DNA of 64,000 nucleotides. Origin: Treponemataceae bacterium. GTDB taxonomy: Bacteria > Spirochaetota > Spirochaetia > Treponematales > Rectinemataceae. Below the pieces are notes generated by a model. The model was not told the origin of the DNA. It was given only the letters and a program-made list of their open reading frames with translations, and ran no database searches. The translations under genes were made by a program, and so were the position numbers. Below are positions 1 through 64,000 of the stretch, in pieces (within the stretch, counting starts at the first letter, position 1; the number at the start of each line of letters is the position of its first letter). The DNA lies in the NCBI GenBank assembly GCA_963667725.2, contig CAXXHO010000003.1:1728001-1792000 (forward strand). Direction: 5' to 3'.

Positions 1-545
1 TGGGTTTTGGGATTTATCCCGAGGAAGGGCTGGATTTCCAGGAGCCCCTCTGGTCGGGTAAGCCTGTAATCCCTTATGCCGAGCATGACATCGACGATCT
101 GCGCGTCGATGGTCTTCTTGGGGTATTTATCGTAATACGTATCGGGCTGATATGGCCCGGGCTCGCTGAAATCCATGAGCAGCGGGGAGATGACGAGCCT
201 GCCGTACTTCTGGTCGCCCAGGTCGAGAATGCCGTCCCGTACCAGCGGCGTTTCGTCGGCGGATTTCGCGTAAACGCCCGTCAGGTCGTCCTCCATCAGC
301 TTGAATATGTCTCCCGGCTCGTTTTCCATGACCGACAGCATGTTGCGTATCTTTTCGCCGCCTCGATGGAAGAGCGAGGAAGCCAGGTATTCGAAGGAAG
401 TGAGCTGGCTGAAAAGGGCTTCGAGTCTCCTCCTCCTCAATGTCTGTATGAGCGCGAGAAAGGAGGGGTGCGACAGCGTGTGGGCATGGCAGTGAATGTC
501 GAAGAAATCCGGGAGACCAACGCCGGCGCCGGTTTTTACGCTCAT
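1..545 (-). CDS. Amidohydrolase-family metalloenzyme (3' end runs off window)
   Basis: Manual translation from ATG at 545: MSVKTGAGVGLPDFFDIHCHAHTLSHP..., open to position 1. N-terminal DxHxH metal motif. ATGA overlap with the stop of the upstream DMT gene. Confidence 0.7.
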   Translation of the reverse strand, partial: MSVKTGAGVGLPDFFDIHCHAHTLSHPSFLALIQTLRRRRLEALFSQLTSFEYLASSLFHRGGEKIRNMLSVMENEPGDIFKLMEDDLTGVYAKSADETPLVRDGILDLGDQKYGRLVISPLLMDFSEPGPYQPDTYYDKYPKKTIDAQIVDVMLGIRDYRLTRPEGLLEIQPFLGINPKT

Positions 546-1471
546 TTCTCCGCTTCCCTCTCCGCCCGGCTCTGTCGGTTGGCTATCCATACCCCTAGTA
601 TAATCACGATCGCGCCCAGACCTTGCATGATCTCGAAGCGTTCCTTGCGGATAGTCACGCCGGCCACGATGGTGATCACGGTGACGAGATTGGCGAAGAC
701 GGCGCTCTGCGAGGCCTTCAGCCTGGTGAGAGTGAAATTGATTAGGAAGAACGCGACGATGGACGAGAGGATGCCGAGATAGGCTATGGAATACCATACC
801 GAGGCCATGCGCGAAAGGAGAGAGCCGGGTGCCGCCGGGGACTGGGCGAACCACAGCGACTTCACGAGGACGATGAGGCCGAAGGCTATCGCCCCCGCCC
901 ACATCATGGCGAAGGTCCGCTCGAAATCGCTGAAGCGTCGGGAGGCTTTACGGGATAGTACGTTGAACAGCGCGGCGCTCAACATGGAGCCTATCAGGAA
1001 AAAGACCCCTCTCAGGGTACCTTCGCCGTCAGCCGCGCCAGCCCCCGGGCCGGTGAGAACGACAATGGCGACGCCCAGGATCGAGAGAACAAGGCCGAGG
1101 GTCTGCAGGGGCGTCGTCTTTTCCTTGAGCGCGAAAATGCTTAAGATGGCGACAAAGGCCGGCAGGGCGCCGAGGATGATGCCTGCTGTGCTGGTCGACG
1201 ACTCGCGCACCCCGTAGGTTTCGAAGATGAAATACAGGATGGGCTGGAAAAGACAGGTCAGGATGAGTATGCCTGGTTTCTTCCCCCTGTAGTCCAGCTT
1301 CACCACCTTAACCGCGACGAGAACGCTCATGATGAGGGCGGCCAGAAGGAAGCGAGCGAAAATCAGCTCCATCGGGTCGAGCATGTCGAGGGCGCTCTTG
1401 GTGACGAGGAATGAAAAGCCGAATATGGTCGACCAGCCGATGCCGGCCGCTATTGAAACTGTCCGATTCAT
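542..1471 (-). CDS. DMT/EamA family transporter
   Basis: Two EamA-like hydrophobic halves (IFGFSF...RFLLAA...QPILYFIFETYG; YLGILSSIVAFFLIN). Start placed at MNRTV just downstream of a promoter-like motif. Confidence 0.85.
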   Translation of the reverse strand: MNRTVSIAAGIGWSTIFGFSFLVTKSALDMLDPMELIFARFLLAALIMSVLVAVKVVKLDYRGKKPGILILTCLFQPILYFIFETYGVRESSTSTAGIILGALPAFVAILSIFALKEKTTPLQTLGLVLSILGVAIVVLTGPGAGAADGEGTLRGVFFLIGSMLSAALFNVLSRKASRRFSDFERTFAMMWAGAIAFGLIVLVKSLWFAQSPAAPGSLLSRMASVWYSIAYLGILSSIVAFFLINFTLTRLKASQSAVFANLVTVITIVAGVTIRKERFEIMQGLGAIVIILGVWIANRQSRAEREAEK

Positions 1472-1572
1472 TGTGGCGACAGTAGCATCGGCGCGATTTC
1501 TTGGCAATCGGCGCATGACAGTATGATGCGCGGCCTTTCCGGTTATGATATATTCACGACAGAGGTGGAGCG

Positions 1573-1995
1573 ATGGAAAACAACGTGGAAGCTTTCTGGG
1601 CCGACTTCGAGAGGGAAACCGGCGAAAAAGTGCTCGCCAGGACCATGGGGCAATTCTTCTCTTCGTCCAAGGATCGAGGCGACTGGGGTCTTCTCGTCCT
1701 CTCCCCCACAGGTATCCGCTTCCGCAGGACACCGGGCGAAAATTGGCTTGCCTCGATGTTCAAGACTTCCTCTCCTCCCGTATCGACGAAAAACGTGGAG
1801 GATCTCGTCATTTCCTATGCTTCGATTTCCGGTGTTACGAATCCGCCCAAGAAATTCCTGGATTTCCTGTTTGGAAGCCCCTTTCTGCTTATGGTGATAT
1901 CCTTCGAGAAGGACGGGCAAAGCCGGGAGGCTCGTTTCGCGGTCGATCCCAAGAGCGATTTCTGCAAGAGGCTGAAGACTTTTATCCAAGACTGA
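1573..1995 (+). CDS. Hypothetical protein (140 aa)
   Basis: ORF with GAGGTGGAG RBS and host-like codon usage; no recognised motif. Confidence 0.65.
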   Translation: MENNVEAFWADFERETGEKVLARTMGQFFSSSKDRGDWGLLVLSPTGIRFRRTPGENWLASMFKTSSPPVSTKNVEDLVISYASISGVTNPPKKFLDFLFGSPFLLMVISFEKDGQSREARFAVDPKSDFCKRLKTFIQD

Positions 1996-2004
1996 AAAAA
2001 GCGT

Positions 2005-2685
2005 TCAGTCGAGCTGGTAAGGCAATCTCGCGGCGCCGAGATGAGGGGCGCACCACTTCGCCCCGGCCTTCAGCAGCGTTTCTTCGGAAAAGCTCGTCGT
2101 GAGCCCCAGGCAAGCGGCGCCGGCGCTTACCCCGGCCATGATGCCGTTCACCGCGTCATCGACCACGAGGCACCTGCCGATATCCACGCCAATCCTGGAA
2201 GCCGCGAGCAAGTAGATATCGGGAAAGGGTTTTTTCCTCTCGATGTCAGAACCGGTAACCACGGCGTCGAAAAAATCGGTGCCGATGCCGAGCACTCGCA
2301 GGTTTATCTTCACCTTGGCGAGATCGGCCGCCGAGGCCAGGGCTATTTTAAGCCCCATCTCCCTGCAGGCGTGGAGATACTCCGGGGCCCCGGGCAGGAC
2401 CTTTACGTATTCGGAAGCGAGCTCCCCGTAAATCTCGTAGGTCCAGGCCTTGGCGGCGGGAAGATCGACGGAAAGCCCCATCTCTTCGGCGGGGCCGCCT
2501 ATGAAACGATCCTCGCCGGCGCCCACATAGGGGTAGAAAATGCTTCGCGGCGCTTCGGCGCCATAGCGCTGCCTGAACATCTTCATGGCTGATTGCGCGA
2601 TGAGCTCCTCCGAATCCACGAGGACTCCGTCCATGTCGAAAAGAACCGCGTCGAACTTTTCGGCCGTAAAACCGCCACCTTCCAT
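2005..2685 (-). CDS. HAD-superfamily phosphatase (beta-PGM/CbbY-like)
   Basis: Motif I FDMDGVLVDS, KKPFPDIY, VVDDAVNGI; GAGGAG RBS upstream of ATG 2685. Confidence 0.9.
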   Translation of the reverse strand: MEGGGFTAEKFDAVLFDMDGVLVDSEELIAQSAMKMFRQRYGAEAPRSIFYPYVGAGEDRFIGGPAEEMGLSVDLPAAKAWTYEIYGELASEYVKVLPGAPEYLHACREMGLKIALASAADLAKVKINLRVLGIGTDFFDAVVTGSDIERKKPFPDIYLLAASRIGVDIGRCLVVDDAVNGIMAGVSAGAACLGLTTSFSEETLLKAGAKWCAPHLGAARLPYQLD

Positions 2686-2824
2686 TCTGACTCCTCGCAA
2701 AGCTTCCAATTCGGGCTGACTGTAGCATATCGTCCCGCAGCGCTTCCAGCCTTCTGGCAATCCAGCCTTCCAGCGCTTCCGGCCTGGATTGCCCTTTTCA
2801 CGCCAAACCGCTATCTTTCCACCG

Positions 2825-3925
2825 ATGACCGACATCGCCGCCACCATGGCGAGCGCGCGCATACCTTTCAGGGAATTCGGCCTCACCGCCGTCGATTCCT
2901 ACTGCGGATTCGCCATGGACAGACCGATAAAATTTTTCCTCGTCGAAGGCAGCGTTGTCGATCTCGCGAAAAACTTCGAAACCCTGGGCTATCCCGCCCT
3001 GCCCTATGCCGACGCCAGCCTCGACGCCACCGCGGCGGGTTGCGAGGCTCGTTTTCTCTGCGTCGACGACATCGACAGGAAAGATGTCGGTGCCCTGGGC
3101 ATGAGCGCTTTCCGGAGAAATTCTCTCGACGGCCGCTACTTCGATCCACATGGAATCTATGCCGACCTGAAAAAACGACAATTTAAGGTGGAACGGAAAA
3201 ACGGGGAAAACATACTTTTTGAGACGGCAGCACTCCTGTCGCGCCTTCATCCAGCCCCGGAGACGACGATCGGGGCGCTTCCCCTCCCCGGCGCCGCCTC
3301 CGTCCTCTGGCAGAGGGACCTTCTCTCGCTCATCCTGCAGGGGCCCAATTCGGCCGCAGCTTTCGAACTCCTCAGGGAGAGCGGCTTCGTAAAAGCCTAC
3401 TGGCCCGACCTGGACGCCCTCCTCCTCGTCGATCACGCCAAGGACTGCCACCCCGAAGGCGGGGGATGGTCACACACGATGGAGGCCCTGGGCTACCGAA
3501 AATCCCTGGATCTGCCCCTTTCCCTCGCCCTTCTCCTTCACGACATCGGCAAGCCGCGCTCCGAATCGAGCGAAGGGCATCGATTCGACAAGCATGCGGA
3601 AATAGGTGCCAGAATAGCGGCCCGCTTTCTCCGGTCGCTGGGTTTTGACGAAAAAATCATACGCGACGCATGCTTCATGATCCGCTGGCACATGCTGCCC
3701 GCCGGCCTGCCCCGCATTCCCCTCTCGACGGTGAGCGACGTCATCCTCGACAGCCGTTTCGTGGATCTTCTGGAGCTTTTCCGCTGCGACGAATTTTCCT
3801 CGTTCAAGGGGCCGGACGGATACTATGCCTCATGCGCGGCCTACAAGGCTTTCATGAGAAACCATAAAAATCCATACCGGGACCAGGACGGCAGAAAAAA
3901 GGCTCAGATTTTTTCCAGGCTGTGA
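2825..3925 (+). CDS. HD-domain protein related to CCA-adding enzyme/poly(A) polymerase, with degenerate nucleotidyltransferase head
   Basis: HPEGGGWSHT, LLLHDIGKP, HAEIGA, IRWHM; upstream FDPHGIYADL resembles the class II NTase body. Confidence 0.75.
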   Translation: MTDIAATMASARIPFREFGLTAVDSYCGFAMDRPIKFFLVEGSVVDLAKNFETLGYPALPYADASLDATAAGCEARFLCVDDIDRKDVGALGMSAFRRNSLDGRYFDPHGIYADLKKRQFKVERKNGENILFETAALLSRLHPAPETTIGALPLPGAASVLWQRDLLSLILQGPNSAAAFELLRESGFVKAYWPDLDALLLVDHAKDCHPEGGGWSHTMEALGYRKSLDLPLSLALLLHDIGKPRSESSEGHRFDKHAEIGARIAARFLRSLGFDEKIIRDACFMIRWHMLPAGLPRIPLSTVSDVILDSRFVDLLELFRCDEFSSFKGPDGYYASCAAYKAFMRNHKNPYRDQDGRKKAQIFSRL

Positions 3926-5121
3926 TGGTATTCCAGAACCCATTTGGGCGCGCGGAACTGCCTGAAATCATCGTAATTCGCTATCAGGACATCCACGATC
4001 GACTGATCGACAGGCATCGCCCGCAGCGTCTCGAAGGCTTCCTTGGGCGCCACCGGGTCCCTGTACGGCCTTTCGCCCACCAGCGCCTCGAAGACGTCCA
4101 CCACGGCGATGATGCGCGATTCCTCCGGGATTTCCTTGGCCATCAGCCCTTCGGGATAGCCGGAGCCGTCGACGCGCTCATGGTGGTAGAGAACGATGGA
4201 ACTGAGATGCGTGAGTTCCTTGAAGTTCTTGAGTATCCTGGCCGAGATGATCGGATGGGCCGCCACCGCCTGCTGCTCCGGCTTCGTGAGAGGTCCGGCC
4301 TTCAGAAGCAGGCTGGAAGGAATGCTGATCTTGCCGATGTCGTGAAGCAGGGCCGCCGTGTAGAGATTGCGGAGCCGCCTTCCCTTGTAACCCATTTTCA
4401 TCCCCAGATACATGGTGAGGACGGCCACGCGCCGTGAATGGTTGGCGGAAAACTGCTCGGTCTGTTCAAAGAGAAAAATGATGGACTCGAGTCCCTTCGT
4501 TTCATAGAAGATCAGATCCTTGCGCCAGAGCCAGACGGAAACCGAATAGCCGATGGCCATGGTCAAGATGATGACGAGGAGATAATCCCGCCAGTCGAGA
4601 AGCGGTTTCTCGAAGTCCGCCTTGAGCGAATACATGAGATCATGCCCATCGGCCGGAGCGATCACCAGTTTGTTTTCGGATTGGAGGGCATCGAGGAGAC
4701 CCTGGGCGTTCATCGTGACGACTCCCTTCCAGCCCGTGAGAGGGTTGAAGCCGAAATCGTCTTTCAACGAGAAGGAAAGGTTCAGACTCGTGTCGTTGCT
4801 GCTTATGTCGAAATCGTCCAAGGGAGGGCTGCCCCGCTGGAGCTTAATCTCATTGACGAAAGGGTAGATTTCGAGCGCATCGTCCAGGAGAGACTGCGCG
4901 TCGGGAATCCTGTTCCCCTCCACCAGGTTGCGGACTTCGCTCCACGAGAAATACCCGTCGTTGAGGGCTGAAGCCTGAATCTGGACCATCGCCTTGAGGC
5001 CGATCTGAGTGGTCCTGAACTGCGTATCCCTCTGCGAAACCTTAATCGCTGTTATCATGGCTATGGACATGATAAAAAGGAAAAGGATAAAAACAACTGT
5101 TTTAAATGCATAACGTTTCAT
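3904..5121 (-). CDS. Membrane-anchored HD-GYP c-di-GMP phosphodiesterase
   Basis: Two TM segments flanking a periplasmic region, then HSRRVA...LLHDIGK...HHERVDGSGYP...RPYR. Confidence 0.9.
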   Translation of the reverse strand: MKRYAFKTVVFILFLFIMSIAMITAIKVSQRDTQFRTTQIGLKAMVQIQASALNDGYFSWSEVRNLVEGNRIPDAQSLLDDALEIYPFVNEIKLQRGSPPLDDFDISSNDTSLNLSFSLKDDFGFNPLTGWKGVVTMNAQGLLDALQSENKLVIAPADGHDLMYSLKADFEKPLLDWRDYLLVIILTMAIGYSVSVWLWRKDLIFYETKGLESIIFLFEQTEQFSANHSRRVAVLTMYLGMKMGYKGRRLRNLYTAALLHDIGKISIPSSLLLKAGPLTKPEQQAVAAHPIISARILKNFKELTHLSSIVLYHHERVDGSGYPEGLMAKEIPEESRIIAVVDVFEALVGERPYRDPVAPKEAFETLRAMPVDQSIVDVLIANYDDFRQFRAPKWVLEYHHSLEKI

Positions 5122-5167
5122 AATAGAAAGAATAATATCGGAAAACCAGGAAGATTTCAAGAATGGA

Positions 5168-5386
5168 TCACGTGGTCCGTTTACGGTAGTCGGCCACCAG
5201 GGAAAGAGCGTCCTCTTCCTGTTCGTCAGGGACGACAATGCTGACTCCCTTTATGGTTGTGGAAAAGAGGGGGTTCATGTTGAGCATATTGTCAGACATT
5301 ATTACGGCGTCCATTCCGCCCGATTTCAGAATGCTGAGCACAACGATGGCATCGTCCTGAAAGGTCGACGTGAAAATAGTCTTCAT
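5168..5386 (-). CDS. DUF2007-like small putative signal-transducing protein
   Basis: 72 aa with the A.V..S.L.S.G....D......GVSIVVPDEQ.EDA pattern; ATGA-coupled to pepP. Confidence 0.65.
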   Translation of the reverse strand: MKTIFTSTFQDDAIVVLSILKSGGMDAVIMSDNMLNMNPLFSTTIKGVSIVVPDEQEEDALSLVADYRKRTT

Positions 5387-6777
5387 ATGCCCCTCCTCGC
5401 CTGTTCGATGGCCTCAAGGCTCTTGTCCAGTGGCGGTCCCAGCCGTCGGGAAGCCTTCTCCATGACAAGCCAGTCCTCTTCGATACGCATTCCGCCGCCG
5501 CCGCGCCATTTGCGCAGTTCGGCATAATCGATGAACGTTTCATTGATACGTTCGGCTTCCCACTTGTCGATGAGGCCGGGAATGAAATAGATGCCCGGCT
5601 CCACGGAATGGACCATGCCGGGCTTCAGCTTTTTCGCCAGCCTCAAGGAACTCAGGCCGAACTGCTCGCTTCGCCTCGTGTCGGAATAGCCCACATTATC
5701 CTCGCCCAGTCCCTCCATGTCGTGCACGTCGAGGCCTATCATATGGCCGAGCCCGTGGGGGAAGAAAAGAGCGTGGGCGCCCGAGGCGACGGCTTCCTCC
5801 GGATCCCCCTTCATGATCCCTAGCTGGACGAAACCCCGCGCTAAGGCCAGGCTGGCGGCTCGGTGCGCGTCCAAAAAGGGCAGTCCCGGTTTCAGGATTC
5901 GCGTCGCCTCCGCGAACATGGACAGAAGCACCCGATAGACAGCCGCTTTTTGGGGAGGGAAGTTGCCGCCGACGGGAAAGCTTGTCGTGAGATCGCCTGG
6001 ATAGCCCGAGGGCAGCTCGGCTCCCCCATCGAGAAGGAATGTATCGCCGTCGCGGCAGATGGAATTTCTTTCGTGGTTGTGGAGGACTTCCCCATGCACC
6101 GTTCCGATCGTGCCGAAGCTGAGCGCGCAACCACGCCTCGCGGCCAGGTATTGGAACAGCGCGGCGGCTTCCGTCTCGGTCCAGCCGGGACGCAGCTGCG
6201 CTAAAAGCGCCGTATGGATCTCGGCGCTTATGGCGGTGGCTTTCTCCAGCTCCGCCACTTCCCTCTCTTCCTTTATTTCCCTCAAGGAGACGATCGCCTG
6301 GATGAGCTCGGGGCTAGCGCTGTCGCGGATGATGTCAGCGGGAATTTCGAGGATTCCCGCCACGCGGCGAATGGTCTCTTCCCTGGAGAAGGGAGGATAA
6401 TGGATAGAGGGCGTCGACAGACCGGACAGATACCGCCCCGCAAGCGAAAGCGGCATGACGCAATCGATTCCGGAAAGGGCGGCCAGTTCGGCGACCCCGC
6501 GCTTCGGCCCCGTCCAAATCATATCGTCCATGGAAACATCGTCTCCGAAGAGCATCGCGCTTCCGTCGGCGATATCGATGAGAGCCGTCATCGCGGGTTC
6601 GTTAAGGCCGATAAAATAGAGCCAGTTCGAATCCTGCCTGAAAGGGTAGCAGTTGTCGGGATAATTTATGGGACTTTCGGAATGGGCGGCGAGAAGCACA
6701 GACCCGCTTGCGCCGCGGTCGCGCAGCGAGGCCGCGAGCTTTCTTCGCCGCGCATCATATACGGAGCTTTCAAACAT
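5383..6777 (-). CDS. pepP: Xaa-Pro aminopeptidase (M24B)
   Basis: FRQDSNW, LHN, DGGAE...GDLT, HGLGHMIGLDVHD, VEPGIYF, RIEED. Confidence 0.9.
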   Translation of the reverse strand: MFESSVYDARRRKLAASLRDRGASGSVLLAAHSESPINYPDNCYPFRQDSNWLYFIGLNEPAMTALIDIADGSAMLFGDDVSMDDMIWTGPKRGVAELAALSGIDCVMPLSLAGRYLSGLSTPSIHYPPFSREETIRRVAGILEIPADIIRDSASPELIQAIVSLREIKEEREVAELEKATAISAEIHTALLAQLRPGWTETEAAALFQYLAARRGCALSFGTIGTVHGEVLHNHERNSICRDGDTFLLDGGAELPSGYPGDLTTSFPVGGNFPPQKAAVYRVLLSMFAEATRILKPGLPFLDAHRAASLALARGFVQLGIMKGDPEEAVASGAHALFFPHGLGHMIGLDVHDMEGLGEDNVGYSDTRRSEQFGLSSLRLAKKLKPGMVHSVEPGIYFIPGLIDKWEAERINETFIDYAELRKWRGGGGMRIEEDWLVMEKASRRLGPPLDKSLEAIEQARRGI

Positions 6778-6783
6778 GAGGCC

Positions 6784-6812
6784 ATACTAAGCTCCGCCGA
6801 TGCTTTGGTCAA
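6784..6812 (-). promoter_or_regulatory. sigma70-type promoter of pepP (leaderless geometry)
   Basis: TTGACC-17nt-TAGTAT, 6 nt before the ATG. Confidence 0.65.
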
Positions 6813-6909
6813 CAAAGGACTCCGATGTCACTTCGTCCTTTCCTATGGAAGGGAAAATTCTCTGTATCCATAAATGGCGAAACATCCAGCTTCGGGTATG
6901 GTAATCATA

Positions 6910-7260
6910 ATGAACTATGTCCAGGAATGCCTCGCCATGAATCTCAGGACAAGACGGGCTGTCATGAATCTGTCCCAGGAGGCTCTCGCTGAACAGGCAG
7001 ACCTTTCTCCCGGATTCATCGCCAACCTAGAGACGGGACGCAGCTGGCCATCGGCCAAGTCCCTGCTCAAACTCAGCATGGCATTAAAAATCGAACCCTC
7101 CAAGCTTTTGGTCGACCCCCAAAAGGACGAGATAGGCTATACGAAGGAAGAGCTCCTTATGATGTTCGAACGGGTCAAAAACAACTTCATGGAAGAATTG
7201 CCCGCCAGCTATTCCGCTCCTCGGCAATTAATGGGCGAGCATAGCGGCAAGCATCGCTAA
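6910..7260 (+). CDS. XRE-family HTH transcriptional regulator
   Basis: NLRTRR...LSQEALAEQADLSPGFIANLETGRSWPS. Confidence 0.85.
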   Translation: MNYVQECLAMNLRTRRAVMNLSQEALAEQADLSPGFIANLETGRSWPSAKSLLKLSMALKIEPSKLLVDPQKDEIGYTKEELLMMFERVKNNFMEELPASYSAPRQLMGEHSGKHR

Positions 7261-8609
7261 AGCCCAAGCTTCTCCATCGCCTTACGATTCCCTTCGGCTT
7301 TTACAGCGTTCAACGTATTCATCCTAAGAAAAATCCATACGCCGATGACGAGAAGAACGGCGGGGATCAGGGCCGTATGGAGCCGAATGCCCAACTGGGC
7401 CTTGGGGGCGCGCGGGCTCTGTGCGAAACCAGTCAGGCTGTGGACTATCCAGAATGACACGGCCTGCACCGCGTAGGCGAGCCTTCCGGCGAATGCCCTG
7501 AAGCCGATATAGACACCATCGTCCCGCTTTTTCGTCGTCACGACGATTTCGTCGATGACGTCGGCCATGGCCGGCGTCATCAGCATCCAGAAACCGCCGA
7601 AGGAGATTCCCCACGCGAACATCGCGGCGACGAATCCGTTATGGCTTGTCACGAACATGAGGGGGACGCAGAAGACGGCGAGCCCCAGCGCGGAGAGGGC
7701 GAGCAGTGTCTGATTGGATTTTACCCGCTTCTTGATCCCCAGCCAGAGGGGAATGCCCGCCAGGGCGCCGGCGAGCATGCCGGCGAAGATGAGGGTCGTG
7801 CTCCTGCCGCCCAGAAGATAGTCGCCCACGTAGTGGATGGATGCCGTCATGGATATCGTGGCCGACTGGTAGAAAAAATACAGCACTATGAAAGCGAGGA
7901 AATTGCGGCATGAAAATGCCGCCTTCAGCTGGGTTTTCAGCGAGGCTTTTTCCTTTCGGGCGGCTTCCTGGGCAAGATAGCGAGCTATCATGTCGGGCGT
8001 TTCGCGCACGCCGGGAAGGAGAAGGAGGGCTGCCGCGACGCTCACGGCGGCGAAGATAAAGGCATTCCCGAGGTAGGTCGCCGGTTGGCCGTATCGTACG
8101 AAGAAGGTGGGCAGGACGGCGCCGCCCGCCACGCCCACTACGCCTATGAGGGTGGCAATCCCGGCGGCTTTCGCCCTCGGGGCTTCCTCCCTAAACTTGT
8201 CGGGGAAGAGGGATTGATAGTTGACTTCCCAGGTGGAATAGAGGGCGTCATAGAGACAGATGGAAAGGAGGAGCCAGAGGAAGGTCATGCCTAAGGGGGC
8301 GACGGGCGGGGCGAAGATGAGAACGAAGGCCAGGGCGCAGGACAAGGATCCGACGACGATCCATGGAAAACGGCGGCCGTGACGGCTGGTGAATCGCGTG
8401 GGCCGGGAAGTCAGGAAGCCGATCAAGGGATCGTTCAGGGCGTTCCAGGCAGAATAGAGAACGATCGCCAATGCCACGAGACCGGCGGGAAGTCCGATTT
8501 CCGTCTCATAGTATTTGAAAACGAGGGAAGCGAAGGCGCCCGTCAAAAATTCAGCGAGAAATTTTCCTGTTCCGTAGGATGCCATAAGGGGGATCGTGTT
8601 TTTGGCCAT
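7257..8609 (-). CDS. MFS transporter, glycoside-pentoside-hexuronide (MelB-like) family
   Basis: WNALNDPLIG...GRRFPW, MADVIDE...G.Y, about 12 TM segments. Confidence 0.85.
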   Translation of the reverse strand: MAKNTIPLMASYGTGKFLAEFLTGAFASLVFKYYETEIGLPAGLVALAIVLYSAWNALNDPLIGFLTSRPTRFTSRHGRRFPWIVVGSLSCALAFVLIFAPPVAPLGMTFLWLLLSICLYDALYSTWEVNYQSLFPDKFREEAPRAKAAGIATLIGVVGVAGGAVLPTFFVRYGQPATYLGNAFIFAAVSVAAALLLLPGVRETPDMIARYLAQEAARKEKASLKTQLKAAFSCRNFLAFIVLYFFYQSATISMTASIHYVGDYLLGGRSTTLIFAGMLAGALAGIPLWLGIKKRVKSNQTLLALSALGLAVFCVPLMFVTSHNGFVAAMFAWGISFGGFWMLMTPAMADVIDEIVVTTKKRDDGVYIGFRAFAGRLAYAVQAVSFWIVHSLTGFAQSPRAPKAQLGIRLHTALIPAVLLVIGVWIFLRMNTLNAVKAEGNRKAMEKLGL

Positions 8610-8681
8610 GGGCGAATACTACCGTCAGCCTCTTCAGAAATCAACAAGAACCTTGAGGAACGGCGCGGGATATGATCAAGG

Positions 8682-8710
8682 TTGACAGTCGGAAGGATAG
8701 TTTCTAGTAT
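8682..8710 (+). promoter_or_regulatory. sigma70-type promoter of the M16 gene (leaderless geometry)
   Basis: TTGACA-17nt-TAGTAT, 6 nt before ATG 8717. Confidence 0.7.
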
Positions 8711-8716
8711 TGGACG

Positions 8717-10237
8717 ATGATAAAGAGGCTCCTCTCGATTCGCGTCCTCGCTGTCCTTTTTTCGGCGGCCTGGATGGCAGTGCCGCCCATGGCGAACCAT
8801 CTTCTTGCCCAAACCCCAAAACCCGCGGCCTTTTCGGCTTCTACCCTGCCCGCGGCCTTTTCGGCCTATACCTTGGAAAATGGCATGGATGTCATCCTCC
8901 TGCCCCTTCCCGAAAGCGCCACGGTTTCGTTGGGCATCGTTTTCAGAGGCGGAGCCGAAGCCCAGACCAAAAAAAACGCTGGTTTGTTTCACCTGCTCGA
9001 AAAAGTGCTTTTTAGAGGTTCGGCGATCGCGCCGGGCGAACCCGAACCGGCGGGAGCGATGGATTCCCTCGGCGCCACGGCGATCGAGGGAGGCGCCCAG
9101 GCCGATCGCTTCGGTCTCTCTTTCCTGCTTCCCCCCGAGATGCTAGGCCAAGGCCTGGACACGATCGCCTACCTCTTTTCGGGTTTGCGACTGGAGACGG
9201 TTTTTTCGGACGCGCTGACGCTCGAGAAAGCGAGGAGTTCCAGCCTGGCTGATATAGAGCAGGCTTTTTCGGACCCGAAAGCCATCTTTGAGGCGGCCAT
9301 GGCCAAAAAACTCTTCTCGGCCGCGCCTTGGCGCTTCGATATTCTGGGGACGGAGGCCATCGTCAACGCGGCGACCGAGGATGACCTCAAGGGAATCGCG
9401 GCCGCCTGGCTCGTGCCTAACAACGCGGTTCTCGTCGTAGCCGGCGACTTTGCTGAGGAAACGCTGCGGCCCATGATAGAAAAGGCTTTTTCCTCATGGA
9501 AAAAGAGCGCCGATCCCTGGAAGACGGCGCTTACCGCCCTGCCGAAACCCGGGGTCACCAGGCCCACCCTCATGGTCTATGCTGATCCTTCCGTTCCCGC
9601 CGGGGAAGCGCTCATCGAAATGCGCTACCGTGGCCCGGACGCGGGATCCAGCCGCTCCGCCGCCGCCGAATTCTGGGCGGAAATGGCTTCCCAGCCGGGA
9701 TCGAGGCTCGTTCAGGCCATCGCCAAAGGCATGCCAAAATGGTCCTCGCCTTCAGCCGTCAGCGCCAAGTATCAGCTTTCGAGAAACGCCTCATGGTTCT
9801 CCGTATCGACGAGAATGCTTCTCGACGCGAAAGGAAACGCCGCAGAGAGCGTCCTCAGCTTCAAGGAGATCGTGCGCGGCGCTGAGATGTACGCCATGAA
9901 AACCAATGCCGGCTATTTCACCTCGAAGGAATACGAGCGGGCAAGAGAAGCGCTCGCGGAAAAACGGAACGATATGTTCGCCGATCCCCAGGAAGCCGGT
10001 TCAGCCATCGCCGATGGATGGATTCTGGGAGGAAACGCCTGGATGCAGACCTGGTCGGATCGCATGGGCGCGATTACGAGCAAGGATATCGCGGCCTTCG
10101 CCGACGAATATTTCATGAAAAACCTGGAAGTGGTGGCGATCCATCTCGAGCCCAAGGATTACGCGGCCAGGAAAAAAAGTTTCGACGCTTTCGGGTTCGA
10201 GATCATAACGGCGCAAAAAGCTTTCTGGTGGAGATAG
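8717..10237 (+). CDS. Exported M16 (insulinase)-family protein, probably non-catalytic
   Basis: Signal peptide; YTLENGM, GLFHLLEKVLFRGS (HxxEK rather than HxxEH), PNNAVLVVAGDF. Confidence 0.8.
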   Translation: MIKRLLSIRVLAVLFSAAWMAVPPMANHLLAQTPKPAAFSASTLPAAFSAYTLENGMDVILLPLPESATVSLGIVFRGGAEAQTKKNAGLFHLLEKVLFRGSAIAPGEPEPAGAMDSLGATAIEGGAQADRFGLSFLLPPEMLGQGLDTIAYLFSGLRLETVFSDALTLEKARSSSLADIEQAFSDPKAIFEAAMAKKLFSAAPWRFDILGTEAIVNAATEDDLKGIAAAWLVPNNAVLVVAGDFAEETLRPMIEKAFSSWKKSADPWKTALTALPKPGVTRPTLMVYADPSVPAGEALIEMRYRGPDAGSSRSAAAEFWAEMASQPGSRLVQAIAKGMPKWSSPSAVSAKYQLSRNASWFSVSTRMLLDAKGNAAESVLSFKEIVRGAEMYAMKTNAGYFTSKEYERAREALAEKRNDMFADPQEAGSAIADGWILGGNAWMQTWSDRMGAITSKDIAAFADEYFMKNLEVVAIHLEPKDYAARKKSFDAFGFEIITAQKAFWWR

Positions 10238-10277
10238 GCTGCGGGAGAAGGTAGGTCGCGGGCCGGAAGAGGCGCTC

Positions 10278-12509
10278 TCATTCCTCTTCGATGGAGATTA
10301 TGCTCGGCAAACCTTTGAGCGCCTTCGAGACTTTCTTAAGGTTCTCCCTCGTGTCGGTTTCCATGGTGAAAAAACCAGAAAAGGTTCCATCGCCTCGCTC
10401 GCCCAGCTTGCCCTCGCGCAGGCGGCCCGCGAATTTCCTGACCGCGTTCTCGATTTCCGAGAATATGCCCGGTTCCATCTTCGTCGAGACCCTGAACCTC
10501 GCTATGCAGTACGAGGCGTCTTCCCAGCGCACTTCGATTTTTCGCTGAGCGAAGTCGGCCACCGCGTTTATCGATTTGCAGTCAGCCCGGTGGATGATGA
10601 TGCCCCTCCCCCTCGAGACATAGCCCACGATGGCGTCGCCCGTCACCGGCATGCAGCAGCCGGCGATCCGGATCATCATGTTCCGCGCGCCGTTGATCGA
10701 GAGCCCCGCCTTATCGCTCCTGAGTTCCTGCTGGGGCTTGTAGGTGCGGAACTCCACTTCGGCCCGGCCATGCTCAGCGCCTGCGGCGGAGGCGAAGGTC
10801 TTCTCGGCGAGCAGCTTCGCTTCTTCATGCTGCGCGGCTTCCCTGGCTTTTTCGTCGGCGGGCTTCTTGCCGACGACGATGCTCTTGTCGATGGCCAGGG
10901 CCTGGCCGCTCTGGACCAGTATGGCCCTGATCTTCGATCGAGCCTTGGATGTGTGGGCGAGCTTCAGCCAGTTCAGGTTGGGCTTGGCGAGCGGCGAGGT
11001 GATGATCTCGACGATTTGCGTATTCTTGAGTTCGGCGTCGAGGGGAATGATGGCGCCGTCGGCTCTGGCGCCCAGGCAGTGAGACCCTACGTCCGTATGG
11101 ATGGCGAAGGCGAAATCTATGGCCGTTGCGCCTGAGGGCAGCTCTATGACCTCGCCCCGGGGGGTGAAGACGAAGATCGAATCCTTCAGGAGTTCCCGCT
11201 TAATTTCGTCGAGGTATTCGGCCCCCTGGGAGACGAATTCGTTCCACTGCTTCAGCCTGTTGATGATGGGCAGGTCCTCGAGCCGGGGACGTTCGGTGGT
11301 GGAACCCTTTTTATAAAGCCAATGGGAGGCGACGCCGAACTCCGCTATGGCATGCATGTAGCGCGTGCGGATCTGGACCTCGAGGAGCTGGCCGTCGTAG
11401 CACATCACCGTCGTGTGCAGGCTTCTGTAGCCGTTGGCCTTCGGCATGGCTATATAGTCCTTGAATCGGCCGTCTATAGGTTTCCAGAGCCTGTGGACGA
11501 GACCGAGCAGGGCGTAGCAGTCGTTGTCGCTTTCGCAGATGAGCCGCAGGCCCAGCAGATCGTAGAGTTCCTCGGCCGGTTTGCCCTTTCTGCGCATTTT
11601 CTGGTAGATCGAGTAGAAATGCTTGGCGCGGGAGCCGACCTCGACGCTGATGCCTTCCTTCAGGGAAGCCCTGCGGATTTCCTCGCTCACCCTGGCGAGG
11701 AATTTTTCCCTTGTTCCCTTCTTGGCGGACACGATTTCCTTTATCTGGTCGAAGACTTCCCTGTTGAGCACCTTGAGGGAGAGATCCTCCAGTTCGTCCT
11801 TGAGCCAGGAAATACCGAGCCTGTCGGCGAGCGGGGCGAAAATGTCGAGGGTTTCGGCCGCGATGGTCTTCTGCCTGTCCTCGGGCAGCGATTTCAGGGT
11901 GCGCATGCTGTCCAGCTTGTCGGCAAGCTTGACGATGATGACGCGGATGTCGCCCGTCATGGCGAAGAGCATTTTCCGCATGGTCTCGGCCGCCTGCACG
12001 GTCTTGTTCTTGGCGCGGACGGTGGAAAGCCTCGCCACTCCAGCGACTATTTTGGCCGTGTCTTCCCCGAACTCCGCCGTTATGGCGGGGTCGGGAACGG
12101 CTCCCAGAGCCTTCCTGTGCGCATCTTTCTGGCGATCCTCGAGTTTCTGTCCTGGTTTCGTCGATTTGTCGATGCTCTTGCCGGCCGTATGGTCAGGGCT
12201 CTTGCCGGCGGCATGGCCCGATGATGAGGATGAGGCGGCGGATCCGTCATTTTTCGGAAAATAACCGGAGGTTCGATGTTCGGTGATGTCGTGGACGAGG
12301 CCGGCGATCACCGAATCCATATCCATGCCCATGTCGAGAAGGGTGGCGGCGACGCGGAAGTCATGTTCCCACGCTGGCTCGCCGGAAGCGCGCAGCGACG
12401 CGCCGTGCTTTTCCTTGGCCCAGCCGATGGCCTTGGAGACGAGGGCGGCCCCGTCATCGCCAAAGCTGCCGCGGACTTTCTCCAGAAACTGAACGATCTT
12501 CTCATCCAT
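10278..12509 (-). CDS. rel: Long RelA/SpoT homologue, (p)ppGpp synthetase/hydrolase
   Basis: APLADRLGI, RAKHFYSIYQKM, FKDYIAMPKANGYRSLHT, EVQIRT, TGS (FVFTPRG...DFAFAIHT), CC motif, C-terminal ACT-like domain. Confidence 0.93.
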   Translation of the reverse strand: MDEKIVQFLEKVRGSFGDDGAALVSKAIGWAKEKHGASLRASGEPAWEHDFRVAATLLDMGMDMDSVIAGLVHDITEHRTSGYFPKNDGSAASSSSSGHAAGKSPDHTAGKSIDKSTKPGQKLEDRQKDAHRKALGAVPDPAITAEFGEDTAKIVAGVARLSTVRAKNKTVQAAETMRKMLFAMTGDIRVIIVKLADKLDSMRTLKSLPEDRQKTIAAETLDIFAPLADRLGISWLKDELEDLSLKVLNREVFDQIKEIVSAKKGTREKFLARVSEEIRRASLKEGISVEVGSRAKHFYSIYQKMRRKGKPAEELYDLLGLRLICESDNDCYALLGLVHRLWKPIDGRFKDYIAMPKANGYRSLHTTVMCYDGQLLEVQIRTRYMHAIAEFGVASHWLYKKGSTTERPRLEDLPIINRLKQWNEFVSQGAEYLDEIKRELLKDSIFVFTPRGEVIELPSGATAIDFAFAIHTDVGSHCLGARADGAIIPLDAELKNTQIVEIITSPLAKPNLNWLKLAHTSKARSKIRAILVQSGQALAIDKSIVVGKKPADEKAREAAQHEEAKLLAEKTFASAAGAEHGRAEVEFRTYKPQQELRSDKAGLSINGARNMMIRIAGCCMPVTGDAIVGYVSRGRGIIIHRADCKSINAVADFAQRKIEVRWEDASYCIARFRVSTKMEPGIFSEIENAVRKFAGRLREGKLGERGDGTFSGFFTMETDTRENLKKVSKALKGLPSIISIEEE

Positions 12510-12523
12510 CGTCGACGCTCCAC

Positions 12524-13378
12524 TCAGGGTTTTCTGGCTCCCGTGATCCTGTCCAGGCCCGCGAGATCCCTCCATACTCTTATATCGACAAAACCCTCGC
12601 TCCTGAACATAACACGGAGAGATTCGGATTGCAAAGAGTCGGTTTCTATTAAAAGAAACCCGCCGGGGGCAAGGAACGCGCCAGCCTGGCGGACGAGGCG
12701 GGACACGATATCAAAGCCGTCGAGACCACCATCGAGCGCCAGCGCGGGCTCCTTCCAACCCTGAGAGAGCAGGGCGGCCGTCTCTCCGGTCGGCACGTAA
12801 GGAGGATTGGCCGTTATGATGTCGAAAGGACCTTCGAGGCCCGCAAAGAGATCGGCGAGAAGAAGAGGAAGTTTTTTTTCAAGAAGCCGGGACGCGTTCG
12901 CGCGGGCGACGTCGAGGGCATCGGCCGAGATATCCGACGCGCTCACCGACCAGGCCGGCCTTTCGGCGGCGATGCTGATGGCTACGGCCCCTGACCCTGT
13001 GCAGAGATCGTGGAGGCGAAGCGTCATGGCGGCCATGTCGTCGCCCACTTCGAGGGCCGCGGACACGAGGGTCTCGGTATCGGGTCTCGGCGCTAGAACC
13101 CTCCTGTCGACGAGAAAATCCCGACCGTAAAATTCCTTTATGCCGACGATATAGGCGACGCTTTCGCCGGCGAGTCGGCGAGCCCAGCCCTCCTCGAATG
13201 AGGGAGGGATGTCGCCAGGGGCGATCGTTTCCGGATACTTCATCAGGAGCTGGGTTCTTGGAATGCCCAGACAGCGGGCGAGAATCAGGGAGACATCGAG
13301 AAAGGCCGTATCGTCGGAGCCGGCTTGCCGCCGACGCAGTTCGGCCGCCTTCGCGGCGAGAAATTCCCTATAGGTCAT
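12524..13378 (-). CDS. prmC: Release factor glutamine methyltransferase
   Basis: PRPDTETLV, DLCTGSGA, NPPY; directly downstream of prfA. Confidence 0.93.
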   Translation of the reverse strand: MTYREFLAAKAAELRRRQAGSDDTAFLDVSLILARCLGIPRTQLLMKYPETIAPGDIPPSFEEGWARRLAGESVAYIVGIKEFYGRDFLVDRRVLAPRPDTETLVSAALEVGDDMAAMTLRLHDLCTGSGAVAISIAAERPAWSVSASDISADALDVARANASRLLEKKLPLLLADLFAGLEGPFDIITANPPYVPTGETAALLSQGWKEPALALDGGLDGFDIVSRLVRQAGAFLAPGGFLLIETDSLQSESLRVMFRSEGFVDIRVWRDLAGLDRITGARKP

Positions 13379-13414
13379 CGCGGAAGGCGGTCGACCGCCC
13401 ACGTTTTTTTGGCA

Positions 13415-14482
<1,068 letters not shown>

Positions 14483-14573
14483 GAATCCATCGTAACCTGC
14501 ATCGGGCTTTCGCTTCAAGAAGCCGTACGGCCTCCTTGTGTTTCGGAAAGCGGATGTATATCATTCCGCCATT

Positions 14574-15845
14574 ATGCTGGAATATAAATTCATCAAGGAC
14601 AACCTTGAAGCCGTCAAGAAGAACATAGCCGACCGGTACATGAGCGCCGACGCCGATCTCGTCGTCGCGCTTTTCGACGAGAAGAGCGCCCTGCTGCGAA
14701 AGGTCGAGGATCTGCGCAAGCTAAGGAACGAGAACGCCCTCTCCATGAAGGGCAAGCTCGATCCCGCCACAAGGGCGGCGCGCATCGAGGAAGGCAAGCA
14801 GCTCAAGGAAAAAATCGCCGAAAGCGAAGCGAGCTTTGCCGACATCGAAGCCCGTCTAGCCCTCGAGGGCGCCAAAATACCCAACATGGCCCATCCGGAA
14901 GCCCCCCGGGGCAAGGAAGACAAGGACAACCTCGAGGTTAAGCGCGTAGGGGAACCCACGAAGTTCGATTTCGAGCCCAAAGATCATGTCCAGCTGGGAG
15001 CCGACCTCGACCTCATCGATTTCGACACCGCCACCAGGGTATCGGGCACCAAGTTCTACTATCTCAAGAACGAAGCCGTCCTTCTCGAAATGGCCCTGGT
15101 CCGCTATACCCTCGACATCCTGCGCAAAAAGGGCTTTACCCTTTTCCAGACCCCGGACATAGCCCGAACGGAAATACTCGAAGGCATCGGCTTCAACCCC
15201 CGAGGGCCTGAATCCAACATCTACACGATCGAAGGCGAAGGCACCTGCCTCATCGGCACCGCCGAAATAACCCTCGGCGGCTACTATTCGGGCACCATCA
15301 TCGACAAGGAAAAACTGCCCCTCAAGCTCGCGGGCGTCTCGCACTGTTTCAGGCGGGAGGCGGGCTCGGCCGGCCAGTTCTCGAAAGGACTGTACCGCGT
15401 CCATCAGTTCACCAAGGTAGAAATGTTCGCCTATACCCTGCCAGAGGATTCGGACGCCACGCACGAATACCTGAGGTCCATAGAGGAAGAGATATTCTCC
15501 GGCCTCGGCATTCCCTTCCGCGTCGTCGACACCTGCACCGGCGACCTGGGCGCCCCCGCCTACCGCAAGTGGGACCTCGAAGCCTGGATGCCCGGCCGCA
15601 ACGGCGGCGAATGGGGCGAAGTCACCTCGACTTCCAACTGCACCGATTTCCAGGCCCGCCGCCTCAATATCAAGTACAAGGACGACGACGGCAAAAACAA
15701 GTACGTCCACATGCTCAACGGCACGGCCATCGCCTGTTCGCGCGGCATCATCGCCGTCATGGAGAACTTCCAGCGCGCCGATGGGTCCATCGCCATCCCG
15801 CCGGCACTAGTCCCCTATTGCGGGTTCTCAGAAATAAGGAGATAG
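14574..15845 (+). CDS. serS: Serine--tRNA ligase
   Basis: GTAEIT, CFRREAG...GLYRVHQFTKVE, EVTSTSNCTDFQARRL, HMLNGT. Confidence 0.96.
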   Translation: MLEYKFIKDNLEAVKKNIADRYMSADADLVVALFDEKSALLRKVEDLRKLRNENALSMKGKLDPATRAARIEEGKQLKEKIAESEASFADIEARLALEGAKIPNMAHPEAPRGKEDKDNLEVKRVGEPTKFDFEPKDHVQLGADLDLIDFDTATRVSGTKFYYLKNEAVLLEMALVRYTLDILRKKGFTLFQTPDIARTEILEGIGFNPRGPESNIYTIEGEGTCLIGTAEITLGGYYSGTIIDKEKLPLKLAGVSHCFRREAGSAGQFSKGLYRVHQFTKVEMFAYTLPEDSDATHEYLRSIEEEIFSGLGIPFRVVDTCTGDLGAPAYRKWDLEAWMPGRNGGEWGEVTSTSNCTDFQARRLNIKYKDDDGKNKYVHMLNGTAIACSRGIIAVMENFQRADGSIAIPPALVPYCGFSEIRR

Positions 15846-15891
15846 GACGATACTAAAGGGGGAGCACAGCTCCTCTCTATGCCAGCCCGTG

Positions 15892-16043
15892 GGAGCGCGC
15901 TAATAACGCGTCGTCTTCACGCATGGGGCCCGCCATCGAAAAAATGGGGGTCGACAGTCCTCGGCCTTACAGGCCTGCGGAGCGTCGACCCCCATTTTTT
16001 CAGGCACCCATGCTGAAGCGATCGCTCTCTTCAGGCGCGCTCC
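15892..16043. repeat. Long imperfect palindrome between convergent genes, with a perfect 18-bp core; probably also a bidirectional terminator
   Basis: GAAAAAATGGGGGTCGAC (15938-15955) / GTCGACCCCCATTTTTTC (15984-16001), plus outer arms CTTCACGCATGGGGCC / GGCACCCATGCTGAAG and GGAGCGCGC / GCGCGCTCC. Confidence 0.85.
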
Positions 16044-16066
16044 AGCCGCTTGCCGGGAAAGGCGAT

Positions 16067-16603
16067 CTATCGAATCGCTATCGAATAATAGTCTTCAAAA
16101 TCGTTGGACTGCACAAAGAACACGAGCACCGCGTTATCGGTCTCGATGGGTCTCATTTCCCAGACATCGTGCTTGCCGGGCTTGATGAACGCCTGCTGCG
16201 AAGAGAATACGGTTTTTCTCATCGTTCCGTAGGGCGGGATGATCATCGGCCCCATGGAAGAGTAGGAATTTCCGTAGTTCTGTCCCTCAATGAAGGGATA
16301 GTAGGATCCGCCGTTGTACTGCAATGTGGACTTGTTCCAGAATATGCGGACCGTGCTGTCCGTATTGTTGCGGATGGTGACGCTGAAGCTCGATATCCGC
16401 TTGGTCCCATACGCCTTTCCATGACTATTACCCGGTCCGAAATTTTCCCATGAAGGCTGCACCGATATAGTCACCGGGCTGATGTTTCGCGGGGTCTGGC
16501 TCACCGCGACGAAAACGGGGGGCCGTATCATGAGCGAAAAGCTGGTGCAGGAAAATGCCAACATGCTCAAGGCGATGCCTGTCAGTAGTAAAATCTTTTT
16601 CAT
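16067..16603 (-). CDS. Hypothetical lipoprotein
   Basis: MKKILLLTGIALSMLAFSC lipobox; GAGGAG RBS. Confidence 0.75.
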   Translation of the reverse strand: MKKILLLTGIALSMLAFSCTSFSLMIRPPVFVAVSQTPRNISPVTISVQPSWENFGPGNSHGKAYGTKRISSFSVTIRNNTDSTVRIFWNKSTLQYNGGSYYPFIEGQNYGNSYSSMGPMIIPPYGTMRKTVFSSQQAFIKPGKHDVWEMRPIETDNAVLVFFVQSNDFEDYYSIAIR

Positions 16604-16727
16604 CGTTTCTCCTCGAAACCGGAAAATTAGAAAATTTATATTTCTTTTTCTATAAATAAGATACTCAATTTGGTTCCCTTGGTCCAACATAGTCATTATT
16701 TTATGTACTATACGTAAGGAGCAAACT

Positions 16728-16946
16728 ATGAGTTCACGGAGCATTTTCGGTATCATACTTCTGGTGGTGGGGATTCTCGTATTTGCGGTGGGCTTGAACG
16801 CGTCCAATTCCATGACCGATCAAGTGAACAATGCCTTGACCGGGCGTTTTACGGAAAACACGACATGGTATATGATCGGTGGCATCGCGGCCGCCCTGGC
16901 CGGACTCCTCATGCTGGTATCAGGATTCCGGAGCCATCGTTCCTGA
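16728..16946 (+). CDS. Small two-TM membrane protein (DUF3185-like)
   Basis: GIILLVVG...S..DQV...TGRFT..T.WY.IGG pattern; AAGGAG RBS. Confidence 0.75.
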   Translation: MSSRSIFGIILLVVGILVFAVGLNASNSMTDQVNNALTGRFTENTTWYMIGGIAAALAGLLMLVSGFRSHRS

Positions 16947-16988
16947 TTCAGTTCGATGGGATCAGGCCGAGGGACGACAGTTCACTCC

Positions 16989-17087
16989 TCAGCCTTCGGA
17001 TTCCTCTTTCCCGATCAGGGCTTTGGCGATAGGGCTGGCCCAGCTTACATAGCTCCTGGTCAAATCGATCTCGTCCACGCCTACGAT
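16989..17087 (-). pseudogene. Remnant 3' fragment of a greA/greB-like gene
   Basis: Reads IVGVDEIDLTRSYVSWASPIAKALIGKEESEG*; aligns without gaps to 18321-18397 of the intact gene. Confidence 0.8.
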
Positions 17088-17120
17088 GCCTGCCCTCTAG
17101 CCCGCAGAAACCTTCCGGAG

Positions 17121-18131
17121 TTAGAACGCCCTCGCGGGCCTGATATAGCCGGTACGACCCGTTCCGGAAACCACGATTCCGCTCTTGAAGTTTAAGCAAT
17201 TTGGCAAGTCGTCCGCGGGCTGGGTTGAACTCCAATATAAGGCGTTTTGAAAAGCGCCGAGATCGTTCATATGCAGGCGCTCGAGCATAAGGATAAGCTC
17301 CCCCGTGGAGGGCAGGAACCAATCGTCGTATCCGTTCAGCGAGAACGACCAGCATTGTACTGCCGCGCGCATGCCGACGACTGATAAAAGGTAATAGGTG
17401 TTCGTCTCGCCTGCTCCCACTTCGGCGCTGGTGGCATCGCCGGCAGGACGGCCGTACAGTTCGGTGCCAATATCAGCCGGAGCGGCCTCGAGGTAGCGCC
17501 AGCCTTCGGTATTGACACCCTTGTCGTAGAAGATCAGGCCACCCGCCGGCCCCACGTCGCCCACGGCCAGCGGTCTCCACTGGGCGTACAGGACGACGTT
17601 TTCGGCGGGCATGACGAAGCTGGTCCCGATGGCGCGATCGGCTCCCGAGCCGTCGGGCTTGGTATTCCATCCGTCGAAGACGTACCCTGTCTTGGAGAGA
17701 TTCCCCTCATTGCCTAGCACCGTCGTCTTTATCCCGACGGTGTAGACATTGCCGTCCGATGGAACCGCCCCTACCATATTTCCATTGCCATCATAGACAA
17801 CCGTGTACATCTCGCTGGATCGCCATTGGGCGTACAAGGTCACATCCGAGGAGCCGATTCTGAATACCTCACCGGATTTCCTCGCAATCCCGCTCCCGTC
17901 CGCCTCCGTGTTCCATCCATCGAAGAAACTTCCCGCCATGGAGAGGCTCATTGAATTCCCGAGGGTGGTCGCGTATGCCCCCGCTGCGTACGCGTTGCCG
18001 TCCGAAGGAACCGACCCACCGGTATTCCCGTTGCCTTCGTAAGTGATCGAATACATGACGACGGGGTTCCCGCAGCTGCCGAGGCAGAACGCGATACAAC
18101 AAAGAATCGCGGCGATAGGTTTTGCTCGCAT
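17121..18131 (-). CDS. Surface lipoprotein with two InlB B-type (Listeria/Bacteroides) repeats and a C-terminal DUF1566/C-type-lectin-like domain
   Basis: Lipobox LGSC; two repeats YxGNGN.G..P.D...F.GWNT..DGSG...V.LYAQW; C-terminus GPAGG.IFYD...YLEAAP...DWFLPS..EL...YWSST...RPARAF. Confidence 0.85.
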   Translation of the reverse strand: MRAKPIAAILCCIAFCLGSCGNPVVMYSITYEGNGNTGGSVPSDGNAYAAGAYATTLGNSMSLSMAGSFFDGWNTEADGSGIARKSGEVFRIGSSDVTLYAQWRSSEMYTVVYDGNGNMVGAVPSDGNVYTVGIKTTVLGNEGNLSKTGYVFDGWNTKPDGSGADRAIGTSFVMPAENVVLYAQWRPLAVGDVGPAGGLIFYDKGVNTEGWRYLEAAPADIGTELYGRPAGDATSAEVGAGETNTYYLLSVVGMRAAVQCWSFSLNGYDDWFLPSTGELILMLERLHMNDLGAFQNALYWSSTQPADDLPNCLNFKSGIVVSGTGRTGYIRPARAF

Positions 18132-18229
18132 AACTTTCCTCTTCGATTCGATAGTTTTGGAATTGTTATTAAACGTTCGTACTGTAGGGCTGGAAGGAGA
18201 TTTTGTCAAACGAGAATTCGCCAAAACGC

Positions 18230-18811
18230 CTAGGGAAAACCAGGAAGAGCGATGTCAAGGACGCGGAGCCGCCGCTCTCCGACGGGAAGCCTCACCGTCG
18301 CCACCTCGCCCACACGCTTGCCGATCAGCGCCTTGGCGATAGGGCTCGCCCAGCTGACATAGCCCCGGTCAGGGTCGCTTTCGTCGGCGCCCACGATACG
18401 GTAAGTAGCCGCCTCAGGCTCCATGCCGTGCTTAACATCTGCTCCCGAGGGCCGCGCGGCGCCGACTTCCTCACACACCTTCACGACCAGGCCGAAGACA
18501 ACGCGCTCGGCGCTCGTCGGCAGTTCGACGACAGAGAGGACAGCCTTCATTCGAGAGAGATAGGTGATATGCCTGTCAATAATTGAAATCCGCCTCAAGA
18601 ATTCGGCTTTCGCCGCCGGATCAGCGGCCGACAGGGCGCCAGCGGCCTTCGGTCTCTCCTCTTCGACGAGGTTTCGAAGCTCATCGGCCATCCGCATGGC
18701 GCCTTCGGGCGTCATGTAATTCCTCGCGCCGGCAGGCAGGGGAAGAGGGATCTCATGCATGCCGTCGGTTTCATCCGAGCCCGCATCCTCGTCGACAAAG
18801 GCTCTGCTCAT
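18230..18811 (-). CDS. GreA/GreB-family protein (short MSRAFV-type)
   Basis: NYMTPEG, VVFG, YRIVGADE.D...VSWASPIAKALIGK.VG. Confidence 0.85.
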   Translation of the reverse strand: MSRAFVDEDAGSDETDGMHEIPLPLPAGARNYMTPEGAMRMADELRNLVEEERPKAAGALSAADPAAKAEFLRRISIIDRHITYLSRMKAVLSVVELPTSAERVVFGLVVKVCEEVGAARPSGADVKHGMEPEAATYRIVGADESDPDRGYVSWASPIAKALIGKRVGEVATVRLPVGERRLRVLDIALPGFP

Positions 18812-18826
18812 GAAGGGGCGCCTTCC

Positions 18827-19696
18827 TCAAGGCCGTCTGGTGCGGTGCGTGGCTTCCATCGTCCTCTCGAGGGCTTCGATGGCCGATTCCACATCGCCGG
18901 AGACGATAAGTCTATAGAGGATATCCACGACGGTGAGCTGGCTGAGGCGCGATGTCTCGGCGCCTCGCCTATAGACTCTTTCCGAAGCGGGAACGATGAG
19001 GGGAATATCAGCGAAACCCCGGAGCTTGTTGGCGCCTTCCATGGTCAACGTGATGACGCAGGCTCTCTTCGCCTTAGCCTGCCTCGCCACCTCGAGCATG
19101 GATTCGGTCTCCCCCGAATAGGAAACGATGAAGGCGACCTGCGTATCCTTGAGTGAACAGGCCGCCGTTATCTGCGCGTGAGCGTCGTGCGTGTAGGAAG
19201 CCGGTATGCCGATTCTCAACAGCTTTAAGTGAAAATCAGAGGTTACGATTCCCGACGCGCCGATACCGAACAGCATGGTCAGCGAAGCCTCCCTGATCCT
19301 GGTGGCCGCGAGTTCCAGCATCTCCGGATTGAGCGTACGGGACAGGTCGCCCAGGCTCTGTCTCGCGAAGTCTATCACTTCGCGCATCGCTCTTTCGGCC
19401 GGCGGCTTCGATTCAAGATCAAGGTCGGGCAGGTATTTTTCCTCTTCGTCCCGGAAAACGTCCTTGGCCAGCCAGAGCTTGAACTCGTTGTAGCCGTCGG
19501 CGCCGATGCGTTTGCAGAATCGCACCACCGCGGCGCTGCTGGAAGAGGAATGGCGGGACAGCTCGACAACGTTGAAATGGAGGGCTTTATGAGGCTGATC
19601 CAATACGTAGAGCGCGATCTTCCTCTCGGCTTCCGACATACCGGGAAGCATGCCTCGGATAATGTCCAAGGCGCCCGATTTCACGTTTTCGCTCAT
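18827..19696 (-). CDS. murR: MurR/RpiR-family transcriptional regulator
   Basis: SEAERKIA...VVRFCKRIG HTH plus SIS domain (GIGAS, SYSGET); follows murQ. Confidence 0.85.
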   Translation of the reverse strand: MSENVKSGALDIIRGMLPGMSEAERKIALYVLDQPHKALHFNVVELSRHSSSSSAAVVRFCKRIGADGYNEFKLWLAKDVFRDEEEKYLPDLDLESKPPAERAMREVIDFARQSLGDLSRTLNPEMLELAATRIREASLTMLFGIGASGIVTSDFHLKLLRIGIPASYTHDAHAQITAACSLKDTQVAFIVSYSGETESMLEVARQAKAKRACVITLTMEGANKLRGFADIPLIVPASERVYRRGAETSRLSQLTVVDILYRLIVSGDVESAIEALERTMEATHRTRRP

Positions 19697-19700
19697 CGCC

Positions 19701-20642
19701 TCACCTCCCCTGCCTGGCCTGATCCGCGTGAAGTTTCATCGCTTCCGAGATGCGGCCTCCGCCGTTCGCCGCGAGGTTCACAGCTTCATCCCTGCCGATT
19801 CCCAGCAGAGTCATGAGAATCGCGATCTTGGGCTTTCTACCGGAATTTTCAAAAGCCTGTTCAGCATCCTCCCGGGAGCAGCCAGTGGCCTGGCGAATGA
19901 GGCGCTTCGATCTTTCCACCAGCTTTCTGTTGACGGGCGCGAGATCGACCATGAGATTCCGGTAGACCTTGCCCAGGCGTATCATGCTGGCCGTCGTCAG
20001 CATGTTGAGGACAAGCTTCTGGGCCGTGCCCGCCTTCATTCTCGTGGAACCGGTGATAACTTCAGGTCCAACATCGAGAAGAATCCTGTAGTCGGCGCTT
20101 TCGAAAGTCCTGGACTCCCTGTTGCAGCTTATGGCCCCGACCTTGGCGCCCAGACTCCTGGCATAGTCCATGGCCCCGAGAACGTAGGGAGCTGATCCCG
20201 ACGCGGTGATGCCCACCAGAACGTCGTTCGTCGAAAAACCGATCTCGCGCAGAGCGTTCTCTCCGGCCGCGGGATCGTCTTCGGCGCCTTCCACGGATCG
20301 CCTGAGCGCCACGTCTCCGCCGGCGATCAGGCCGAGCACCATGGACGATGGAACGCCGAAAGTCGGCGGACATTCGGAAGCGTCCAGGACGCCGAGTCTT
20401 CCCGACGTGCCGGCGCCTATATAGACCAGGCGGCCGGAATTCCGGAAAGCGGTCACGACAGCCTCCACGAGGGCGGCTATTTCCGGAAGCGCCCTTTCCA
20501 CCGCGGTCGGCACGGTCTTGTCTTCATCGTTGATGATCGCCAGGATCTCGTTGACCGGGAGAGCGTCGATATTCATCGAGCGATCGTTGCGTGACTCCGT
20601 TGTCGCGTGTTCCAGAGGATCATCACTATGCCGTATATCCAT
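19701..20642 (-). CDS. murQ: N-acetylmuramic acid 6-phosphate etherase
   Basis: TESRN, GAGTSGRLGVLDASECPPTF, GPEVITGSTRMKAGTAQKLVLN. Confidence 0.95.
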   Translation of the reverse strand: MDIRHSDDPLEHATTESRNDRSMNIDALPVNEILAIINDEDKTVPTAVERALPEIAALVEAVVTAFRNSGRLVYIGAGTSGRLGVLDASECPPTFGVPSSMVLGLIAGGDVALRRSVEGAEDDPAAGENALREIGFSTNDVLVGITASGSAPYVLGAMDYARSLGAKVGAISCNRESRTFESADYRILLDVGPEVITGSTRMKAGTAQKLVLNMLTTASMIRLGKVYRNLMVDLAPVNRKLVERSKRLIRQATGCSREDAEQAFENSGRKPKIAILMTLLGIGRDEAVNLAANGGGRISEAMKLHADQARQGR

Positions 20643-20657
20643 CACCTCATCCTTTAC

Positions 20658-20711
20658 GAAATTATATTTCAATATACATTGATCTTTGGCTTTGTAAAGA
20701 AAATAATTTTC
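20658..20711. promoter_or_regulatory. Two GAAA-N5-TTTC palindromes, candidate MurR operators
   Basis: GAAATTATATTTC (20658-20670) and GAAAATAATTTTC (20699-20711) in the AT-rich murQ upstream region. Confidence 0.5.
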
Positions 20712-20777
20712 AAATCTGTTATATATCATGAAAAGACGAGAAAAGGCCATCAGAGAATGTGTTTCATGGAGGTGGAT

Positions 20778-20805
20778 TGAAAAGCCCGGCAAAGCGGGCT
20801 TTTCA
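20778..20805. terminator. Intrinsic terminator-like hairpin
   Basis: TGAAAAGCCCG-gcaaag-CGGGCTTTTCA just after the gene ending at 20820. Confidence 0.65.
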
Positions 20806-20819
20806 GGGACTGCCAATGC

Positions 20820-21296
20820 TCAGATCTTGGTGATATAGGAGGAAATTTCCCTTCTCCAGGGCTGTTTTTCCCCTTCTTTTTCCCAGCGGATTCGGCGCTT
20901 CACGATAAAAGCGCCGTCGTTTCCGCTCTTGAAGCCGACGACGCCGAAGCATCCGGCGCCAAGGTACGCTATTTTCTCTCCGGCCTCGAGAGGTTCGGCC
21001 GCGGTAACGCGCTCAAGCGCGCAGTCAAAATGAACCGGTTCGCCTGATTCCCTGTCTCCGATGGCTCCGGCCAAATCGAAAATGGGTTTCCCGCAGATCG
21101 CGCAGTTCTTGACCGGAAGGGCTTTCTTGGGTTCTTCCTTGCGGATACCCAGGGTGGAAGCGTCGCGCTGACCGCGAATGGGTTGCCCTGGCTGCGTTCG
21201 AAGGTGCCCGCCATGTCTTGGCGGACCCGATCTCTGGGAAGGTCGCTTTCCCCCCTCGCCGGGCTGACCGGAATTCTTAGCGTTATTGTTCATCAT
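20820..21296 (-). CDS. Hypothetical protein with CxxC...HxxC putative zinc site
   Basis: Low-complexity basic N-terminus; CAICGKPI...VHFDC. Confidence 0.7.
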   Translation of the reverse strand: MMNNNAKNSGQPGEGGKRPSQRSGPPRHGGHLRTQPGQPIRGQRDASTLGIRKEEPKKALPVKNCAICGKPIFDLAGAIGDRESGEPVHFDCALERVTAAEPLEAGEKIAYLGAGCFGVVGFKSGNDGAFIVKRRIRWEKEGEKQPWRREISSYITKI

Positions 21297-21513
21297 TACC
21301 CTTCTTTTTCAGCGTACTTGTCAGGAAATTGGCGATCCGCGTAACCGCGCCATCGACGTAGGTATCGTCATCCAATTTATGACGCATCTCATGGAGCTTG
21401 TAAATGTCCTGACGCGTGGAGCCGGCGAGCAGACGATCCGTCGCGTGGCTGTTCCCGGGATTGGAACCTGCCCATGAGAGCGGATCCCTGCCGGATATTT
21501 CTTTTTTATTCAT
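21283..21513 (-). CDS. Small hypothetical protein (weak FlgM-like C-terminus)
   Basis: 76 aa, overlapping both neighbours (translational coupling). Confidence 0.6.
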   Translation of the reverse strand: MNKKEISGRDPLSWAGSNPGNSHATDRLLAGSTRQDIYKLHEMRHKLDDDTYVDGAVTRIANFLTSTLKKKGNDEQ

Positions 21514-21878
21514 ACCGTCTCGTCGAACGCTCCTTCGTATCGCATAGGCTCTCTGCCGAGAGAAAGAAGAAAAACGTCGTATCGAATTTTCTTCCCACTA
21601 TATTGTCGATACTTTGAGAGGAAAATTTTAGAGGTTTCGATAATTCTCCCGGTTTTCCCTCTGTCGATGGCGTCGCGAAGCTCCATGGAACCGTTCCGGT
21701 TCCAGCGCTTCACCTCCACGAAGGCGACGAGTTCCCCTTTCACGGCGATAAGGTCTATTTCGCCCCGGCCCGCCCTGAAATTGCGCGCGAGAATAGTCCA
21801 GCCTTCCCTTTCGAGAAGGGCGTTTACGCGATCCTCGCCAGCTCGGCCTAAAGCGCAGGAAGAATCTTTGCCGTCCAT
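21510..21878 (-). CDS. yraN: YraN (UPF0102) endonuclease-like protein
   Basis: GRAGED, ILARNFR...GEIDLIA...FVEVK, RYDV. Confidence 0.9.
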   Translation of the reverse strand: MDGKDSSCALGRAGEDRVNALLEREGWTILARNFRAGRGEIDLIAVKGELVAFVEVKRWNRNGSMELRDAIDRGKTGRIIETSKIFLSKYRQYSGKKIRYDVFLLSLGREPMRYEGAFDETV

Positions 21879-21921
21879 GTCATATATACGGGCGAGCACC
21901 GGCGCGGCGATTCAAAAAAGC

Positions 21922-21948
21922 AAAAAAACCCGGCCAGCGCCGGGTTTT
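21922..21948 (-). terminator. Intrinsic terminator after rplS
   Basis: Minus strand AAAACCCGGC-gctg-GCCGGGTTTTTTT. Confidence 0.75.
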
Positions 21949-21994
21949 CTGCGGTAAGTCGGCCCGAAGACGAGTCTTCGGCCGCCGAACAAGC

Positions 21995-22363
21995 CTATTC
22001 GGCCTTCTCGACCTTCTTGGAAATGATGAGTTCCTTGACCTTGGATTTCTTGCCGACCTTGGTGCGGATGTAGTAGAGCTTGGCCCTTCTCACCTTGCCG
22101 CGGCGGAGCACTTCCACGTTCTCGACGCGCGGTGAATTGAGCGGAAAAACGCGCTCAACGCCGACGCCGTAGGAAGTCTTGCGGACCGTGAAGGTTTTGG
22201 CGACGCCGCCGTTCTTGATCGCAATGACGAGGCCTTCATATGCCTGAACACGCTCTGTCTTGCCTTCCACGATTTTAAAGCTCACGCGAACGGTGTCACC
22301 CACGTTGAACGCGGGGAGCTCACTCTTGATCTGTTCGGCTTGAATGGACTGTACCAGGTTCAT
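21995..22363 (-). CDS. rplS: 50S ribosomal protein L19
   Basis: [26 protein letters not shown]. Confidence 0.97.
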
Positions 22364-23090
22364 GCCATCCCCCTTCATCGATTATTTCACGCAATAATCC
22401 GCCCACTTCTTTGGGCAGTTTGTCATCGGACAAAAGCTCGGGTCGGTAGGCCAGCGTTTTCGCAATGCTTGCCTTGAGCCTCCACCGCGCGATTTGTGCA
22501 TGGTTCCCCGACAAAACAACGTCAGGGACCCGCATAGTAGCATAATTCGCGGGGCGTGTATACTGGGGATACTCGAGAAGCCCCTTCGAGAAACTCTCTT
22601 CATCGAGCGATTCTCCCGAAATAACGCCGGGCCTTAGCCGGTAAATCGCGTCGACGAGAACCATGGCCGCGATCTCTCCGCTCGACAGAACATAGTCGCC
22701 TATGGAGATTTCATCGGTCACTCTGGTGTCGATGACGCGCTGATCCACGCCTTCGTAGCGGCCGCAGAGGATCACGAGATGTTCCTCGCGCGAAAGCTCG
22801 GCAGCCAGCTTCTGGTTGAAGAGCCTTCCCGAAGGGGTGACGAAGACGGTGCGCAGGGTTGGCGAGCCGACGGCTTCCAGCGCCCTGTCGAGGGGCTCGG
22901 GCTTCATCAGCATGCCGGCGCCGCCGCCGAACACCTCGTCGTCGCATTTATGGTGCTTGTCGGTGGCGTAATCCCTGAAATTCACGAGTGAATACTCGAT
23001 CAGCCCGCTCGCGACCGCGCGCTTCATGATCGAGGCGTCGAAATAGGCCTGTACGATTTCAGGAAAGATCGTCAGAATCGTAAACTTCAT
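22320..23090 (-). CDS. trmD: tRNA (guanine-N1)-methyltransferase
   Basis: [38 protein letters not shown]. Confidence 0.96.
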
Positions 23091-23701
23091 TCCAGAAGCC
23101 ATCCCGCGAGAAGTTCCATGGATCCGGATTCGCCGTCCACCTTTCCGATGAACTCGTTCCTGAAGGGAACGAGGACCTGCGATCCCAAAGCCGGGGGCTT
23201 ATCCTCGCCCGAGGTTTTGGCCGAGAAGGCGCCGGAGGCAGTGTTGGAGGCGGGATTGGAGGCGGCCCTTCTTGCGAGCACCTTCACCTCGAGAAGAGGG
23301 TCGGCCCCGCCATCCAGCACGCCCATGACCTCTCCGACGGCAAGGCCGTCCAGCATGAGCTTCATGCCGATGAGATCGTGGATATACCATTCATTGCTTT
23401 TTAGTGGACTCACGCGATCTCTTGGAAGGAATAGCTCCAGACCTGTCAGGGCGCGCGCTTTCTCGGGCGTATCGTAGCCTTCGAAGGCGAAGCTCAAGCC
23501 CCAGTCGCCCGACTCGGCGGATTGGATTTTCATCATTTTCGCCAATTCAGGTTTTTTGTCGGGAGCCGCGAGAATCGTCGTGAGGCCTTTCAGATGGCTA
23601 TATTCGCCGGAATAGCTATGCAGCTTCAGGAACCCATTGAGACCGCGCGGGGCCCCAAGCTTGGCGACGGCCAAAAGTTCCTTGTCAGCGGCTTTATTCA
23701 T
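23087..23701 (-). CDS. rimM: Ribosome maturation factor RimM
   Basis: PRGLNG, WYIHDLIGM, LVPF; position between khpA and trmD. Confidence 0.92.
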   Translation of the reverse strand: MNKAADKELLAVAKLGAPRGLNGFLKLHSYSGEYSHLKGLTTILAAPDKKPELAKMMKIQSAESGDWGLSFAFEGYDTPEKARALTGLELFLPRDRVSPLKSNEWYIHDLIGMKLMLDGLAVGEVMGVLDGGADPLLEVKVLARRAASNPASNTASGAFSAKTSGEDKPPALGSQVLVPFRNEFIGKVDGESGSMELLAGWLLE

Positions 23702-23710
23702 GGGAGGCGT

Positions 23711-23944
23711 TCAGTCCAGAATCTCCAGGATCACACGCTTGGACTGTGCGGAAGCGCAGGCTGAGAGGATCGTCCGGATGGCTCTGGCGATCCGGCCGTT
23801 TTTGCCGATCACCTTGCCGATGTCGGCGTCGGCGACCTTGAGCTCAAGGATCGTCGATTTCTCGCCTTCGATAACCTTGATGTCTACGGCATCGGGTTCG
23901 TCGACGAGGGATTTTACGATATATTCTACTAAATCACGTTCCAC
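23711..23944 (-). CDS. khpA: KH-domain RNA-binding protein
   Basis: DIGKVIGKNGRIARAIRT. Confidence 0.9.
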   Translation of the reverse strand: MERDLVEYIVKSLVDEPDAVDIKVIEGEKSTILELKVADADIGKVIGKNGRIARAIRTILSACASAQSKRVILEILD

Positions 23945-24009
23945 TTCGTACTCCTTGGCAAAAAAAAGCGCCGGTCGGCTGTATGGGCCGAAAATTCGGC
24001 CCTCACTGC

Positions 24010-24261
24010 CTATTTGACCTGGATATTTTTCTTGTTGAGCAGGGAGCGAACGGTATCCGAAGGCTGGGCGCCGCGTGCGAGCCAGAATTTCGCCTTTTCC
24101 TCATCGATTCGAATCTGCTTTTCTTCGATTTCGATGGGATGATAGAGGCCGATTTCATCGATGGTTCTGCTGTCGCGGGGCGATCTAGCGTCCATGATGA
24201 CTATTCGATAAAAAGGACGGGCTTTCGCTCCGAATTTCTTGAGCCTTATCTTAACGCTCAC
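24010..24261 (-). CDS. rpsP: 30S ribosomal protein S16
   Basis: VKIRL...PFYRIV...PRD...[11 protein letters not shown] start after AGGAGG. Confidence 0.96.
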
Positions 24262-24351
24262 GGATTCCTCCTGAACTTTATGGAAAATTGGACCCTGCTT
24301 GAGACACACGTACCCCCGGCTCAGGATCCGAATCGGGGATTAGCGCTCTGA

Positions 24352-24380
24352 TTTATAACCCAACGCCGCCATAAAGTCAA
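24352..24380 (-). promoter_or_regulatory. sigma70-type promoter of the rpsP operon
   Basis: TTGACT-17nt-TATAAA. Confidence 0.6.
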
Positions 24381-24398
24381 CTCACCACGGGGAATGTC

Positions 24399-25739
24399 TC
24401 AGGAACCGAGGCATTCCCTTATGGTCAGCTTTCTCGCGCCGCGAGCCGGAAGGGCGGCGGCCAGAAGCGGGAAGGCGGCGCTCATGGCCGAAATGGCCAA
24501 AAGCCGCATCGGGAACAGTTGGGGCCTGATGGAATCCGGAAAATTGGCGCCTATTTCCGAAAACTCGAAGCGGAGTCCGAGGCCGGAAACCTGCAGAATC
24601 CAGATCGCCAGCATGCCGAGCCCCAGGGCGGCGAGAGCGGCGGCCAACGAGGTGATCAGCGTCTCAGCGTAGATGAGGGCGCCCGCCTGCCGAGAACTGA
24701 GCGCGATGGCCCGCAGCGTCCCGAGGTCCCGCACGCGGTCCTGCACCGACAGAAGAATGGCGTTGGTCATGCCTACGCCGGCGACGAGCACGAAAATCGC
24801 CATCATTCCGGCCAGGAAGATATCCAGGAACTCGAACATGGCGGCGTAGCTCGAGGAAATCGCCGAGAAAGGACGCGCTTCGAGGTTCGCGTTCCCCTTC
24901 AGCGCGGCCATGACCGACCGGACGGCGGCCGGCTCGGCCTCGCTGCCCAGCGGTTTCATCGCGTCGCCCGAGACGAACCACAGCGAGATCGCGGCGGCCT
25001 TCCCCTCCAAGCCAAAAACGGGAGCGAAGCTGGCAAGGTCCACGACGCAGCCGGTTCCCTCGGGCAGCGAAGCCTCGCGGACTACGCCTATGATCTTCGT
25101 CTCCATCATGGAAAAGGAACCGTAGGCGTCGTTTCCGAGAAGAATGAGGGAATCGCCGACCGTCAGGCCGAGCCTGCCCGCGAATTTCTCGTCGAGGAGG
25201 GCTCCCTGTTCGGCCGGATCGAGGAAATAGTGGCCGGCCACGATGGCTGACCTGGCATCGGAGAGCATGGGATTGGACGGGGCGAGCGCCGAAGCCTGTG
25301 CCGCTGCCGGCGCCCGTCCCTTGGGTGAAACGCGCGCGTAGGGTTCGGCGGCGAGGACGGCCGCGGGTTTGGAAGTCTCGCCGTTGGAGAGCATGCATCC
25401 CGTCAACGCCGAGGGGGACAGGATGATCCCCGTTCCGGGAGTCGCCGCGGCCGCGGCGGCCGACAGCATGGTCTCCATGACACCGTCGGCGTTGTCGATG
25501 ACAAGATCCATGGGCATCGCCTCGGCGGAATCCATATAGCCTGCCGCGTGGACATCCAGATGGCCGCTTTGGCTTACGACCCTTTCGATGGAGGAAGCCG
25601 CGAAGCCCTTCATATAGGCGTCGATCAGCATGATGCAGAAGGCGCCGCAGAAAAGAATGAGAAAAGACTGGATTGTCCGCTTGCGGTAGCGGAGCACATT
25701 GCGCCAGGCAAGGAACAGTACAAGCTTGATAGAGTTCAT
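24399..25739 (-). CDS. ABC transporter permease (FtsX/LolE-like)
   Basis: LAWRNVLR..KRT, large periplasmic loop, NAILLSVQDR.RDLGTLRAI. Confidence 0.85.
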   Translation of the reverse strand: MNSIKLVLFLAWRNVLRYRKRTIQSFLILFCGAFCIMLIDAYMKGFAASSIERVVSQSGHLDVHAAGYMDSAEAMPMDLVIDNADGVMETMLSAAAAAATPGTGIILSPSALTGCMLSNGETSKPAAVLAAEPYARVSPKGRAPAAAQASALAPSNPMLSDARSAIVAGHYFLDPAEQGALLDEKFAGRLGLTVGDSLILLGNDAYGSFSMMETKIIGVVREASLPEGTGCVVDLASFAPVFGLEGKAAAISLWFVSGDAMKPLGSEAEPAAVRSVMAALKGNANLEARPFSAISSSYAAMFEFLDIFLAGMMAIFVLVAGVGMTNAILLSVQDRVRDLGTLRAIALSSRQAGALIYAETLITSLAAALAALGLGMLAIWILQVSGLGLRFEFSEIGANFPDSIRPQLFPMRLLAISAMSAAFPLLAAALPARGARKLTIRECLGS

Positions 25740-25751
25740 GTCGTCTCCATG

Positions 25752-26918
25752 TTAGAAGAAATACTCTAGGGAAAGTCCGGCAAGGTACTCGTTCGCGAGC
25801 TGCGGCGTCCATTTCTCGGGACGGTAGTTCCAGGCGGCTTTTACGTGAAGTACGAGAAAATCGCCTATGTTCCAGGCGGATTCGAGCGCAATTCTAGCAG
25901 CCAACGTGTCAAAATCGACCAACGCTGATAGTGAAGCGGCGTTGTCGTCGACATTTCTCGAAAGCTGCGTGAATCCCTGCCAGCCATATCCCGGATTCGC
26001 ATAACTCGCTTCGACGAAGGCGAAGAAATTGCCTATCCTGCGGTTCACGCTGAGGGCCCAGCCGTATCCATTTTCAGTCTCTGAGGAGACGGAAGCGCCA
26101 GGAAGCGAAAGTTCTCCGTAACCGGGGCTTCTCAGCGTCCCCTCGGCCCCGATCACGAAGCCGGCGAGATCCGCGCTGAGCCAGAGGCCACCCGCCGTGG
26201 GGACCTTCCCTCCCAGCGCCGCCTTGCCCAGGCGGCGGAAGTCCCCAGAGATGCCTACCTCCGTCGTGCCCAGGACTCCTGAGTCAGGCGCGTAGAAGAT
26301 GATCCGGCCATGGGCGCTCGACTCCCCGATGTCGAAAGGGCTGCCGACCGACGATGAACCTGCCACGTCGGAAGGAAGCAACAAAGCGGCGTCCACGACG
26401 AGGGAATAGGGAAGGTCCTGTCCGCCCTTCGCGGCGAGGAGCGGCTGCATTTCCAGCGCCAGGCCGTCGAGCCCTACCTTGTTGGCGCGGCTGTCGAAGG
26501 GACTTTTGGCGACGAGAGAATTCGCGGGATTGAAGGCGACGCAGGGCCCGTACCGCAGTGGGAAGCGGCCGAGGCGCAGGCTCGCGAAGGAGGCTGGGCT
26601 CCATTCTCCCCAAGCTTCGTCCAGGGAAATATCCCAGCTTCCCGTCGCTGCGTCGAAGCGGGTCCATAGCTCAGCGAAAAAGCGGGCTTTGTCGCCGGCC
26701 TGGGACAGCCGCGCCGTCGCCGAAGTCTGGGAATACCAGTCCCTCGTCGAGCCATCGGGGATGTCACTCCGGAATCCTATGTACCCAGTCTCGTTCAGCA
26801 GCGAGCCGGAAAGCTTTAGTGCCGCGTCGCCGTTCTGCGCCGACACCGTCGCGACGAGCGCGCCCAACGCGAGGCAGAAAAGGAGCGCAAAGCTCCGGGT
26901 TTGCATGTCGTGTTTCAT
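25752..26918 (-). CDS. Exported, probable outer-membrane beta-barrel protein
   Basis: Signal peptide, DEAW...LRLGR..G...NP motif, amphipathic strands, C-terminal Phe. Confidence 0.65.
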   Translation of the reverse strand: MKHDMQTRSFALLFCLALGALVATVSAQNGDAALKLSGSLLNETGYIGFRSDIPDGSTRDWYSQTSATARLSQAGDKARFFAELWTRFDAATGSWDISLDEAWGEWSPASFASLRLGRFPLRYGPCVAFNPANSLVAKSPFDSRANKVGLDGLALEMQPLLAAKGGQDLPYSLVVDAALLLPSDVAGSSSVGSPFDIGESSAHGRIIFYAPDSGVLGTTEVGISGDFRRLGKAALGGKVPTAGGLWLSADLAGFVIGAEGTLRSPGYGELSLPGASVSSETENGYGWALSVNRRIGNFFAFVEASYANPGYGWQGFTQLSRNVDDNAASLSALVDFDTLAARIALESAWNIGDFLVLHVKAAWNYRPEKWTPQLANEYLAGLSLEYFF

Positions 26919-27613
26919 GCTATGTGGTCCTCCACGACCTCGATGCGCGTTATGCGCCCGTCCTCCAGGTAGACTCGCCGGTCGAGATAGGGCAGAACGC
27001 GCGGGTCGTGGGTCGAAAGGAGAAAGGTAGTCTTCATTTCGTGGTTCATCTCGTGCATTAATTCCAGCACGTTCCGCCCGTTTTCTCCGTCAAGGTTTGC
27101 GGTCGGTTCGTCGGCGAGGACGAGGCGCGGCTTGATGATGAGCGCGCGGGCTATCGCTACGCGCTGACGCTGCCCACCCGAAAGCTCGTCGGGACGCTGA
27201 TAGGCTTCTCGCGTGAGGCCTACGCGCTTGAGCAGCGCGAGCGCCCGCTCTCTCCTCTCCTTTTTGGGCACGCCCTGGGCCATGAGGGGAAGTTCCACGT
27301 TTTCCAGGGCGGTCAGCACTGGGATGAGACTGAATGACTGAAAAATAAAGCCAATATCCCTGCGGCGGAGAGCCGTGCGCGCGTTGTCGTCCAGATCGCC
27401 GATTTCTTCCTCGTCGATCGAGACGGTCCCGGAAGTTGCCAGGTCTATGCCGCCCAGTATGTTGAGAAGCGTGGTCTTGCCCGAGCCCGAAGGGCCGACG
27501 ATGCCGATGATTTCCGGCGTATCGATGCTGAGATCGATGCCCCTCAGGGCTTCGACACTTGTGTGGCCAAGCCTGTAGGATTTCATCAGATTGCGGATTT
27601 CTATCTTACTCAT
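26915..27613 (-). CDS. ABC transporter ATP-binding protein (LolD/MacB-like)
   Basis: GPSGSGKT, LSGGQRQRVA, LADEPTANLD, THD. Confidence 0.92.
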   Translation of the reverse strand: MSKIEIRNLMKSYRLGHTSVEALRGIDLSIDTPEIIGIVGPSGSGKTTLLNILGGIDLATSGTVSIDEEEIGDLDDNARTALRRRDIGFIFQSFSLIPVLTALENVELPLMAQGVPKKERRERALALLKRVGLTREAYQRPDELSGGQRQRVAIARALIIKPRLVLADEPTANLDGENGRNVLELMHEMNHEMKTTFLLSTHDPRVLPYLDRRVYLEDGRITRIEVVEDHIA

Positions 27614-27620
27614 AATTTCC

Positions 27621-28373
27621 TCAATTCCCCAAGGAGGCTGGAGTCAGCCTGAAGCGATTGACCGGCTCTTCGCTGATCCGCTCGAAAATGACCGAACTCG
27701 CGTCGCCCGGCTTCATCAGATCGACGATCGCCATGACCGAAGGGCGCGGCTTTCCGCCGAAGTTCTTCACGGCGGAGAAATTCACCCTTTTGGATTCCTT
27801 CCCGGATCGGGAGTAGTAGACCATGCTCGCCGGCAGAAAGTCCCTTCCGATCCTGGCCGCGATTTTCTGGTAGGGAAGGCCCGAGGTCTTCGCCGTCATC
27901 ACGATGTCCCAGCCGCTTTCGTCGCTCGCGGCGATGACCGATGCGTAGTCGTCGCTCTTGTCCAGATTCATCACGTCGTCATTGGTGAAGGAAGTGCCCA
28001 TGAAGGCGTCTTTGCCCGAAAGGCGCACGGGCTTGGAGACGGCCGGCGACGACATCCACATGGACGAGCCGCTCATGAGCACACATTTGCCGCGGTCTCG
28101 CGCCGGTTCCTCGAAATCCATGCGGGTGCCCAGGCCCTTCACATAGTCCACGCTCGCCTTGAGCGACTTGGCCTTTCCGCCCGCCTTGACGTCCTCGATT
28201 CGGATAACCATCCGGCACTCCGTGAAATTCATGCGGCGGTCCATCTCGGCGATGATCTCGTCCGCTTTCATTTCCTGGGCGGCGAGCTGAGCGCGCGGCA
28301 GGAAAACGGAAATAAAAAGCAAAAAACCGACGATAAGGAAACATAGGGTCGACGGTATTCTATTGGTTTTCAT
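27621..28373 (-). CDS. Outer-membrane lipoprotein-sorting (LolA-like) protein
   Basis: Signal peptide; F..P..DRG...L.....W...P....VRLS....FMGTSFTNDD. Confidence 0.8.
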   Translation of the reverse strand: MKTNRIPSTLCFLIVGFLLFISVFLPRAQLAAQEMKADEIIAEMDRRMNFTECRMVIRIEDVKAGGKAKSLKASVDYVKGLGTRMDFEEPARDRGKCVLMSGSSMWMSSPAVSKPVRLSGKDAFMGTSFTNDDVMNLDKSDDYASVIAASDESGWDIVMTAKTSGLPYQKIAARIGRDFLPASMVYYSRSGKESKRVNFSAVKNFGGKPRPSVMAIVDLMKPGDASSVIFERISEEPVNRFRLTPASLGN

Positions 28374-28388
28374 GATAGCTCCTTGGTA

Positions 28389-29765
28389 TCAGCGTTCGGA
28401 CAGGGCCGAAAGAATGGGCATGCGAGCCGCGGTCAGCGCGGGCGAAATTCCCGCCAGCATCGCGGTGAGGAAGCCGATCGCGAGGGATATGAGGATGTCG
28501 ACGGGCTGCAGGTCGCAGGTGAGCGAAAAGCGCGGAATGTCGAAGCTCGCGAGCGCGGCGCTGAATTCGAGAGGGGAGAATCCCAGCCACAGGGAGGCGA
28601 TGCCGCCAACACAGCAGCCGGCGAGGCTCCCGACGATGCCGATCACCAGCGCCTCGAAGAGGAAGATTTCGGCAATCTCGTTCCGAAGCCAGCCGGTAGC
28701 GCGCATCATGCCGATCTCGCGCTTGCGCTCGAAGACGGTCACCCTCATGGTGCCGGCCATCGTCGAGAGGGAAAGGAAAAGCAGGATGACGATGAAAATG
28801 GCGTAGAAGAAGCTGTCGGCCTTCGCGTCGTCGACGATGGCCTTGGCGTAGTTTTCCCAGCTTCTGAAAACGAGGCCGAGATCGGCGAAACGCTTCCGTT
28901 CCGACTGGGTTTCGAGCGTGACGAGGGCGCGCGTCCTGTCGACGGAACTTTTTCCTTCCGCCAGCCTGCAGTAGATCTTGTTGATCTTCCCCTCGGCGCC
29001 GAGGAAATCCTGCGCCTCGGCGAGGTCCATCATCACCATCGCGCGGTCCAGCGAGAGATAACCGGTGGAATAGATTCCCGAGATCCTCCAGTAATCCAGG
29101 TTGGGCGCGCCGTCCGTCGTGGTGGCCTGGATGCGGATCTCGTCGCCCACGGTAAGGGATAGCGTCTGGGCGAGTTTCTTCCCGATGACCACGCCGCGGG
29201 GGCCTGCCGCGGCGGGCAAGGCCCCCGCGGCGGCATCGGAGCCGGCTGGGGCATCGGCGACGCCGTCGCTGAATGCGCCGGCCACCATGCGGTCGTCGAT
29301 GGCCAGAAGTTCGACTTCCCGGGAAAACACCACGCCAGCGAGGGTCACCGACGCCACGCGCGCGCCGTCGCCCGCCAGGGCGGGGCTCATCAGGCGCGGG
29401 GCGGCGATCGGCGACCAATCCCTATCGCGTGAAGCTACAGCGCTCAAAAGATCGCCGCTCTGGACTATGCCTTCGTCGATGAGATTCTCGCGCTTGAGCC
29501 AGACGTCGGGATCGTCGTCATCGAAGGACACGCTCATGAATTGGCCCTGCGAGGTGGCGTAGTCGATGACGGAGGAGAACATGGTGCCCTCGTAGGTGCC
29601 GCGATAAAACGACAGGAAAAAAACCAGAGCCGCCACGGTGATGGCGATTCCTACGATGTTCACCGCCGCGCGAAGACCATGCCGTCGCACATTGAGGAAA
29701 GCGAGCGAGAGAAGACTCGTGGCTGGGATTCTTGTGAGGGCGTTGGGTTTGTCCGGTTCCGGCAT
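28389..29765 (-). CDS. ABC transporter permease (FtsX/LolE-like)
   Basis: AFLNVRRH, GKKLAQTL.L.VGD, VFERKREIGMMRATG. Confidence 0.85.
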   Translation of the reverse strand: MPEPDKPNALTRIPATSLLSLAFLNVRRHGLRAAVNIVGIAITVAALVFFLSFYRGTYEGTMFSSVIDYATSQGQFMSVSFDDDDPDVWLKRENLIDEGIVQSGDLLSAVASRDRDWSPIAAPRLMSPALAGDGARVASVTLAGVVFSREVELLAIDDRMVAGAFSDGVADAPAGSDAAAGALPAAAGPRGVVIGKKLAQTLSLTVGDEIRIQATTTDGAPNLDYWRISGIYSTGYLSLDRAMVMMDLAEAQDFLGAEGKINKIYCRLAEGKSSVDRTRALVTLETQSERKRFADLGLVFRSWENYAKAIVDDAKADSFFYAIFIVILLFLSLSTMAGTMRVTVFERKREIGMMRATGWLRNEIAEIFLFEALVIGIVGSLAGCCVGGIASLWLGFSPLEFSAALASFDIPRFSLTCDLQPVDILISLAIGFLTAMLAGISPALTAARMPILSALSER

Positions 29766-29851
29766 GCGGGCCTCTTCGCATCCGTCCTTTACGTTTTTTA
29801 GCTATGTCAGGACTCGGCACGTCCCAGAGGGATATGTCGGCTCCCGGGCAT

Positions 29852-29902
29852 AAAAAAACCCGCGGGAAGGATACTGATTAGAGTATGAATCCCACGGGTT
29901 TT
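29852..29902 (-). terminator. Intrinsic terminator inside the 5' leader of the ABC cassette
   Basis: Minus strand AAAACCCGTGGGA...TCCCGCGGGTTTTTTT, about 85 nt upstream of the ATG at 29765. Confidence 0.8.
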
Positions 29903-29993
29903 CGCCCGTTGCTTATCACCGCTCCAATGGAGGGGTTTCAGCCCGGAGCCTGTCGCGGGCGGCCTCTCGGACGGCCCCGCGATATCTCTTGTA
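29852..29993 (-). ncRNA. Candidate cis-regulatory leader RNA (riboswitch/attenuator of unrecognised class)
   Basis: Lies between a consensus promoter and a terminator; several stems, one of which (ACGGG/CCCGU) competes with the terminator. Confidence 0.6.
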
Positions 29994-29998
29994 CTGAA

Positions 29999-30027
29999 AC
30001 TATAGGCCGTCGGGGGAAGGTTGTCAA
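29999..30027 (-). promoter_or_regulatory. sigma70-type promoter for the leader and ABC cassette
   Basis: TTGACA-17nt-TATAGT. Confidence 0.75.
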
Positions 30028-30148
30028 TATTTTTTTCGCTTTGGGGTATAGTGACAACCCCTATCATTTTGTGATACTATCATACTGGTTGTTGGGCGCG
30101 GCAGGGAATCCAAGAAACATTGTCGGACTAATAAACTATAGGAGTGAT

Positions 30149-30841
30149 ATGGAGCTTGAGAAGAGTGTCGATTTCGACTTTTTCATCCGATTTGCGGAGG
30201 GATTGCAGAAGTTCCTCGGCGATAAGTGCGAGATCGTCATCCATGATTTTCGAAAAGGTTTCGAGCACACGATTGTGTACATCATCAATGGGCAGCTTAG
30301 TGGACGTGAGGTGGGCGGCCCTCCCCGCGGAGGCATGATCTCCAATTCCGGGAAGGACATAGAACCTTTCAAGGAGAGCAGGATCTACTTCTATAATGGC
30401 ACCAACGAGTCCAAGGGGCAGATATTCAAATCCTGCACCACCCTTATATGCGACGCCAACAGGAAGATCATTGGGTCGGTCTGCCTCAATCTCGAAATGT
30501 CCGATTTCATACTGGCGCAGAACGCGTTACAGAATTTTGTCCGCTACAACAATCCAGACATCTCCACGCTCAAGGAGGAGGATGTAGCTTTCGAGAATGT
30601 GGACGACGTGATGCGCTATTATATGGAACAATGCGAACAGGTCGTTGGCAAGCCGATGTCACTGATGAGCAAGAAGGAGAAGATAAAGGCGTTGGAGTAT
30701 CTCGACAGCAAGGGCGTCTTTAAGATCACGAAAGCCAGCGTGCTTCTTTGCCAAGCCTTCCATGTATCGAAATTCACGCTCTATAGCTACCTGGAAGAGG
30801 CGAAAGGTCTTCGGGAACCACCTGATCTGGAAAATTTGTAG
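30149..30841 (+). CDS. YheO/DauR-like PAS-HTH transcriptional regulator
   Basis: CEIVIHDF...I.NG.LSGR.VGGP...IIGSVCLN; C-terminal KIKALEYLDSKGVF...VSKFTLYSYL. Confidence 0.88.
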   Translation: MELEKSVDFDFFIRFAEGLQKFLGDKCEIVIHDFRKGFEHTIVYIINGQLSGREVGGPPRGGMISNSGKDIEPFKESRIYFYNGTNESKGQIFKSCTTLICDANRKIIGSVCLNLEMSDFILAQNALQNFVRYNNPDISTLKEEDVAFENVDDVMRYYMEQCEQVVGKPMSLMSKKEKIKALEYLDSKGVFKITKASVLLCQAFHVSKFTLYSYLEEAKGLREPPDLENL

Positions 30842-30970
30842 GTTTGAATACCAGCGTATAACGGGTTCTGACAATCGTCAGGACCCGTTTTTTTTACCTT
30901 TCCCCACTATTGATATGATCGGGGACAAAGGTGAGACGCAATTTTTTTGCATATATAATTAAAAAAGTTA

Positions 30971-30999
30971 TTGCCAGATTCGAGAAGTGCATCTATACT
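30971..30999 (+). promoter_or_regulatory. sigma70-type promoter of the catabolic cluster
   Basis: TTGCCA-17nt-TATACT in an AT-rich spacer, followed by the palindrome TTAGT-ATG-ACTAA (31017-31029). Confidence 0.55.
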
Positions 31000-31211
31000 C
31001 TCAATAAAACATACAGTTAGTATGACTAAATTACTGAATGTATGATTAGGAGAAACATCAATGCCCTTAAAGAGCGCCTCGGCATAAACCGTGTCATACC
31101 TGCTCCAGGGGCTCGATAAAAAGGGTTGTAACAAATATCCGTCGCTAACTCGTCGTACGAGAGATCCTATAAGAAATTGTTCTGGGGCTAGACCTCAAAA
31201 AGGAGACAATT

Positions 31212-32777
31212 GTGGCTGAAACAGCGAACTCAATGCAAAAAAAAGAGTCGGGATTTGGTCGTTTCCTGCATGGCGTTGAAGTTGTTGGCAACAAATTGCC
31301 CGACACGGTAATTATCTTTATTGTGCTGGACATTGTGGTCGTATTGATTTCCTGGATGGGAAGTCTCTTCGGATGGTCCACGGTTCATCCGGGGACCGGC
31401 AAAGCAGTAAGCGTCTACAATCTTCTGAGCCCGGAAGGCCTGCAATATATGTTCACCAACATGTACCAGAACTTCTCCTCCTTCGCTCCGTTTTCCATCG
31501 CCATGCCGCTTTTCCTGGCGGTTGGTATTATGAATGTGTCGGGGTTGATGGAATCGCTCTTTGTCGGATTGGGATCAAAAGTGAAGCCCCAGCTGTTGAC
31601 GGTCATCATCATTTTCATTGGCGTAATGTCCAATCTTATGTCTGACGCAGGTTTTGCCATACTCCCCCCCTTGGCAGCAATGCTCTTCATGTCGGTAGGC
31701 CGCAATCCAATATTGGGAATGTGCTGCGCATACACCGCCTGCGGAGCCGGCATGGCCGCCAATCTGCTTATAGGCATTTCCGACGCGCGCATATCGGCCA
31801 CCTCTCAGGCGGCTGCTCAGATCCTCGATCCAGCCATGGTAGTCCTGCCGACCTGCAACTGGTACTTCATCGCGGCGGCAGCCATCGTCCTGACCATCGC
31901 GGCCGCTTGGGCAACCGATAAGTGGTTGGAACCCCGCATGCCCCGCACAGGTGATTGGAACAACGAGGAGTTTGGCGTCAAGAAAGTCGACCTTGCCTCG
32001 TATCACGCCACGCCCCTTCAGAAGAAAGGCATGGTTGCGGCAGGACTCTCTCTATTGATTCTCGCCGCAATCGTACTCATCGGCGTCTTGCCTTCGTGGG
32101 GATTTTTCCGGACCAAGGACGGGCCGTCAATTTTCGGCGCCCAAGCAACCCAACTAGGAGCGATTGTCACCGCCATAATCTTCTTTATCGGCGTTCCAGG
32201 CATCGTCTACGGCAAGGTTGTCGGGACGGTTCCCGACGGAAAGGCCCTCAGCTCGGCAATGGCCAGAGGCGTCACAGACATCGCCCCATTTATCGTCCTC
32301 TGCTTCTTCGCGGGCCAATTCACCGCATGGTTCGCTAAGAGCAACCTCGGCATCGTCTTCTCCATCAATGGCGCCAATTTCCTTCGCAATATTGGCTTAA
32401 GCGGGTTACCGCTCATGATATGCCTGATACTCCTGACTATAGTCCTTGATATTTTCCTTCCAAGCTCGAATGCGAAGTGGGCTATTCTGGCGCCGGTTCT
32501 CATACCGATGTTCATGTTGCTCGGCTACCACCCGGCAATGACACAGATGGTGTACCGCATAGGCGACTCGATCGTGAACTCGATCACGCCGCTGATGGCT
32601 TTCTTCGCCTTGCTGCTCGGCTTGGCCAAGCAATACGATAAAAAAGCGGGCATCGGAACCGTTATGTCGTTGTTGATGCCATATACCTTGATCTACGGAA
32701 TCGCCTGGACCCTTTTATTCGTTATCTGGTTCCTGTTCAAGCTCCCGCTTGGTCCTGGAGGCCCATTGTTCCTTTAA
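31212..32777 (+). CDS. AbgT-family transporter
   Basis: VE.VGNKLPD, NLLSPEGL, SDAG, GRNPILG, SSNAKWAILAP, YRIGDS..N.ITP, LPLGPG. Confidence 0.92.
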   Translation: MAETANSMQKKESGFGRFLHGVEVVGNKLPDTVIIFIVLDIVVVLISWMGSLFGWSTVHPGTGKAVSVYNLLSPEGLQYMFTNMYQNFSSFAPFSIAMPLFLAVGIMNVSGLMESLFVGLGSKVKPQLLTVIIIFIGVMSNLMSDAGFAILPPLAAMLFMSVGRNPILGMCCAYTACGAGMAANLLIGISDARISATSQAAAQILDPAMVVLPTCNWYFIAAAAIVLTIAAAWATDKWLEPRMPRTGDWNNEEFGVKKVDLASYHATPLQKKGMVAAGLSLLILAAIVLIGVLPSWGFFRTKDGPSIFGAQATQLGAIVTAIIFFIGVPGIVYGKVVGTVPDGKALSSAMARGVTDIAPFIVLCFFAGQFTAWFAKSNLGIVFSINGANFLRNIGLSGLPLMICLILLTIVLDIFLPSSNAKWAILAPVLIPMFMLLGYHPAMTQMVYRIGDSIVNSITPLMAFFALLLGLAKQYDKKAGIGTVMSLLMPYTLIYGIAWTLLFVIWFLFKLPLGPGGPLFL

Positions 32778-32851
32778 GCACGTATATAAAATTGGTTGGG
32801 CGGTTGCGAATCGCCGCCCGCAATGCCATTTCTTGGGAGAATAATGCAACC

Positions 32852-33973
32852 ATGAAGATCGAACGTATAGAATATATACCGGTGCGGATCGCGAAGCGTG
32901 GCGCCAAAAACGGCCTTGAGTGGAAGACGGCGCTGGGCAATAATCCCTACGGCGATGCCGTCATCGTCATTCTTCACGTCGAAGGTGGCAACTTCGGTCT
33001 GGGAGAGGTGTCGTCCATTTGGGACGGCGGCGCAGGCAACCTCGTCGCGGGGTTCGGGAAAAGGATAGCCGATTCGATAATCGGGCTGGATGTCTTCTCG
33101 GTCTCCGATGCGGTCGCCCGGATGGACAAGGCGGTGGTCTGGAGCAAAAACCCCCTCTGCCTGAAGGCCGGCATCGAGATGGCCATGTATGACCTGATCG
33201 GCAAGCTCAAGGAGATGCCGGTCTACCAGCTGCTCGGCGGCAAGCGCCGAGAGAGCGTCCCCCTTTCCCATTCGGTTTCGATGGGCACGGTCGAGGAACA
33301 GATCGTCCAAGTGACCGAGCATGTAGCCAGCGGTTTTAAGACGGTGAAGGTGAAGGTCGGCATCGATTTTGAGCGCGACCTGGCGGCTGTGCGCGCCATA
33401 CGCGAGCGATTCGGCCCCGAACTCGGCATCCGCGTGGACGCGAACATGGGATGGCGAGATCAGAAAATGCTTCTCAATGTCGCCTATCAGCTTTCAGCGT
33501 TAGGAGTGCTCTCGATCGAGCAGCCCTTCGCCCCCCACGAGCTTGATAAACTCGCATTTCTGCGCGAGCGCAGCCCGATTCCCGTCATGCTCGACGAGAG
33601 CGTATGGGATCCCGTGGATGCCTTGAAGGCGATCAAAGCCGGCGCGGGGGATATCTTCAATATTTATGTCAGCGAGTCCGGCGGGCTCAACAAAGCGATG
33701 CAGATAGCGAATCTTTGCGAGACGGCGGGAGTGGGCTTCTGCATCGGCAGCATGCCTGAATTCGGCATCGGGACCGCGGCTGAGCTTCACTTGGGCATCG
33801 CCGCGCCGCGCATCGATCATCCCAGCGACGTGATCGGCAATCTTTATTTCGAAGACGACGTCATAGTTGAGGTCCTGCCGGTAAAGGAAGGCTTCGCCTA
33901 TGCGGTCGATCGTCCGGGTCTCGGGGTCAGCCTCGATTGGGATAAGGTAGAGAAATACCGCACCGACAAATAA
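32852..33973 (+). CDS. Enolase-superfamily enzyme, MLE/dipeptide-epimerase subgroup
   Basis: DLIGK...PVYQLLGG, KVKVG, metal ligands RVDAN / IEQP / LDES, PGLGV. Confidence 0.88.
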   Translation: MKIERIEYIPVRIAKRGAKNGLEWKTALGNNPYGDAVIVILHVEGGNFGLGEVSSIWDGGAGNLVAGFGKRIADSIIGLDVFSVSDAVARMDKAVVWSKNPLCLKAGIEMAMYDLIGKLKEMPVYQLLGGKRRESVPLSHSVSMGTVEEQIVQVTEHVASGFKTVKVKVGIDFERDLAAVRAIRERFGPELGIRVDANMGWRDQKMLLNVAYQLSALGVLSIEQPFAPHELDKLAFLRERSPIPVMLDESVWDPVDALKAIKAGAGDIFNIYVSESGGLNKAMQIANLCETAGVGFCIGSMPEFGIGTAAELHLGIAAPRIDHPSDVIGNLYFEDDVIVEVLPVKEGFAYAVDRPGLGVSLDWDKVEKYRTDK

Positions 33974-34024
33974 GGCGCGGTTGAACAAGGCGCCCTTCGG
34001 GACGCCAAAGAGAGGCAGAACAAA

Positions 34025-34852
34025 TTGATCGGCAATGATTTTCCCAGCGAGATAGAGGCGCTCGACTTTCTCGATTTCTCCGTGAGCTTCGGACGCCCAC
34101 CCGTACCGTTCACCGGGGCTTGGGTGGACAAGGCGGGGCTGCTGGCCGAGATGAAACGCGTGGGTATCAGGCAGGCCGCTCCGTATCATATCCTGAGCAA
34201 ATCCTACGACGCGGACTACGGCAACAAGCTCATTCTCGAAGAGCTGAAAGACGCGCCCGAATTGATTCCGACATGGGCCGCCGTACCCAGCGAAGAGGGG
34301 ATGGGATGTTCACCCTGCGCCTTCGCTGACATGTTTGAAAAAAGCGGGGCGAAGGCTGTCAGGCTCTTCCCCTCATCGACAGGCAATCCCGCCATCGCCA
34401 CCCGATACGCTTTCGCCAAATGGTTCTATGGGGATTATCTGGAAGAACTGCAGAAGCGACAAATTCCCATTGTGCTCGAGTTTTCCCCTGGCCGGCGCGA
34501 TGAACCGGCTTGGGATAAACTCTGCGGCGTCGCCGGAGAATTCCCAACCCTGCCGATCGTGCTCTCCGACGGATTCCAGAGGACGACCTGGTCGCTCATA
34601 AAGATGATGCGCGCTTTTCCCAATCTCTATGTCCAAACCTCCGGCCTGGACGTGCACCGCCAGCTCGAATACATGGTGCAACAAGTGGGGCCGCGGCGTT
34701 TCATAGCGGGCTCCAAATTCCCCGTCTCCACCATGGGCACGATGGTGGGGCAGGTCCTTTTCTCCAACCTGCCGATCGAGCAAAAGAGACTGATCGCCGG
34801 CGGCAACGCGCGCCGGCTGATGAAGATCGCCTCGCTGAAAGGGGAGTGCTGA
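34025..34852 (+). CDS. Amidohydrolase_2-fold protein lacking the HxH metal motif
   Basis: TTG start; N-terminal FLDFSVSFG, AVRLFP, FPNLYV, FIAGSKFP, IAGGNARRL. Confidence 0.7.
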   Translation: MIGNDFPSEIEALDFLDFSVSFGRPPVPFTGAWVDKAGLLAEMKRVGIRQAAPYHILSKSYDADYGNKLILEELKDAPELIPTWAAVPSEEGMGCSPCAFADMFEKSGAKAVRLFPSSTGNPAIATRYAFAKWFYGDYLEELQKRQIPIVLEFSPGRRDEPAWDKLCGVAGEFPTLPIVLSDGFQRTTWSLIKMMRAFPNLYVQTSGLDVHRQLEYMVQQVGPRRFIAGSKFPVSTMGTMVGQVLFSNLPIEQKRLIAGGNARRLMKIASLKGEC

Positions 34853-34853
34853 C

Positions 34854-35654
34854 ATGAGCGCCAACAAGACATATAGAATCATCGATTCCCACGCCCATAT
34901 GGGACCGGTCTGGAACTTCTATCTCCCGTATAACGACGAACAGGGGATGCTCGACAACATGGATCGGCTGGGCGTCGACACCGTGGTTTTCTCTTCCAAC
35001 CTGGCCGTGACCGCCGATGTGGAACGGGGCAACCGCTATACCCTGGAAGTCTGCCTGCGCCATCCCGGACGATACCTGGGCATGTACGCGGTGAACCCCA
35101 ACTATCCCGAAGTGGCGGCCAAAGAGATGGACAAATACTTTACCCATAAGGAAATCGTCGGCATCAAGATTCATCCAGAACTTTCAGGCGATTACCCGCT
35201 GAACGGGAAAAACTGCGCACCGATGTTCCGCTACGCGAGCGAGCGCAAGATTCCCATCCTGAGCCACACGTACTACGGCGGCGACAAGCTCAGCGTCTTC
35301 GAGGAGCTGGCGAGGGAATATCCCGACGCCCCGCTCATAATCGGCCACGGCGCCCTCGATCTCGGCACCGGCAAGGCGATCGATCTGTGCAATAAATACC
35401 CCAATCTCTATTACGACCTCTGCAGCCCTGTCAACAAACGCTATGGGGCGCTGCTGCTCGTCGACCGGGAACTGGATCCCGATAAAGCGCTCTATGGCAC
35501 TGACGTTCCGTGGAACGACCCGGCGGTCAGCCTGGGCTCGGTGCTTTTCAGCGGCGTCGCTCCCGAAAAGCTGCGCAAATGGTTCAGCGGCAACTTCCTG
35601 CGGCTCTACGCGAGGGCGGCGACAGCGCTCGACGGCGAATCCGCGCAACGGTGA
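34854..35654 (+). CDS. Amidohydrolase_2-family metallo-hydrolase
   Basis: IIDSHAH, GIKIHP, ILSH, IIGH, LYGTDVPW. Confidence 0.85.
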   Translation: MSANKTYRIIDSHAHMGPVWNFYLPYNDEQGMLDNMDRLGVDTVVFSSNLAVTADVERGNRYTLEVCLRHPGRYLGMYAVNPNYPEVAAKEMDKYFTHKEIVGIKIHPELSGDYPLNGKNCAPMFRYASERKIPILSHTYYGGDKLSVFEELAREYPDAPLIIGHGALDLGTGKAIDLCNKYPNLYYDLCSPVNKRYGALLLVDRELDPDKALYGTDVPWNDPAVSLGSVLFSGVAPEKLRKWFSGNFLRLYARAATALDGESAQR

Positions 35655-35712
35655 AGACATCGAAGCCAAAGCCGAATCATAAGGCGGTCTTCGAAATACA
35701 ACAGGAGAGAAC

Positions 35713-36792
35713 ATGAACTTTGATCGAAAGTCAGTCAAAGACGATTTTGTGGCGAGCATCGCGACCCTGTGCGGGACGCACGGCGCTTCCGGCTTCGAAG
35801 ACGAGATGGTCGAGCTGGTGAAAAACATGGTTCGGGGCTATGTCGATGAGACGAAGACCGACGTGATGAACAACCTCATCGCCTTCAAGAAAGGAAACGG
35901 CAAGATGAAGGTGATGGTCGTCGCCCACACGGACGAAATCGGCCTCATCGTCAAGAAAATCGACCAGAAGGGATTTCTCTGGTTCGACACCCTGGGAGGA
36001 ATCAGGCCTCAAGCCCTTTTCGGAAAGCATGTTGTAGTGAAAACGTCTTCCGGGCTGGTAGACGGCCTCGTAAATTATATAAAGCCCGGACGAGTGGACG
36101 CCATGGAGCAGATGCCCGATCTTCAGGATTTCTTCATCGATATCGGCGCGAAAAATCTGGCGGAAGCCGAGGAGATGGGGCTCGAGATCGGAAATTCGGT
36201 ATCCATCGATTATCCCGTCTATTTCCTCGGCAAAGACAAGAATCGCGTGGCGGGCAAGGCCCTCGACGACAGAGCATGCGTCTTTCAGCTCATCGAGCTC
36301 ATGAAACTGCTCAAAGACGATGAAGACTGTCCCGATGTCTACGCCGTGTTCTCCTCCCAGGAAGAAGTGGGCTGCCGCGGCGCCAAGACCGCAGCCTATA
36401 CGATCGAGCCCGATGTGGCGATTTCACTGGACATCTCCATATCCAACGACATTCCCGACGTAGCCGAACGCAAGATCATCACCGCCCTCGACAAGGGCCC
36501 CGTCATCAAGGTCATGGACAGGTCGAAGACCACGTCGGTGGGCGTGCTTTCCGCGCCGAAAGTGGTGAGCGCGATGAAGGAAGCGGCGAAGGCGGCGGGC
36601 CTTTCCTATCAACTAGAGGTGTATTCGGCGGGGACGACGGACTCCGCCACGATGCACCTGGAGAGAGGCGGCATCGCCTCCGGAGGCGTATTGCTTCCCA
36701 CGCGTTATGTCCACAGCTATGAACTCGCGTCGGTAAATGACCTCGTCGATGGCGTCGAGCTTCTGTATCGCTATGTAAAGTCTTTGGCGTGA
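35713..36792 (+). CDS. M42-family (TET) aminopeptidase
   Basis: SGFE, AHTDEIG, KALDDR, QEEVGCRGA, GTTD, RYVHS. Confidence 0.9.
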   Translation: MNFDRKSVKDDFVASIATLCGTHGASGFEDEMVELVKNMVRGYVDETKTDVMNNLIAFKKGNGKMKVMVVAHTDEIGLIVKKIDQKGFLWFDTLGGIRPQALFGKHVVVKTSSGLVDGLVNYIKPGRVDAMEQMPDLQDFFIDIGAKNLAEAEEMGLEIGNSVSIDYPVYFLGKDKNRVAGKALDDRACVFQLIELMKLLKDDEDCPDVYAVFSSQEEVGCRGAKTAAYTIEPDVAISLDISISNDIPDVAERKIITALDKGPVIKVMDRSKTTSVGVLSAPKVVSAMKEAAKAAGLSYQLEVYSAGTTDSATMHLERGGIASGGVLLPTRYVHSYELASVNDLVDGVELLYRYVKSLA

Positions 36793-37322
36793 AAGAAGCG
36801 TGTATGGAAAAGAAAACCGATATGGACATCTACGAAAGGCTCAAGCAACTTTTGGCCGAATTGCCGCCGCACACTTCTCCGAATGGAAGCTACACGCTGA
36901 TGGCGGAGTTCGGCGGGCATTACTTGTATACCTCCGGAACCGGCTGCGCCTCGGGAGGAAAGCCCCTCGTCGTGGGCAGATTGGGAGAAGAAGTCTCGAT
37001 CGCGGACGGGCAGCGCGCGGCGCGTCAGTGCGTGCTGAACGTACTCTCCAACGCGAACGCCTACCTCGGGGACCTGAATCGCATAGGTCGCGTGGTCAAG
37101 ACCACGGTCTTCATCGCCTGCGGGGAAGCCTTTGGCGACCAGAGCGTCGTGGCCGAGGGCGCTTCCGAACTTCTCTGCGCGCTGTTCGGCGCGGAGGGAC
37201 GGGGGGTGCGCAGCGCTATCGGCGTGAGTGCCCTTCCAAAAAACCAAGCGGTGGAAATCGAGATGATTTTCGAGTTGAAGGAAATCGGAAAGGAGCGACC
37301 GAATGCTAATCCACTGGAATGA
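36789..37322 (+). CDS. RidA/YjgF-family imine/enamine deaminase
   Basis: LYTSG, GRLG, VAEGASELL..LFG..G..VRSAIG...LP....VEIE (catalytic Arg retained). Confidence 0.85.
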   Translation: MKEACMEKKTDMDIYERLKQLLAELPPHTSPNGSYTLMAEFGGHYLYTSGTGCASGGKPLVVGRLGEEVSIADGQRAARQCVLNVLSNANAYLGDLNRIGRVVKTTVFIACGEAFGDQSVVAEGASELLCALFGAEGRGVRSAIGVSALPKNQAVEIEMIFELKEIGKERPNANPLE

Positions 37323-38064
37323 GTTGAGCAAGGATCAGTTCAAGCGGTACCGCGATACGGCGACCGTCGCCATCAACTTCGCCTCCACCGAACAGCACTC
37401 GAGACACCTCCCGGTAGGCACCGACGCGATTCTCGGCAAGGCGGTACTGGAAGAGGCGGCCCGGCTGGCCGCTTCCCCCATGCTCGTCCTGCCGCAGGCC
37501 TGTTATGGCTATTCTCCCCACCACCGTTTCGCGCCGGGCTATGTCACCATCTCGCAGAACACGCTGATTTCCCACGCTCGGGACATATGCAAAAGCGTCT
37601 ACGAGAATGGTTTCAAAAGGATGTTCCTTGTCAATTCCCATGGCGGCAACCAGGTCTATCTCTCCGCCGTCATCAACGAGATCGGCGAGGAATATGGCGA
37701 GAAGTTTTCCCTCATGGAACTGCGGTACTGGGATGTAGCGGGCCCTCGCATCATGGAGATACGCGATTCGGCGTTGGGCGGCACAGGACACGCCTGCGAA
37801 TTCGAAACCTCGATGATGATGCATCTGCGGCCCGACCTGGTGCAGGCGGATAAAATCGCCGAATGCCCTCCGGTGCCAGGGGACCCATGGTTCCAGATGG
37901 ACCTGCTGGGGTTCAAGAAATACCTCAAGTTCTCCAATTTCAATATCTACAACCCCGACGGCCACGTCGGGCAGCCGCATCTGGCGACAGCCGAAAAAGG
38001 CAGGCTGTTCTTTGAGGCGGTCACCGAGGAACTGGCGAAATTCTTTGACTATTTCCATGTCTGA
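37303..38064 (+). CDS. Creatininase-family amidohydrolase
   Basis: STEQHSRHLPVGTD, YGYSPHH, NSHGGN, GHACEFETS, G..G.P.LATAEKG. Confidence 0.9.
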   Translation: MLIHWNELSKDQFKRYRDTATVAINFASTEQHSRHLPVGTDAILGKAVLEEAARLAASPMLVLPQACYGYSPHHRFAPGYVTISQNTLISHARDICKSVYENGFKRMFLVNSHGGNQVYLSAVINEIGEEYGEKFSLMELRYWDVAGPRIMEIRDSALGGTGHACEFETSMMMHLRPDLVQADKIAECPPVPGDPWFQMDLLGFKKYLKFSNFNIYNPDGHVGQPHLATAEKGRLFFEAVTEELAKFFDYFHV

Positions 38065-38103
38065 AAACCGATGATGAGGCGCTGAATTCGAAGGAGTTAT
38101 TTA

Positions 38104-38295
38104 ATGCCTAAATACAAGATCGAAATAAATAGGGCATGGTGCAAAGCCTGCGGGATCTGCATCGATTTTTGCCCCAAGAAAGTCCTGGGCCCCGATGAGA
38201 ACGGCAAGGCTTCGGTGGTGAGTCCGGACGATTGCACGGGCTGCTTTATGTGCGAGCGCCGCTGTCCCGATTACGCGATCAAAGTGGAAGGATGA
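38104..38295 (+). CDS. 2[4Fe-4S] ferredoxin, 2-oxoacid:ferredoxin oxidoreductase delta subunit
   Basis: CKACGICIDFCP and CTGCFMCERRCP. Confidence 0.92.
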   Translation: MPKYKIEINRAWCKACGICIDFCPKKVLGPDENGKASVVSPDDCTGCFMCERRCPDYAIKVEG

Positions 38296-38299
38296 GAAG

Positions 38300-39442
38300 A
38301 TGGCAGAACAGCAAGTAAAGCTTTTACAGGGAAACGAAGCATGCGCGATGGCGGCGCTCGACGCCGGGGTGCGGTTTTTCGCCGGATACCCCATCACTCC
38401 AGCGACGGAAATCGCCGAGATTCTCGCGAAGGAATTGCCTAAGCTGGGCGGCATTTTCATACAGATGGAAGACGAAATCGCCAGCATGGGGGCCATCATC
38501 GGCGCCTCCATCGGCGGCGTGAAAAGCCTCACCGCGACGAGCGGTCCCGGTTTCACGCTGATGCAGGAGAACTTGGGATACGCGGCGATGGTGCAGGTGC
38601 CCTGCGTCATCGTGGACGTCCAGCGCGGAGGGCCCAGCACGGGAATGCCCACCCTTCCGTCCCAAATGGATGTGATGCAGGCCCGCTGGGGAACGCACGG
38701 CGACCACCCGATCGTCGTCCTCTGCCCCTCGACCGTGTACGAGTACTACATCTTGACGATCAAGGCCATCAACTTTTCCGAAATGCTGAGAACGCCGGTC
38801 ATCCTTCTGGCCGACGCGATCGTGGGACATCTGCGCGAGAAGGTGATTATCCCCGATAGTTCGGAAATCGAACTGGTCGAACGGAAGCGAGCCGCCCTGC
38901 CGGCAAAGGACTTCTTGCCATTCAAGCCGGATGATGACGATGTGCCGCCCTTCATGCCCTATGGCATCGGTTACCGGTATCACATGACCAGCAACAACTA
39001 CGATGAGGGCGGATACCCCGCCACCAACGATTCGCAGGTAGCGGTCAAACTGCTCACCCGTCTGCATCGCAAGGTCGAAAAGCGCCGTGGCGAAATAGTC
39101 ATGACGGAAGAAATCATGATGGACGACGCCGAAATAGCGCTGTTCGCCTATGGCTGCACTGCCCGCTCGGCGCGCAGCGCGGTCGAGACGGCACGCCGAC
39201 AGGGCATAAAGCTGGGCCTGATAAAGGCTCTCACGCTCTGGCCCTTCCCGCGGGAAGTAGTGGAAAAATACGGGGACAAAGTAAAAGCGATCATCGTCGC
39301 CGAAATGAACATGGGGCAGCTTGTCGGCGAAGTGGAGCGCGCGCTGAAAGACAAAAAGGCGGCCGTGCGCCAGGTGAACAGGTTTGACGGGAAAATGATA
39401 ACGCCCGACCAGATTCTCGATGCCGTAAAAGAGGTGAGGTAA
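38300..39442 (+). CDS. 2-oxoacid:ferredoxin oxidoreductase alpha subunit (KorA-like)
   Basis: GYPITPATE, QMEDEIAS, TATSGPG, QRGGPSTGMPT. Confidence 0.93.
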   Translation: MAEQQVKLLQGNEACAMAALDAGVRFFAGYPITPATEIAEILAKELPKLGGIFIQMEDEIASMGAIIGASIGGVKSLTATSGPGFTLMQENLGYAAMVQVPCVIVDVQRGGPSTGMPTLPSQMDVMQARWGTHGDHPIVVLCPSTVYEYYILTIKAINFSEMLRTPVILLADAIVGHLREKVIIPDSSEIELVERKRAALPAKDFLPFKPDDDDVPPFMPYGIGYRYHMTSNNYDEGGYPATNDSQVAVKLLTRLHRKVEKRRGEIVMTEEIMMDDAEIALFAYGCTARSARSAVETARRQGIKLGLIKALTLWPFPREVVEKYGDKVKAIIVAEMNMGQLVGEVERALKDKKAAVRQVNRFDGKMITPDQILDAVKEVR

Positions 39443-40261
39443 ATGTCAGCACATGTTCAGGATTATCTGAGAACGAACAAGATGCCTCATATTTGGTGCC
39501 CCGGATGCGGTACTGGCATCGTGCTCGGGGCGGTGGTGAGGGCTATCGCCACTATGGGATACAAGCGCGACGAGGTCATGGTCATCACCGGGATCGGATG
39601 CTCGGCGAGGACCAACGCCATCATCGATTTCAATACCTTCCAGACAACCCACGGCAGGGCTCTCAGCTTTGCCACCGGATTCAAGCTCGCCAGGCCCGAA
39701 ATGAAGGTAATCGTGATTACCGGCGATGGCGACGGCGCCGGAATAGGGGGAAATCACCTGATTCAGACCTGCCGCCGGAATATCGACATCACGACGATAC
39801 TGATCAACAACAGCATCTATGGCATGACGGGCGGCCAGTATTCCCCGCTGACCCCGATGGGGAAATACGCCACGACCTCGCCCTATGGAATGATGGAGCA
39901 ATCTTTCGATGTCTGCAAGCTCGCCGAAGGCGCCGGGGCGAGCTATGTGGCCAGAAGCACAGCATACCACGTGACGCTGCTGGAACAGCTCATCACCAAG
40001 GCGATGGCGCACGAAGGGTTTTCCTTTGTGGAAGCCGTGTCCCAGTGCCCGATCGGCTTCGGGCGCCGCAACAAGATGAAAACGCCCACCGCGATGCTCG
40101 AGTGGCAACGCGACAATGCCGTGAACGTAAAGGCGGCCGCCGCGATGAGCCCCGAAGCGCTGGAGGGCAAGTTTACGATAGGCGAGTTCGTGAACAAAAA
40201 CGTTCCCGAATTGGTGAAGGCATACGCGGAGCTGAATAAAAACTGCGGCGCGAGAGGATAG
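39443..40261 (+). CDS. 2-oxoacid:ferredoxin oxidoreductase beta subunit (KorB-like)
   Basis: WCPGCG, GIGC, HGRA, GDGD...IGGNH, NNSIYGMTGGQ.SP (TPP motif). Confidence 0.93.
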   Translation: MSAHVQDYLRTNKMPHIWCPGCGTGIVLGAVVRAIATMGYKRDEVMVITGIGCSARTNAIIDFNTFQTTHGRALSFATGFKLARPEMKVIVITGDGDGAGIGGNHLIQTCRRNIDITTILINNSIYGMTGGQYSPLTPMGKYATTSPYGMMEQSFDVCKLAEGAGASYVARSTAYHVTLLEQLITKAMAHEGFSFVEAVSQCPIGFGRRNKMKTPTAMLEWQRDNAVNVKAAAAMSPEALEGKFTIGEFVNKNVPELVKAYAELNKNCGARG

Positions 40262-40265
40262 GACG

Positions 40266-40802
40266 ATGGAGCGAAAAGAAATAGTAATAAGCGGCTCGGG
40301 CGGTCAGGGCGTCGTTCTGGGCGGGATTATCCTGGCCGAAGCCGCCGCGATCTACGACGACCTCAATGCCACGCATAATCAATCGTATGGACCCGAAGCG
40401 AGAGGCGGAGCCAGCAAGTCAGAAGTGATTATAAGCGAAGGCGCGATTCATTTCCCCGAAATCGAAAACCCCGATATCCTCGTGGCGCTGACTCAGGAAG
40501 CGATCAGGAAGTATGGGAATACCATAAAAACCCAAGGAATACTCATCGTGGATTCCAAGGTCAAGGTGGATGAAAATCTCAAAGAAAGGGCGAAAACCTT
40601 CAGCCTCCCGATAGTGGAAACGGCGATCAACAAGGTTGGCAATGAGGTCACGGTCAACATGGTAACGTTGGGCGCTCTCGTCGCCATCACCAAGATCGTA
40701 AGCAGGGAAGCTATGGAGAAGGCGGTGCTCAATCGGATTCCAAAAGGGACGGAAGAGCTAAACAGGAAAGCATTGGCGGAAGGTTTCGCGCTGGCGGAAT
40801 AA
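40266..40802 (+). CDS. 2-oxoacid:ferredoxin oxidoreductase gamma subunit
   Basis: SGSGGQGV, QSYGPEARGG, NMV.LG, N.KA..EG. Confidence 0.92.
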   Translation: MERKEIVISGSGGQGVVLGGIILAEAAAIYDDLNATHNQSYGPEARGGASKSEVIISEGAIHFPEIENPDILVALTQEAIRKYGNTIKTQGILIVDSKVKVDENLKERAKTFSLPIVETAINKVGNEVTVNMVTLGALVAITKIVSREAMEKAVLNRIPKGTEELNRKALAEGFALAE

Positions 40803-40842
40803 GCCAGGAAAATTTGCGCTGGTGAACAAAGGGAGAATGGTC

Positions 40843-42279
40843 ATGGCAGTCAAGACAAAGGCCGAATACATCGAATCGTTGAGAAAATTGAAACCAACGG
40901 TCTATATGTTCGGCGAGAGGGTCGAGAATTTTGTGGACAATCCCAGAATCAGGGCGGGGATCGAGGCGACGGGGGAAACCTATGCGGTCGCCGAAAGCCC
41001 CGAACATCGCGATTCGATGATAACGAAGAGCAGCCTGATCGGGGAGGACATCAATCGCTTCACTCTGCCTCCCGGATCGCGGGAAGACTTGGTGGCGAGA
41101 GTGAAAAACAACAGGATGCTCGGCGGCAGGGTCGGGACTTGCTTCCAGCGCTGCACTGGCCTGGACTGCATCAGCGCCCTTTCCATCGTCACCTACAACA
41201 TCGACCAAAAGTATAAAACTCAGTATAACGCCAGGTTTCTGGAATTCCTGAAATATGTCCAGAAAAACGATCTAACCTGCAACGCCGGCGTGACAGACGT
41301 CAAGGGCGATCGTTCGCTGGGGCCCTTCGAGCAGGCGGATAAGGACCAGTATTTGCGCGTGGTCGAAGAAAAGGAGGACGGCATCGTCGTGCGCGGAGCC
41401 AAGGCGCATCAGACCGGCTCCCTCTCTTCGCATGAGATCATCGTGCTGCCGACGCGCGCGATGAAAAAAGAAGACAAGGACTACGCCATCGCTTTCGCGC
41501 TTCCCGTGGATACGCCCGGAATCATCCACGTCGTCGGAAGGTCCACGCTGGACATGCGCGAGCTTCAGGGCTGCGATCGAGGGAATATAAAATACTCCAA
41601 ATATTGCCCCACGGTGATTTTCAACGATGTGTTCGTCCCCTGGAGCCGGGTGTTCATGTACGGCGAGACGGAATTCGCCGGAGAGCTGGTGATGCGCTTC
41701 TCCTCATTCCACAGGCAGAGCCATGGCGGCTGCAAGGCGGGGAAGATCGACTGCATGATCGGCGCCGCCATGAACATGATGGAATACAACGGCACGCAGA
41801 AAGTGAGTCACCTCCGCGAGAAAATCATCGACATGATCCACAGGGCGGAAACCCTGTACGGGTGCAGCATCGCCGCCTCCTATGAGGGGGATCAACAAGC
41901 CTCCGGCACGTATTTCATAGATCCCGTCCTCGCGAACGCCTCCAAGCTGCACGAGGGGAAGGAGATGGCCGAAGTCGGAAGGCTCCTGATCGATATAGCC
42001 GGCGGCTTCGCCTGCGACTTGCCTTCCGACAAGGACTTCGAAAATCCCGAGATCGGCCCACTGCTGAAGAAGTATATGAAGGGCTCCGAGAGCGTTTCGG
42101 CCGAAGATCGCATCAAGATGCTGCGATTGGTCGAAAAGTTGACTCAGGAGAGCGCCGACACCGTGTCGGATATACATGGCGGAGGTTCGCCGGAAGCGCA
42201 TAGGATAACGATAATGCGCGAGTCCGATGTGGAAGGCAAGAAAAAGCTGAGCAAAAGGCTCGCCGGGATAGAGAGCTAA
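40843..42279 (+). CDS. 4-hydroxybutyryl-CoA dehydratase (AbfD)-family FAD/[4Fe-4S] enzyme, divergent active site
   Basis: CFQRC, TDVKGDRS, GAKAHQTG, HRQSHGGCK, DIAGG, HGGGSP. Confidence 0.88.
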   Translation: MAVKTKAEYIESLRKLKPTVYMFGERVENFVDNPRIRAGIEATGETYAVAESPEHRDSMITKSSLIGEDINRFTLPPGSREDLVARVKNNRMLGGRVGTCFQRCTGLDCISALSIVTYNIDQKYKTQYNARFLEFLKYVQKNDLTCNAGVTDVKGDRSLGPFEQADKDQYLRVVEEKEDGIVVRGAKAHQTGSLSSHEIIVLPTRAMKKEDKDYAIAFALPVDTPGIIHVVGRSTLDMRELQGCDRGNIKYSKYCPTVIFNDVFVPWSRVFMYGETEFAGELVMRFSSFHRQSHGGCKAGKIDCMIGAAMNMMEYNGTQKVSHLREKIIDMIHRAETLYGCSIAASYEGDQQASGTYFIDPVLANASKLHEGKEMAEVGRLLIDIAGGFACDLPSDKDFENPEIGPLLKKYMKGSESVSAEDRIKMLRLVEKLTQESADTVSDIHGGGSPEAHRITIMRESDVEGKKKLSKRLAGIES

Positions 42280-42308
42280 GTGGTTTAAAGAAACGAGGAG
42301 CTAAAGTC

Positions 42309-43490
42309 ATGAGGAATGTAGTCATCGTCAGCGCGGTGAGGACGGCGGGCGGGAGTTTTGGTGGCGCTTTCAAGAATCTCACGGCGGTGGATCTCGGGGC
42401 CGCTGTGGTCGGAGAATCGGTACGCAGGGCGGGAATAGCCCCGGAAGACGTTGGCCAGGTCATATTCGGCAATGGCTGGCAGGCGGGCGTCGGGCCGAAT
42501 CCGGCGAGGCTGTGTACGGTGAAGGGAGGGCTCCCTGTCAGCTGCCCCGCTTTTACGGTGAACCTGCGCTGTGCCTCAAGCCTGCGCGCTATCGAATTGG
42601 GTGCGCTGAGCATCGCCGCCGGCGAGGAAGATATAGTCCTGGCTGGCGGCACCGAGTCATCCACGCAGGTGCCCTTTATCATGCCCACGCTCCGGTGGGG
42701 GCAGCGCATGGGGGACGGCAAGGCCTGTGATGTGCTGCATAAGGATGGATTCATGTGCCAGCTGGCGGGGATGATGATGGGCAACACCGCCGAACTTCTC
42801 GTCGACAAGTATGGCATCTCCCGCCAGGAACAGGATCAGTTTTCCCTGGAAAGCCACCTGAAGGCGTTGAAAGCCATGGAGGGAGGCCTCTTTGACGAAG
42901 AAGTGCTGCCGATGACGATCCAGGAAAAGAAAGCCGTCAACGTGGTGAAGAGCGAAGAAATTCCCCGCGACGACATATCTCTCGAAAAGCTTGGAAAGCT
43001 GCCGCCCGTATTCCTTGAAAAGGGAACGGTGACGGCGGGGAACAGCTGCGCTCTGTGCGACGCTGCGTCGGCGGTGCTGCTGATGTCGGAAGAGAAGGCC
43101 AGGGAAAAGGGCCTCAAGCCGATGGCGGTCATACGTTCATATTCCTATGTGGCCCTCGACCCGAAATCCATGGGTTTGGGACCGGCCCTGGCCATACCGA
43201 AGGCGCTGAAGAAGGCGGGGCTCGCGTTGCGCGATATCGACTTGATCGAATTGAACGAAGCCTTTGCGGCACAGGTCATCGCCTGCGACCGGGAACTTAA
43301 GCTGGACAGGAGCAAGCTCAACGTGAACGGCGGCGCCATAGCTCTCGGGCATCCCGTGGGCGCTACCGGAGCCAAAATACTGACGACCCTTCTCTATGCT
43401 CTGAAAAACAGGGACAAGAAATTGGGCATGGTCAGCCTTTGCATAGGCGGCGGACAGGGCGTGGCCCTGATCGTCGAACGACTGAATTGA
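42309..43490 (+). CDS. Acetyl-CoA C-acyltransferase (thiolase)
   Basis: TVNLRCASS, NEAFAAQ, NGGAIALGHPVGATG, CIGGGQG. Confidence 0.95.
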   Translation: MRNVVIVSAVRTAGGSFGGAFKNLTAVDLGAAVVGESVRRAGIAPEDVGQVIFGNGWQAGVGPNPARLCTVKGGLPVSCPAFTVNLRCASSLRAIELGALSIAAGEEDIVLAGGTESSTQVPFIMPTLRWGQRMGDGKACDVLHKDGFMCQLAGMMMGNTAELLVDKYGISRQEQDQFSLESHLKALKAMEGGLFDEEVLPMTIQEKKAVNVVKSEEIPRDDISLEKLGKLPPVFLEKGTVTAGNSCALCDAASAVLLMSEEKAREKGLKPMAVIRSYSYVALDPKSMGLGPALAIPKALKKAGLALRDIDLIELNEAFAAQVIACDRELKLDRSKLNVNGGAIALGHPVGATGAKILTTLLYALKNRDKKLGMVSLCIGGGQGVALIVERLN

Positions 43491-43528
43491 TATAACCGAT
43501 TAAACTGATGTGACGCGAGGAGAATACA

Positions 43529-44413
43529 ATGCGGACGATCTTTATTATCGGGGCCGGAACGATGGGACGGGGTATAGCCCAGGTCGCCGCCCAGGCGGAG
43601 AACGATGTCTATCTTTCCGATATGAGCTTGGATCTCGTAAAAAAGAATCTTGAAATTGTCAAAGCCGGCCTGGACAAGCAAATTGAAAAAGGAAAGATGA
43701 CCAAGGACGAAGCCGAAGGCATCATGGGGCGGATCCATATGGTCGAAAACCTGGATAAGGTCGAAAATGCCGATTTCGTCATCGAGGCCGTCCTGGAAGA
43801 TATCGCTTTAAAGCAAAACATCTTCAGGGAACTGGACGAAAAGACAAAGCCGGAAGCCATCCTGGCCACGAACACGACCTCCTGTTCCATCACGCAGATC
43901 GCCTCGGCGACAAAAGCCCCCGAGCGGGTCGTCGGGATGCATTTTTTCAACCCGCCGGCGATCATGAAACTCGTCGAAATCATGCCGGGCCTGCTCACTT
44001 CGAAAAGCGCTTTGGAGCGGACGAAAGAACTCGCGCTGAGCCTGGGCAAAGATCCCGTAGTCACCAAGACCGAGGGACCGGCGGGCGTCACGAGCCGGAT
44101 ATTGTCAGGCATGCTCAATGAGGCGGTGTGGGTGTTGCAGGAAGGCATCGCTTCCGTCGATGAGATCGACAAGGCGATGGTCCTGGGCTGCAACCACAAA
44201 ATTGGGCCGTTCGCCCTGATCGATCTCATCGGCGTGGATATTCATCTCGCGAAGACGCAGATGCTTTACAAGAAAACCGGCGACGCGCGGTACAGGCCCT
44301 GCTATCTTCTGGAACAGATGGTGACTGCCGGCCTCCTCGGGAAGAAGACCGGGGTGGGATTTTACGACTATTCCACGGATCCGGTTGAGCCGTCGGCGTT
44401 TTTTAAACGATGA
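43529..44413 (+). CDS. hbd: 3-hydroxyacyl-CoA dehydrogenase (Hbd-like)
   Basis: GAGTMGRGIA, IEAV.E, GMHFFNP, GPF.LID..G.D, G.LGKKTG.GFY. Confidence 0.9.
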   Translation: MRTIFIIGAGTMGRGIAQVAAQAENDVYLSDMSLDLVKKNLEIVKAGLDKQIEKGKMTKDEAEGIMGRIHMVENLDKVENADFVIEAVLEDIALKQNIFRELDEKTKPEAILATNTTSCSITQIASATKAPERVVGMHFFNPPAIMKLVEIMPGLLTSKSALERTKELALSLGKDPVVTKTEGPAGVTSRILSGMLNEAVWVLQEGIASVDEIDKAMVLGCNHKIGPFALIDLIGVDIHLAKTQMLYKKTGDARYRPCYLLEQMVTAGLLGKKTGVGFYDYSTDPVEPSAFFKR

Positions 44414-44446
44414 GCAAAAAATCCGCTATGAAGGCAGGCTGTAGAC

Positions 44447-45223
44447 ATGGATAACTATTTTTCCTATGAAAAAGCGGAGGGCGTCGGCCGTTTGATCATC
44501 GACAATCCGCCGATGAATGCCCTATGCGACGACATGGTGGAGGAACTGGATAAGATTCTCGCGACCCTTGAGCGTGATGGCGAACTGAAGGCGCTCGTCA
44601 TCACTGGCGCCGGCGGGAAAGCCTTTATGGCTGGCGCCGATATACGCGAGTTGGGCGAAAGGGATTTTATCCAGGGCCGCGCGCAGACCCAACGACGCCA
44701 GGCGGTCTACAACCGGATCGCCGATTTCCGCGCGCCCACGATAGCGGCGGTAAATGGCTATGCCCTGGGCGCGGGGCTGGAACTCGCCCTGTCTTGCAGC
44801 ATCCGGGTCGCCTCTGAAAACGCCAAGTTCGGCGCCCCGGAAATCAATCTGGGGATAATTCCCGGCGATGGGGCGACGCAGCGTCTTCCCAGGATCATCG
44901 GATTGGGAAGAGCCATGCACATGATTCTTACGTCGGAGATGATAACGGCCGATGAAGCCCTGCAGTATGGCCTCGTCACGAAGCTCTTCCCTCTGGATGA
45001 GTTCGCGGAAGGTGTAAACGCGATGGCGCGGAAGCTCGCGAAAAAGGCTCCATTGGCGTTGATGTATGCCAAGGAAGCCGTAAATAGATCCTTCGATGCC
45101 GCCCTGTCGGTCGGCTTGACCATGGAATCTTATCTGCACGCGTTGGCCTGCGCGAGCGAGGACAAGGAAGAAGGCGTAAAGGCCTTTCTCGAAAAGCGGG
45201 AACCCGCGTTCAAGGGAAAGTGA
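44447..45223 (+). CDS. crt: Enoyl-CoA hydratase (crotonase family)
   Basis: AFMAGADI, AVNGYALGAGLELA, PEINLGIIPG, AFLEKR.P.F.G; both catalytic Glu present. Confidence 0.88.
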   Translation: MDNYFSYEKAEGVGRLIIDNPPMNALCDDMVEELDKILATLERDGELKALVITGAGGKAFMAGADIRELGERDFIQGRAQTQRRQAVYNRIADFRAPTIAAVNGYALGAGLELALSCSIRVASENAKFGAPEINLGIIPGDGATQRLPRIIGLGRAMHMILTSEMITADEALQYGLVTKLFPLDEFAEGVNAMARKLAKKAPLALMYAKEAVNRSFDAALSVGLTMESYLHALACASEDKEEGVKAFLEKREPAFKGK

Positions 45224-45254
45224 ATCCCGCGGTGGCGACAGAAATGGAGGGATC

Positions 45255-46547
45255 ATGTTCGAATGGAAAGGTGAGACCCAGGCTGAGCTACCCAGGATTT
45301 GCGCCGTGGAGCAGCGGTTTGATACTTCCGGCATCGATGTCCGGGAAGGTATCCGCGCCGAACTGGCGAAGCCGGAGATCAAGAAGCTGCTGATTCCGGG
45401 GCTGAAGGCGGCGGTCGCCGTCGGAAGCCGCGGCATAGGCGAAATCGACATCATCGTGCGGACCATTGTCGACGAGCTCAAGAAAAGCGGTCTGACCGTT
45501 TTCATCGTCCCGTCGATGGGGAGCCATGGCGGCGCCACGGCCGAGGGGCAAATCGAATACCTGGCAGGTTATGGAATAACCGAAGAGTCGATGGGCGTTC
45601 CCATCCGATCTTCAATGGAGGTCGTCGAACTTGGGGAAGTGGAGCCGGGTGTCAATGTCTTCTTCGACAGGATCGCCTTTGAAGAAGCCGATTTGATCAT
45701 TCCCATCAATCGCGTCAAATGCCACACCGGTTTCAAGGGGCCGGTCGAGAGCGGACTCTACAAAATGCTGGTGATAGGCATGGGCAACCATATCGGCGCC
45801 TCGCGCATCCATGCCTTGGGATTCCCTCGCTTCAGGGAGCTGATTCCCAAGACCGGAGAGTTCATTCTCGGCAAGGTTCCCGCCGTCCAGTTCGGCATCG
45901 CGATTGTCGAGAATGCCCAGGATCTTCCATCCATCATTGAGGCTGTTCCCGCGAAGGAATTTAAGACGCGAGAACCGGAACTCCTGGAATTGTCGCGACT
46001 ACTGATGCCTCGATTGAATTTTTCCAACATCGACCTATTGGTCATCGGCGAATTGGGCAAGAATATCTCGGGAGCGGGGCTCGACCCCAACGTGACCGGT
46101 CGCTTTTGGATGTCTCACATGGAAGATGGCCCCCTGATCTGTAACAGGATAGTCCTGCTCGACCTGACTCCGGAATCCCACGGGAACGCCATGGGGGTGG
46201 GCATGGCGGACGCGATTAGCAGAAGATTGTTGGATAAAATCGATTTCAACGCCACTTACACGAACGCGATCACCGCGGGGAGAATCGAGAAAGCCCGCGT
46301 TCCTATGGTCATGAAGGACGACAGGGACACGATCAAGATCGCGCTCCAAGCCATCGGATTGGCTCCAGGGCAAAAGCCGCGGATTGTAATCATTAAAAAC
46401 ACGTTGGAACTGGAACAAATCCATGTTTCTGAAGGGTTGATGGAGGAGGTTAAGGTTAATCCCAACCTGGTGATATTAGGTTATCCTCGAGAAATGCAGT
46501 TTGATGAAGGTGGAAACCTGATTCTAGATTTTCAGCCATTACACTAA
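45255..46547 (+). CDS. LarA-superfamily (DUF2088) putative racemase/epimerase
   Basis: VGSRGI, PSMGSHGGATAEGQ, NRVKCHT.F, GKNISGAGLDPNV.GR. Confidence 0.75.
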   Translation: MFEWKGETQAELPRICAVEQRFDTSGIDVREGIRAELAKPEIKKLLIPGLKAAVAVGSRGIGEIDIIVRTIVDELKKSGLTVFIVPSMGSHGGATAEGQIEYLAGYGITEESMGVPIRSSMEVVELGEVEPGVNVFFDRIAFEEADLIIPINRVKCHTGFKGPVESGLYKMLVIGMGNHIGASRIHALGFPRFRELIPKTGEFILGKVPAVQFGIAIVENAQDLPSIIEAVPAKEFKTREPELLELSRLLMPRLNFSNIDLLVIGELGKNISGAGLDPNVTGRFWMSHMEDGPLICNRIVLLDLTPESHGNAMGVGMADAISRRLLDKIDFNATYTNAITAGRIEKARVPMVMKDDRDTIKIALQAIGLAPGQKPRIVIIKNTLELEQIHVSEGLMEEVKVNPNLVILGYPREMQFDEGGNLILDFQPLH

Positions 46548-46721
46548 ACCATTGTCCAATGGCGGTTAAGTATAAAGTCTTGGATTGTAAGTAGATGTCA
46601 GATTTGAGAATATCTAATATACCTCCCAACCTCATTCTGAGGCAGTTTTATCACTCATCGTCTTTCTCTTGGCTTACTGTAGTTATTGAGTTTTATCCTC
46701 TTGCCATATAGTATCTTCCGA

Positions 46722-47705
46722 ATGATTCCTTTCGCCAAGAACGCACTTCTCCTCGCGCCCATGGTGGGCATCACGAACCGTGCCTTCAGGACCCTCCTGG
46801 ACGAGCTGGGCGGTCCCGATTACGCCTTCACCGAGATGGCGAGCGCCGAAGCCTTCAGCTCCCACGCGCAGTACGAAGCCGTCTATACCGACGCAAGACC
46901 TTCGCCGGGGGCGACGTCCGTGCAGTTCTACGCGCGCTCCGCGGCGGCCATGGCGGCCGCCTGCAAAGAAATCCTGTCGCGCGCGGCCCCGGAAGCGCCG
47001 GCGGGGATAGACATAAATTTCGGCTGCTCCGCGCCGCACATACGGAAATCCGGAGGCGGTTCCGCCTGGAGCTCCAACCCCGCCGGCGCCGCAGAACTGG
47101 TGGCCGCGGCGAGGTCAGCCTGGCCCGGCACGCTCTCGGCCAAAATCAGGATGGGCCCCGACGACGATTACGACAGGTTCCTCTCCTTCTGTTCGAAGAT
47201 CGCAGGGCCAGGCTTGGATTTCCTGAGCGTGCACCCCCGCACCGATGGACAGAAATTCAGGCGACAGCCGCAGCACGAAGTCACCCTCCGCCTCGCGGGC
47301 GATCTCTCCATTCCAATCGTCGCTAACGGGGATATAACCGATCTGAAAAAGGCGCTGGCCCTTCTAGGCGAAAAAAGCGCTTACGCCGTCATGATAGGCC
47401 GTGAAGCCGTGCGTCGTCCCTGGATATTCCAGAGGCTCCGAGCGGAGTTATCCGGCGCGCATGCCGGGGCCGCCATCGACCGCCTCGCCGTCGGCCTCAG
47501 GTTCCTGGAGCTCGCCGGATCGCTCATGCCCGAAGCATGGCAGCTCGAAACCTGCCGCCGCTTTTTTTCCTATTATACCGAAACGATGTCCTTTGCCCAT
47601 CATATCAAATACAAACTCATGAATTCCCCTTCGCTCGATACGATGGGTGATGTCCTTACCGAGTACTTCGAGCAGGTCCCCGAAGACAGGATTGTTTTCG
47701 GGTAA
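46722..47705 (+). CDS. dus: tRNA-dihydrouridine synthase family protein
   Basis: LAPMVG.T, TEM, DINFGC, KIR.G, VHPR, ANGDI, VMIGR; TTGAGT-17-TAGTAT lies 7 nt upstream of the ATG. Confidence 0.9.
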   Translation: MIPFAKNALLLAPMVGITNRAFRTLLDELGGPDYAFTEMASAEAFSSHAQYEAVYTDARPSPGATSVQFYARSAAAMAAACKEILSRAAPEAPAGIDINFGCSAPHIRKSGGGSAWSSNPAGAAELVAAARSAWPGTLSAKIRMGPDDDYDRFLSFCSKIAGPGLDFLSVHPRTDGQKFRRQPQHEVTLRLAGDLSIPIVANGDITDLKKALALLGEKSAYAVMIGREAVRRPWIFQRLRAELSGAHAGAAIDRLAVGLRFLELAGSLMPEAWQLETCRRFFSYYTETMSFAHHIKYKLMNSPSLDTMGDVLTEYFEQVPEDRIVFG

Positions 47706-47842
47706 ATCCTAGGAATTTGGCGTCAAAGCATAGGCTCATGTTTTTGCCTCTTGTATTCGACATAAAAAAATATTATATACACAGTGCGTGACAACAAGAC
47801 AATTTTAGTGATTATGTAAATCTTTTTTTCTCAGGAGCATGT

Positions 47843-49753
47843 ATGACACAGACGATACCCCAGATGTTCATTGAAAAAGTGCGGAGCCAGCCGGAAGCCG
47901 TCGTCCAGCTTTCCAAGGATAGCCACGGGGTATTCCAGCCGACCACCTATTCTGGTCTGCTGGACGATGTGAATGCCTTCGCCGCCGGACTCGGAACCCT
48001 AGGCGCGGCGCGAGGCGACAGGATAGGCCTCATCGCGGACAACAGAAAAGAGTGGCTCGCCGCCGATTTGGCCATCATGGGCATCGGTGCGGCCGACGTC
48101 CCCCGCGGCTGCGACGCGACCAACCAGGAGATTTCCTACATTTTGTCCTGGAGCGAATGCGTCATCGTGATCCTGGAAAACGACAAACTCCTCCACCGAC
48201 TCTGCGGTCTCAAAGACTCCCTGCCTCTGCTCAAGACCATCATCCTTTTCGATCCAGCCGGCGAAAAACACGAATCCGAAGCCAGGGCGCTGGGCTTTGA
48301 TCTCTACACCTTCGCGCAGATCATGGACAAGGGCCTGGAGGCCGAGCGCGAACATCCCGGTTTCTATCTCGCGGAAGCGGAAAAGGGAAAGCGAAACGAC
48401 CTCGCCACCATCATCTATACTTCCGGCACCACGGGCGAGCCCAAGGGCGTCATGCTGAGCCACGGCAACTTCCTCCACCAGACCGATTACCTTCCCGGAT
48501 TCTTCGGCGTCAAGCCGGGGCACCTCTTCCTCTCCGTCCTGCCCGTCTGGCACGCCTTCGAGCGCATCGTCCAGTACGTCATTCTCGCGGGCGGCGCCAT
48601 GGTGGCCTACTCCAAGCCCATCGGGTCAGTCCTCCTCGCCGACATGCAGGCCGTCCAGCCCCACTGGTTCACGTCGGTGCCGCGCATCTGGGAATCGGTG
48701 CAGGAAGGCGTCTACAAGAACCTCAAGCAGGCGAGCCCCGCCCTGCGGAACATTTTCACCTTCTTCGTAGGCATCGGCGAAAGCTATTCCTATTTCAGGA
48801 ACCACCTTCTCAAGCTCGTTCCCGAATTCACGCCCAGATCGCGCGTCCTGGAAATCGCCTCCTCCATAATCCCCTTCATTCTCCTGGGACCCATCTGGGA
48901 GCTGGGCAACCTCATCGTTTTCAGGAAGATCAAGGCCAAACTGGGCAAGCGTTTCATAGCTGGCATATCGGGCGGCGGCGCCCTCCCCGGCTCGGTGGAC
49001 CGGTTCTTCAACGCCATCGGCGTCCTCATCCTTGAAGGTTACGGCATCACGGAGACGGCGCCCGTCATCAGCCTGAGGCTGAGAAAACATCCTGTAATCG
49101 GCACCGTAGGCCCGGCCCACAAGGGCACAGAGATCCGCATTCTCAACGAAAAGGGCGAACTCTTGGGGCCGGGCAAGAAAGGCCTCATCCAGGTGCGCGG
49201 CCCTCAAGTGATGCTGGGGTACTACAAGAAGCCCGAACTAACCGCCAAGGCCATTTCGCTCGAGGGCTGGTTCGACACGGGCGACCTCGGGATGATGACG
49301 CTCAACGGCGAACTGAGGATAACGGGAAGGGCCAAGGACACGATCGTCCTGCGCGGCGGCGAGAATATCGAACCCGTACCGATAGAGCAGAAGCTCTGCG
49401 AAAGCCCCTACATACAGCAGGCCGTCGTCCTGGGACAGGACGAACGATACATCGCGGCCCTCATTGTCCCGAAACAGGACAACATCACCTCATGGGTGGA
49501 AGAGAACAATATACCTTTCGTGGATTACGAAACCCTGCTGCAGCAGCCCGAGGTGAAGGAGCTGCTGGATTCCGAGATCTCGGATCTCATCAGCCCAAGG
49601 AACGGATTCAAGCCTTTCGAGAGGATTTTCAGGTTCGACATCCTCTCCGAACCTTTCCAGCCCGGCAAGGAACTGTCGGCCAAGCAGGAGCTGAAGAGAT
49701 TTGCCGTCAACGAGATTTACAAAAAGAAGATCAAGGCGCTCTTTTCGAAATAG
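47843..49753 (+). CDS. fadD: Long-chain fatty acid--CoA ligase
   Basis: IYTSGTTGEPKGV, EGYGITE, GWFDTGDLG, GRAKD.IVL.GGENIEP. Confidence 0.9.
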   Translation: MTQTIPQMFIEKVRSQPEAVVQLSKDSHGVFQPTTYSGLLDDVNAFAAGLGTLGAARGDRIGLIADNRKEWLAADLAIMGIGAADVPRGCDATNQEISYILSWSECVIVILENDKLLHRLCGLKDSLPLLKTIILFDPAGEKHESEARALGFDLYTFAQIMDKGLEAEREHPGFYLAEAEKGKRNDLATIIYTSGTTGEPKGVMLSHGNFLHQTDYLPGFFGVKPGHLFLSVLPVWHAFERIVQYVILAGGAMVAYSKPIGSVLLADMQAVQPHWFTSVPRIWESVQEGVYKNLKQASPALRNIFTFFVGIGESYSYFRNHLLKLVPEFTPRSRVLEIASSIIPFILLGPIWELGNLIVFRKIKAKLGKRFIAGISGGGALPGSVDRFFNAIGVLILEGYGITETAPVISLRLRKHPVIGTVGPAHKGTEIRILNEKGELLGPGKKGLIQVRGPQVMLGYYKKPELTAKAISLEGWFDTGDLGMMTLNGELRITGRAKDTIVLRGGENIEPVPIEQKLCESPYIQQAVVLGQDERYIAALIVPKQDNITSWVEENNIPFVDYETLLQQPEVKELLDSEISDLISPRNGFKPFERIFRFDILSEPFQPGKELSAKQELKRFAVNEIYKKKIKALFSK

Positions 49754-49804
49754 CCGCCGGAATCAGACGACCCCGCAAGGCCCGGAATGGGAATTGCGGG
49801 GGCT

Positions 49805-50680
49805 TCACTCCACTTCGATGTCGCCGAGGACGCTCTTCACATGGAGGCGCTTGGTACCCTGCCCAATCCGGTAAGCGCATCTCCTCGGCCCGGCTCCCGA
49901 GGAAATGGTGGTGCCCGGCGAGTTGATCTGACCGGAGAGGGTTTCGGCGCGGAACTCCACGTTCGCCACCTCCAGCATGAGATTGATGTCTCCCGAATAC
50001 GTGTTGGCTTCGCCGCCGCCGAAAGCGCTGGCGAGTTCCAGTTCGATATCGCCCGAGTGCGAAATGAGCCTGATTCTGCCTTCCGGCTTCAGTATGGAAA
50101 TATCACCGCTCTGCGTAAGGGCTATCACGTTCCCTTTTACCCTGGATGCCTGAATATCGCCGCCCTGGGTCTCCACGTGAAGCGAACCGTTCAGCTTCGT
50201 GCATTTGACCGAACCGTCGATGGTGTTCACGGTGGCCGAGCCGCAGTTCAGCAGGGTTATCGATCCCTGGACGCTGGACGCCTCGATATTGCAGGCTCCG
50301 TGGATATGGATGGTGCCCAGTTCCGAAATGACGAGTATATCTATGTCGCAGTCCCTGATGTCGATTTCACCCTTCATGCTATGGACTTCGAGATCCTTGA
50401 TGCGCGGGGGAATGCTCACGATGACGCTGGCCGTGTAGATGTCCTTGGGCGTATCGTTCGTCATGATGAGAATGCTGTCGTGCCGGCGAACCGAAGATTT
50501 CCACGCCGAAAGCAGGGAGGAAGTTCCATGCAGTTCGTACTCGGCATGAATAAGATCATCCGAAGAACTGTTGATAGTAATCGCCCCCTCGGGGATTCGC
50601 AAAACCATGCGCTCGGCCGCCTCGGGCCCTATGGTTTCCTGAAAATATCGAATCTCGAGATCGGCGCTTTCACTCCTCAT
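49805..50680 (-). CDS. DUF4097-family beta-strand repeat protein
   Basis: Repeated (S/T)xxGxI units; AGGAGA RBS. Confidence 0.8.
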   Translation of the reverse strand: MRSESADLEIRYFQETIGPEAAERMVLRIPEGAITINSSSDDLIHAEYELHGTSSLLSAWKSSVRRHDSILIMTNDTPKDIYTASVIVSIPPRIKDLEVHSMKGEIDIRDCDIDILVISELGTIHIHGACNIEASSVQGSITLLNCGSATVNTIDGSVKCTKLNGSLHVETQGGDIQASRVKGNVIALTQSGDISILKPEGRIRLISHSGDIELELASAFGGGEANTYSGDINLMLEVANVEFRAETLSGQINSPGTTISSGAGPRRCAYRIGQGTKRLHVKSVLGDIEVE

Positions 50681-50852
50681 AGGTTCTCCTTGATGCGTCG
50701 CAAAACGCGCGATTGACATTCGAATCATATCATGGCTACGGTTTTTTGACTACCTTTTACGTTTGGAAGCGCTTCCACCCCACCCGGCTTTGGCGGCCGG
50801 CTTCTCAATAGCAACAATTCCGCTTCGTACCGACACATTTACTGTTCAATAC

Positions 50853-50906
50853 TTGACAAAGGGAAAAGAGAGAATTATCATATGGTTTATAACATAAACT
50901 AGTTTA
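50853..50906 (+). promoter_or_regulatory. sigma70-type promoter plus palindromic operator of the second ABC cassette
   Basis: TTGACA-17nt-TATCAT (50853-50881); GTTTAT-AAC-ATAAAC (50885-50899) overlapping TAAACTAGTTTA. Confidence 0.6.
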
Positions 50907-50916
50907 CGGAGGTGAC

Positions 50917-51600
50917 ATGAACGACAATGGCATGAAAGAATCGCGCGAATCGGTTTCCATCGAGGAGCTGGAGCGCACGCTCAGCGATCTGAGGTCGGCG
51001 GTGAGAGCGAGCAATCCCCTCCTGAGGGCTATCGCCTCCTCCCGCTTTTACCCCGCCCTCTCCCTAATACTCGGCCTCATATCCGTAGTCTTTTGCTTCG
51101 TGGCGAGAGCGGCCGAACGCAACCCCTCGGGCGGCGGCATCGGCGCCTGGAGCTGGATATTCCTCGTCGTCATCTTCGTCATAGGCGGCGCGGGTAAGGT
51201 CATCATCACCTCGAGACTGGCCGCGCAGCAGGGAGGACGCAGTTTCTACTCCCTCATGACGGCGATCTACGGCGGCAAATCGTCCACGCTGATCGCGAGT
51301 TCAGCCATCGCGATGATAGCCGGAGCCGTCTTCCTCGTATGGATCGGCCATCCCTGGTACATCGCCCCCATCACCGCTATCTACACAGGCCTCGCTTCCC
51401 ACGCATTCGATCTTCTGATCGACCTCGCCGAATACCGCATCCTGGGATGGGTGTCCATGGCGGCAGGCATCATCGCCCTCTTTTTCGTGGAGACCGATCC
51501 CCTGCTCTGGACGGCCATCGTGACGGCGGCTGTCTTCGTCGTCTTCGGCATCGTGGGGTTGGCGGCGGCTTCGGCACGCGAGAGAGGCCAGCGCCGATGA
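50917..51600 (+). CDS. Multi-pass membrane protein
   Basis: About six hydrophobic segments; GGAGGT RBS; ATGA-coupled to the wHTH regulator. Confidence 0.75.
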   Translation: MNDNGMKESRESVSIEELERTLSDLRSAVRASNPLLRAIASSRFYPALSLILGLISVVFCFVARAAERNPSGGGIGAWSWIFLVVIFVIGGAGKVIITSRLAAQQGGRSFYSLMTAIYGGKSSTLIASSAIAMIAGAVFLVWIGHPWYIAPITAIYTGLASHAFDLLIDLAEYRILGWVSMAAGIIALFFVETDPLLWTAIVTAAVFVVFGIVGLAAASARERGQRR

Positions 51601-51926
51601 AGGATGAAGAAAGAAGCGCGCCGCCCGAATTCGACAAGGTGATCCACGAGCGGGCGCGCCTCAGGATTCTCGTCTATCTCGCCTCCTCGCAGGAGGCTGA
51701 AGTGGGCTTCACCGACATGAAGAGGGACCTGGCCATGACGGCGGGAAACCTCTCCGTGCAGCTCGGTACGCTGGAGGAAGCTGGCTACATTCTGCTCAGG
51801 AAAGCCTTTGTCGGGAAAAAGCCTTATACGGGAGCGAGCCTCACGCCGATCGGGAAGATGGCGCTCGAGTGCTATCTCAATGAAATGGAATCGATGCTGG
51901 CGCTGCTGCGCGACGGCAAAAAATAG
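51597..51926 (+). CDS. Winged-helix transcriptional regulator (HTH_34/ArsR-MarR-like)
   Basis: DKVIHERARL.I..YL...FT......T.GNLS..L..LEEAGYI...K.F.GKKP.T...LT..G. Confidence 0.85.
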   Translation: MKDEERSAPPEFDKVIHERARLRILVYLASSQEAEVGFTDMKRDLAMTAGNLSVQLGTLEEAGYILLRKAFVGKKPYTGASLTPIGKMALECYLNEMESMLALLRDGKK

Positions 51927-51936
51927 GGAGGACAGG

Positions 51937-52629
51937 ATGGGCATTCTATCGTTGTCGGGAATCACGAAAATCTACAGGAAGGGCGATATCGAAGTCGCCG
52001 CGCTCGGAGGGATAGACCTAGAATTCGACAAAGAGGAGTTCTGCGCCGTCGTCGGCCCCTCCGGCTCCGGCAAGACCACCCTTCTCAACATCATCGGCTG
52101 CCTGGACAAACCTACGACCGGAACGATGAAGTACAGGGGGCAGGAACTCAGGATGCTCGGCGAAAAGGAACTGTCGGCCTACCGGAGAGAACATGTCTCC
52201 TTCATCTTCCAGTCCTACAATCTCATCCCCGTCCTCACCGTCGTCGAAAACGTCGAAATTCCCTTGAGCATAGCGGGCAAGCTCCAGAAGCGGGAAATGC
52301 GAAAGAAAGCCCTCGAGATCCTCGACGCCGTCGGCATCGCCGACAAGGCCAACAGGTTTCCGCGCGAGCTGTCGGGCGGGCAGGAACAGAGAGTCGCCAT
52401 CGCCAGGGCCCTAGTCAAGGACCCTGTCGTCGTCCTCGCGGACGAGCCGACGGCCAACCTCGACTCACGCACCGCCGACGAAATTGTCCGCCTCATGAAG
52501 TCGATCAACAAGAGCCTCCATACGACCTTCATTTTCTCGACCCACGACAAGATGATCATGGATGAGGCCCTGCGGGTCGTCCAGCTCCACGACGGACTGA
52601 TAACGAAGGACGAGAGGAGGACGCTATGA
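51937..52629 (+). CDS. ABC transporter ATP-binding protein (LolD/MacB-like)
   Basis: GPSGSGKT, LSGGQEQRVA, LADEPTANLD, STHD. Confidence 0.92.
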   Translation: MGILSLSGITKIYRKGDIEVAALGGIDLEFDKEEFCAVVGPSGSGKTTLLNIIGCLDKPTTGTMKYRGQELRMLGEKELSAYRREHVSFIFQSYNLIPVLTVVENVEIPLSIAGKLQKREMRKKALEILDAVGIADKANRFPRELSGGQEQRVAIARALVKDPVVVLADEPTANLDSRTADEIVRLMKSINKSLHTTFIFSTHDKMIMDEALRVVQLHDGLITKDERRTL

Positions 52630-53891
52630 CGAGGGTACTGATCGCCATCGCCTTCAGGAACGTGCTGAGGCATGGAAAACGCACGCTCATCACCTCCCTC
52701 GTCCTCACCGCCGGCATCGGAATGTTCATCTTCTTCGACTCGATCCTGGCCGGTATGGACCGCATGACCATCGATTCGATGGTCGACTATACCGAGTCGT
52801 CGATGCAGGTGATGACGGCGGAATACATGAAGGACAGCCGCGCCTTCCCTCTGAAATACGGAATACCCTCACCCGAAGCGGTTATCGAACGCATTGACGA
52901 ATTGCTTCCCGAGGCGGTCGCCTCGACGCCGCGGACGGCCTTCATGGCCTACGCGTCCAACCGCATCGACAGCGTGCCCGCGATGGGCACGGCGATAGAT
53001 CCGGTTCTCGACAGGAAGGTCTTCAAGCTTTCGGAACATCTCGCCGCCGGAGTCTGGCTGGATCCCGACACGGCCGAGAACGAAATTCTCGTCGGCAAAG
53101 GACTCGCGAAGGACTTGGGTCTGGGGGTGGGAGACTGGCTCGTGCTCTCCGCCAGGGCCGTCGACGACGCGCTGAACGCCGATGAGTTCCGGATCGTGGG
53201 CCTGCTCGACGTGCCGGCGCAGGAAGTGTCCCAGAGTGGCGTATTCGTGAGCTACGGCGCGGCGCGGGCTTTGTTGGGCGAGGATCTGCCCGTGACGGTG
53301 ATCAACCTTTCCCTGCCTAAATCCGCCACCCTCGATCAGGAGCTGGGCAATTCAGAAAAAGCGGCGGCGGTTGTCTTGAGCGCCTTCCCCGGCTTCGCCG
53401 CCCGCCCCATCGCGGAGGCCGCCAAGGATTACATGGCCATGAGAAACATGAAGGCCAAGTATTCTTCGCTCATCATCCTCGTCGTTCTCCTCATCGCCGG
53501 CGTCGGCATCGTCAACACCGTGCTTATGAGCGTCTATTCGCGCATAAAAGAGATCGGCGTCCTGCGCGCCTACGGCATGCTGCCCGGCCAGATCAGGCGG
53601 CTTTTCTCCCTCGAAGGCATGATGATAGGCGTCATCGGGAGCGCCGGCGGCATCCTGCTCGGGAGCCTCTTGGTATGGATATCGGTGAAATGGGGATTTT
53701 CCTTTGATAAGATGTTCTCGGGTCTCGATCTGGGATCCATTCCCATGGGAGGGGTTCTTCGCGGCGAATGGCATCCCTCCACCATGGTAACGGGCTTCCT
53801 TTTCGGCGTCATCGCTTCCTGGATCTCGTCCAGGATACCGGCAAAAAAAGCAGGCAAGCTCGAAGTCACCGATGCCCTGCATTTCGTGTAA
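52626..53891 (+). CDS. ABC transporter permease (FtsX/LolE-like)
   Basis: IAFRNVLRH.KRT, NTVLMSVYSRIKEIGVLRAYG. Confidence 0.88.
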   Translation: MTRVLIAIAFRNVLRHGKRTLITSLVLTAGIGMFIFFDSILAGMDRMTIDSMVDYTESSMQVMTAEYMKDSRAFPLKYGIPSPEAVIERIDELLPEAVASTPRTAFMAYASNRIDSVPAMGTAIDPVLDRKVFKLSEHLAAGVWLDPDTAENEILVGKGLAKDLGLGVGDWLVLSARAVDDALNADEFRIVGLLDVPAQEVSQSGVFVSYGAARALLGEDLPVTVINLSLPKSATLDQELGNSEKAAAVVLSAFPGFAARPIAEAAKDYMAMRNMKAKYSSLIILVVLLIAGVGIVNTVLMSVYSRIKEIGVLRAYGMLPGQIRRLFSLEGMMIGVIGSAGGILLGSLLVWISVKWGFSFDKMFSGLDLGSIPMGGVLRGEWHPSTMVTGFLFGVIASWISSRIPAKKAGKLEVTDALHFV

Positions 53892-53903
53892 GGGAGGCAA
53901 CGC

Positions 53904-55148
53904 ATGAGAATTATACCCTTCGCGGCAAGAAACCTCCTCAGGAACAAGCGGCGCAGTGCCCTAGCCGCGACATCTGTCTTTCTCTCCATACTGATGGTCA
54001 TTGTCCTGCAGGGATTCACCAACGGCTTCCTAGATTCCATGGTCAGGAACTATATCAAGAACGAAACCGGCCATATCAATATCGCGACGCAGGGATACAG
54101 GGATCGCACCAGGTTCATGCCCGTCGACGAATACATAGAAGACTCTCCCGCACTCGCCGAGTCCATCCGGGCGGCCGTCGCTCCCAGGGATCCCGACGTG
54201 ATTGTCGCCGAGAGGATCCGCTTCGGCGTCCTCCTCTCATCGGAAACCGGGACAAAGGACGCACTCGCGATCGCCGGTACCCCTGAGGTCGAACGCAAGC
54301 TGCTTATGCTCGACACGCGAATCCTTCCTGGAGGCTCCTACATGGGAGCCGTCGGTGAGACGATCATGGGTGAAACCCTGGCAAACGACCTGGGGCTCAG
54401 GGTGGGCGACACGCTCAAGGTCGTCACCCAGAAGGCCGACGGGGGTCTGGGCTTCAGGAAGCTCAGGATATCGGGGCTTTTCAGCACAGGCGTCAATTCC
54501 CTCGACGGCATGGTGTTCCAGATGGGCCTGGAGGATGCCCGAATCCTTCTGGGCATGGAAAACGGAGCCCAGCAGATTTCGGTCACTCTCTCCGGGATGA
54601 GGGATGTCGCGGCGATAGCCGACATTATCCGCGGGATTGCTACAGAAAGCGGGAAAATCCCGCTTTCCGTCCTGCCATGGACCTCCATCGGCGAGTACCC
54701 GAAAATGATCCAGCTTATGAGCGTCGTCTACTACTGGGTCTTCCTCTTTGTCGCCCTCCTGGGCTCCTTCATCATCGCCAACGTCATGACCATGGTGATC
54801 CTGGAACGCAAGCGCGAAATCGGCATCCTCATGTCGATGGGCATGCCGAGGAACCGCATACTCAATCTGTTCCTGACCGAGGGGACGATGCTCGGCCTGG
54901 CTGGATCGGTGGCGGGAACCCTGGCAGGCGTGGGATTCATCATGGTCCTCGCAAGAAAGGGATTCGACATGACGAGCGCGATGAAGGGCTTTTCCTGGCC
55001 TCTCGATAACGTCATCTATCCCTCCGTCACGCCGGGAACCATTTTCATGGGCATTTTCATGGGAACCTTCGTCTCGGCGGCGATTTCCTACCTTCCCTCT
55101 AGGAAGGCAGCGAGGATGGCGCCGGTGGAAGCCATCAGATCAGTGTAG
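53904..55148 (+). CDS. ABC transporter permease (FtsX/LolE-like)
   Basis: AARNLLRNKRRS, ILERKREIGILMSMG, PSRKAARM.PVEAIR. Confidence 0.88.
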   Translation: MRIIPFAARNLLRNKRRSALAATSVFLSILMVIVLQGFTNGFLDSMVRNYIKNETGHINIATQGYRDRTRFMPVDEYIEDSPALAESIRAAVAPRDPDVIVAERIRFGVLLSSETGTKDALAIAGTPEVERKLLMLDTRILPGGSYMGAVGETIMGETLANDLGLRVGDTLKVVTQKADGGLGFRKLRISGLFSTGVNSLDGMVFQMGLEDARILLGMENGAQQISVTLSGMRDVAAIADIIRGIATESGKIPLSVLPWTSIGEYPKMIQLMSVVYYWVFLFVALLGSFIIANVMTMVILERKREIGILMSMGMPRNRILNLFLTEGTMLGLAGSVAGTLAGVGFIMVLARKGFDMTSAMKGFSWPLDNVIYPSVTPGTIFMGIFMGTFVSAAISYLPSRKAARMAPVEAIRSV

Positions 55149-55173
55149 CGCCCTGGCGCTGGGAGAAACGACA

Positions 55174-55950
55174 ATGAAATCTTTATCGCACGCGATAGTC
55201 TCGCTTTTTGCCACATTCCTGTTTTGCGCCTCGGCCGCGGCCACGGCGGGCGCTCAGGCGATGGGCGCCAAAACCCTCGGCGCCTCCGAGATCCTCACCA
55301 GGGTCGACGCGAACCAGCTTTATTCGACCATCTACTATGAAGGGAAGATGGAGATCGTCTCGGGGGCGCGGACGAAGGTGAAAACCATGAGGGCATGGGC
55401 TGCGGGGAGCAAAAAGGCCTTCATAGAATTCACGAATCCCGAAGACAGAGGCGTCAGGATGCTCAAGCTGGACAAGAACCTCTGGATGTATTTCCCCTCG
55501 GAGCGCGACACCGTGAAGATATCGGGCGCCCTCCTCCGCCAGGGCATGATGGGTTCAGATTTTTCCTACGAAGACGCGATGGAACCCGACGATCTCAAGG
55601 CGCTTTACGACGCCGAAGTAGTCGGCAATGAAGCCATCGACGGTCGGGAATGCTTCGTCCTCTCCCTCGTCGCCAAGGGCAGGGATGTTGCCTATGCGAA
55701 GCGGAAAATCTGGATCGACGCCGAGCGCTTCATCGTCGCCAGATCCGAGCTCTACGCCAGGAGCGGCATGCTCCTCAAGGTGTCCCGAACCCTGAACTAC
55801 GCGAAGCTGGGTTCCCGGTACTTTCCCTCGGTGGTCGAATTTTCCGACGCGCTCAAGAAGGAATCCAGGACAGTGATGTCGATGACATCCCTGAAGCTCG
55901 ACGCGCCGGTGGATGAGGCGCGGTTCAGCCTCCAGGCGCTGACGAAATGA
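55174..55950 (+). CDS. Outer-membrane lipoprotein-sorting (LolA-like) protein
   Basis: Signal peptide; EFTNPEDRG.RMLK...LWMYFP...KISG...MMGSDFSYED. Confidence 0.85.
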   Translation: MKSLSHAIVSLFATFLFCASAAATAGAQAMGAKTLGASEILTRVDANQLYSTIYYEGKMEIVSGARTKVKTMRAWAAGSKKAFIEFTNPEDRGVRMLKLDKNLWMYFPSERDTVKISGALLRQGMMGSDFSYEDAMEPDDLKALYDAEVVGNEAIDGRECFVLSLVAKGRDVAYAKRKIWIDAERFIVARSELYARSGMLLKVSRTLNYAKLGSRYFPSVVEFSDALKKESRTVMSMTSLKLDAPVDEARFSLQALTK

Positions 55951-57176
55951 GGAGGGCTTCAGGAATGCGTGGCGCGGCCATTCTCTTCGTCGCGCTCGCG
56001 GCTTTAGCTGCGACGCCCGGTGCCGAGGCCCAAGCCGCCGAGGACTCAAGCGGCGCGAACCTGGCCGGCGAAGCGAAGATCTCGGGGCAGGTCCAGCAGA
56101 CCGCCTCGGTCGCGACAGCGTTATCCGGCGGCACCTCCTTTACCGGCGGCGCCGCCACGAGCCTCAGCCTCGCCCTCGACGCGAGGGGCGCCACAGCCTC
56201 TCTGCGCGCGTCCCTACATTTCTCAGTCCTCTACGGCAACGAAGCGGCCGCCCTCTGGGCCACCCTCGCGGCTTCGCCCTCGGCCGGCTCCTCCCTCCTG
56301 ATGGCGCCCGCCTTCGACGCGGCGGCCGCGGCGCCGGAATGCCTCGCACTCCTTGCCCTCGACGAACTCGCCTTGACCTGGGACATCGGCCCCTTCGCCT
56401 TTGAAGCCGGCAAGACCATCGCCAACTGGGGCGTCGGAAAAGCCTTCAGCCCGGCCGATTTCTTCGCGGAGTTCGACTATTCCTCAGGCACCCCCTCCAG
56501 GCGTTCCGGCCTCCTCGCCCGCGCCACCTGGTTCGCCGGAGCGACGAGCCGCGTCGACCTCGTGTACGCGCCCTACGCGGCCTCGGCCAACGCGCTGGCC
56601 GGCGGCGCCGGATCAAGCGCCGGATCAAGCGCCGGATCAAGCGGCGCCGTCCCCAGTGCCACCCCCACAAGCGCCATCGTCGCGGCCCGCGCCTACGCGA
56701 CAGCCTTCGATACGCTCGCCTTCGCCCTTGCCGCGGGCTTCCGCGGCGCGGCGGGAAGCTCGCCGGCCAGCCTCCTCGGGGCGCTGGAGGCCACCTTCGA
56801 CCTTCCCTTCGTCTCGCCCTACGGCGAAGCCTCCATCGTGGCGGCCCTGGACGGCAGCAAAGCCATCGCCTATTCGCTCCTCGGAGGGGGCCAGGCCCGG
56901 ATCGGGGACGCAAGCCTCCTCGCCGAATACCTCTACTCGCCCCAAGCCGCCGCCGCGCACAGCGTCTTCGCCCAGGCAGGCCTGCCCATTGACGAATGGA
57001 TATCCATCTCCGCGCCCCTCCTCTACTATCCGGAATCGGGCACGCTCACCGTCGCCGCGACCCTCGCGGCCAGCGATATCGCCGGCTTGAGTTTCGCCGT
57101 CACCGCCTCAGCGAGCCATTCAAGTGCGCAAACCTGGAGCGGAAAGCTCGCGCTCTCGGCGCGGACAAGCTTCTGA
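55947..57176 (+). CDS. Exported, probable outer-membrane beta-barrel protein
   Basis: Signal peptide, LDEL...EAGK...WG.G..FSP.D motif, C-terminal Phe; paralogous position to 25752-26918. Confidence 0.65.
   Translation: MRRASGMRGAAILFVALAALAATPGAEAQAAEDSSGANLAGEAKISGQVQQTASVATALSGGTSFTGGAATSLSLALDARGATASLRASLHFSVLYGNEAAALWATLAASPSAGSSLLMAPAFDAAAAAPECLALLALDELALTWDIGPFAFEAGKTIANWGVGKAFSPADFFAEFDYSSGTPSRRSGLLARATWFAGATSRVDLVYAPYAASANALAGGAGSSAGSSAGSSGAVPSATPTSAIVAARAYATAFDTLAFALAAGFRGAAGSSPASLLGALEATFDLPFVSPYGEASIVAALDGSKAIAYSLLGGGQARIGDASLLAEYLYSPQAAAAHSVFAQAGLPIDEWISISAPLLYYPESGTLTVAATLAASDIAGLSFAVTASASHSSAQTWSGKLALSARTSF
56605..56640 (+). repeat. 12-bp tandem repeat x3 (GCGCCGGATCAA), in-frame AGSS units
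   Basis: Three exact copies read directly. Confidence 0.9.
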
Positions 57177-57240
57177 TCCGCAATACTGGAACAGCGGAGC
57201 CCTTTTATGGCATACTTGAAAGGTATCCAGGAGGGTTATC

Positions 57241-60396
<3,156 letters not shown>

Positions 60397-60430
60397 ACAA
60401 GGCTTGTTCCAGATCGGCAATATTCCTGGC

Positions 60431-61501
60431 TTAGGGCAGTTTTCCCTCAAGCCAGGAAGCTTTCAACAAGCCCCCGAGTTCCTTCCACGGAAGGACGAAG
60501 GTAAAATCCCCGAACGAATAGGGGGCCAGCTGGTAGCGGTCGAAATGGAATCCCACGCCGCTCTCGCAGAGGAAAATATTGGCCGAGGGAATGATCTCGT
60601 CCTCGAAGAACCCATAATCGACCAACGACATCTCTCCCCCTTGCCCTTCTTTCGCGCCCGACAGCAATCGCAGCGCCTCATCCCTCAGCTTGCCGGCGAC
60701 GGGAAGCTTCCATCCCTCCGCGAACAGATCGTCGGAGGACAGAATTTTCCCGCTGTCCATATCGATCATATCGATGAGCATCGCGGTATTGCCGTGGGCG
60801 CCGCCCTCGAAGACGTACCGTTCGGTGGCTATGGAATAGATGGACGAGAAACCCGATATGAAGTATTGGCGCTCGACGAATGCGGAGGGCCACTCCATGC
60901 CCTCGGGGATCGAAGCGCGGCTTTTTTTAAAATCGGCCCAGCGGTCCCTGGCGTAATCGGCGGGACTTTTGCCTCGGCGCAGCAGCCTGTCCAGAATCAG
61001 GCTTGACGATGGCGAGGTTCCACGCAGGGATTCCACATGAAAAAACGACTGGCGCTGATCCCCGGCGCCGTCTTCTATGGAAAGCGGCAAAAAGAGCCGT
61101 CCGAGCGGGGAGAGAACGCGGGCCTTCCCTTCCATCATGCCCGAATGGACTTCTATTCCCATCGCCAGCTTCCCACGTTCCACAAGTTTGACATCGCCGG
61201 CAAGGGCTTCCGCGCCTTCGAGACGCAGTGTCCGGCTTCCGCCGAAAAAGCCGTATATTTCTTTTTCCGGCCATTCAAAAAAGCCCCAGGCATCGTTGCC
61301 CGACCTCTGCGAAACAAGGGAGATCCCCTGTTCCGGCGAAGAGAACCAAGTCACCGAGCCGCTCCTTTTATTCAGCCCGGAAGCGATGTCGACTCGTTGA
61401 CCTATGGCCAAAGCCGATAGCGCCACCGCCGCAGCCAAGGCGATCAAGCAGGGAAGGAGGAATCCGAGCGCCATCGCGCGCGATGCGGACTTCATATCCA
61501 C
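60431..61501 (-). CDS. Exported DUF3298/RsiV-like protein
   Basis: N-terminal hydrophobic segment; Y.FEGGAHGN, G..L...DLF, F..YQLAPYS.G. Confidence 0.75.
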   Translation of the reverse strand: MDMKSASRAMALGFLLPCLIALAAAVALSALAIGQRVDIASGLNKRSGSVTWFSSPEQGISLVSQRSGNDAWGFFEWPEKEIYGFFGGSRTLRLEGAEALAGDVKLVERGKLAMGIEVHSGMMEGKARVLSPLGRLFLPLSIEDGAGDQRQSFFHVESLRGTSPSSSLILDRLLRRGKSPADYARDRWADFKKSRASIPEGMEWPSAFVERQYFISGFSSIYSIATERYVFEGGAHGNTAMLIDMIDMDSGKILSSDDLFAEGWKLPVAGKLRDEALRLLSGAKEGQGGEMSLVDYGFFEDEIIPSANIFLCESGVGFHFDRYQLAPYSFGDFTFVLPWKELGGLLKASWLEGKLP

Positions 61502-61754
61502 ACCCCCAGTTTTTCGGTTCGAGCGCGCATCTTCATAGAGGTTAATTTATGCATGAAAAGGTATGCCAATACTGTTCGCTCCTAATTTCCGTGATATAAT
61601 TATCGGATGGAGGAGAGATATACTTTGTCTTTCCTTGCTGCGGATGTCGATATTATTAACGGAAGCAACGTTAGATTTCGACAAATACCGGTGGACGATG
61701 ACCATTTTACGGTTTATCATGGAATCAGAATAATAATATAGCAGGAGGACATCT

Positions 61755-64000
61755 ATGCATAAAGGCAATAAGCCTTTTGTCGTTGTGATGGCAATACTTA
61801 TCATGGTATTTGCTTCATGCGCGACAAAGCCGACGGAGACAAAACCGGAAACGGTTCCCGAAGTCACGACGACGACGGTAGCCGCGCCCATTCCGGAAGT
61901 AGTACCCGCAGTAACCGTCACCACGGTTGCTGTAGAGCCAACCACAGTCGTCCAGCCTTCAGTTTCCGAAATTGAGCTCAGGAATCTTTTCGGGCAGGCC
62001 AACTCTCTCAAGATGGATGTAGCCCGCTATGATATCCCCAGAGTGCTTCCGGATGCCTTCAAGACCGTTGATGACGATTTTGCGGCCATCAAGACCGCCT
62101 ACGACTCGACGATGGACGAAGTGAGCTACGATGGCGTGAAAGCCTATCCGATCAAGGCTCGGCTGGAAAAATCCATCGCTTCCTGGGAATCCCTGATCGC
62201 GGAAGGAATGCCTCTCCGCGTCGAGGAAGAAAGCGACAAAACCACGGACATGAAATTCGCCGCCATCAGCGCCGAGGCGCCCGAACTGGCCAGCGAACGA
62301 TTCCAGGGTTCGGAAGAACTTCTCAGCGAGGCCGATGCCCTTGCCGAAGGCAAAGAATATTCGATGGCTATTCCCGCTTATCAGCAGACCGCCGCCGGAT
62401 TCGACGTAGCCGCGGAAAAGGCCAAGGCCAACAAGATCCGCGAAAAGATTTTTGCCAATGGCTACGCGAAATACGCTGACAGCAACTTCCAGATCGCCGA
62501 AAACAAATACAAGGCTGAAGAGGAACTTTGGACCTCCGGCTCGCTCGAAGACCTGAAAGCCGGCGCCCAGACCTTGAGGGAAGCCAATGATTACTACGAA
62601 TTCGTCGCCGCCACCGGCGCCGAGTACAAGTCTTTCGAAGGAAAGGACAGCGCCCTTCAGGCACAGGAAAAAGCCCTTTCCATCAAGGCCGACGTCAATG
62701 CCCCGGAACAGTATTCTTCCGCCAACGACATTCTGAGCGAAGCGATGGCCAACCAGGAAAAGGGAGACTATGAAAGCGCCTACCTCTGGTTCGGCGACGC
62801 GACCGAAGCCTATGGCGGCGCCTACGATGCAGCGATGAGCCTGCAGTCGGAGAACGAGGGAGCCATAGCGACGGCCGAGGCAGCCGTTTTGGCCAGTGAG
62901 CAGAAATCCGACGCTTCGGGAATCGAAGGCAACGTATACCTGCCTGAAGCCAAGTCTTATCTGGAAAACGCCAAGGCCCAGTCCGAGGAGATGCTTTTCG
63001 CCGATTCCACGGTCAACGCCAACGAAGCGGTCAACTACGCCGTCATGTCGGATAACTATATCGACAGCGAGCAGAAGAAGGCCGCCGAAGCCGAAGCCAA
63101 GGCTCTGCAGGACGCGAAAGCCCTGACCGATCCCGCCATGGCCGACGCCAGGACGCGAATGGCCTGGGCGGAGAACAACGAGATCAAGGCCGACTATCCC
63201 GAGCAGTACAAGCAAGCCGACGCCGCCATGAAGGCAGCCGAGATGGCCTACGCGAACGAGAAATACGTTCCCGCGAAGGATCTGGCCGGCGAAGTGTCCA
63301 CCACGCTGTCCGACGACTTCCAGAAGCAGGTGCTCGCCGACAGGGACGCAGCCGCCGCCGAAAAGGCCAGCATCGAAGCCGAAAAGGCCAGACTGGCCGC
63401 CGAGAAAGCGGAAGCCGATCCCGCCATGGCCGACGCCAGGACGCGCATGGCCTGGGCCGAGAACAACGAGATCAAGGCCGACTATCCCGAGCAGTACAAG
63501 CAATCCGACGCCGCTATGAAAGCCGCCGAGATGGCCTACGCGAATGAGAAATACGTTCCCGCGAAGGATCTGGCCGGCGAAGTGTCCACCACGCTATCGG
63601 ATGATTTCCAGAAGCAGGTGCTCGCCGACAGGGACGCAGCCGCCGCCGAAAAGGCCAGCATCGAAGCCGAAAAGGCCAGAATCGAAGCTGAGAGGGCCAG
63701 ACTTGCCGCCGAGAAAGTGGCCACCGATAGCGCCATGGCCGACGCTCAGAACAGAATGGCCTGGGCCAACGAGAACGGCATAAAAGAAGAGTATCCCAAC
63801 GAGTACCAGGGCGCGTCCAAAGCCATGGTCGACGCATTCGTTTCCTACGGCAAGGAAGACTATGATACGGCCACCGGAAAGGCCAAGGAAGTTTCCTCCA
63901 TCCTTTCCGATGATTTCCAGAATGCGGTGATGGCCGAGAAAAAGGCCGCCGAGGAAGAAAAAGCCAGACTGGCCGCCGAGAAAGCGGAAGCCGATCCCGC
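61755..64000 (+). CDS. Large alpha-helical repeat lipoprotein, TmpB-like (3' end runs off window)
   Basis: AGGAGG RBS; MHKGNKPFVVVMAILIMVFASC lipobox; Thr/Pro/Val-rich tether; frame reads open to the window end; missed by the ORF track because there is no stop. Confidence 0.85.
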   Translation, partial: MHKGNKPFVVVMAILIMVFASCATKPTETKPETVPEVTTTTVAAPIPEVVPAVTVTTVAVEPTTVVQPSVSEIELRNLFGQANSLKMDVARYDIPRVLPDAFKTVDDDFAAIKTAYDSTMDEVSYDGVKAYPIKARLEKSIASWESLIAEGMPLRVEEESDKTTDMKFAAISAEAPELASERFQGSEELLSEADALAEGKEYSMAIPAYQQTAAGFDVAAEKAKANKIREKIFANGYAKYADSNFQIAENKYKAEEELWTSGSLEDLKAGAQTLREANDYYEFVAATGAEYKSFEGKDSALQAQEKALSIKADVNAPEQYSSANDILSEAMANQEKGDYESAYLWFGDATEAYGGAYDAAMSLQSENEGAIATAEAAVLASEQKSDASGIEGNVYLPEAKSYLENAKAQSEEMLFADSTVNANEAVNYAVMSDNYIDSEQKKAAEAEAKALQDAKALTDPAMADARTRMAWAENNEIKADYPEQYKQADAAMKAAEMAYANEKYVPAKDLAGEVSTTLSDDFQKQVLADRDAAAAEKASIEAEKARLAAEKAEADPAMADARTRMAWAENNEIKADYPEQYKQSDAAMKAAEMAYANEKYVPAKDLAGEVSTTLSDDFQKQVLADRDAAAAEKASIEAEKARIEAERARLAAEKVATDSAMADAQNRMAWANENGIKEEYPNEYQGASKAMVDAFVSYGKEDYDTATGKAKEVSSILSDDFQNAVMAEKKAAEEEKARLAAEKAEADP
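63127..64000 (+). repeat. Intragenic tandem repeats of about 89-103 codons
   Basis: Units start with CCGAT(C/A)(C/G)CGC at 63127, 63415, 63724 and 63991; the first two are nearly identical. Confidence 0.9.

Follow-up and report, generated by a model that had tools for sequence, protein, structure and literature searches.

The window analysed here, a stretch of 64,000 nucleotides from a Treponemataceae genome, contains 17 genes of interest at positions 30149..46547; these genes and all features described below lie on the plus strand. All 17 had been claimed in the original prediction and proved to be real reading frames within this span, with matches to the named families. The first gene codes for a YheO/DauR-like regulator, recognised by PAS_6 and HTH_22 domain matches (30149..30841), and is followed after 370 bp by a run of 16 genes with intergenic gaps of −20 to 71 bp. 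A terminator-like hairpin of 13 pairs plus a T run (30860..30889) is located 3′ of yheO and a promoter-like site, TTGCCA-17-TATACT (30971..30999), precedes abgT; both are consensus matches only, and the totals of such matches are not above those in shuffled sequence. The regulator gene likely forms its own transcript. The predicted AT-rich borders were also found, with a GC content of 0.47 at 30001-31000 and of 0.53 at 46001-47000, compared to about 0.58 in the surroundings. In a locus from another genus (L023) the gene order is identical. Since this order is retained at 71–86% identity, the cluster exceeds chance, and chance or artefact as its origin was ruled out. The spirochaete cluster is a real 16-gene operon for a breakdown route that appears to be undescribed, as had been proposed; no paper on a matching pathway was found in the literature searched.

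The upper part of the operon starts with an AbgT-family importer gene (31212..32777, family match). In another copy (L002) a YfcC-like transporter (249 bits, cut-off 500) takes its place, and further copies carry additional transporters beside AbgT (Tct in L099, Dpp-like in L092). The next gene, a core gene, encodes an enolase-superfamily enzyme of the MLE subgroup (32852..33973), assigned by motifs and a fold model. It keeps K167-x-K169, D197, E224 and D249, and Tyr273 replaces the strand-6 Lys (numbering from 32849), so that the two catalytic Lys residues (strands 2 and 6) of MLE-subgroup racemases and epimerases (AEE, NSAR, DgcA) were not found together. The Tyr motif is present in 21/21 aligned close members and at 67/67 distant loci. 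With 137 bits the enzyme stays below the cut-off (500) of the cis-3-hydroxy-L-proline dehydratase model NF043002. Its top sequence matches are a dipeptide epimerase and an N-succinyl racemase and its model is nearest to muconate cycloisomerases, the top fold matches being all 24–28% identical and not discriminating. An ESM Atlas search with this enzyme returned generic MLE clusters only.

Two accessory Amidohydro_2 genes follow. By sequence motifs the first product (Amh1, 34025..34852) has no metal ligands, the metal-binding HxH being absent, while the second (Amh2, 34854..35654) is a metallo-hydrolase with H13, H15, H138, H165 and D217. A model of the Amh1/Amh2 complex scored 0.89 compared to 0.00 for the best control, which suggests that Amh1 is a probable non-catalytic partner of Amh2. 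The amh1 gene is deleted in L002 and L090; an assembly error in L002 is unlikely, as L090 shows identical breakpoints. The M42 peptidase gene (35713..36792, family match) is likewise accessory and present in the spirochaete copies only, with an S9 peptidase standing in L098. The two remaining core genes encode a predicted Rid1-like imine/enamine deaminase (36804..37322) and a creatininase-family amidohydrolase (37303..38064). The former had been named RidA. It is indeed a Rid protein with the catalytic Arg motif, but not RidA proper (TIGR00004, 27 bits, cut-off 106), and its best solved relatives are 3d01, PA0814 and ACIAD3089. The latter matches the family Pfam and has the metal motifs, but does not reach the cut-off for creatininase proper (TIGR04448, 114 bits versus 235).

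The genes for a 2-oxoacid:ferredoxin oxidoreductase (OFOR) are arranged as delta (38104..38295, 2x[4Fe-4S]), alpha (38300..39442), beta (39443..40261) and gamma (40266..40802, family match). The alpha subunit passed the general OFOR model (NF006412, 546 bits, cut-off 411); the curated 2-oxoglutarate-specific models were reached neither by alpha (394 versus 579) nor by beta (311 versus 364). The GIGCSAR motif of the beta subunit retains the Arg after GIGCSx that is found in 2-oxoglutarate enzymes and which we take to bind the distal carboxylate. The nearest solved enzyme of this subunit is a 2-oxoglutarate enzyme (8ys5), and in the tree it groups with the housekeeping copy of the same genome. 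Since that separate OFOR is encoded in a mutase/Mmd operon, the OFOR of the cluster is a second copy (49–58% identical).

Downstream lies a gene for a variant of the 4-hydroxybutyryl-CoA dehydratase AbfD (40843..42279). C100, C104, H290, C297 and T191 are kept, corresponding to the [4Fe-4S] ligands of AbfD (C99, C103, C299, H292) and to T190; the HpaB-type fold is present, and the model superimposes on 1u8v with a TM score of 0.92. The available part of a preprint reports T190, E257, Y296 and E455 as necessary for 4-hydroxybutyryl-CoA dehydration (bioRxiv 2020.02.05.935528). Only T190 is kept in the variant, the others being changed (E257 to C255, Y296 to H294, E455 to D443). A new Lys253 occurs in 27/27 aligned members, in a loop with low pLDDT just before this residue in the structure model. 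The variant clade is placed apart from canonical AbfD with a support of 100. Residues and tree rule out a canonical AbfD, although proteins of this clade carry AbfD or HpaB annotation. The variant probably handles a five-carbon diacid thioester and not the usual four-carbon substrate.

The operon ends with genes for a thiolase (42309..43490), an Hbd-like 3-hydroxyacyl-CoA dehydrogenase (43529..44413, family match), an enoyl-CoA hydratase (crotonase) with both catalytic Glu residues (44447..45223) and a LarA-superfamily group 22 protein (45255..46547; NF052515, 499 bits, cut-off 400). Thiolase and crotonase were each found as a single copy in the genome. No enzyme of the thiolase–crotonase segment reaches the cut-off of its closest named model, and the crotonase has the look of an ordinary hydratase. 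LarA group 22 is listed without an assigned function and, in Table S1 of PMC7583248, has a link with dihydroxyacid dehydratases. The larB and larC genes for the NPN cofactor were not found in the source genome (97% complete), nor was LarC in any of the four spirochaete carriers, which counts against the reading that we prefer below.

Family searches of the cluster genes confirmed the claimed lack of acyl-CoA dehydrogenase, ETF, CoA transferase, ligase, aminotransferase and amino-acid dehydrogenase in the cluster, and revealed no SucD, 4HbD or Cat2. In the whole source genome neither acyl-CoA dehydrogenase (PF00441) nor GctAB nor GcdA/glutaconyl-CoA decarboxylase was found, the sole carboxyltransferase being MmdA-like; butyrate formation was rejected because of the missing acyl-CoA dehydrogenase. 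As Hgd-type dehydratases are also absent from 4/4 spirochaete carriers, the variant appears to stand in place of Gct and Hgd. D-2-hydroxyacid dehydrogenases are present in the source genome. A Cat2-like CoA transferase is encoded elsewhere in it and in 46/69 genomes of the family; genes elsewhere could thus provide an acyl-CoA without the operon, which also counts against our reading.

The cluster is a mosaic, as its upper half and the AbfD-like gene have separate distributions. The upper half (AbgT, Tyr-type enolase, amidohydrolase pair, Rid1-like and creatininase-like proteins) is also seen on metagenome contigs of low GC, in most cases next to an OFOR, and a yheO homologue adjoins it in L093, L094, L096, L098 and L099. 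In L098 it occurs with an OFOR, HgdC/A/B-family genes and GctAB (GctA, E 5e-145 to 1poi), together with a glutamate dehydrogenase homologue and a 2-hydroxyacid dehydrogenase, and in L093 with an OFOR and GctAB (GctA 61% to that of L098). One outcome that the original prediction had named as refuting it, a lack of co-conservation of the two halves, is thus partly seen: they travel separately, and a single spirochaete family is the only group in which they were observed together, with the enolase present in 4/69 of its genomes (4/251 of the order). No upper module was detected in 399 scored genomes of an even sample of Clostridia (two more were unscored), and no named clostridial context was obtained. 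A cultured carrier of the enolase clade is Caproicibacterium sp. BJN0003 (WP_266162138.1). Enolase matches in three further genomes (G469, G470, G472) turned out to be common epimerase-like genes that lack the Tyr motif and were discarded. The 67 distant enolase loci adjoin hisA (30), creatininase (8) and also polar amino-acid ABC transporters, and none of these contexts names a substrate.

The variant clade is widespread and includes many anaerobes. It was detected in 30/301 Desulfobacterota genomes at E ≤ 1e-170 and in 2/210 genomes of another Bacillota class, one of the latter on a 3.6-kb contig; cultured carriers are Thermanaerosceptrum fracticalcis (WP_034423693.1) and Syntrophobacter fumaroxidans (WP_011699939.1). 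Among 75 variant loci, 33 have a SucCD-like ligase (a succinyl-CoA-ligase homologue), 27 an OFOR, 15 neither and none both. These contexts track the variant tree, with 3 label changes for three groups, and the loci include near-copies; this exclusivity therefore rests on few events. A CoA transferase accompanies only 2/27 OFOR-type loci, whereas a 2-hydroxyacid dehydrogenase or LarA is located within 7 kb of the variant in 17/27 OFOR and 10/33 ligase loci. The minimal module comprises ligase, regulator and variant, without an electron acceptor. Acyl-CoA dehydrogenase neighbours were seen at 3/75 loci, with ETF genes solely beside them, and old-yellow-enzyme-like reductases flank nine. LhgO-like neighbours score higher as type 2 glycerol-3-phosphate oxidase (273) than as LhgO (234), both below cut-off, a point against the reading preferred below. 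In L215 a 61% variant adjoins a 5-oxoprolinase and a hydro-lyase. In Desulfobacterota, the OFORs neighbouring the variant make up a separate clade in which Trp replaces the Arg; this is at odds with a simple diacid site and counts against the reading preferred below.

Two earlier proposals, that the upper genes form an unmasking module ending in a 2-oxoacid and that the OFOR product is the substrate of the variant, agree with these data. The C5 monoacids suggested as that 2-oxoacid (5-amino- or 5-hydroxy-2-oxovalerate) do not: the Arg of the OFOR beta subunit, Gct and Hgd beside upper halves outside the spirochaetes and the succinyl-CoA-ligase homologue beside the variant together indicate a diacid. 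That the variant uses a diacyl-CoA of the glutaryl level formed by the OFOR has, in our view, a slightly better than even chance. 2-Hydroxyglutarate would be the simplest acid at once resembling succinate, being a 2-hydroxyacid and giving, as its 5-CoA ester, a 4-hydroxyacyl-CoA. Listed Gct substrates in the available part of PMC8085960 are glutaconate, glutarate, (R)-2-hydroxyglutarate, propenoate and propionate.

We tentatively favour, at less than an even chance, a complete route from a C6 2-oxo-diacid, 5-hydroxy-2-oxoadipate, through 4-hydroxyglutaryl-CoA, then glutaconyl-CoA and crotonyl-CoA to two acetyl-CoA, by which the operon would ferment an amino-dicarboxylic acid that is N-blocked, cyclic or bound in a peptide. 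AbgT would import the substrate, and the M42 peptidase together with Amh1/Amh2 would remove a peptide or acyl group. The creatininase-like enzyme may open an amide or ring, the one-Lys enolase would form an enamine by beta-elimination, and ammonia would then be released by the Rid1-like protein, leaving the C6 2-oxo-diacid with no need for a redox enzyme; 5-hydroxy-2-oxoadipate is the best candidate for it. By the established chemistry of its family, the OFOR would convert this candidate to 4-hydroxyglutaryl-CoA, CO2 and reduced ferredoxin. 4-Hydroxyglutaryl-CoA is 2-hydroxyglutarate with CoA on C5. In a reaction that would be new, the FAD/[4Fe-4S] variant may then remove the C4 hydroxyl to give glutaconyl-CoA, with Lys253 holding the extra carboxylate. 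The weakest step is the loss of CO2, either via the variant, much as glutaryl-CoA dehydrogenases of the decarboxylating type do it, or once 3-oxoglutaryl-CoA has formed; crotonase, Hbd and thiolase would yield two acetyl-CoA and NADH. The failure to find a glutaconyl-CoA decarboxylase, with an MmdA-like carboxyltransferase and an ordinary hydratase instead, counts against this reading. The role of LarA22 would be to invert the 2-hydroxyacid centre at the distal end. We know of no natural source of 5-hydroxy-2-oxoadipate, which counts against this route, and a literature search for the term found no paper. The glutamate dehydrogenase homologue in L098, as would be expected for plain glutamate fermentation, also counts against it.

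Alternatively, the upper half might free glutamate. The enolase would then be a Lys/Tyr racemase of N-acyl-D-glutamate or a dipeptide, a dehydrogenase encoded elsewhere would provide 2-oxoglutarate, the OFOR would be a second 2-oxoglutarate enzyme, and the variant would use 2-hydroxyglutaryl-5-CoA or 4-hydroxybutyryl-CoA from outside genes. L098 resembles such a full glutamate fermentation (GDH-like protein, 2-hydroxyacid dehydrogenase, GctAB, HgdCAB), and the affiliation of the OFOR beta subunit with 8ys5 and the housekeeping copy, the epimerase and racemase matches of the enolase, the Cat2-like transferase and D-2-hydroxyacid dehydrogenases of the source genome and the L215 neighbourhood are consistent with it. 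We nevertheless consider glutamate unlikely, given the Tyr in place of the racemases' second catalytic Lys, a spirochaete operon without dehydrogenase or aminotransferase that yet has Rid among its core genes, the lack of a CoA transferase at 25/27 OFOR-type loci, the separate OFOR-mutase-Mmd operon already serving 2-oxoglutarate, and the absence of succinate from the Gct substrates in the available part of PMC8085960. Improbable as well are the originally proposed C5 monoacids, by which 5-X-2-oxovalerate (X = OH, NH2, acylamino, guanidino or trimethylammonium) would give 4-X-butyryl-CoA and the variant would eliminate X to form crotonyl-CoA. Such a route needs no decarboxylation and suits crotonase, Hbd and thiolase directly; BbuA is a precedent for C4 amine elimination in the available part of bioRxiv 2021.01.25.428109, the YfcC-like family of the L002 transporter is named for basic amino acids, ectoine-type ABC transporters adjoin distant enolases, and an uncharged tail would suit the Trp-type OFORs. 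It is at odds with the retained Arg of the cluster OFOR, the true GctA orthologues adjoining the upper half, the SucCD-like ligase as the other partner of the variant and a pocket loop that gains Lys rather than an acid, and it offers no substrate for LarA.

A route through 2-oxoadipate, in which the OFOR forms glutaryl-CoA and the variant, reverted to a dehydrogenase, replaces glutaryl-CoA dehydrogenase to yield crotonyl-CoA and CO2, would involve only common metabolites. The fold of the variant is related to acyl-CoA dehydrogenases, of which none was found in the source genome, its flavin proton relay E257 is lost, and OFOR plus GctAB in L093 would yield glutarate and acetyl-CoA. This route is quite doubtful in view of the rarity of acyl-CoA dehydrogenase (3/75) and associated ETF neighbours, the minimal module without an electron acceptor and a LarA22 that would be roleless without a hydroxyacid. 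Least probable, to the point of being very unlikely, is an unsaturated or more hydroxylated C6 product: a 2-aminomuconate-type enamine would lead to 2-oxo-hexenedioate, or an amino-aldarate to 4,5-dihydroxy-2-oxoadipate, with the variant acting as a double-bond isomerase or making 3-oxoglutaryl-CoA that thiolase or decarboxylation would finish. The proximity of the enolase model to muconate cycloisomerases points that way, even though fold matches of 24–28% identity do not discriminate, as do the reductases at nine variant loci and the link of LarA22 to dihydroxyacid dehydratases (PMC7583248 Table S1), and 3-oxoglutaryl-CoA would explain the missing decarboxylase. An isomerase-only variant, however, would, to judge from AbfD, need no strictly kept Fe–S ligands. 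Hydroxyectoine (which yields a C3 acyl-CoA), malyl- and itaconyl-CoA routes (no AbfD-type chemistry or lyase), sulfo-acids (a misfit with GctAB) and gamma-glutamyl-CoA (which would cyclise) were set aside by reasoning.

The preferred 5-hydroxy-2-oxoadipate route can be extended to a broader proposal, possible but rather unlikely in full. The variant would be a new radical enzyme, a 4-hydroxyglutaryl-CoA dehydratase that is possibly decarboxylating and takes 2-hydroxyglutarate to glutaconyl- or crotonyl-CoA without Gct, Hgd or an ATP-driven activator. Roughly one in ten Desulfobacterota would use it, together with a SucCD-like ligase or an OFOR dedicated to it. In the present cluster it would complete a new redox-neutral route in which the Tyr-type enolase would be a new lyase and the starting compound an amino-diacid of six carbons, so far unrecognised, from anoxic habitats. 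If the preferred route is true, it would be a third way into glutaconyl-CoA, of relevance to syntrophic aromatic degraders and to glutaconate and adipate routes. To trace 4-hydroxybutyrate and carbon-fixation routes, AbfD is used as a marker; as the variant clade is annotated AbfD or HpaB yet lacks needed residues, assignments made by this marker are probably false for many anaerobes. A second enzyme family without assignment is the Tyr-type enolase clade, and cultured carriers can be named for both.

Compared to AbfD (C. aminobutyricum 1u8v, N. maritimus 6vjr), the variant shares the fold at the TM score given above, about 46–50% identity, the [4Fe-4S] ligands, T190, K300 and the succession of crotonase, Hbd and thiolase, but differs in E257, Y296 and E455, the new Lys, its separate clade and its partners, an OFOR or SucCD-like ligase instead of SucD, 4HbD and Cat2. 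In common with cis-3-hydroxy-L-proline dehydratase, AEE and NSAR, the enolase has the fold of the MLE subgroup, the KxK base and three acidic residues that bind metal, but it lies far below all curated cut-offs and is distinguished by the strand-6 Tyr and by its linkage to genes of the creatininase-like and Rid1-like kinds. The BbuABC gamma-butyrobetaine pathway, as far as its available description goes, also turns an acyl-CoA into an enoyl-CoA by a flavin-dependent elimination at C4; BbuA, however, is acyl-CoA dehydrogenase-like, about 10% identical to AbfD, and works with CoA transferases, and no protein like BbuA was found here. The lysine/tryptophan route from 2-oxoadipate via glutaryl-CoA to crotonyl-CoA likewise couples 2-oxo-diacid oxidation to crotonase, Hbd and thiolase, but the cluster contains no glutaryl-CoA dehydrogenase or ETF, and no acyl-CoA dehydrogenase was found in the genome. 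With the 2-hydroxyglutarate pathway (GctAB, HgdABC, GcdABCD), none of whose Gct, Hgd and Gcd components was found in the source genome, the proposed route would share the intermediate glutaconyl-CoA, and Gct and Hgd flank other copies of the upper module; the dehydration proposed here would take place at C4 of the 5-CoA ester, in contrast to C2 of the 1-CoA ester.

The cluster (30149-46547, forward strand) is real and modular. The original prediction had described a YheO-like regulator gene followed by 16 co-oriented, tightly spaced genes from abgT to larA; this order was borne out in the region, with intergenic distances of -20 to 71 bp. A hairpin 3′ of yheO and a promoter-like site 5′ of abgT, both consensus matches only, suggest that the 16 genes may form one unit separate from the regulator. 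The AbfD-like protein shares 99% identity with a protein at L001, a locus of a Rectinemataceae genome bin, which makes a spirochaete of this kind the most likely host. The abgT-to-larA order is conserved there and in L023 from another genus (71–86% identity), and yheO is likewise present in the flanks of both clusters. Loci L002 and L090 share a clean deletion of most of abgT plus amh1, amh2 and the M42 peptidase gene, and a YfcC-like transporter gene lies 3′ of larA in L002. The enolase gene turned up in 4 of the 69 genomes searched for the family and in 4 of the 251 for the order, counting G000, which carries the window. In L002 the cluster stands directly behind rpsP, with an IS630-like remnant before dus; the ABC exporter block upstream of yheO in the window (24399-29765) is missing from this locus.

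The AbfD-like protein (variant) can be aligned to 1u8v across its length, and its structure model superimposes with a TM score of 0.92. E257, Y296 and E455 are required for AbfD according to bioRxiv 2020.02.05.935528. The variant retains the Fe–S ligands and T190, with Cys at E257, His at Y296 and Asp (Asn in one subclade) at E455; a Lys two residues ahead of the lost Glu is present in all 27 aligned members. Variants form a single clade against seven canonical rows of the tree, where the window protein clusters with Bacillota-named proteins. At E ≤ 1e-170 the clade occurs in 30 of 301 Desulfobacterota genomes; among 401 spirochaete genomes this value was reached only in G000 and three others, the remaining matches having 56% identity or far less. 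Another divergent AbfD-like group (36–39% identity; L047:10001-11413 and genomes G253, G243, G376, G208, G150 and G364) has yet other residues at the changed sites.

Partners within 7 kb were counted at 75 motif-defined variant loci from L003-L054 and L174-L207, excluding L001, L002, the metagenome loci and four loci missed by the ORF caller or motif (L177, L047, L052, L054). A SucCD-like ligase accompanies the variant in 33 loci, an OFOR in 27, both in none and neither in 15, some of the loci being near-copies of each other; four of these 15 span less than 3.3 kb, and L029 terminates in a truncated ligase gene. Since the pattern follows the tree with three label changes, it reflects few events. 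It says that the acyl-CoA of the variant is supplied from a free acid or from a one-carbon-longer 2-oxoacid. 2-Hydroxyacid enzymes, whether D-specific dehydrogenase, Ldh_2, LhgO-like, LUD or LarA22 (LarA superfamily group 22), adjoin the variant in 10/33 ligase and 17/27 OFOR loci; a family III CoA transferase does so in 2/27 OFOR loci, and a thiolase lies within 7 kb in L023 alone. AbfD geometry, the succinate-type ligase and the 2-hydroxyacid enzymes are all matched by 2-hydroxyglutarate bearing its CoA at C5; Klees and Buckel reportedly found in 1991 that Gct is able to make this 5-CoA isomer.

Several other gene arrangements were observed. A cupin and a 290-aa protein without Pfam or NCBIfam match recur 3′ of the variant (L178:5504-6846, also L038, L176, L183 and L192), accompanied by an OYE-like flavoenzyme and a TRAP transporter. 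The variant of L215:5367-14588 (61% identity) comes after PxpBCA, the 5-oxoprolinase, together with a putative hydro-lyase, an SdhA-like pair and a protein of 331 aa for which NCBIfam gave no match. G000:C3:314744-317544 carries DAO/BFD and Pyr_redox genes, 60–64% identical to variant neighbours in ligase-type loci, behind an N-acyl-D-amino-acid deacylase-like gene.

In the upper half, the enolase retains the KxK of strand 2 as well as three metal ligands, with Tyr273 in place of the strand-6 Lys; the Tyr motif recurs in 67 of 67 distant loci. Its predicted fold matches muconate cycloisomerases at 24–28% identity. A single Lys base, the presence of a Rid that has its Arg and the lack of a dehydrogenase favour a putative β-elimination to an enamine by the enolase; a Lys/Tyr racemase is a possible alternative. 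Amh2 has complete metal ligands and Amh1 has none. Their complex model scored 0.89 (best control 0.00), with at least 86% of contacts shared between runs and partner pLDDT of at least 88; the mark applied was attained by 116/157 solved and 2/215 mismatched pairs, and the two paralogous barrels may pass it through resemblance to solved homodimers. Among the distant loci (L102-L168), 30 of 67 have the enolase immediately 5′ of a eukaryote-type hisA, the enolase itself often lying behind rsmD. Six (L142, L143, L148, L163, L166, L168) carry an ectoine-type ABC transporter, creatininase, M24 hydrolase, Asp/Glu-racemase-like, DUF3830 and AtzA-like genes, probably an aerobic catabolic cluster.

Among the best 80 metagenome loci for the enolase, 13 reach 56% identity or more, and nine of these (L091-L099) are without the spirochaete lower half. 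abgT, amh1/amh2, rid and the creatininase gene are retained there as far as contigs extend, except in L092, which has only amh2 of the pair, and L099, which has only enolase, rid, creatininase and yheO genes with a Tct transporter. The core of the upper half is enolase, Rid1-like and creatininase-like protein. An OFOR of only 42–61% identity to that of the window adjoins it in L093, L096 and L098, and none was found in the 15.7 kb covered of L094. Downstream in L098 come GntR, GctA and GctB, then an activator of HgdC type, a pair of HGD-D subunits and the OFOR; glutamate-dehydrogenase-like and 2-hydroxyacid-dehydrogenase genes lie upstream. L098 GctA matches Acidaminococcus glutaconate CoA-transferase (E 5e-145), and in L093 GctAB (61% to L098) is accompanied by an OFOR and by a 2-hydroxyacid dehydrogenase. 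PMC8085960 lists C5 diacids and C3 acids as what Gct accepts; from this and the GctAB contexts, the upper-half product therefore enters glutarate-level diacid chemistry. HGD-D was found in 0/4 spirochaete carriers, and GctAB, SucCD and acyl-CoA dehydrogenase had no match in G000. A second module directly behind the first in L094 (8913-14264; AbgT, DoeB/EutE-like deacylase, threonine-synthase-like PLP enzyme, creatininase-like protein, Rid) resembles a design for unmasking and elimination that parallels the first, the enolase being replaced by the PLP enzyme.

LarC was found in none of the four spirochaete carriers and in both Desulfobacterota having LarA22, a group to which PMC7583248 assigns no function. 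Besides the window gene (45255-46547), G000 has a second LarA-family gene (G000:C5:1166868-1168280), adjoining what we read as ETF and LctD-like oxidase genes. Neither larB nor larC was found in G000, and a scavenged or another cofactor is possible for its LarA proteins. The genome also holds a Cat2-like transferase gene (G000:C3:1721980; in 46/69 family genomes), a separate OFOR-mutase-epimerase-Mmd operon and genes named by sequence reading as lysine fermentation genes (G000:C3:411906-424548; kdd, aminotransferase, kce, kamA, aminomutase, CoA transferase). The operon thiolase is the only one found in G000.

The window OFOR passed the general alpha model and missed the 2-oxoglutarate-specific ones. 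Among solved enzymes its beta subunit most resembles 8ys5, and it has the Arg after GIGCSx, which binds the distal carboxylate in 2-oxoglutarate enzymes; L093, L096 and the housekeeping G000 copy share this Arg, and the 20 listed OFORs partnering Desulfobacterota variants form their own clade with Trp there. Our best reading, still tentative, is that a C6 2-oxo-diacid yields 4-hydroxyglutaryl-CoA, then glutaconyl-CoA and, from it, crotonyl-CoA; glutaconyl-CoA decarboxylase was looked for in G000 and not found, and the crotonase retains both Glu. A glutamate route is unlikely. Slightly less credence goes to the C5 monoacid route of the original prediction, through 4-X-butyryl-CoA. That the variant acts as a glutaryl-CoA dehydrogenase is more doubtful again. 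An unsaturated or dihydroxy C6 product appears least probable.

The combination, which the original prediction did not recognise as a described pathway, is apparently undescribed. Our literature search, thin on subscription journals so that Buckel-group work may be missed, found no paper on the cluster, on 4-hydroxyglutaryl-CoA or on the enolase/creatininase/Rid/AbgT combination. Kim et al. reportedly described in 2015 a Syntrophus AbfD homologue without key residues. The cluster resembles the AbfD route in its proposed AbfD-type C4 elimination but differs from it in having no strict AbfD family member.
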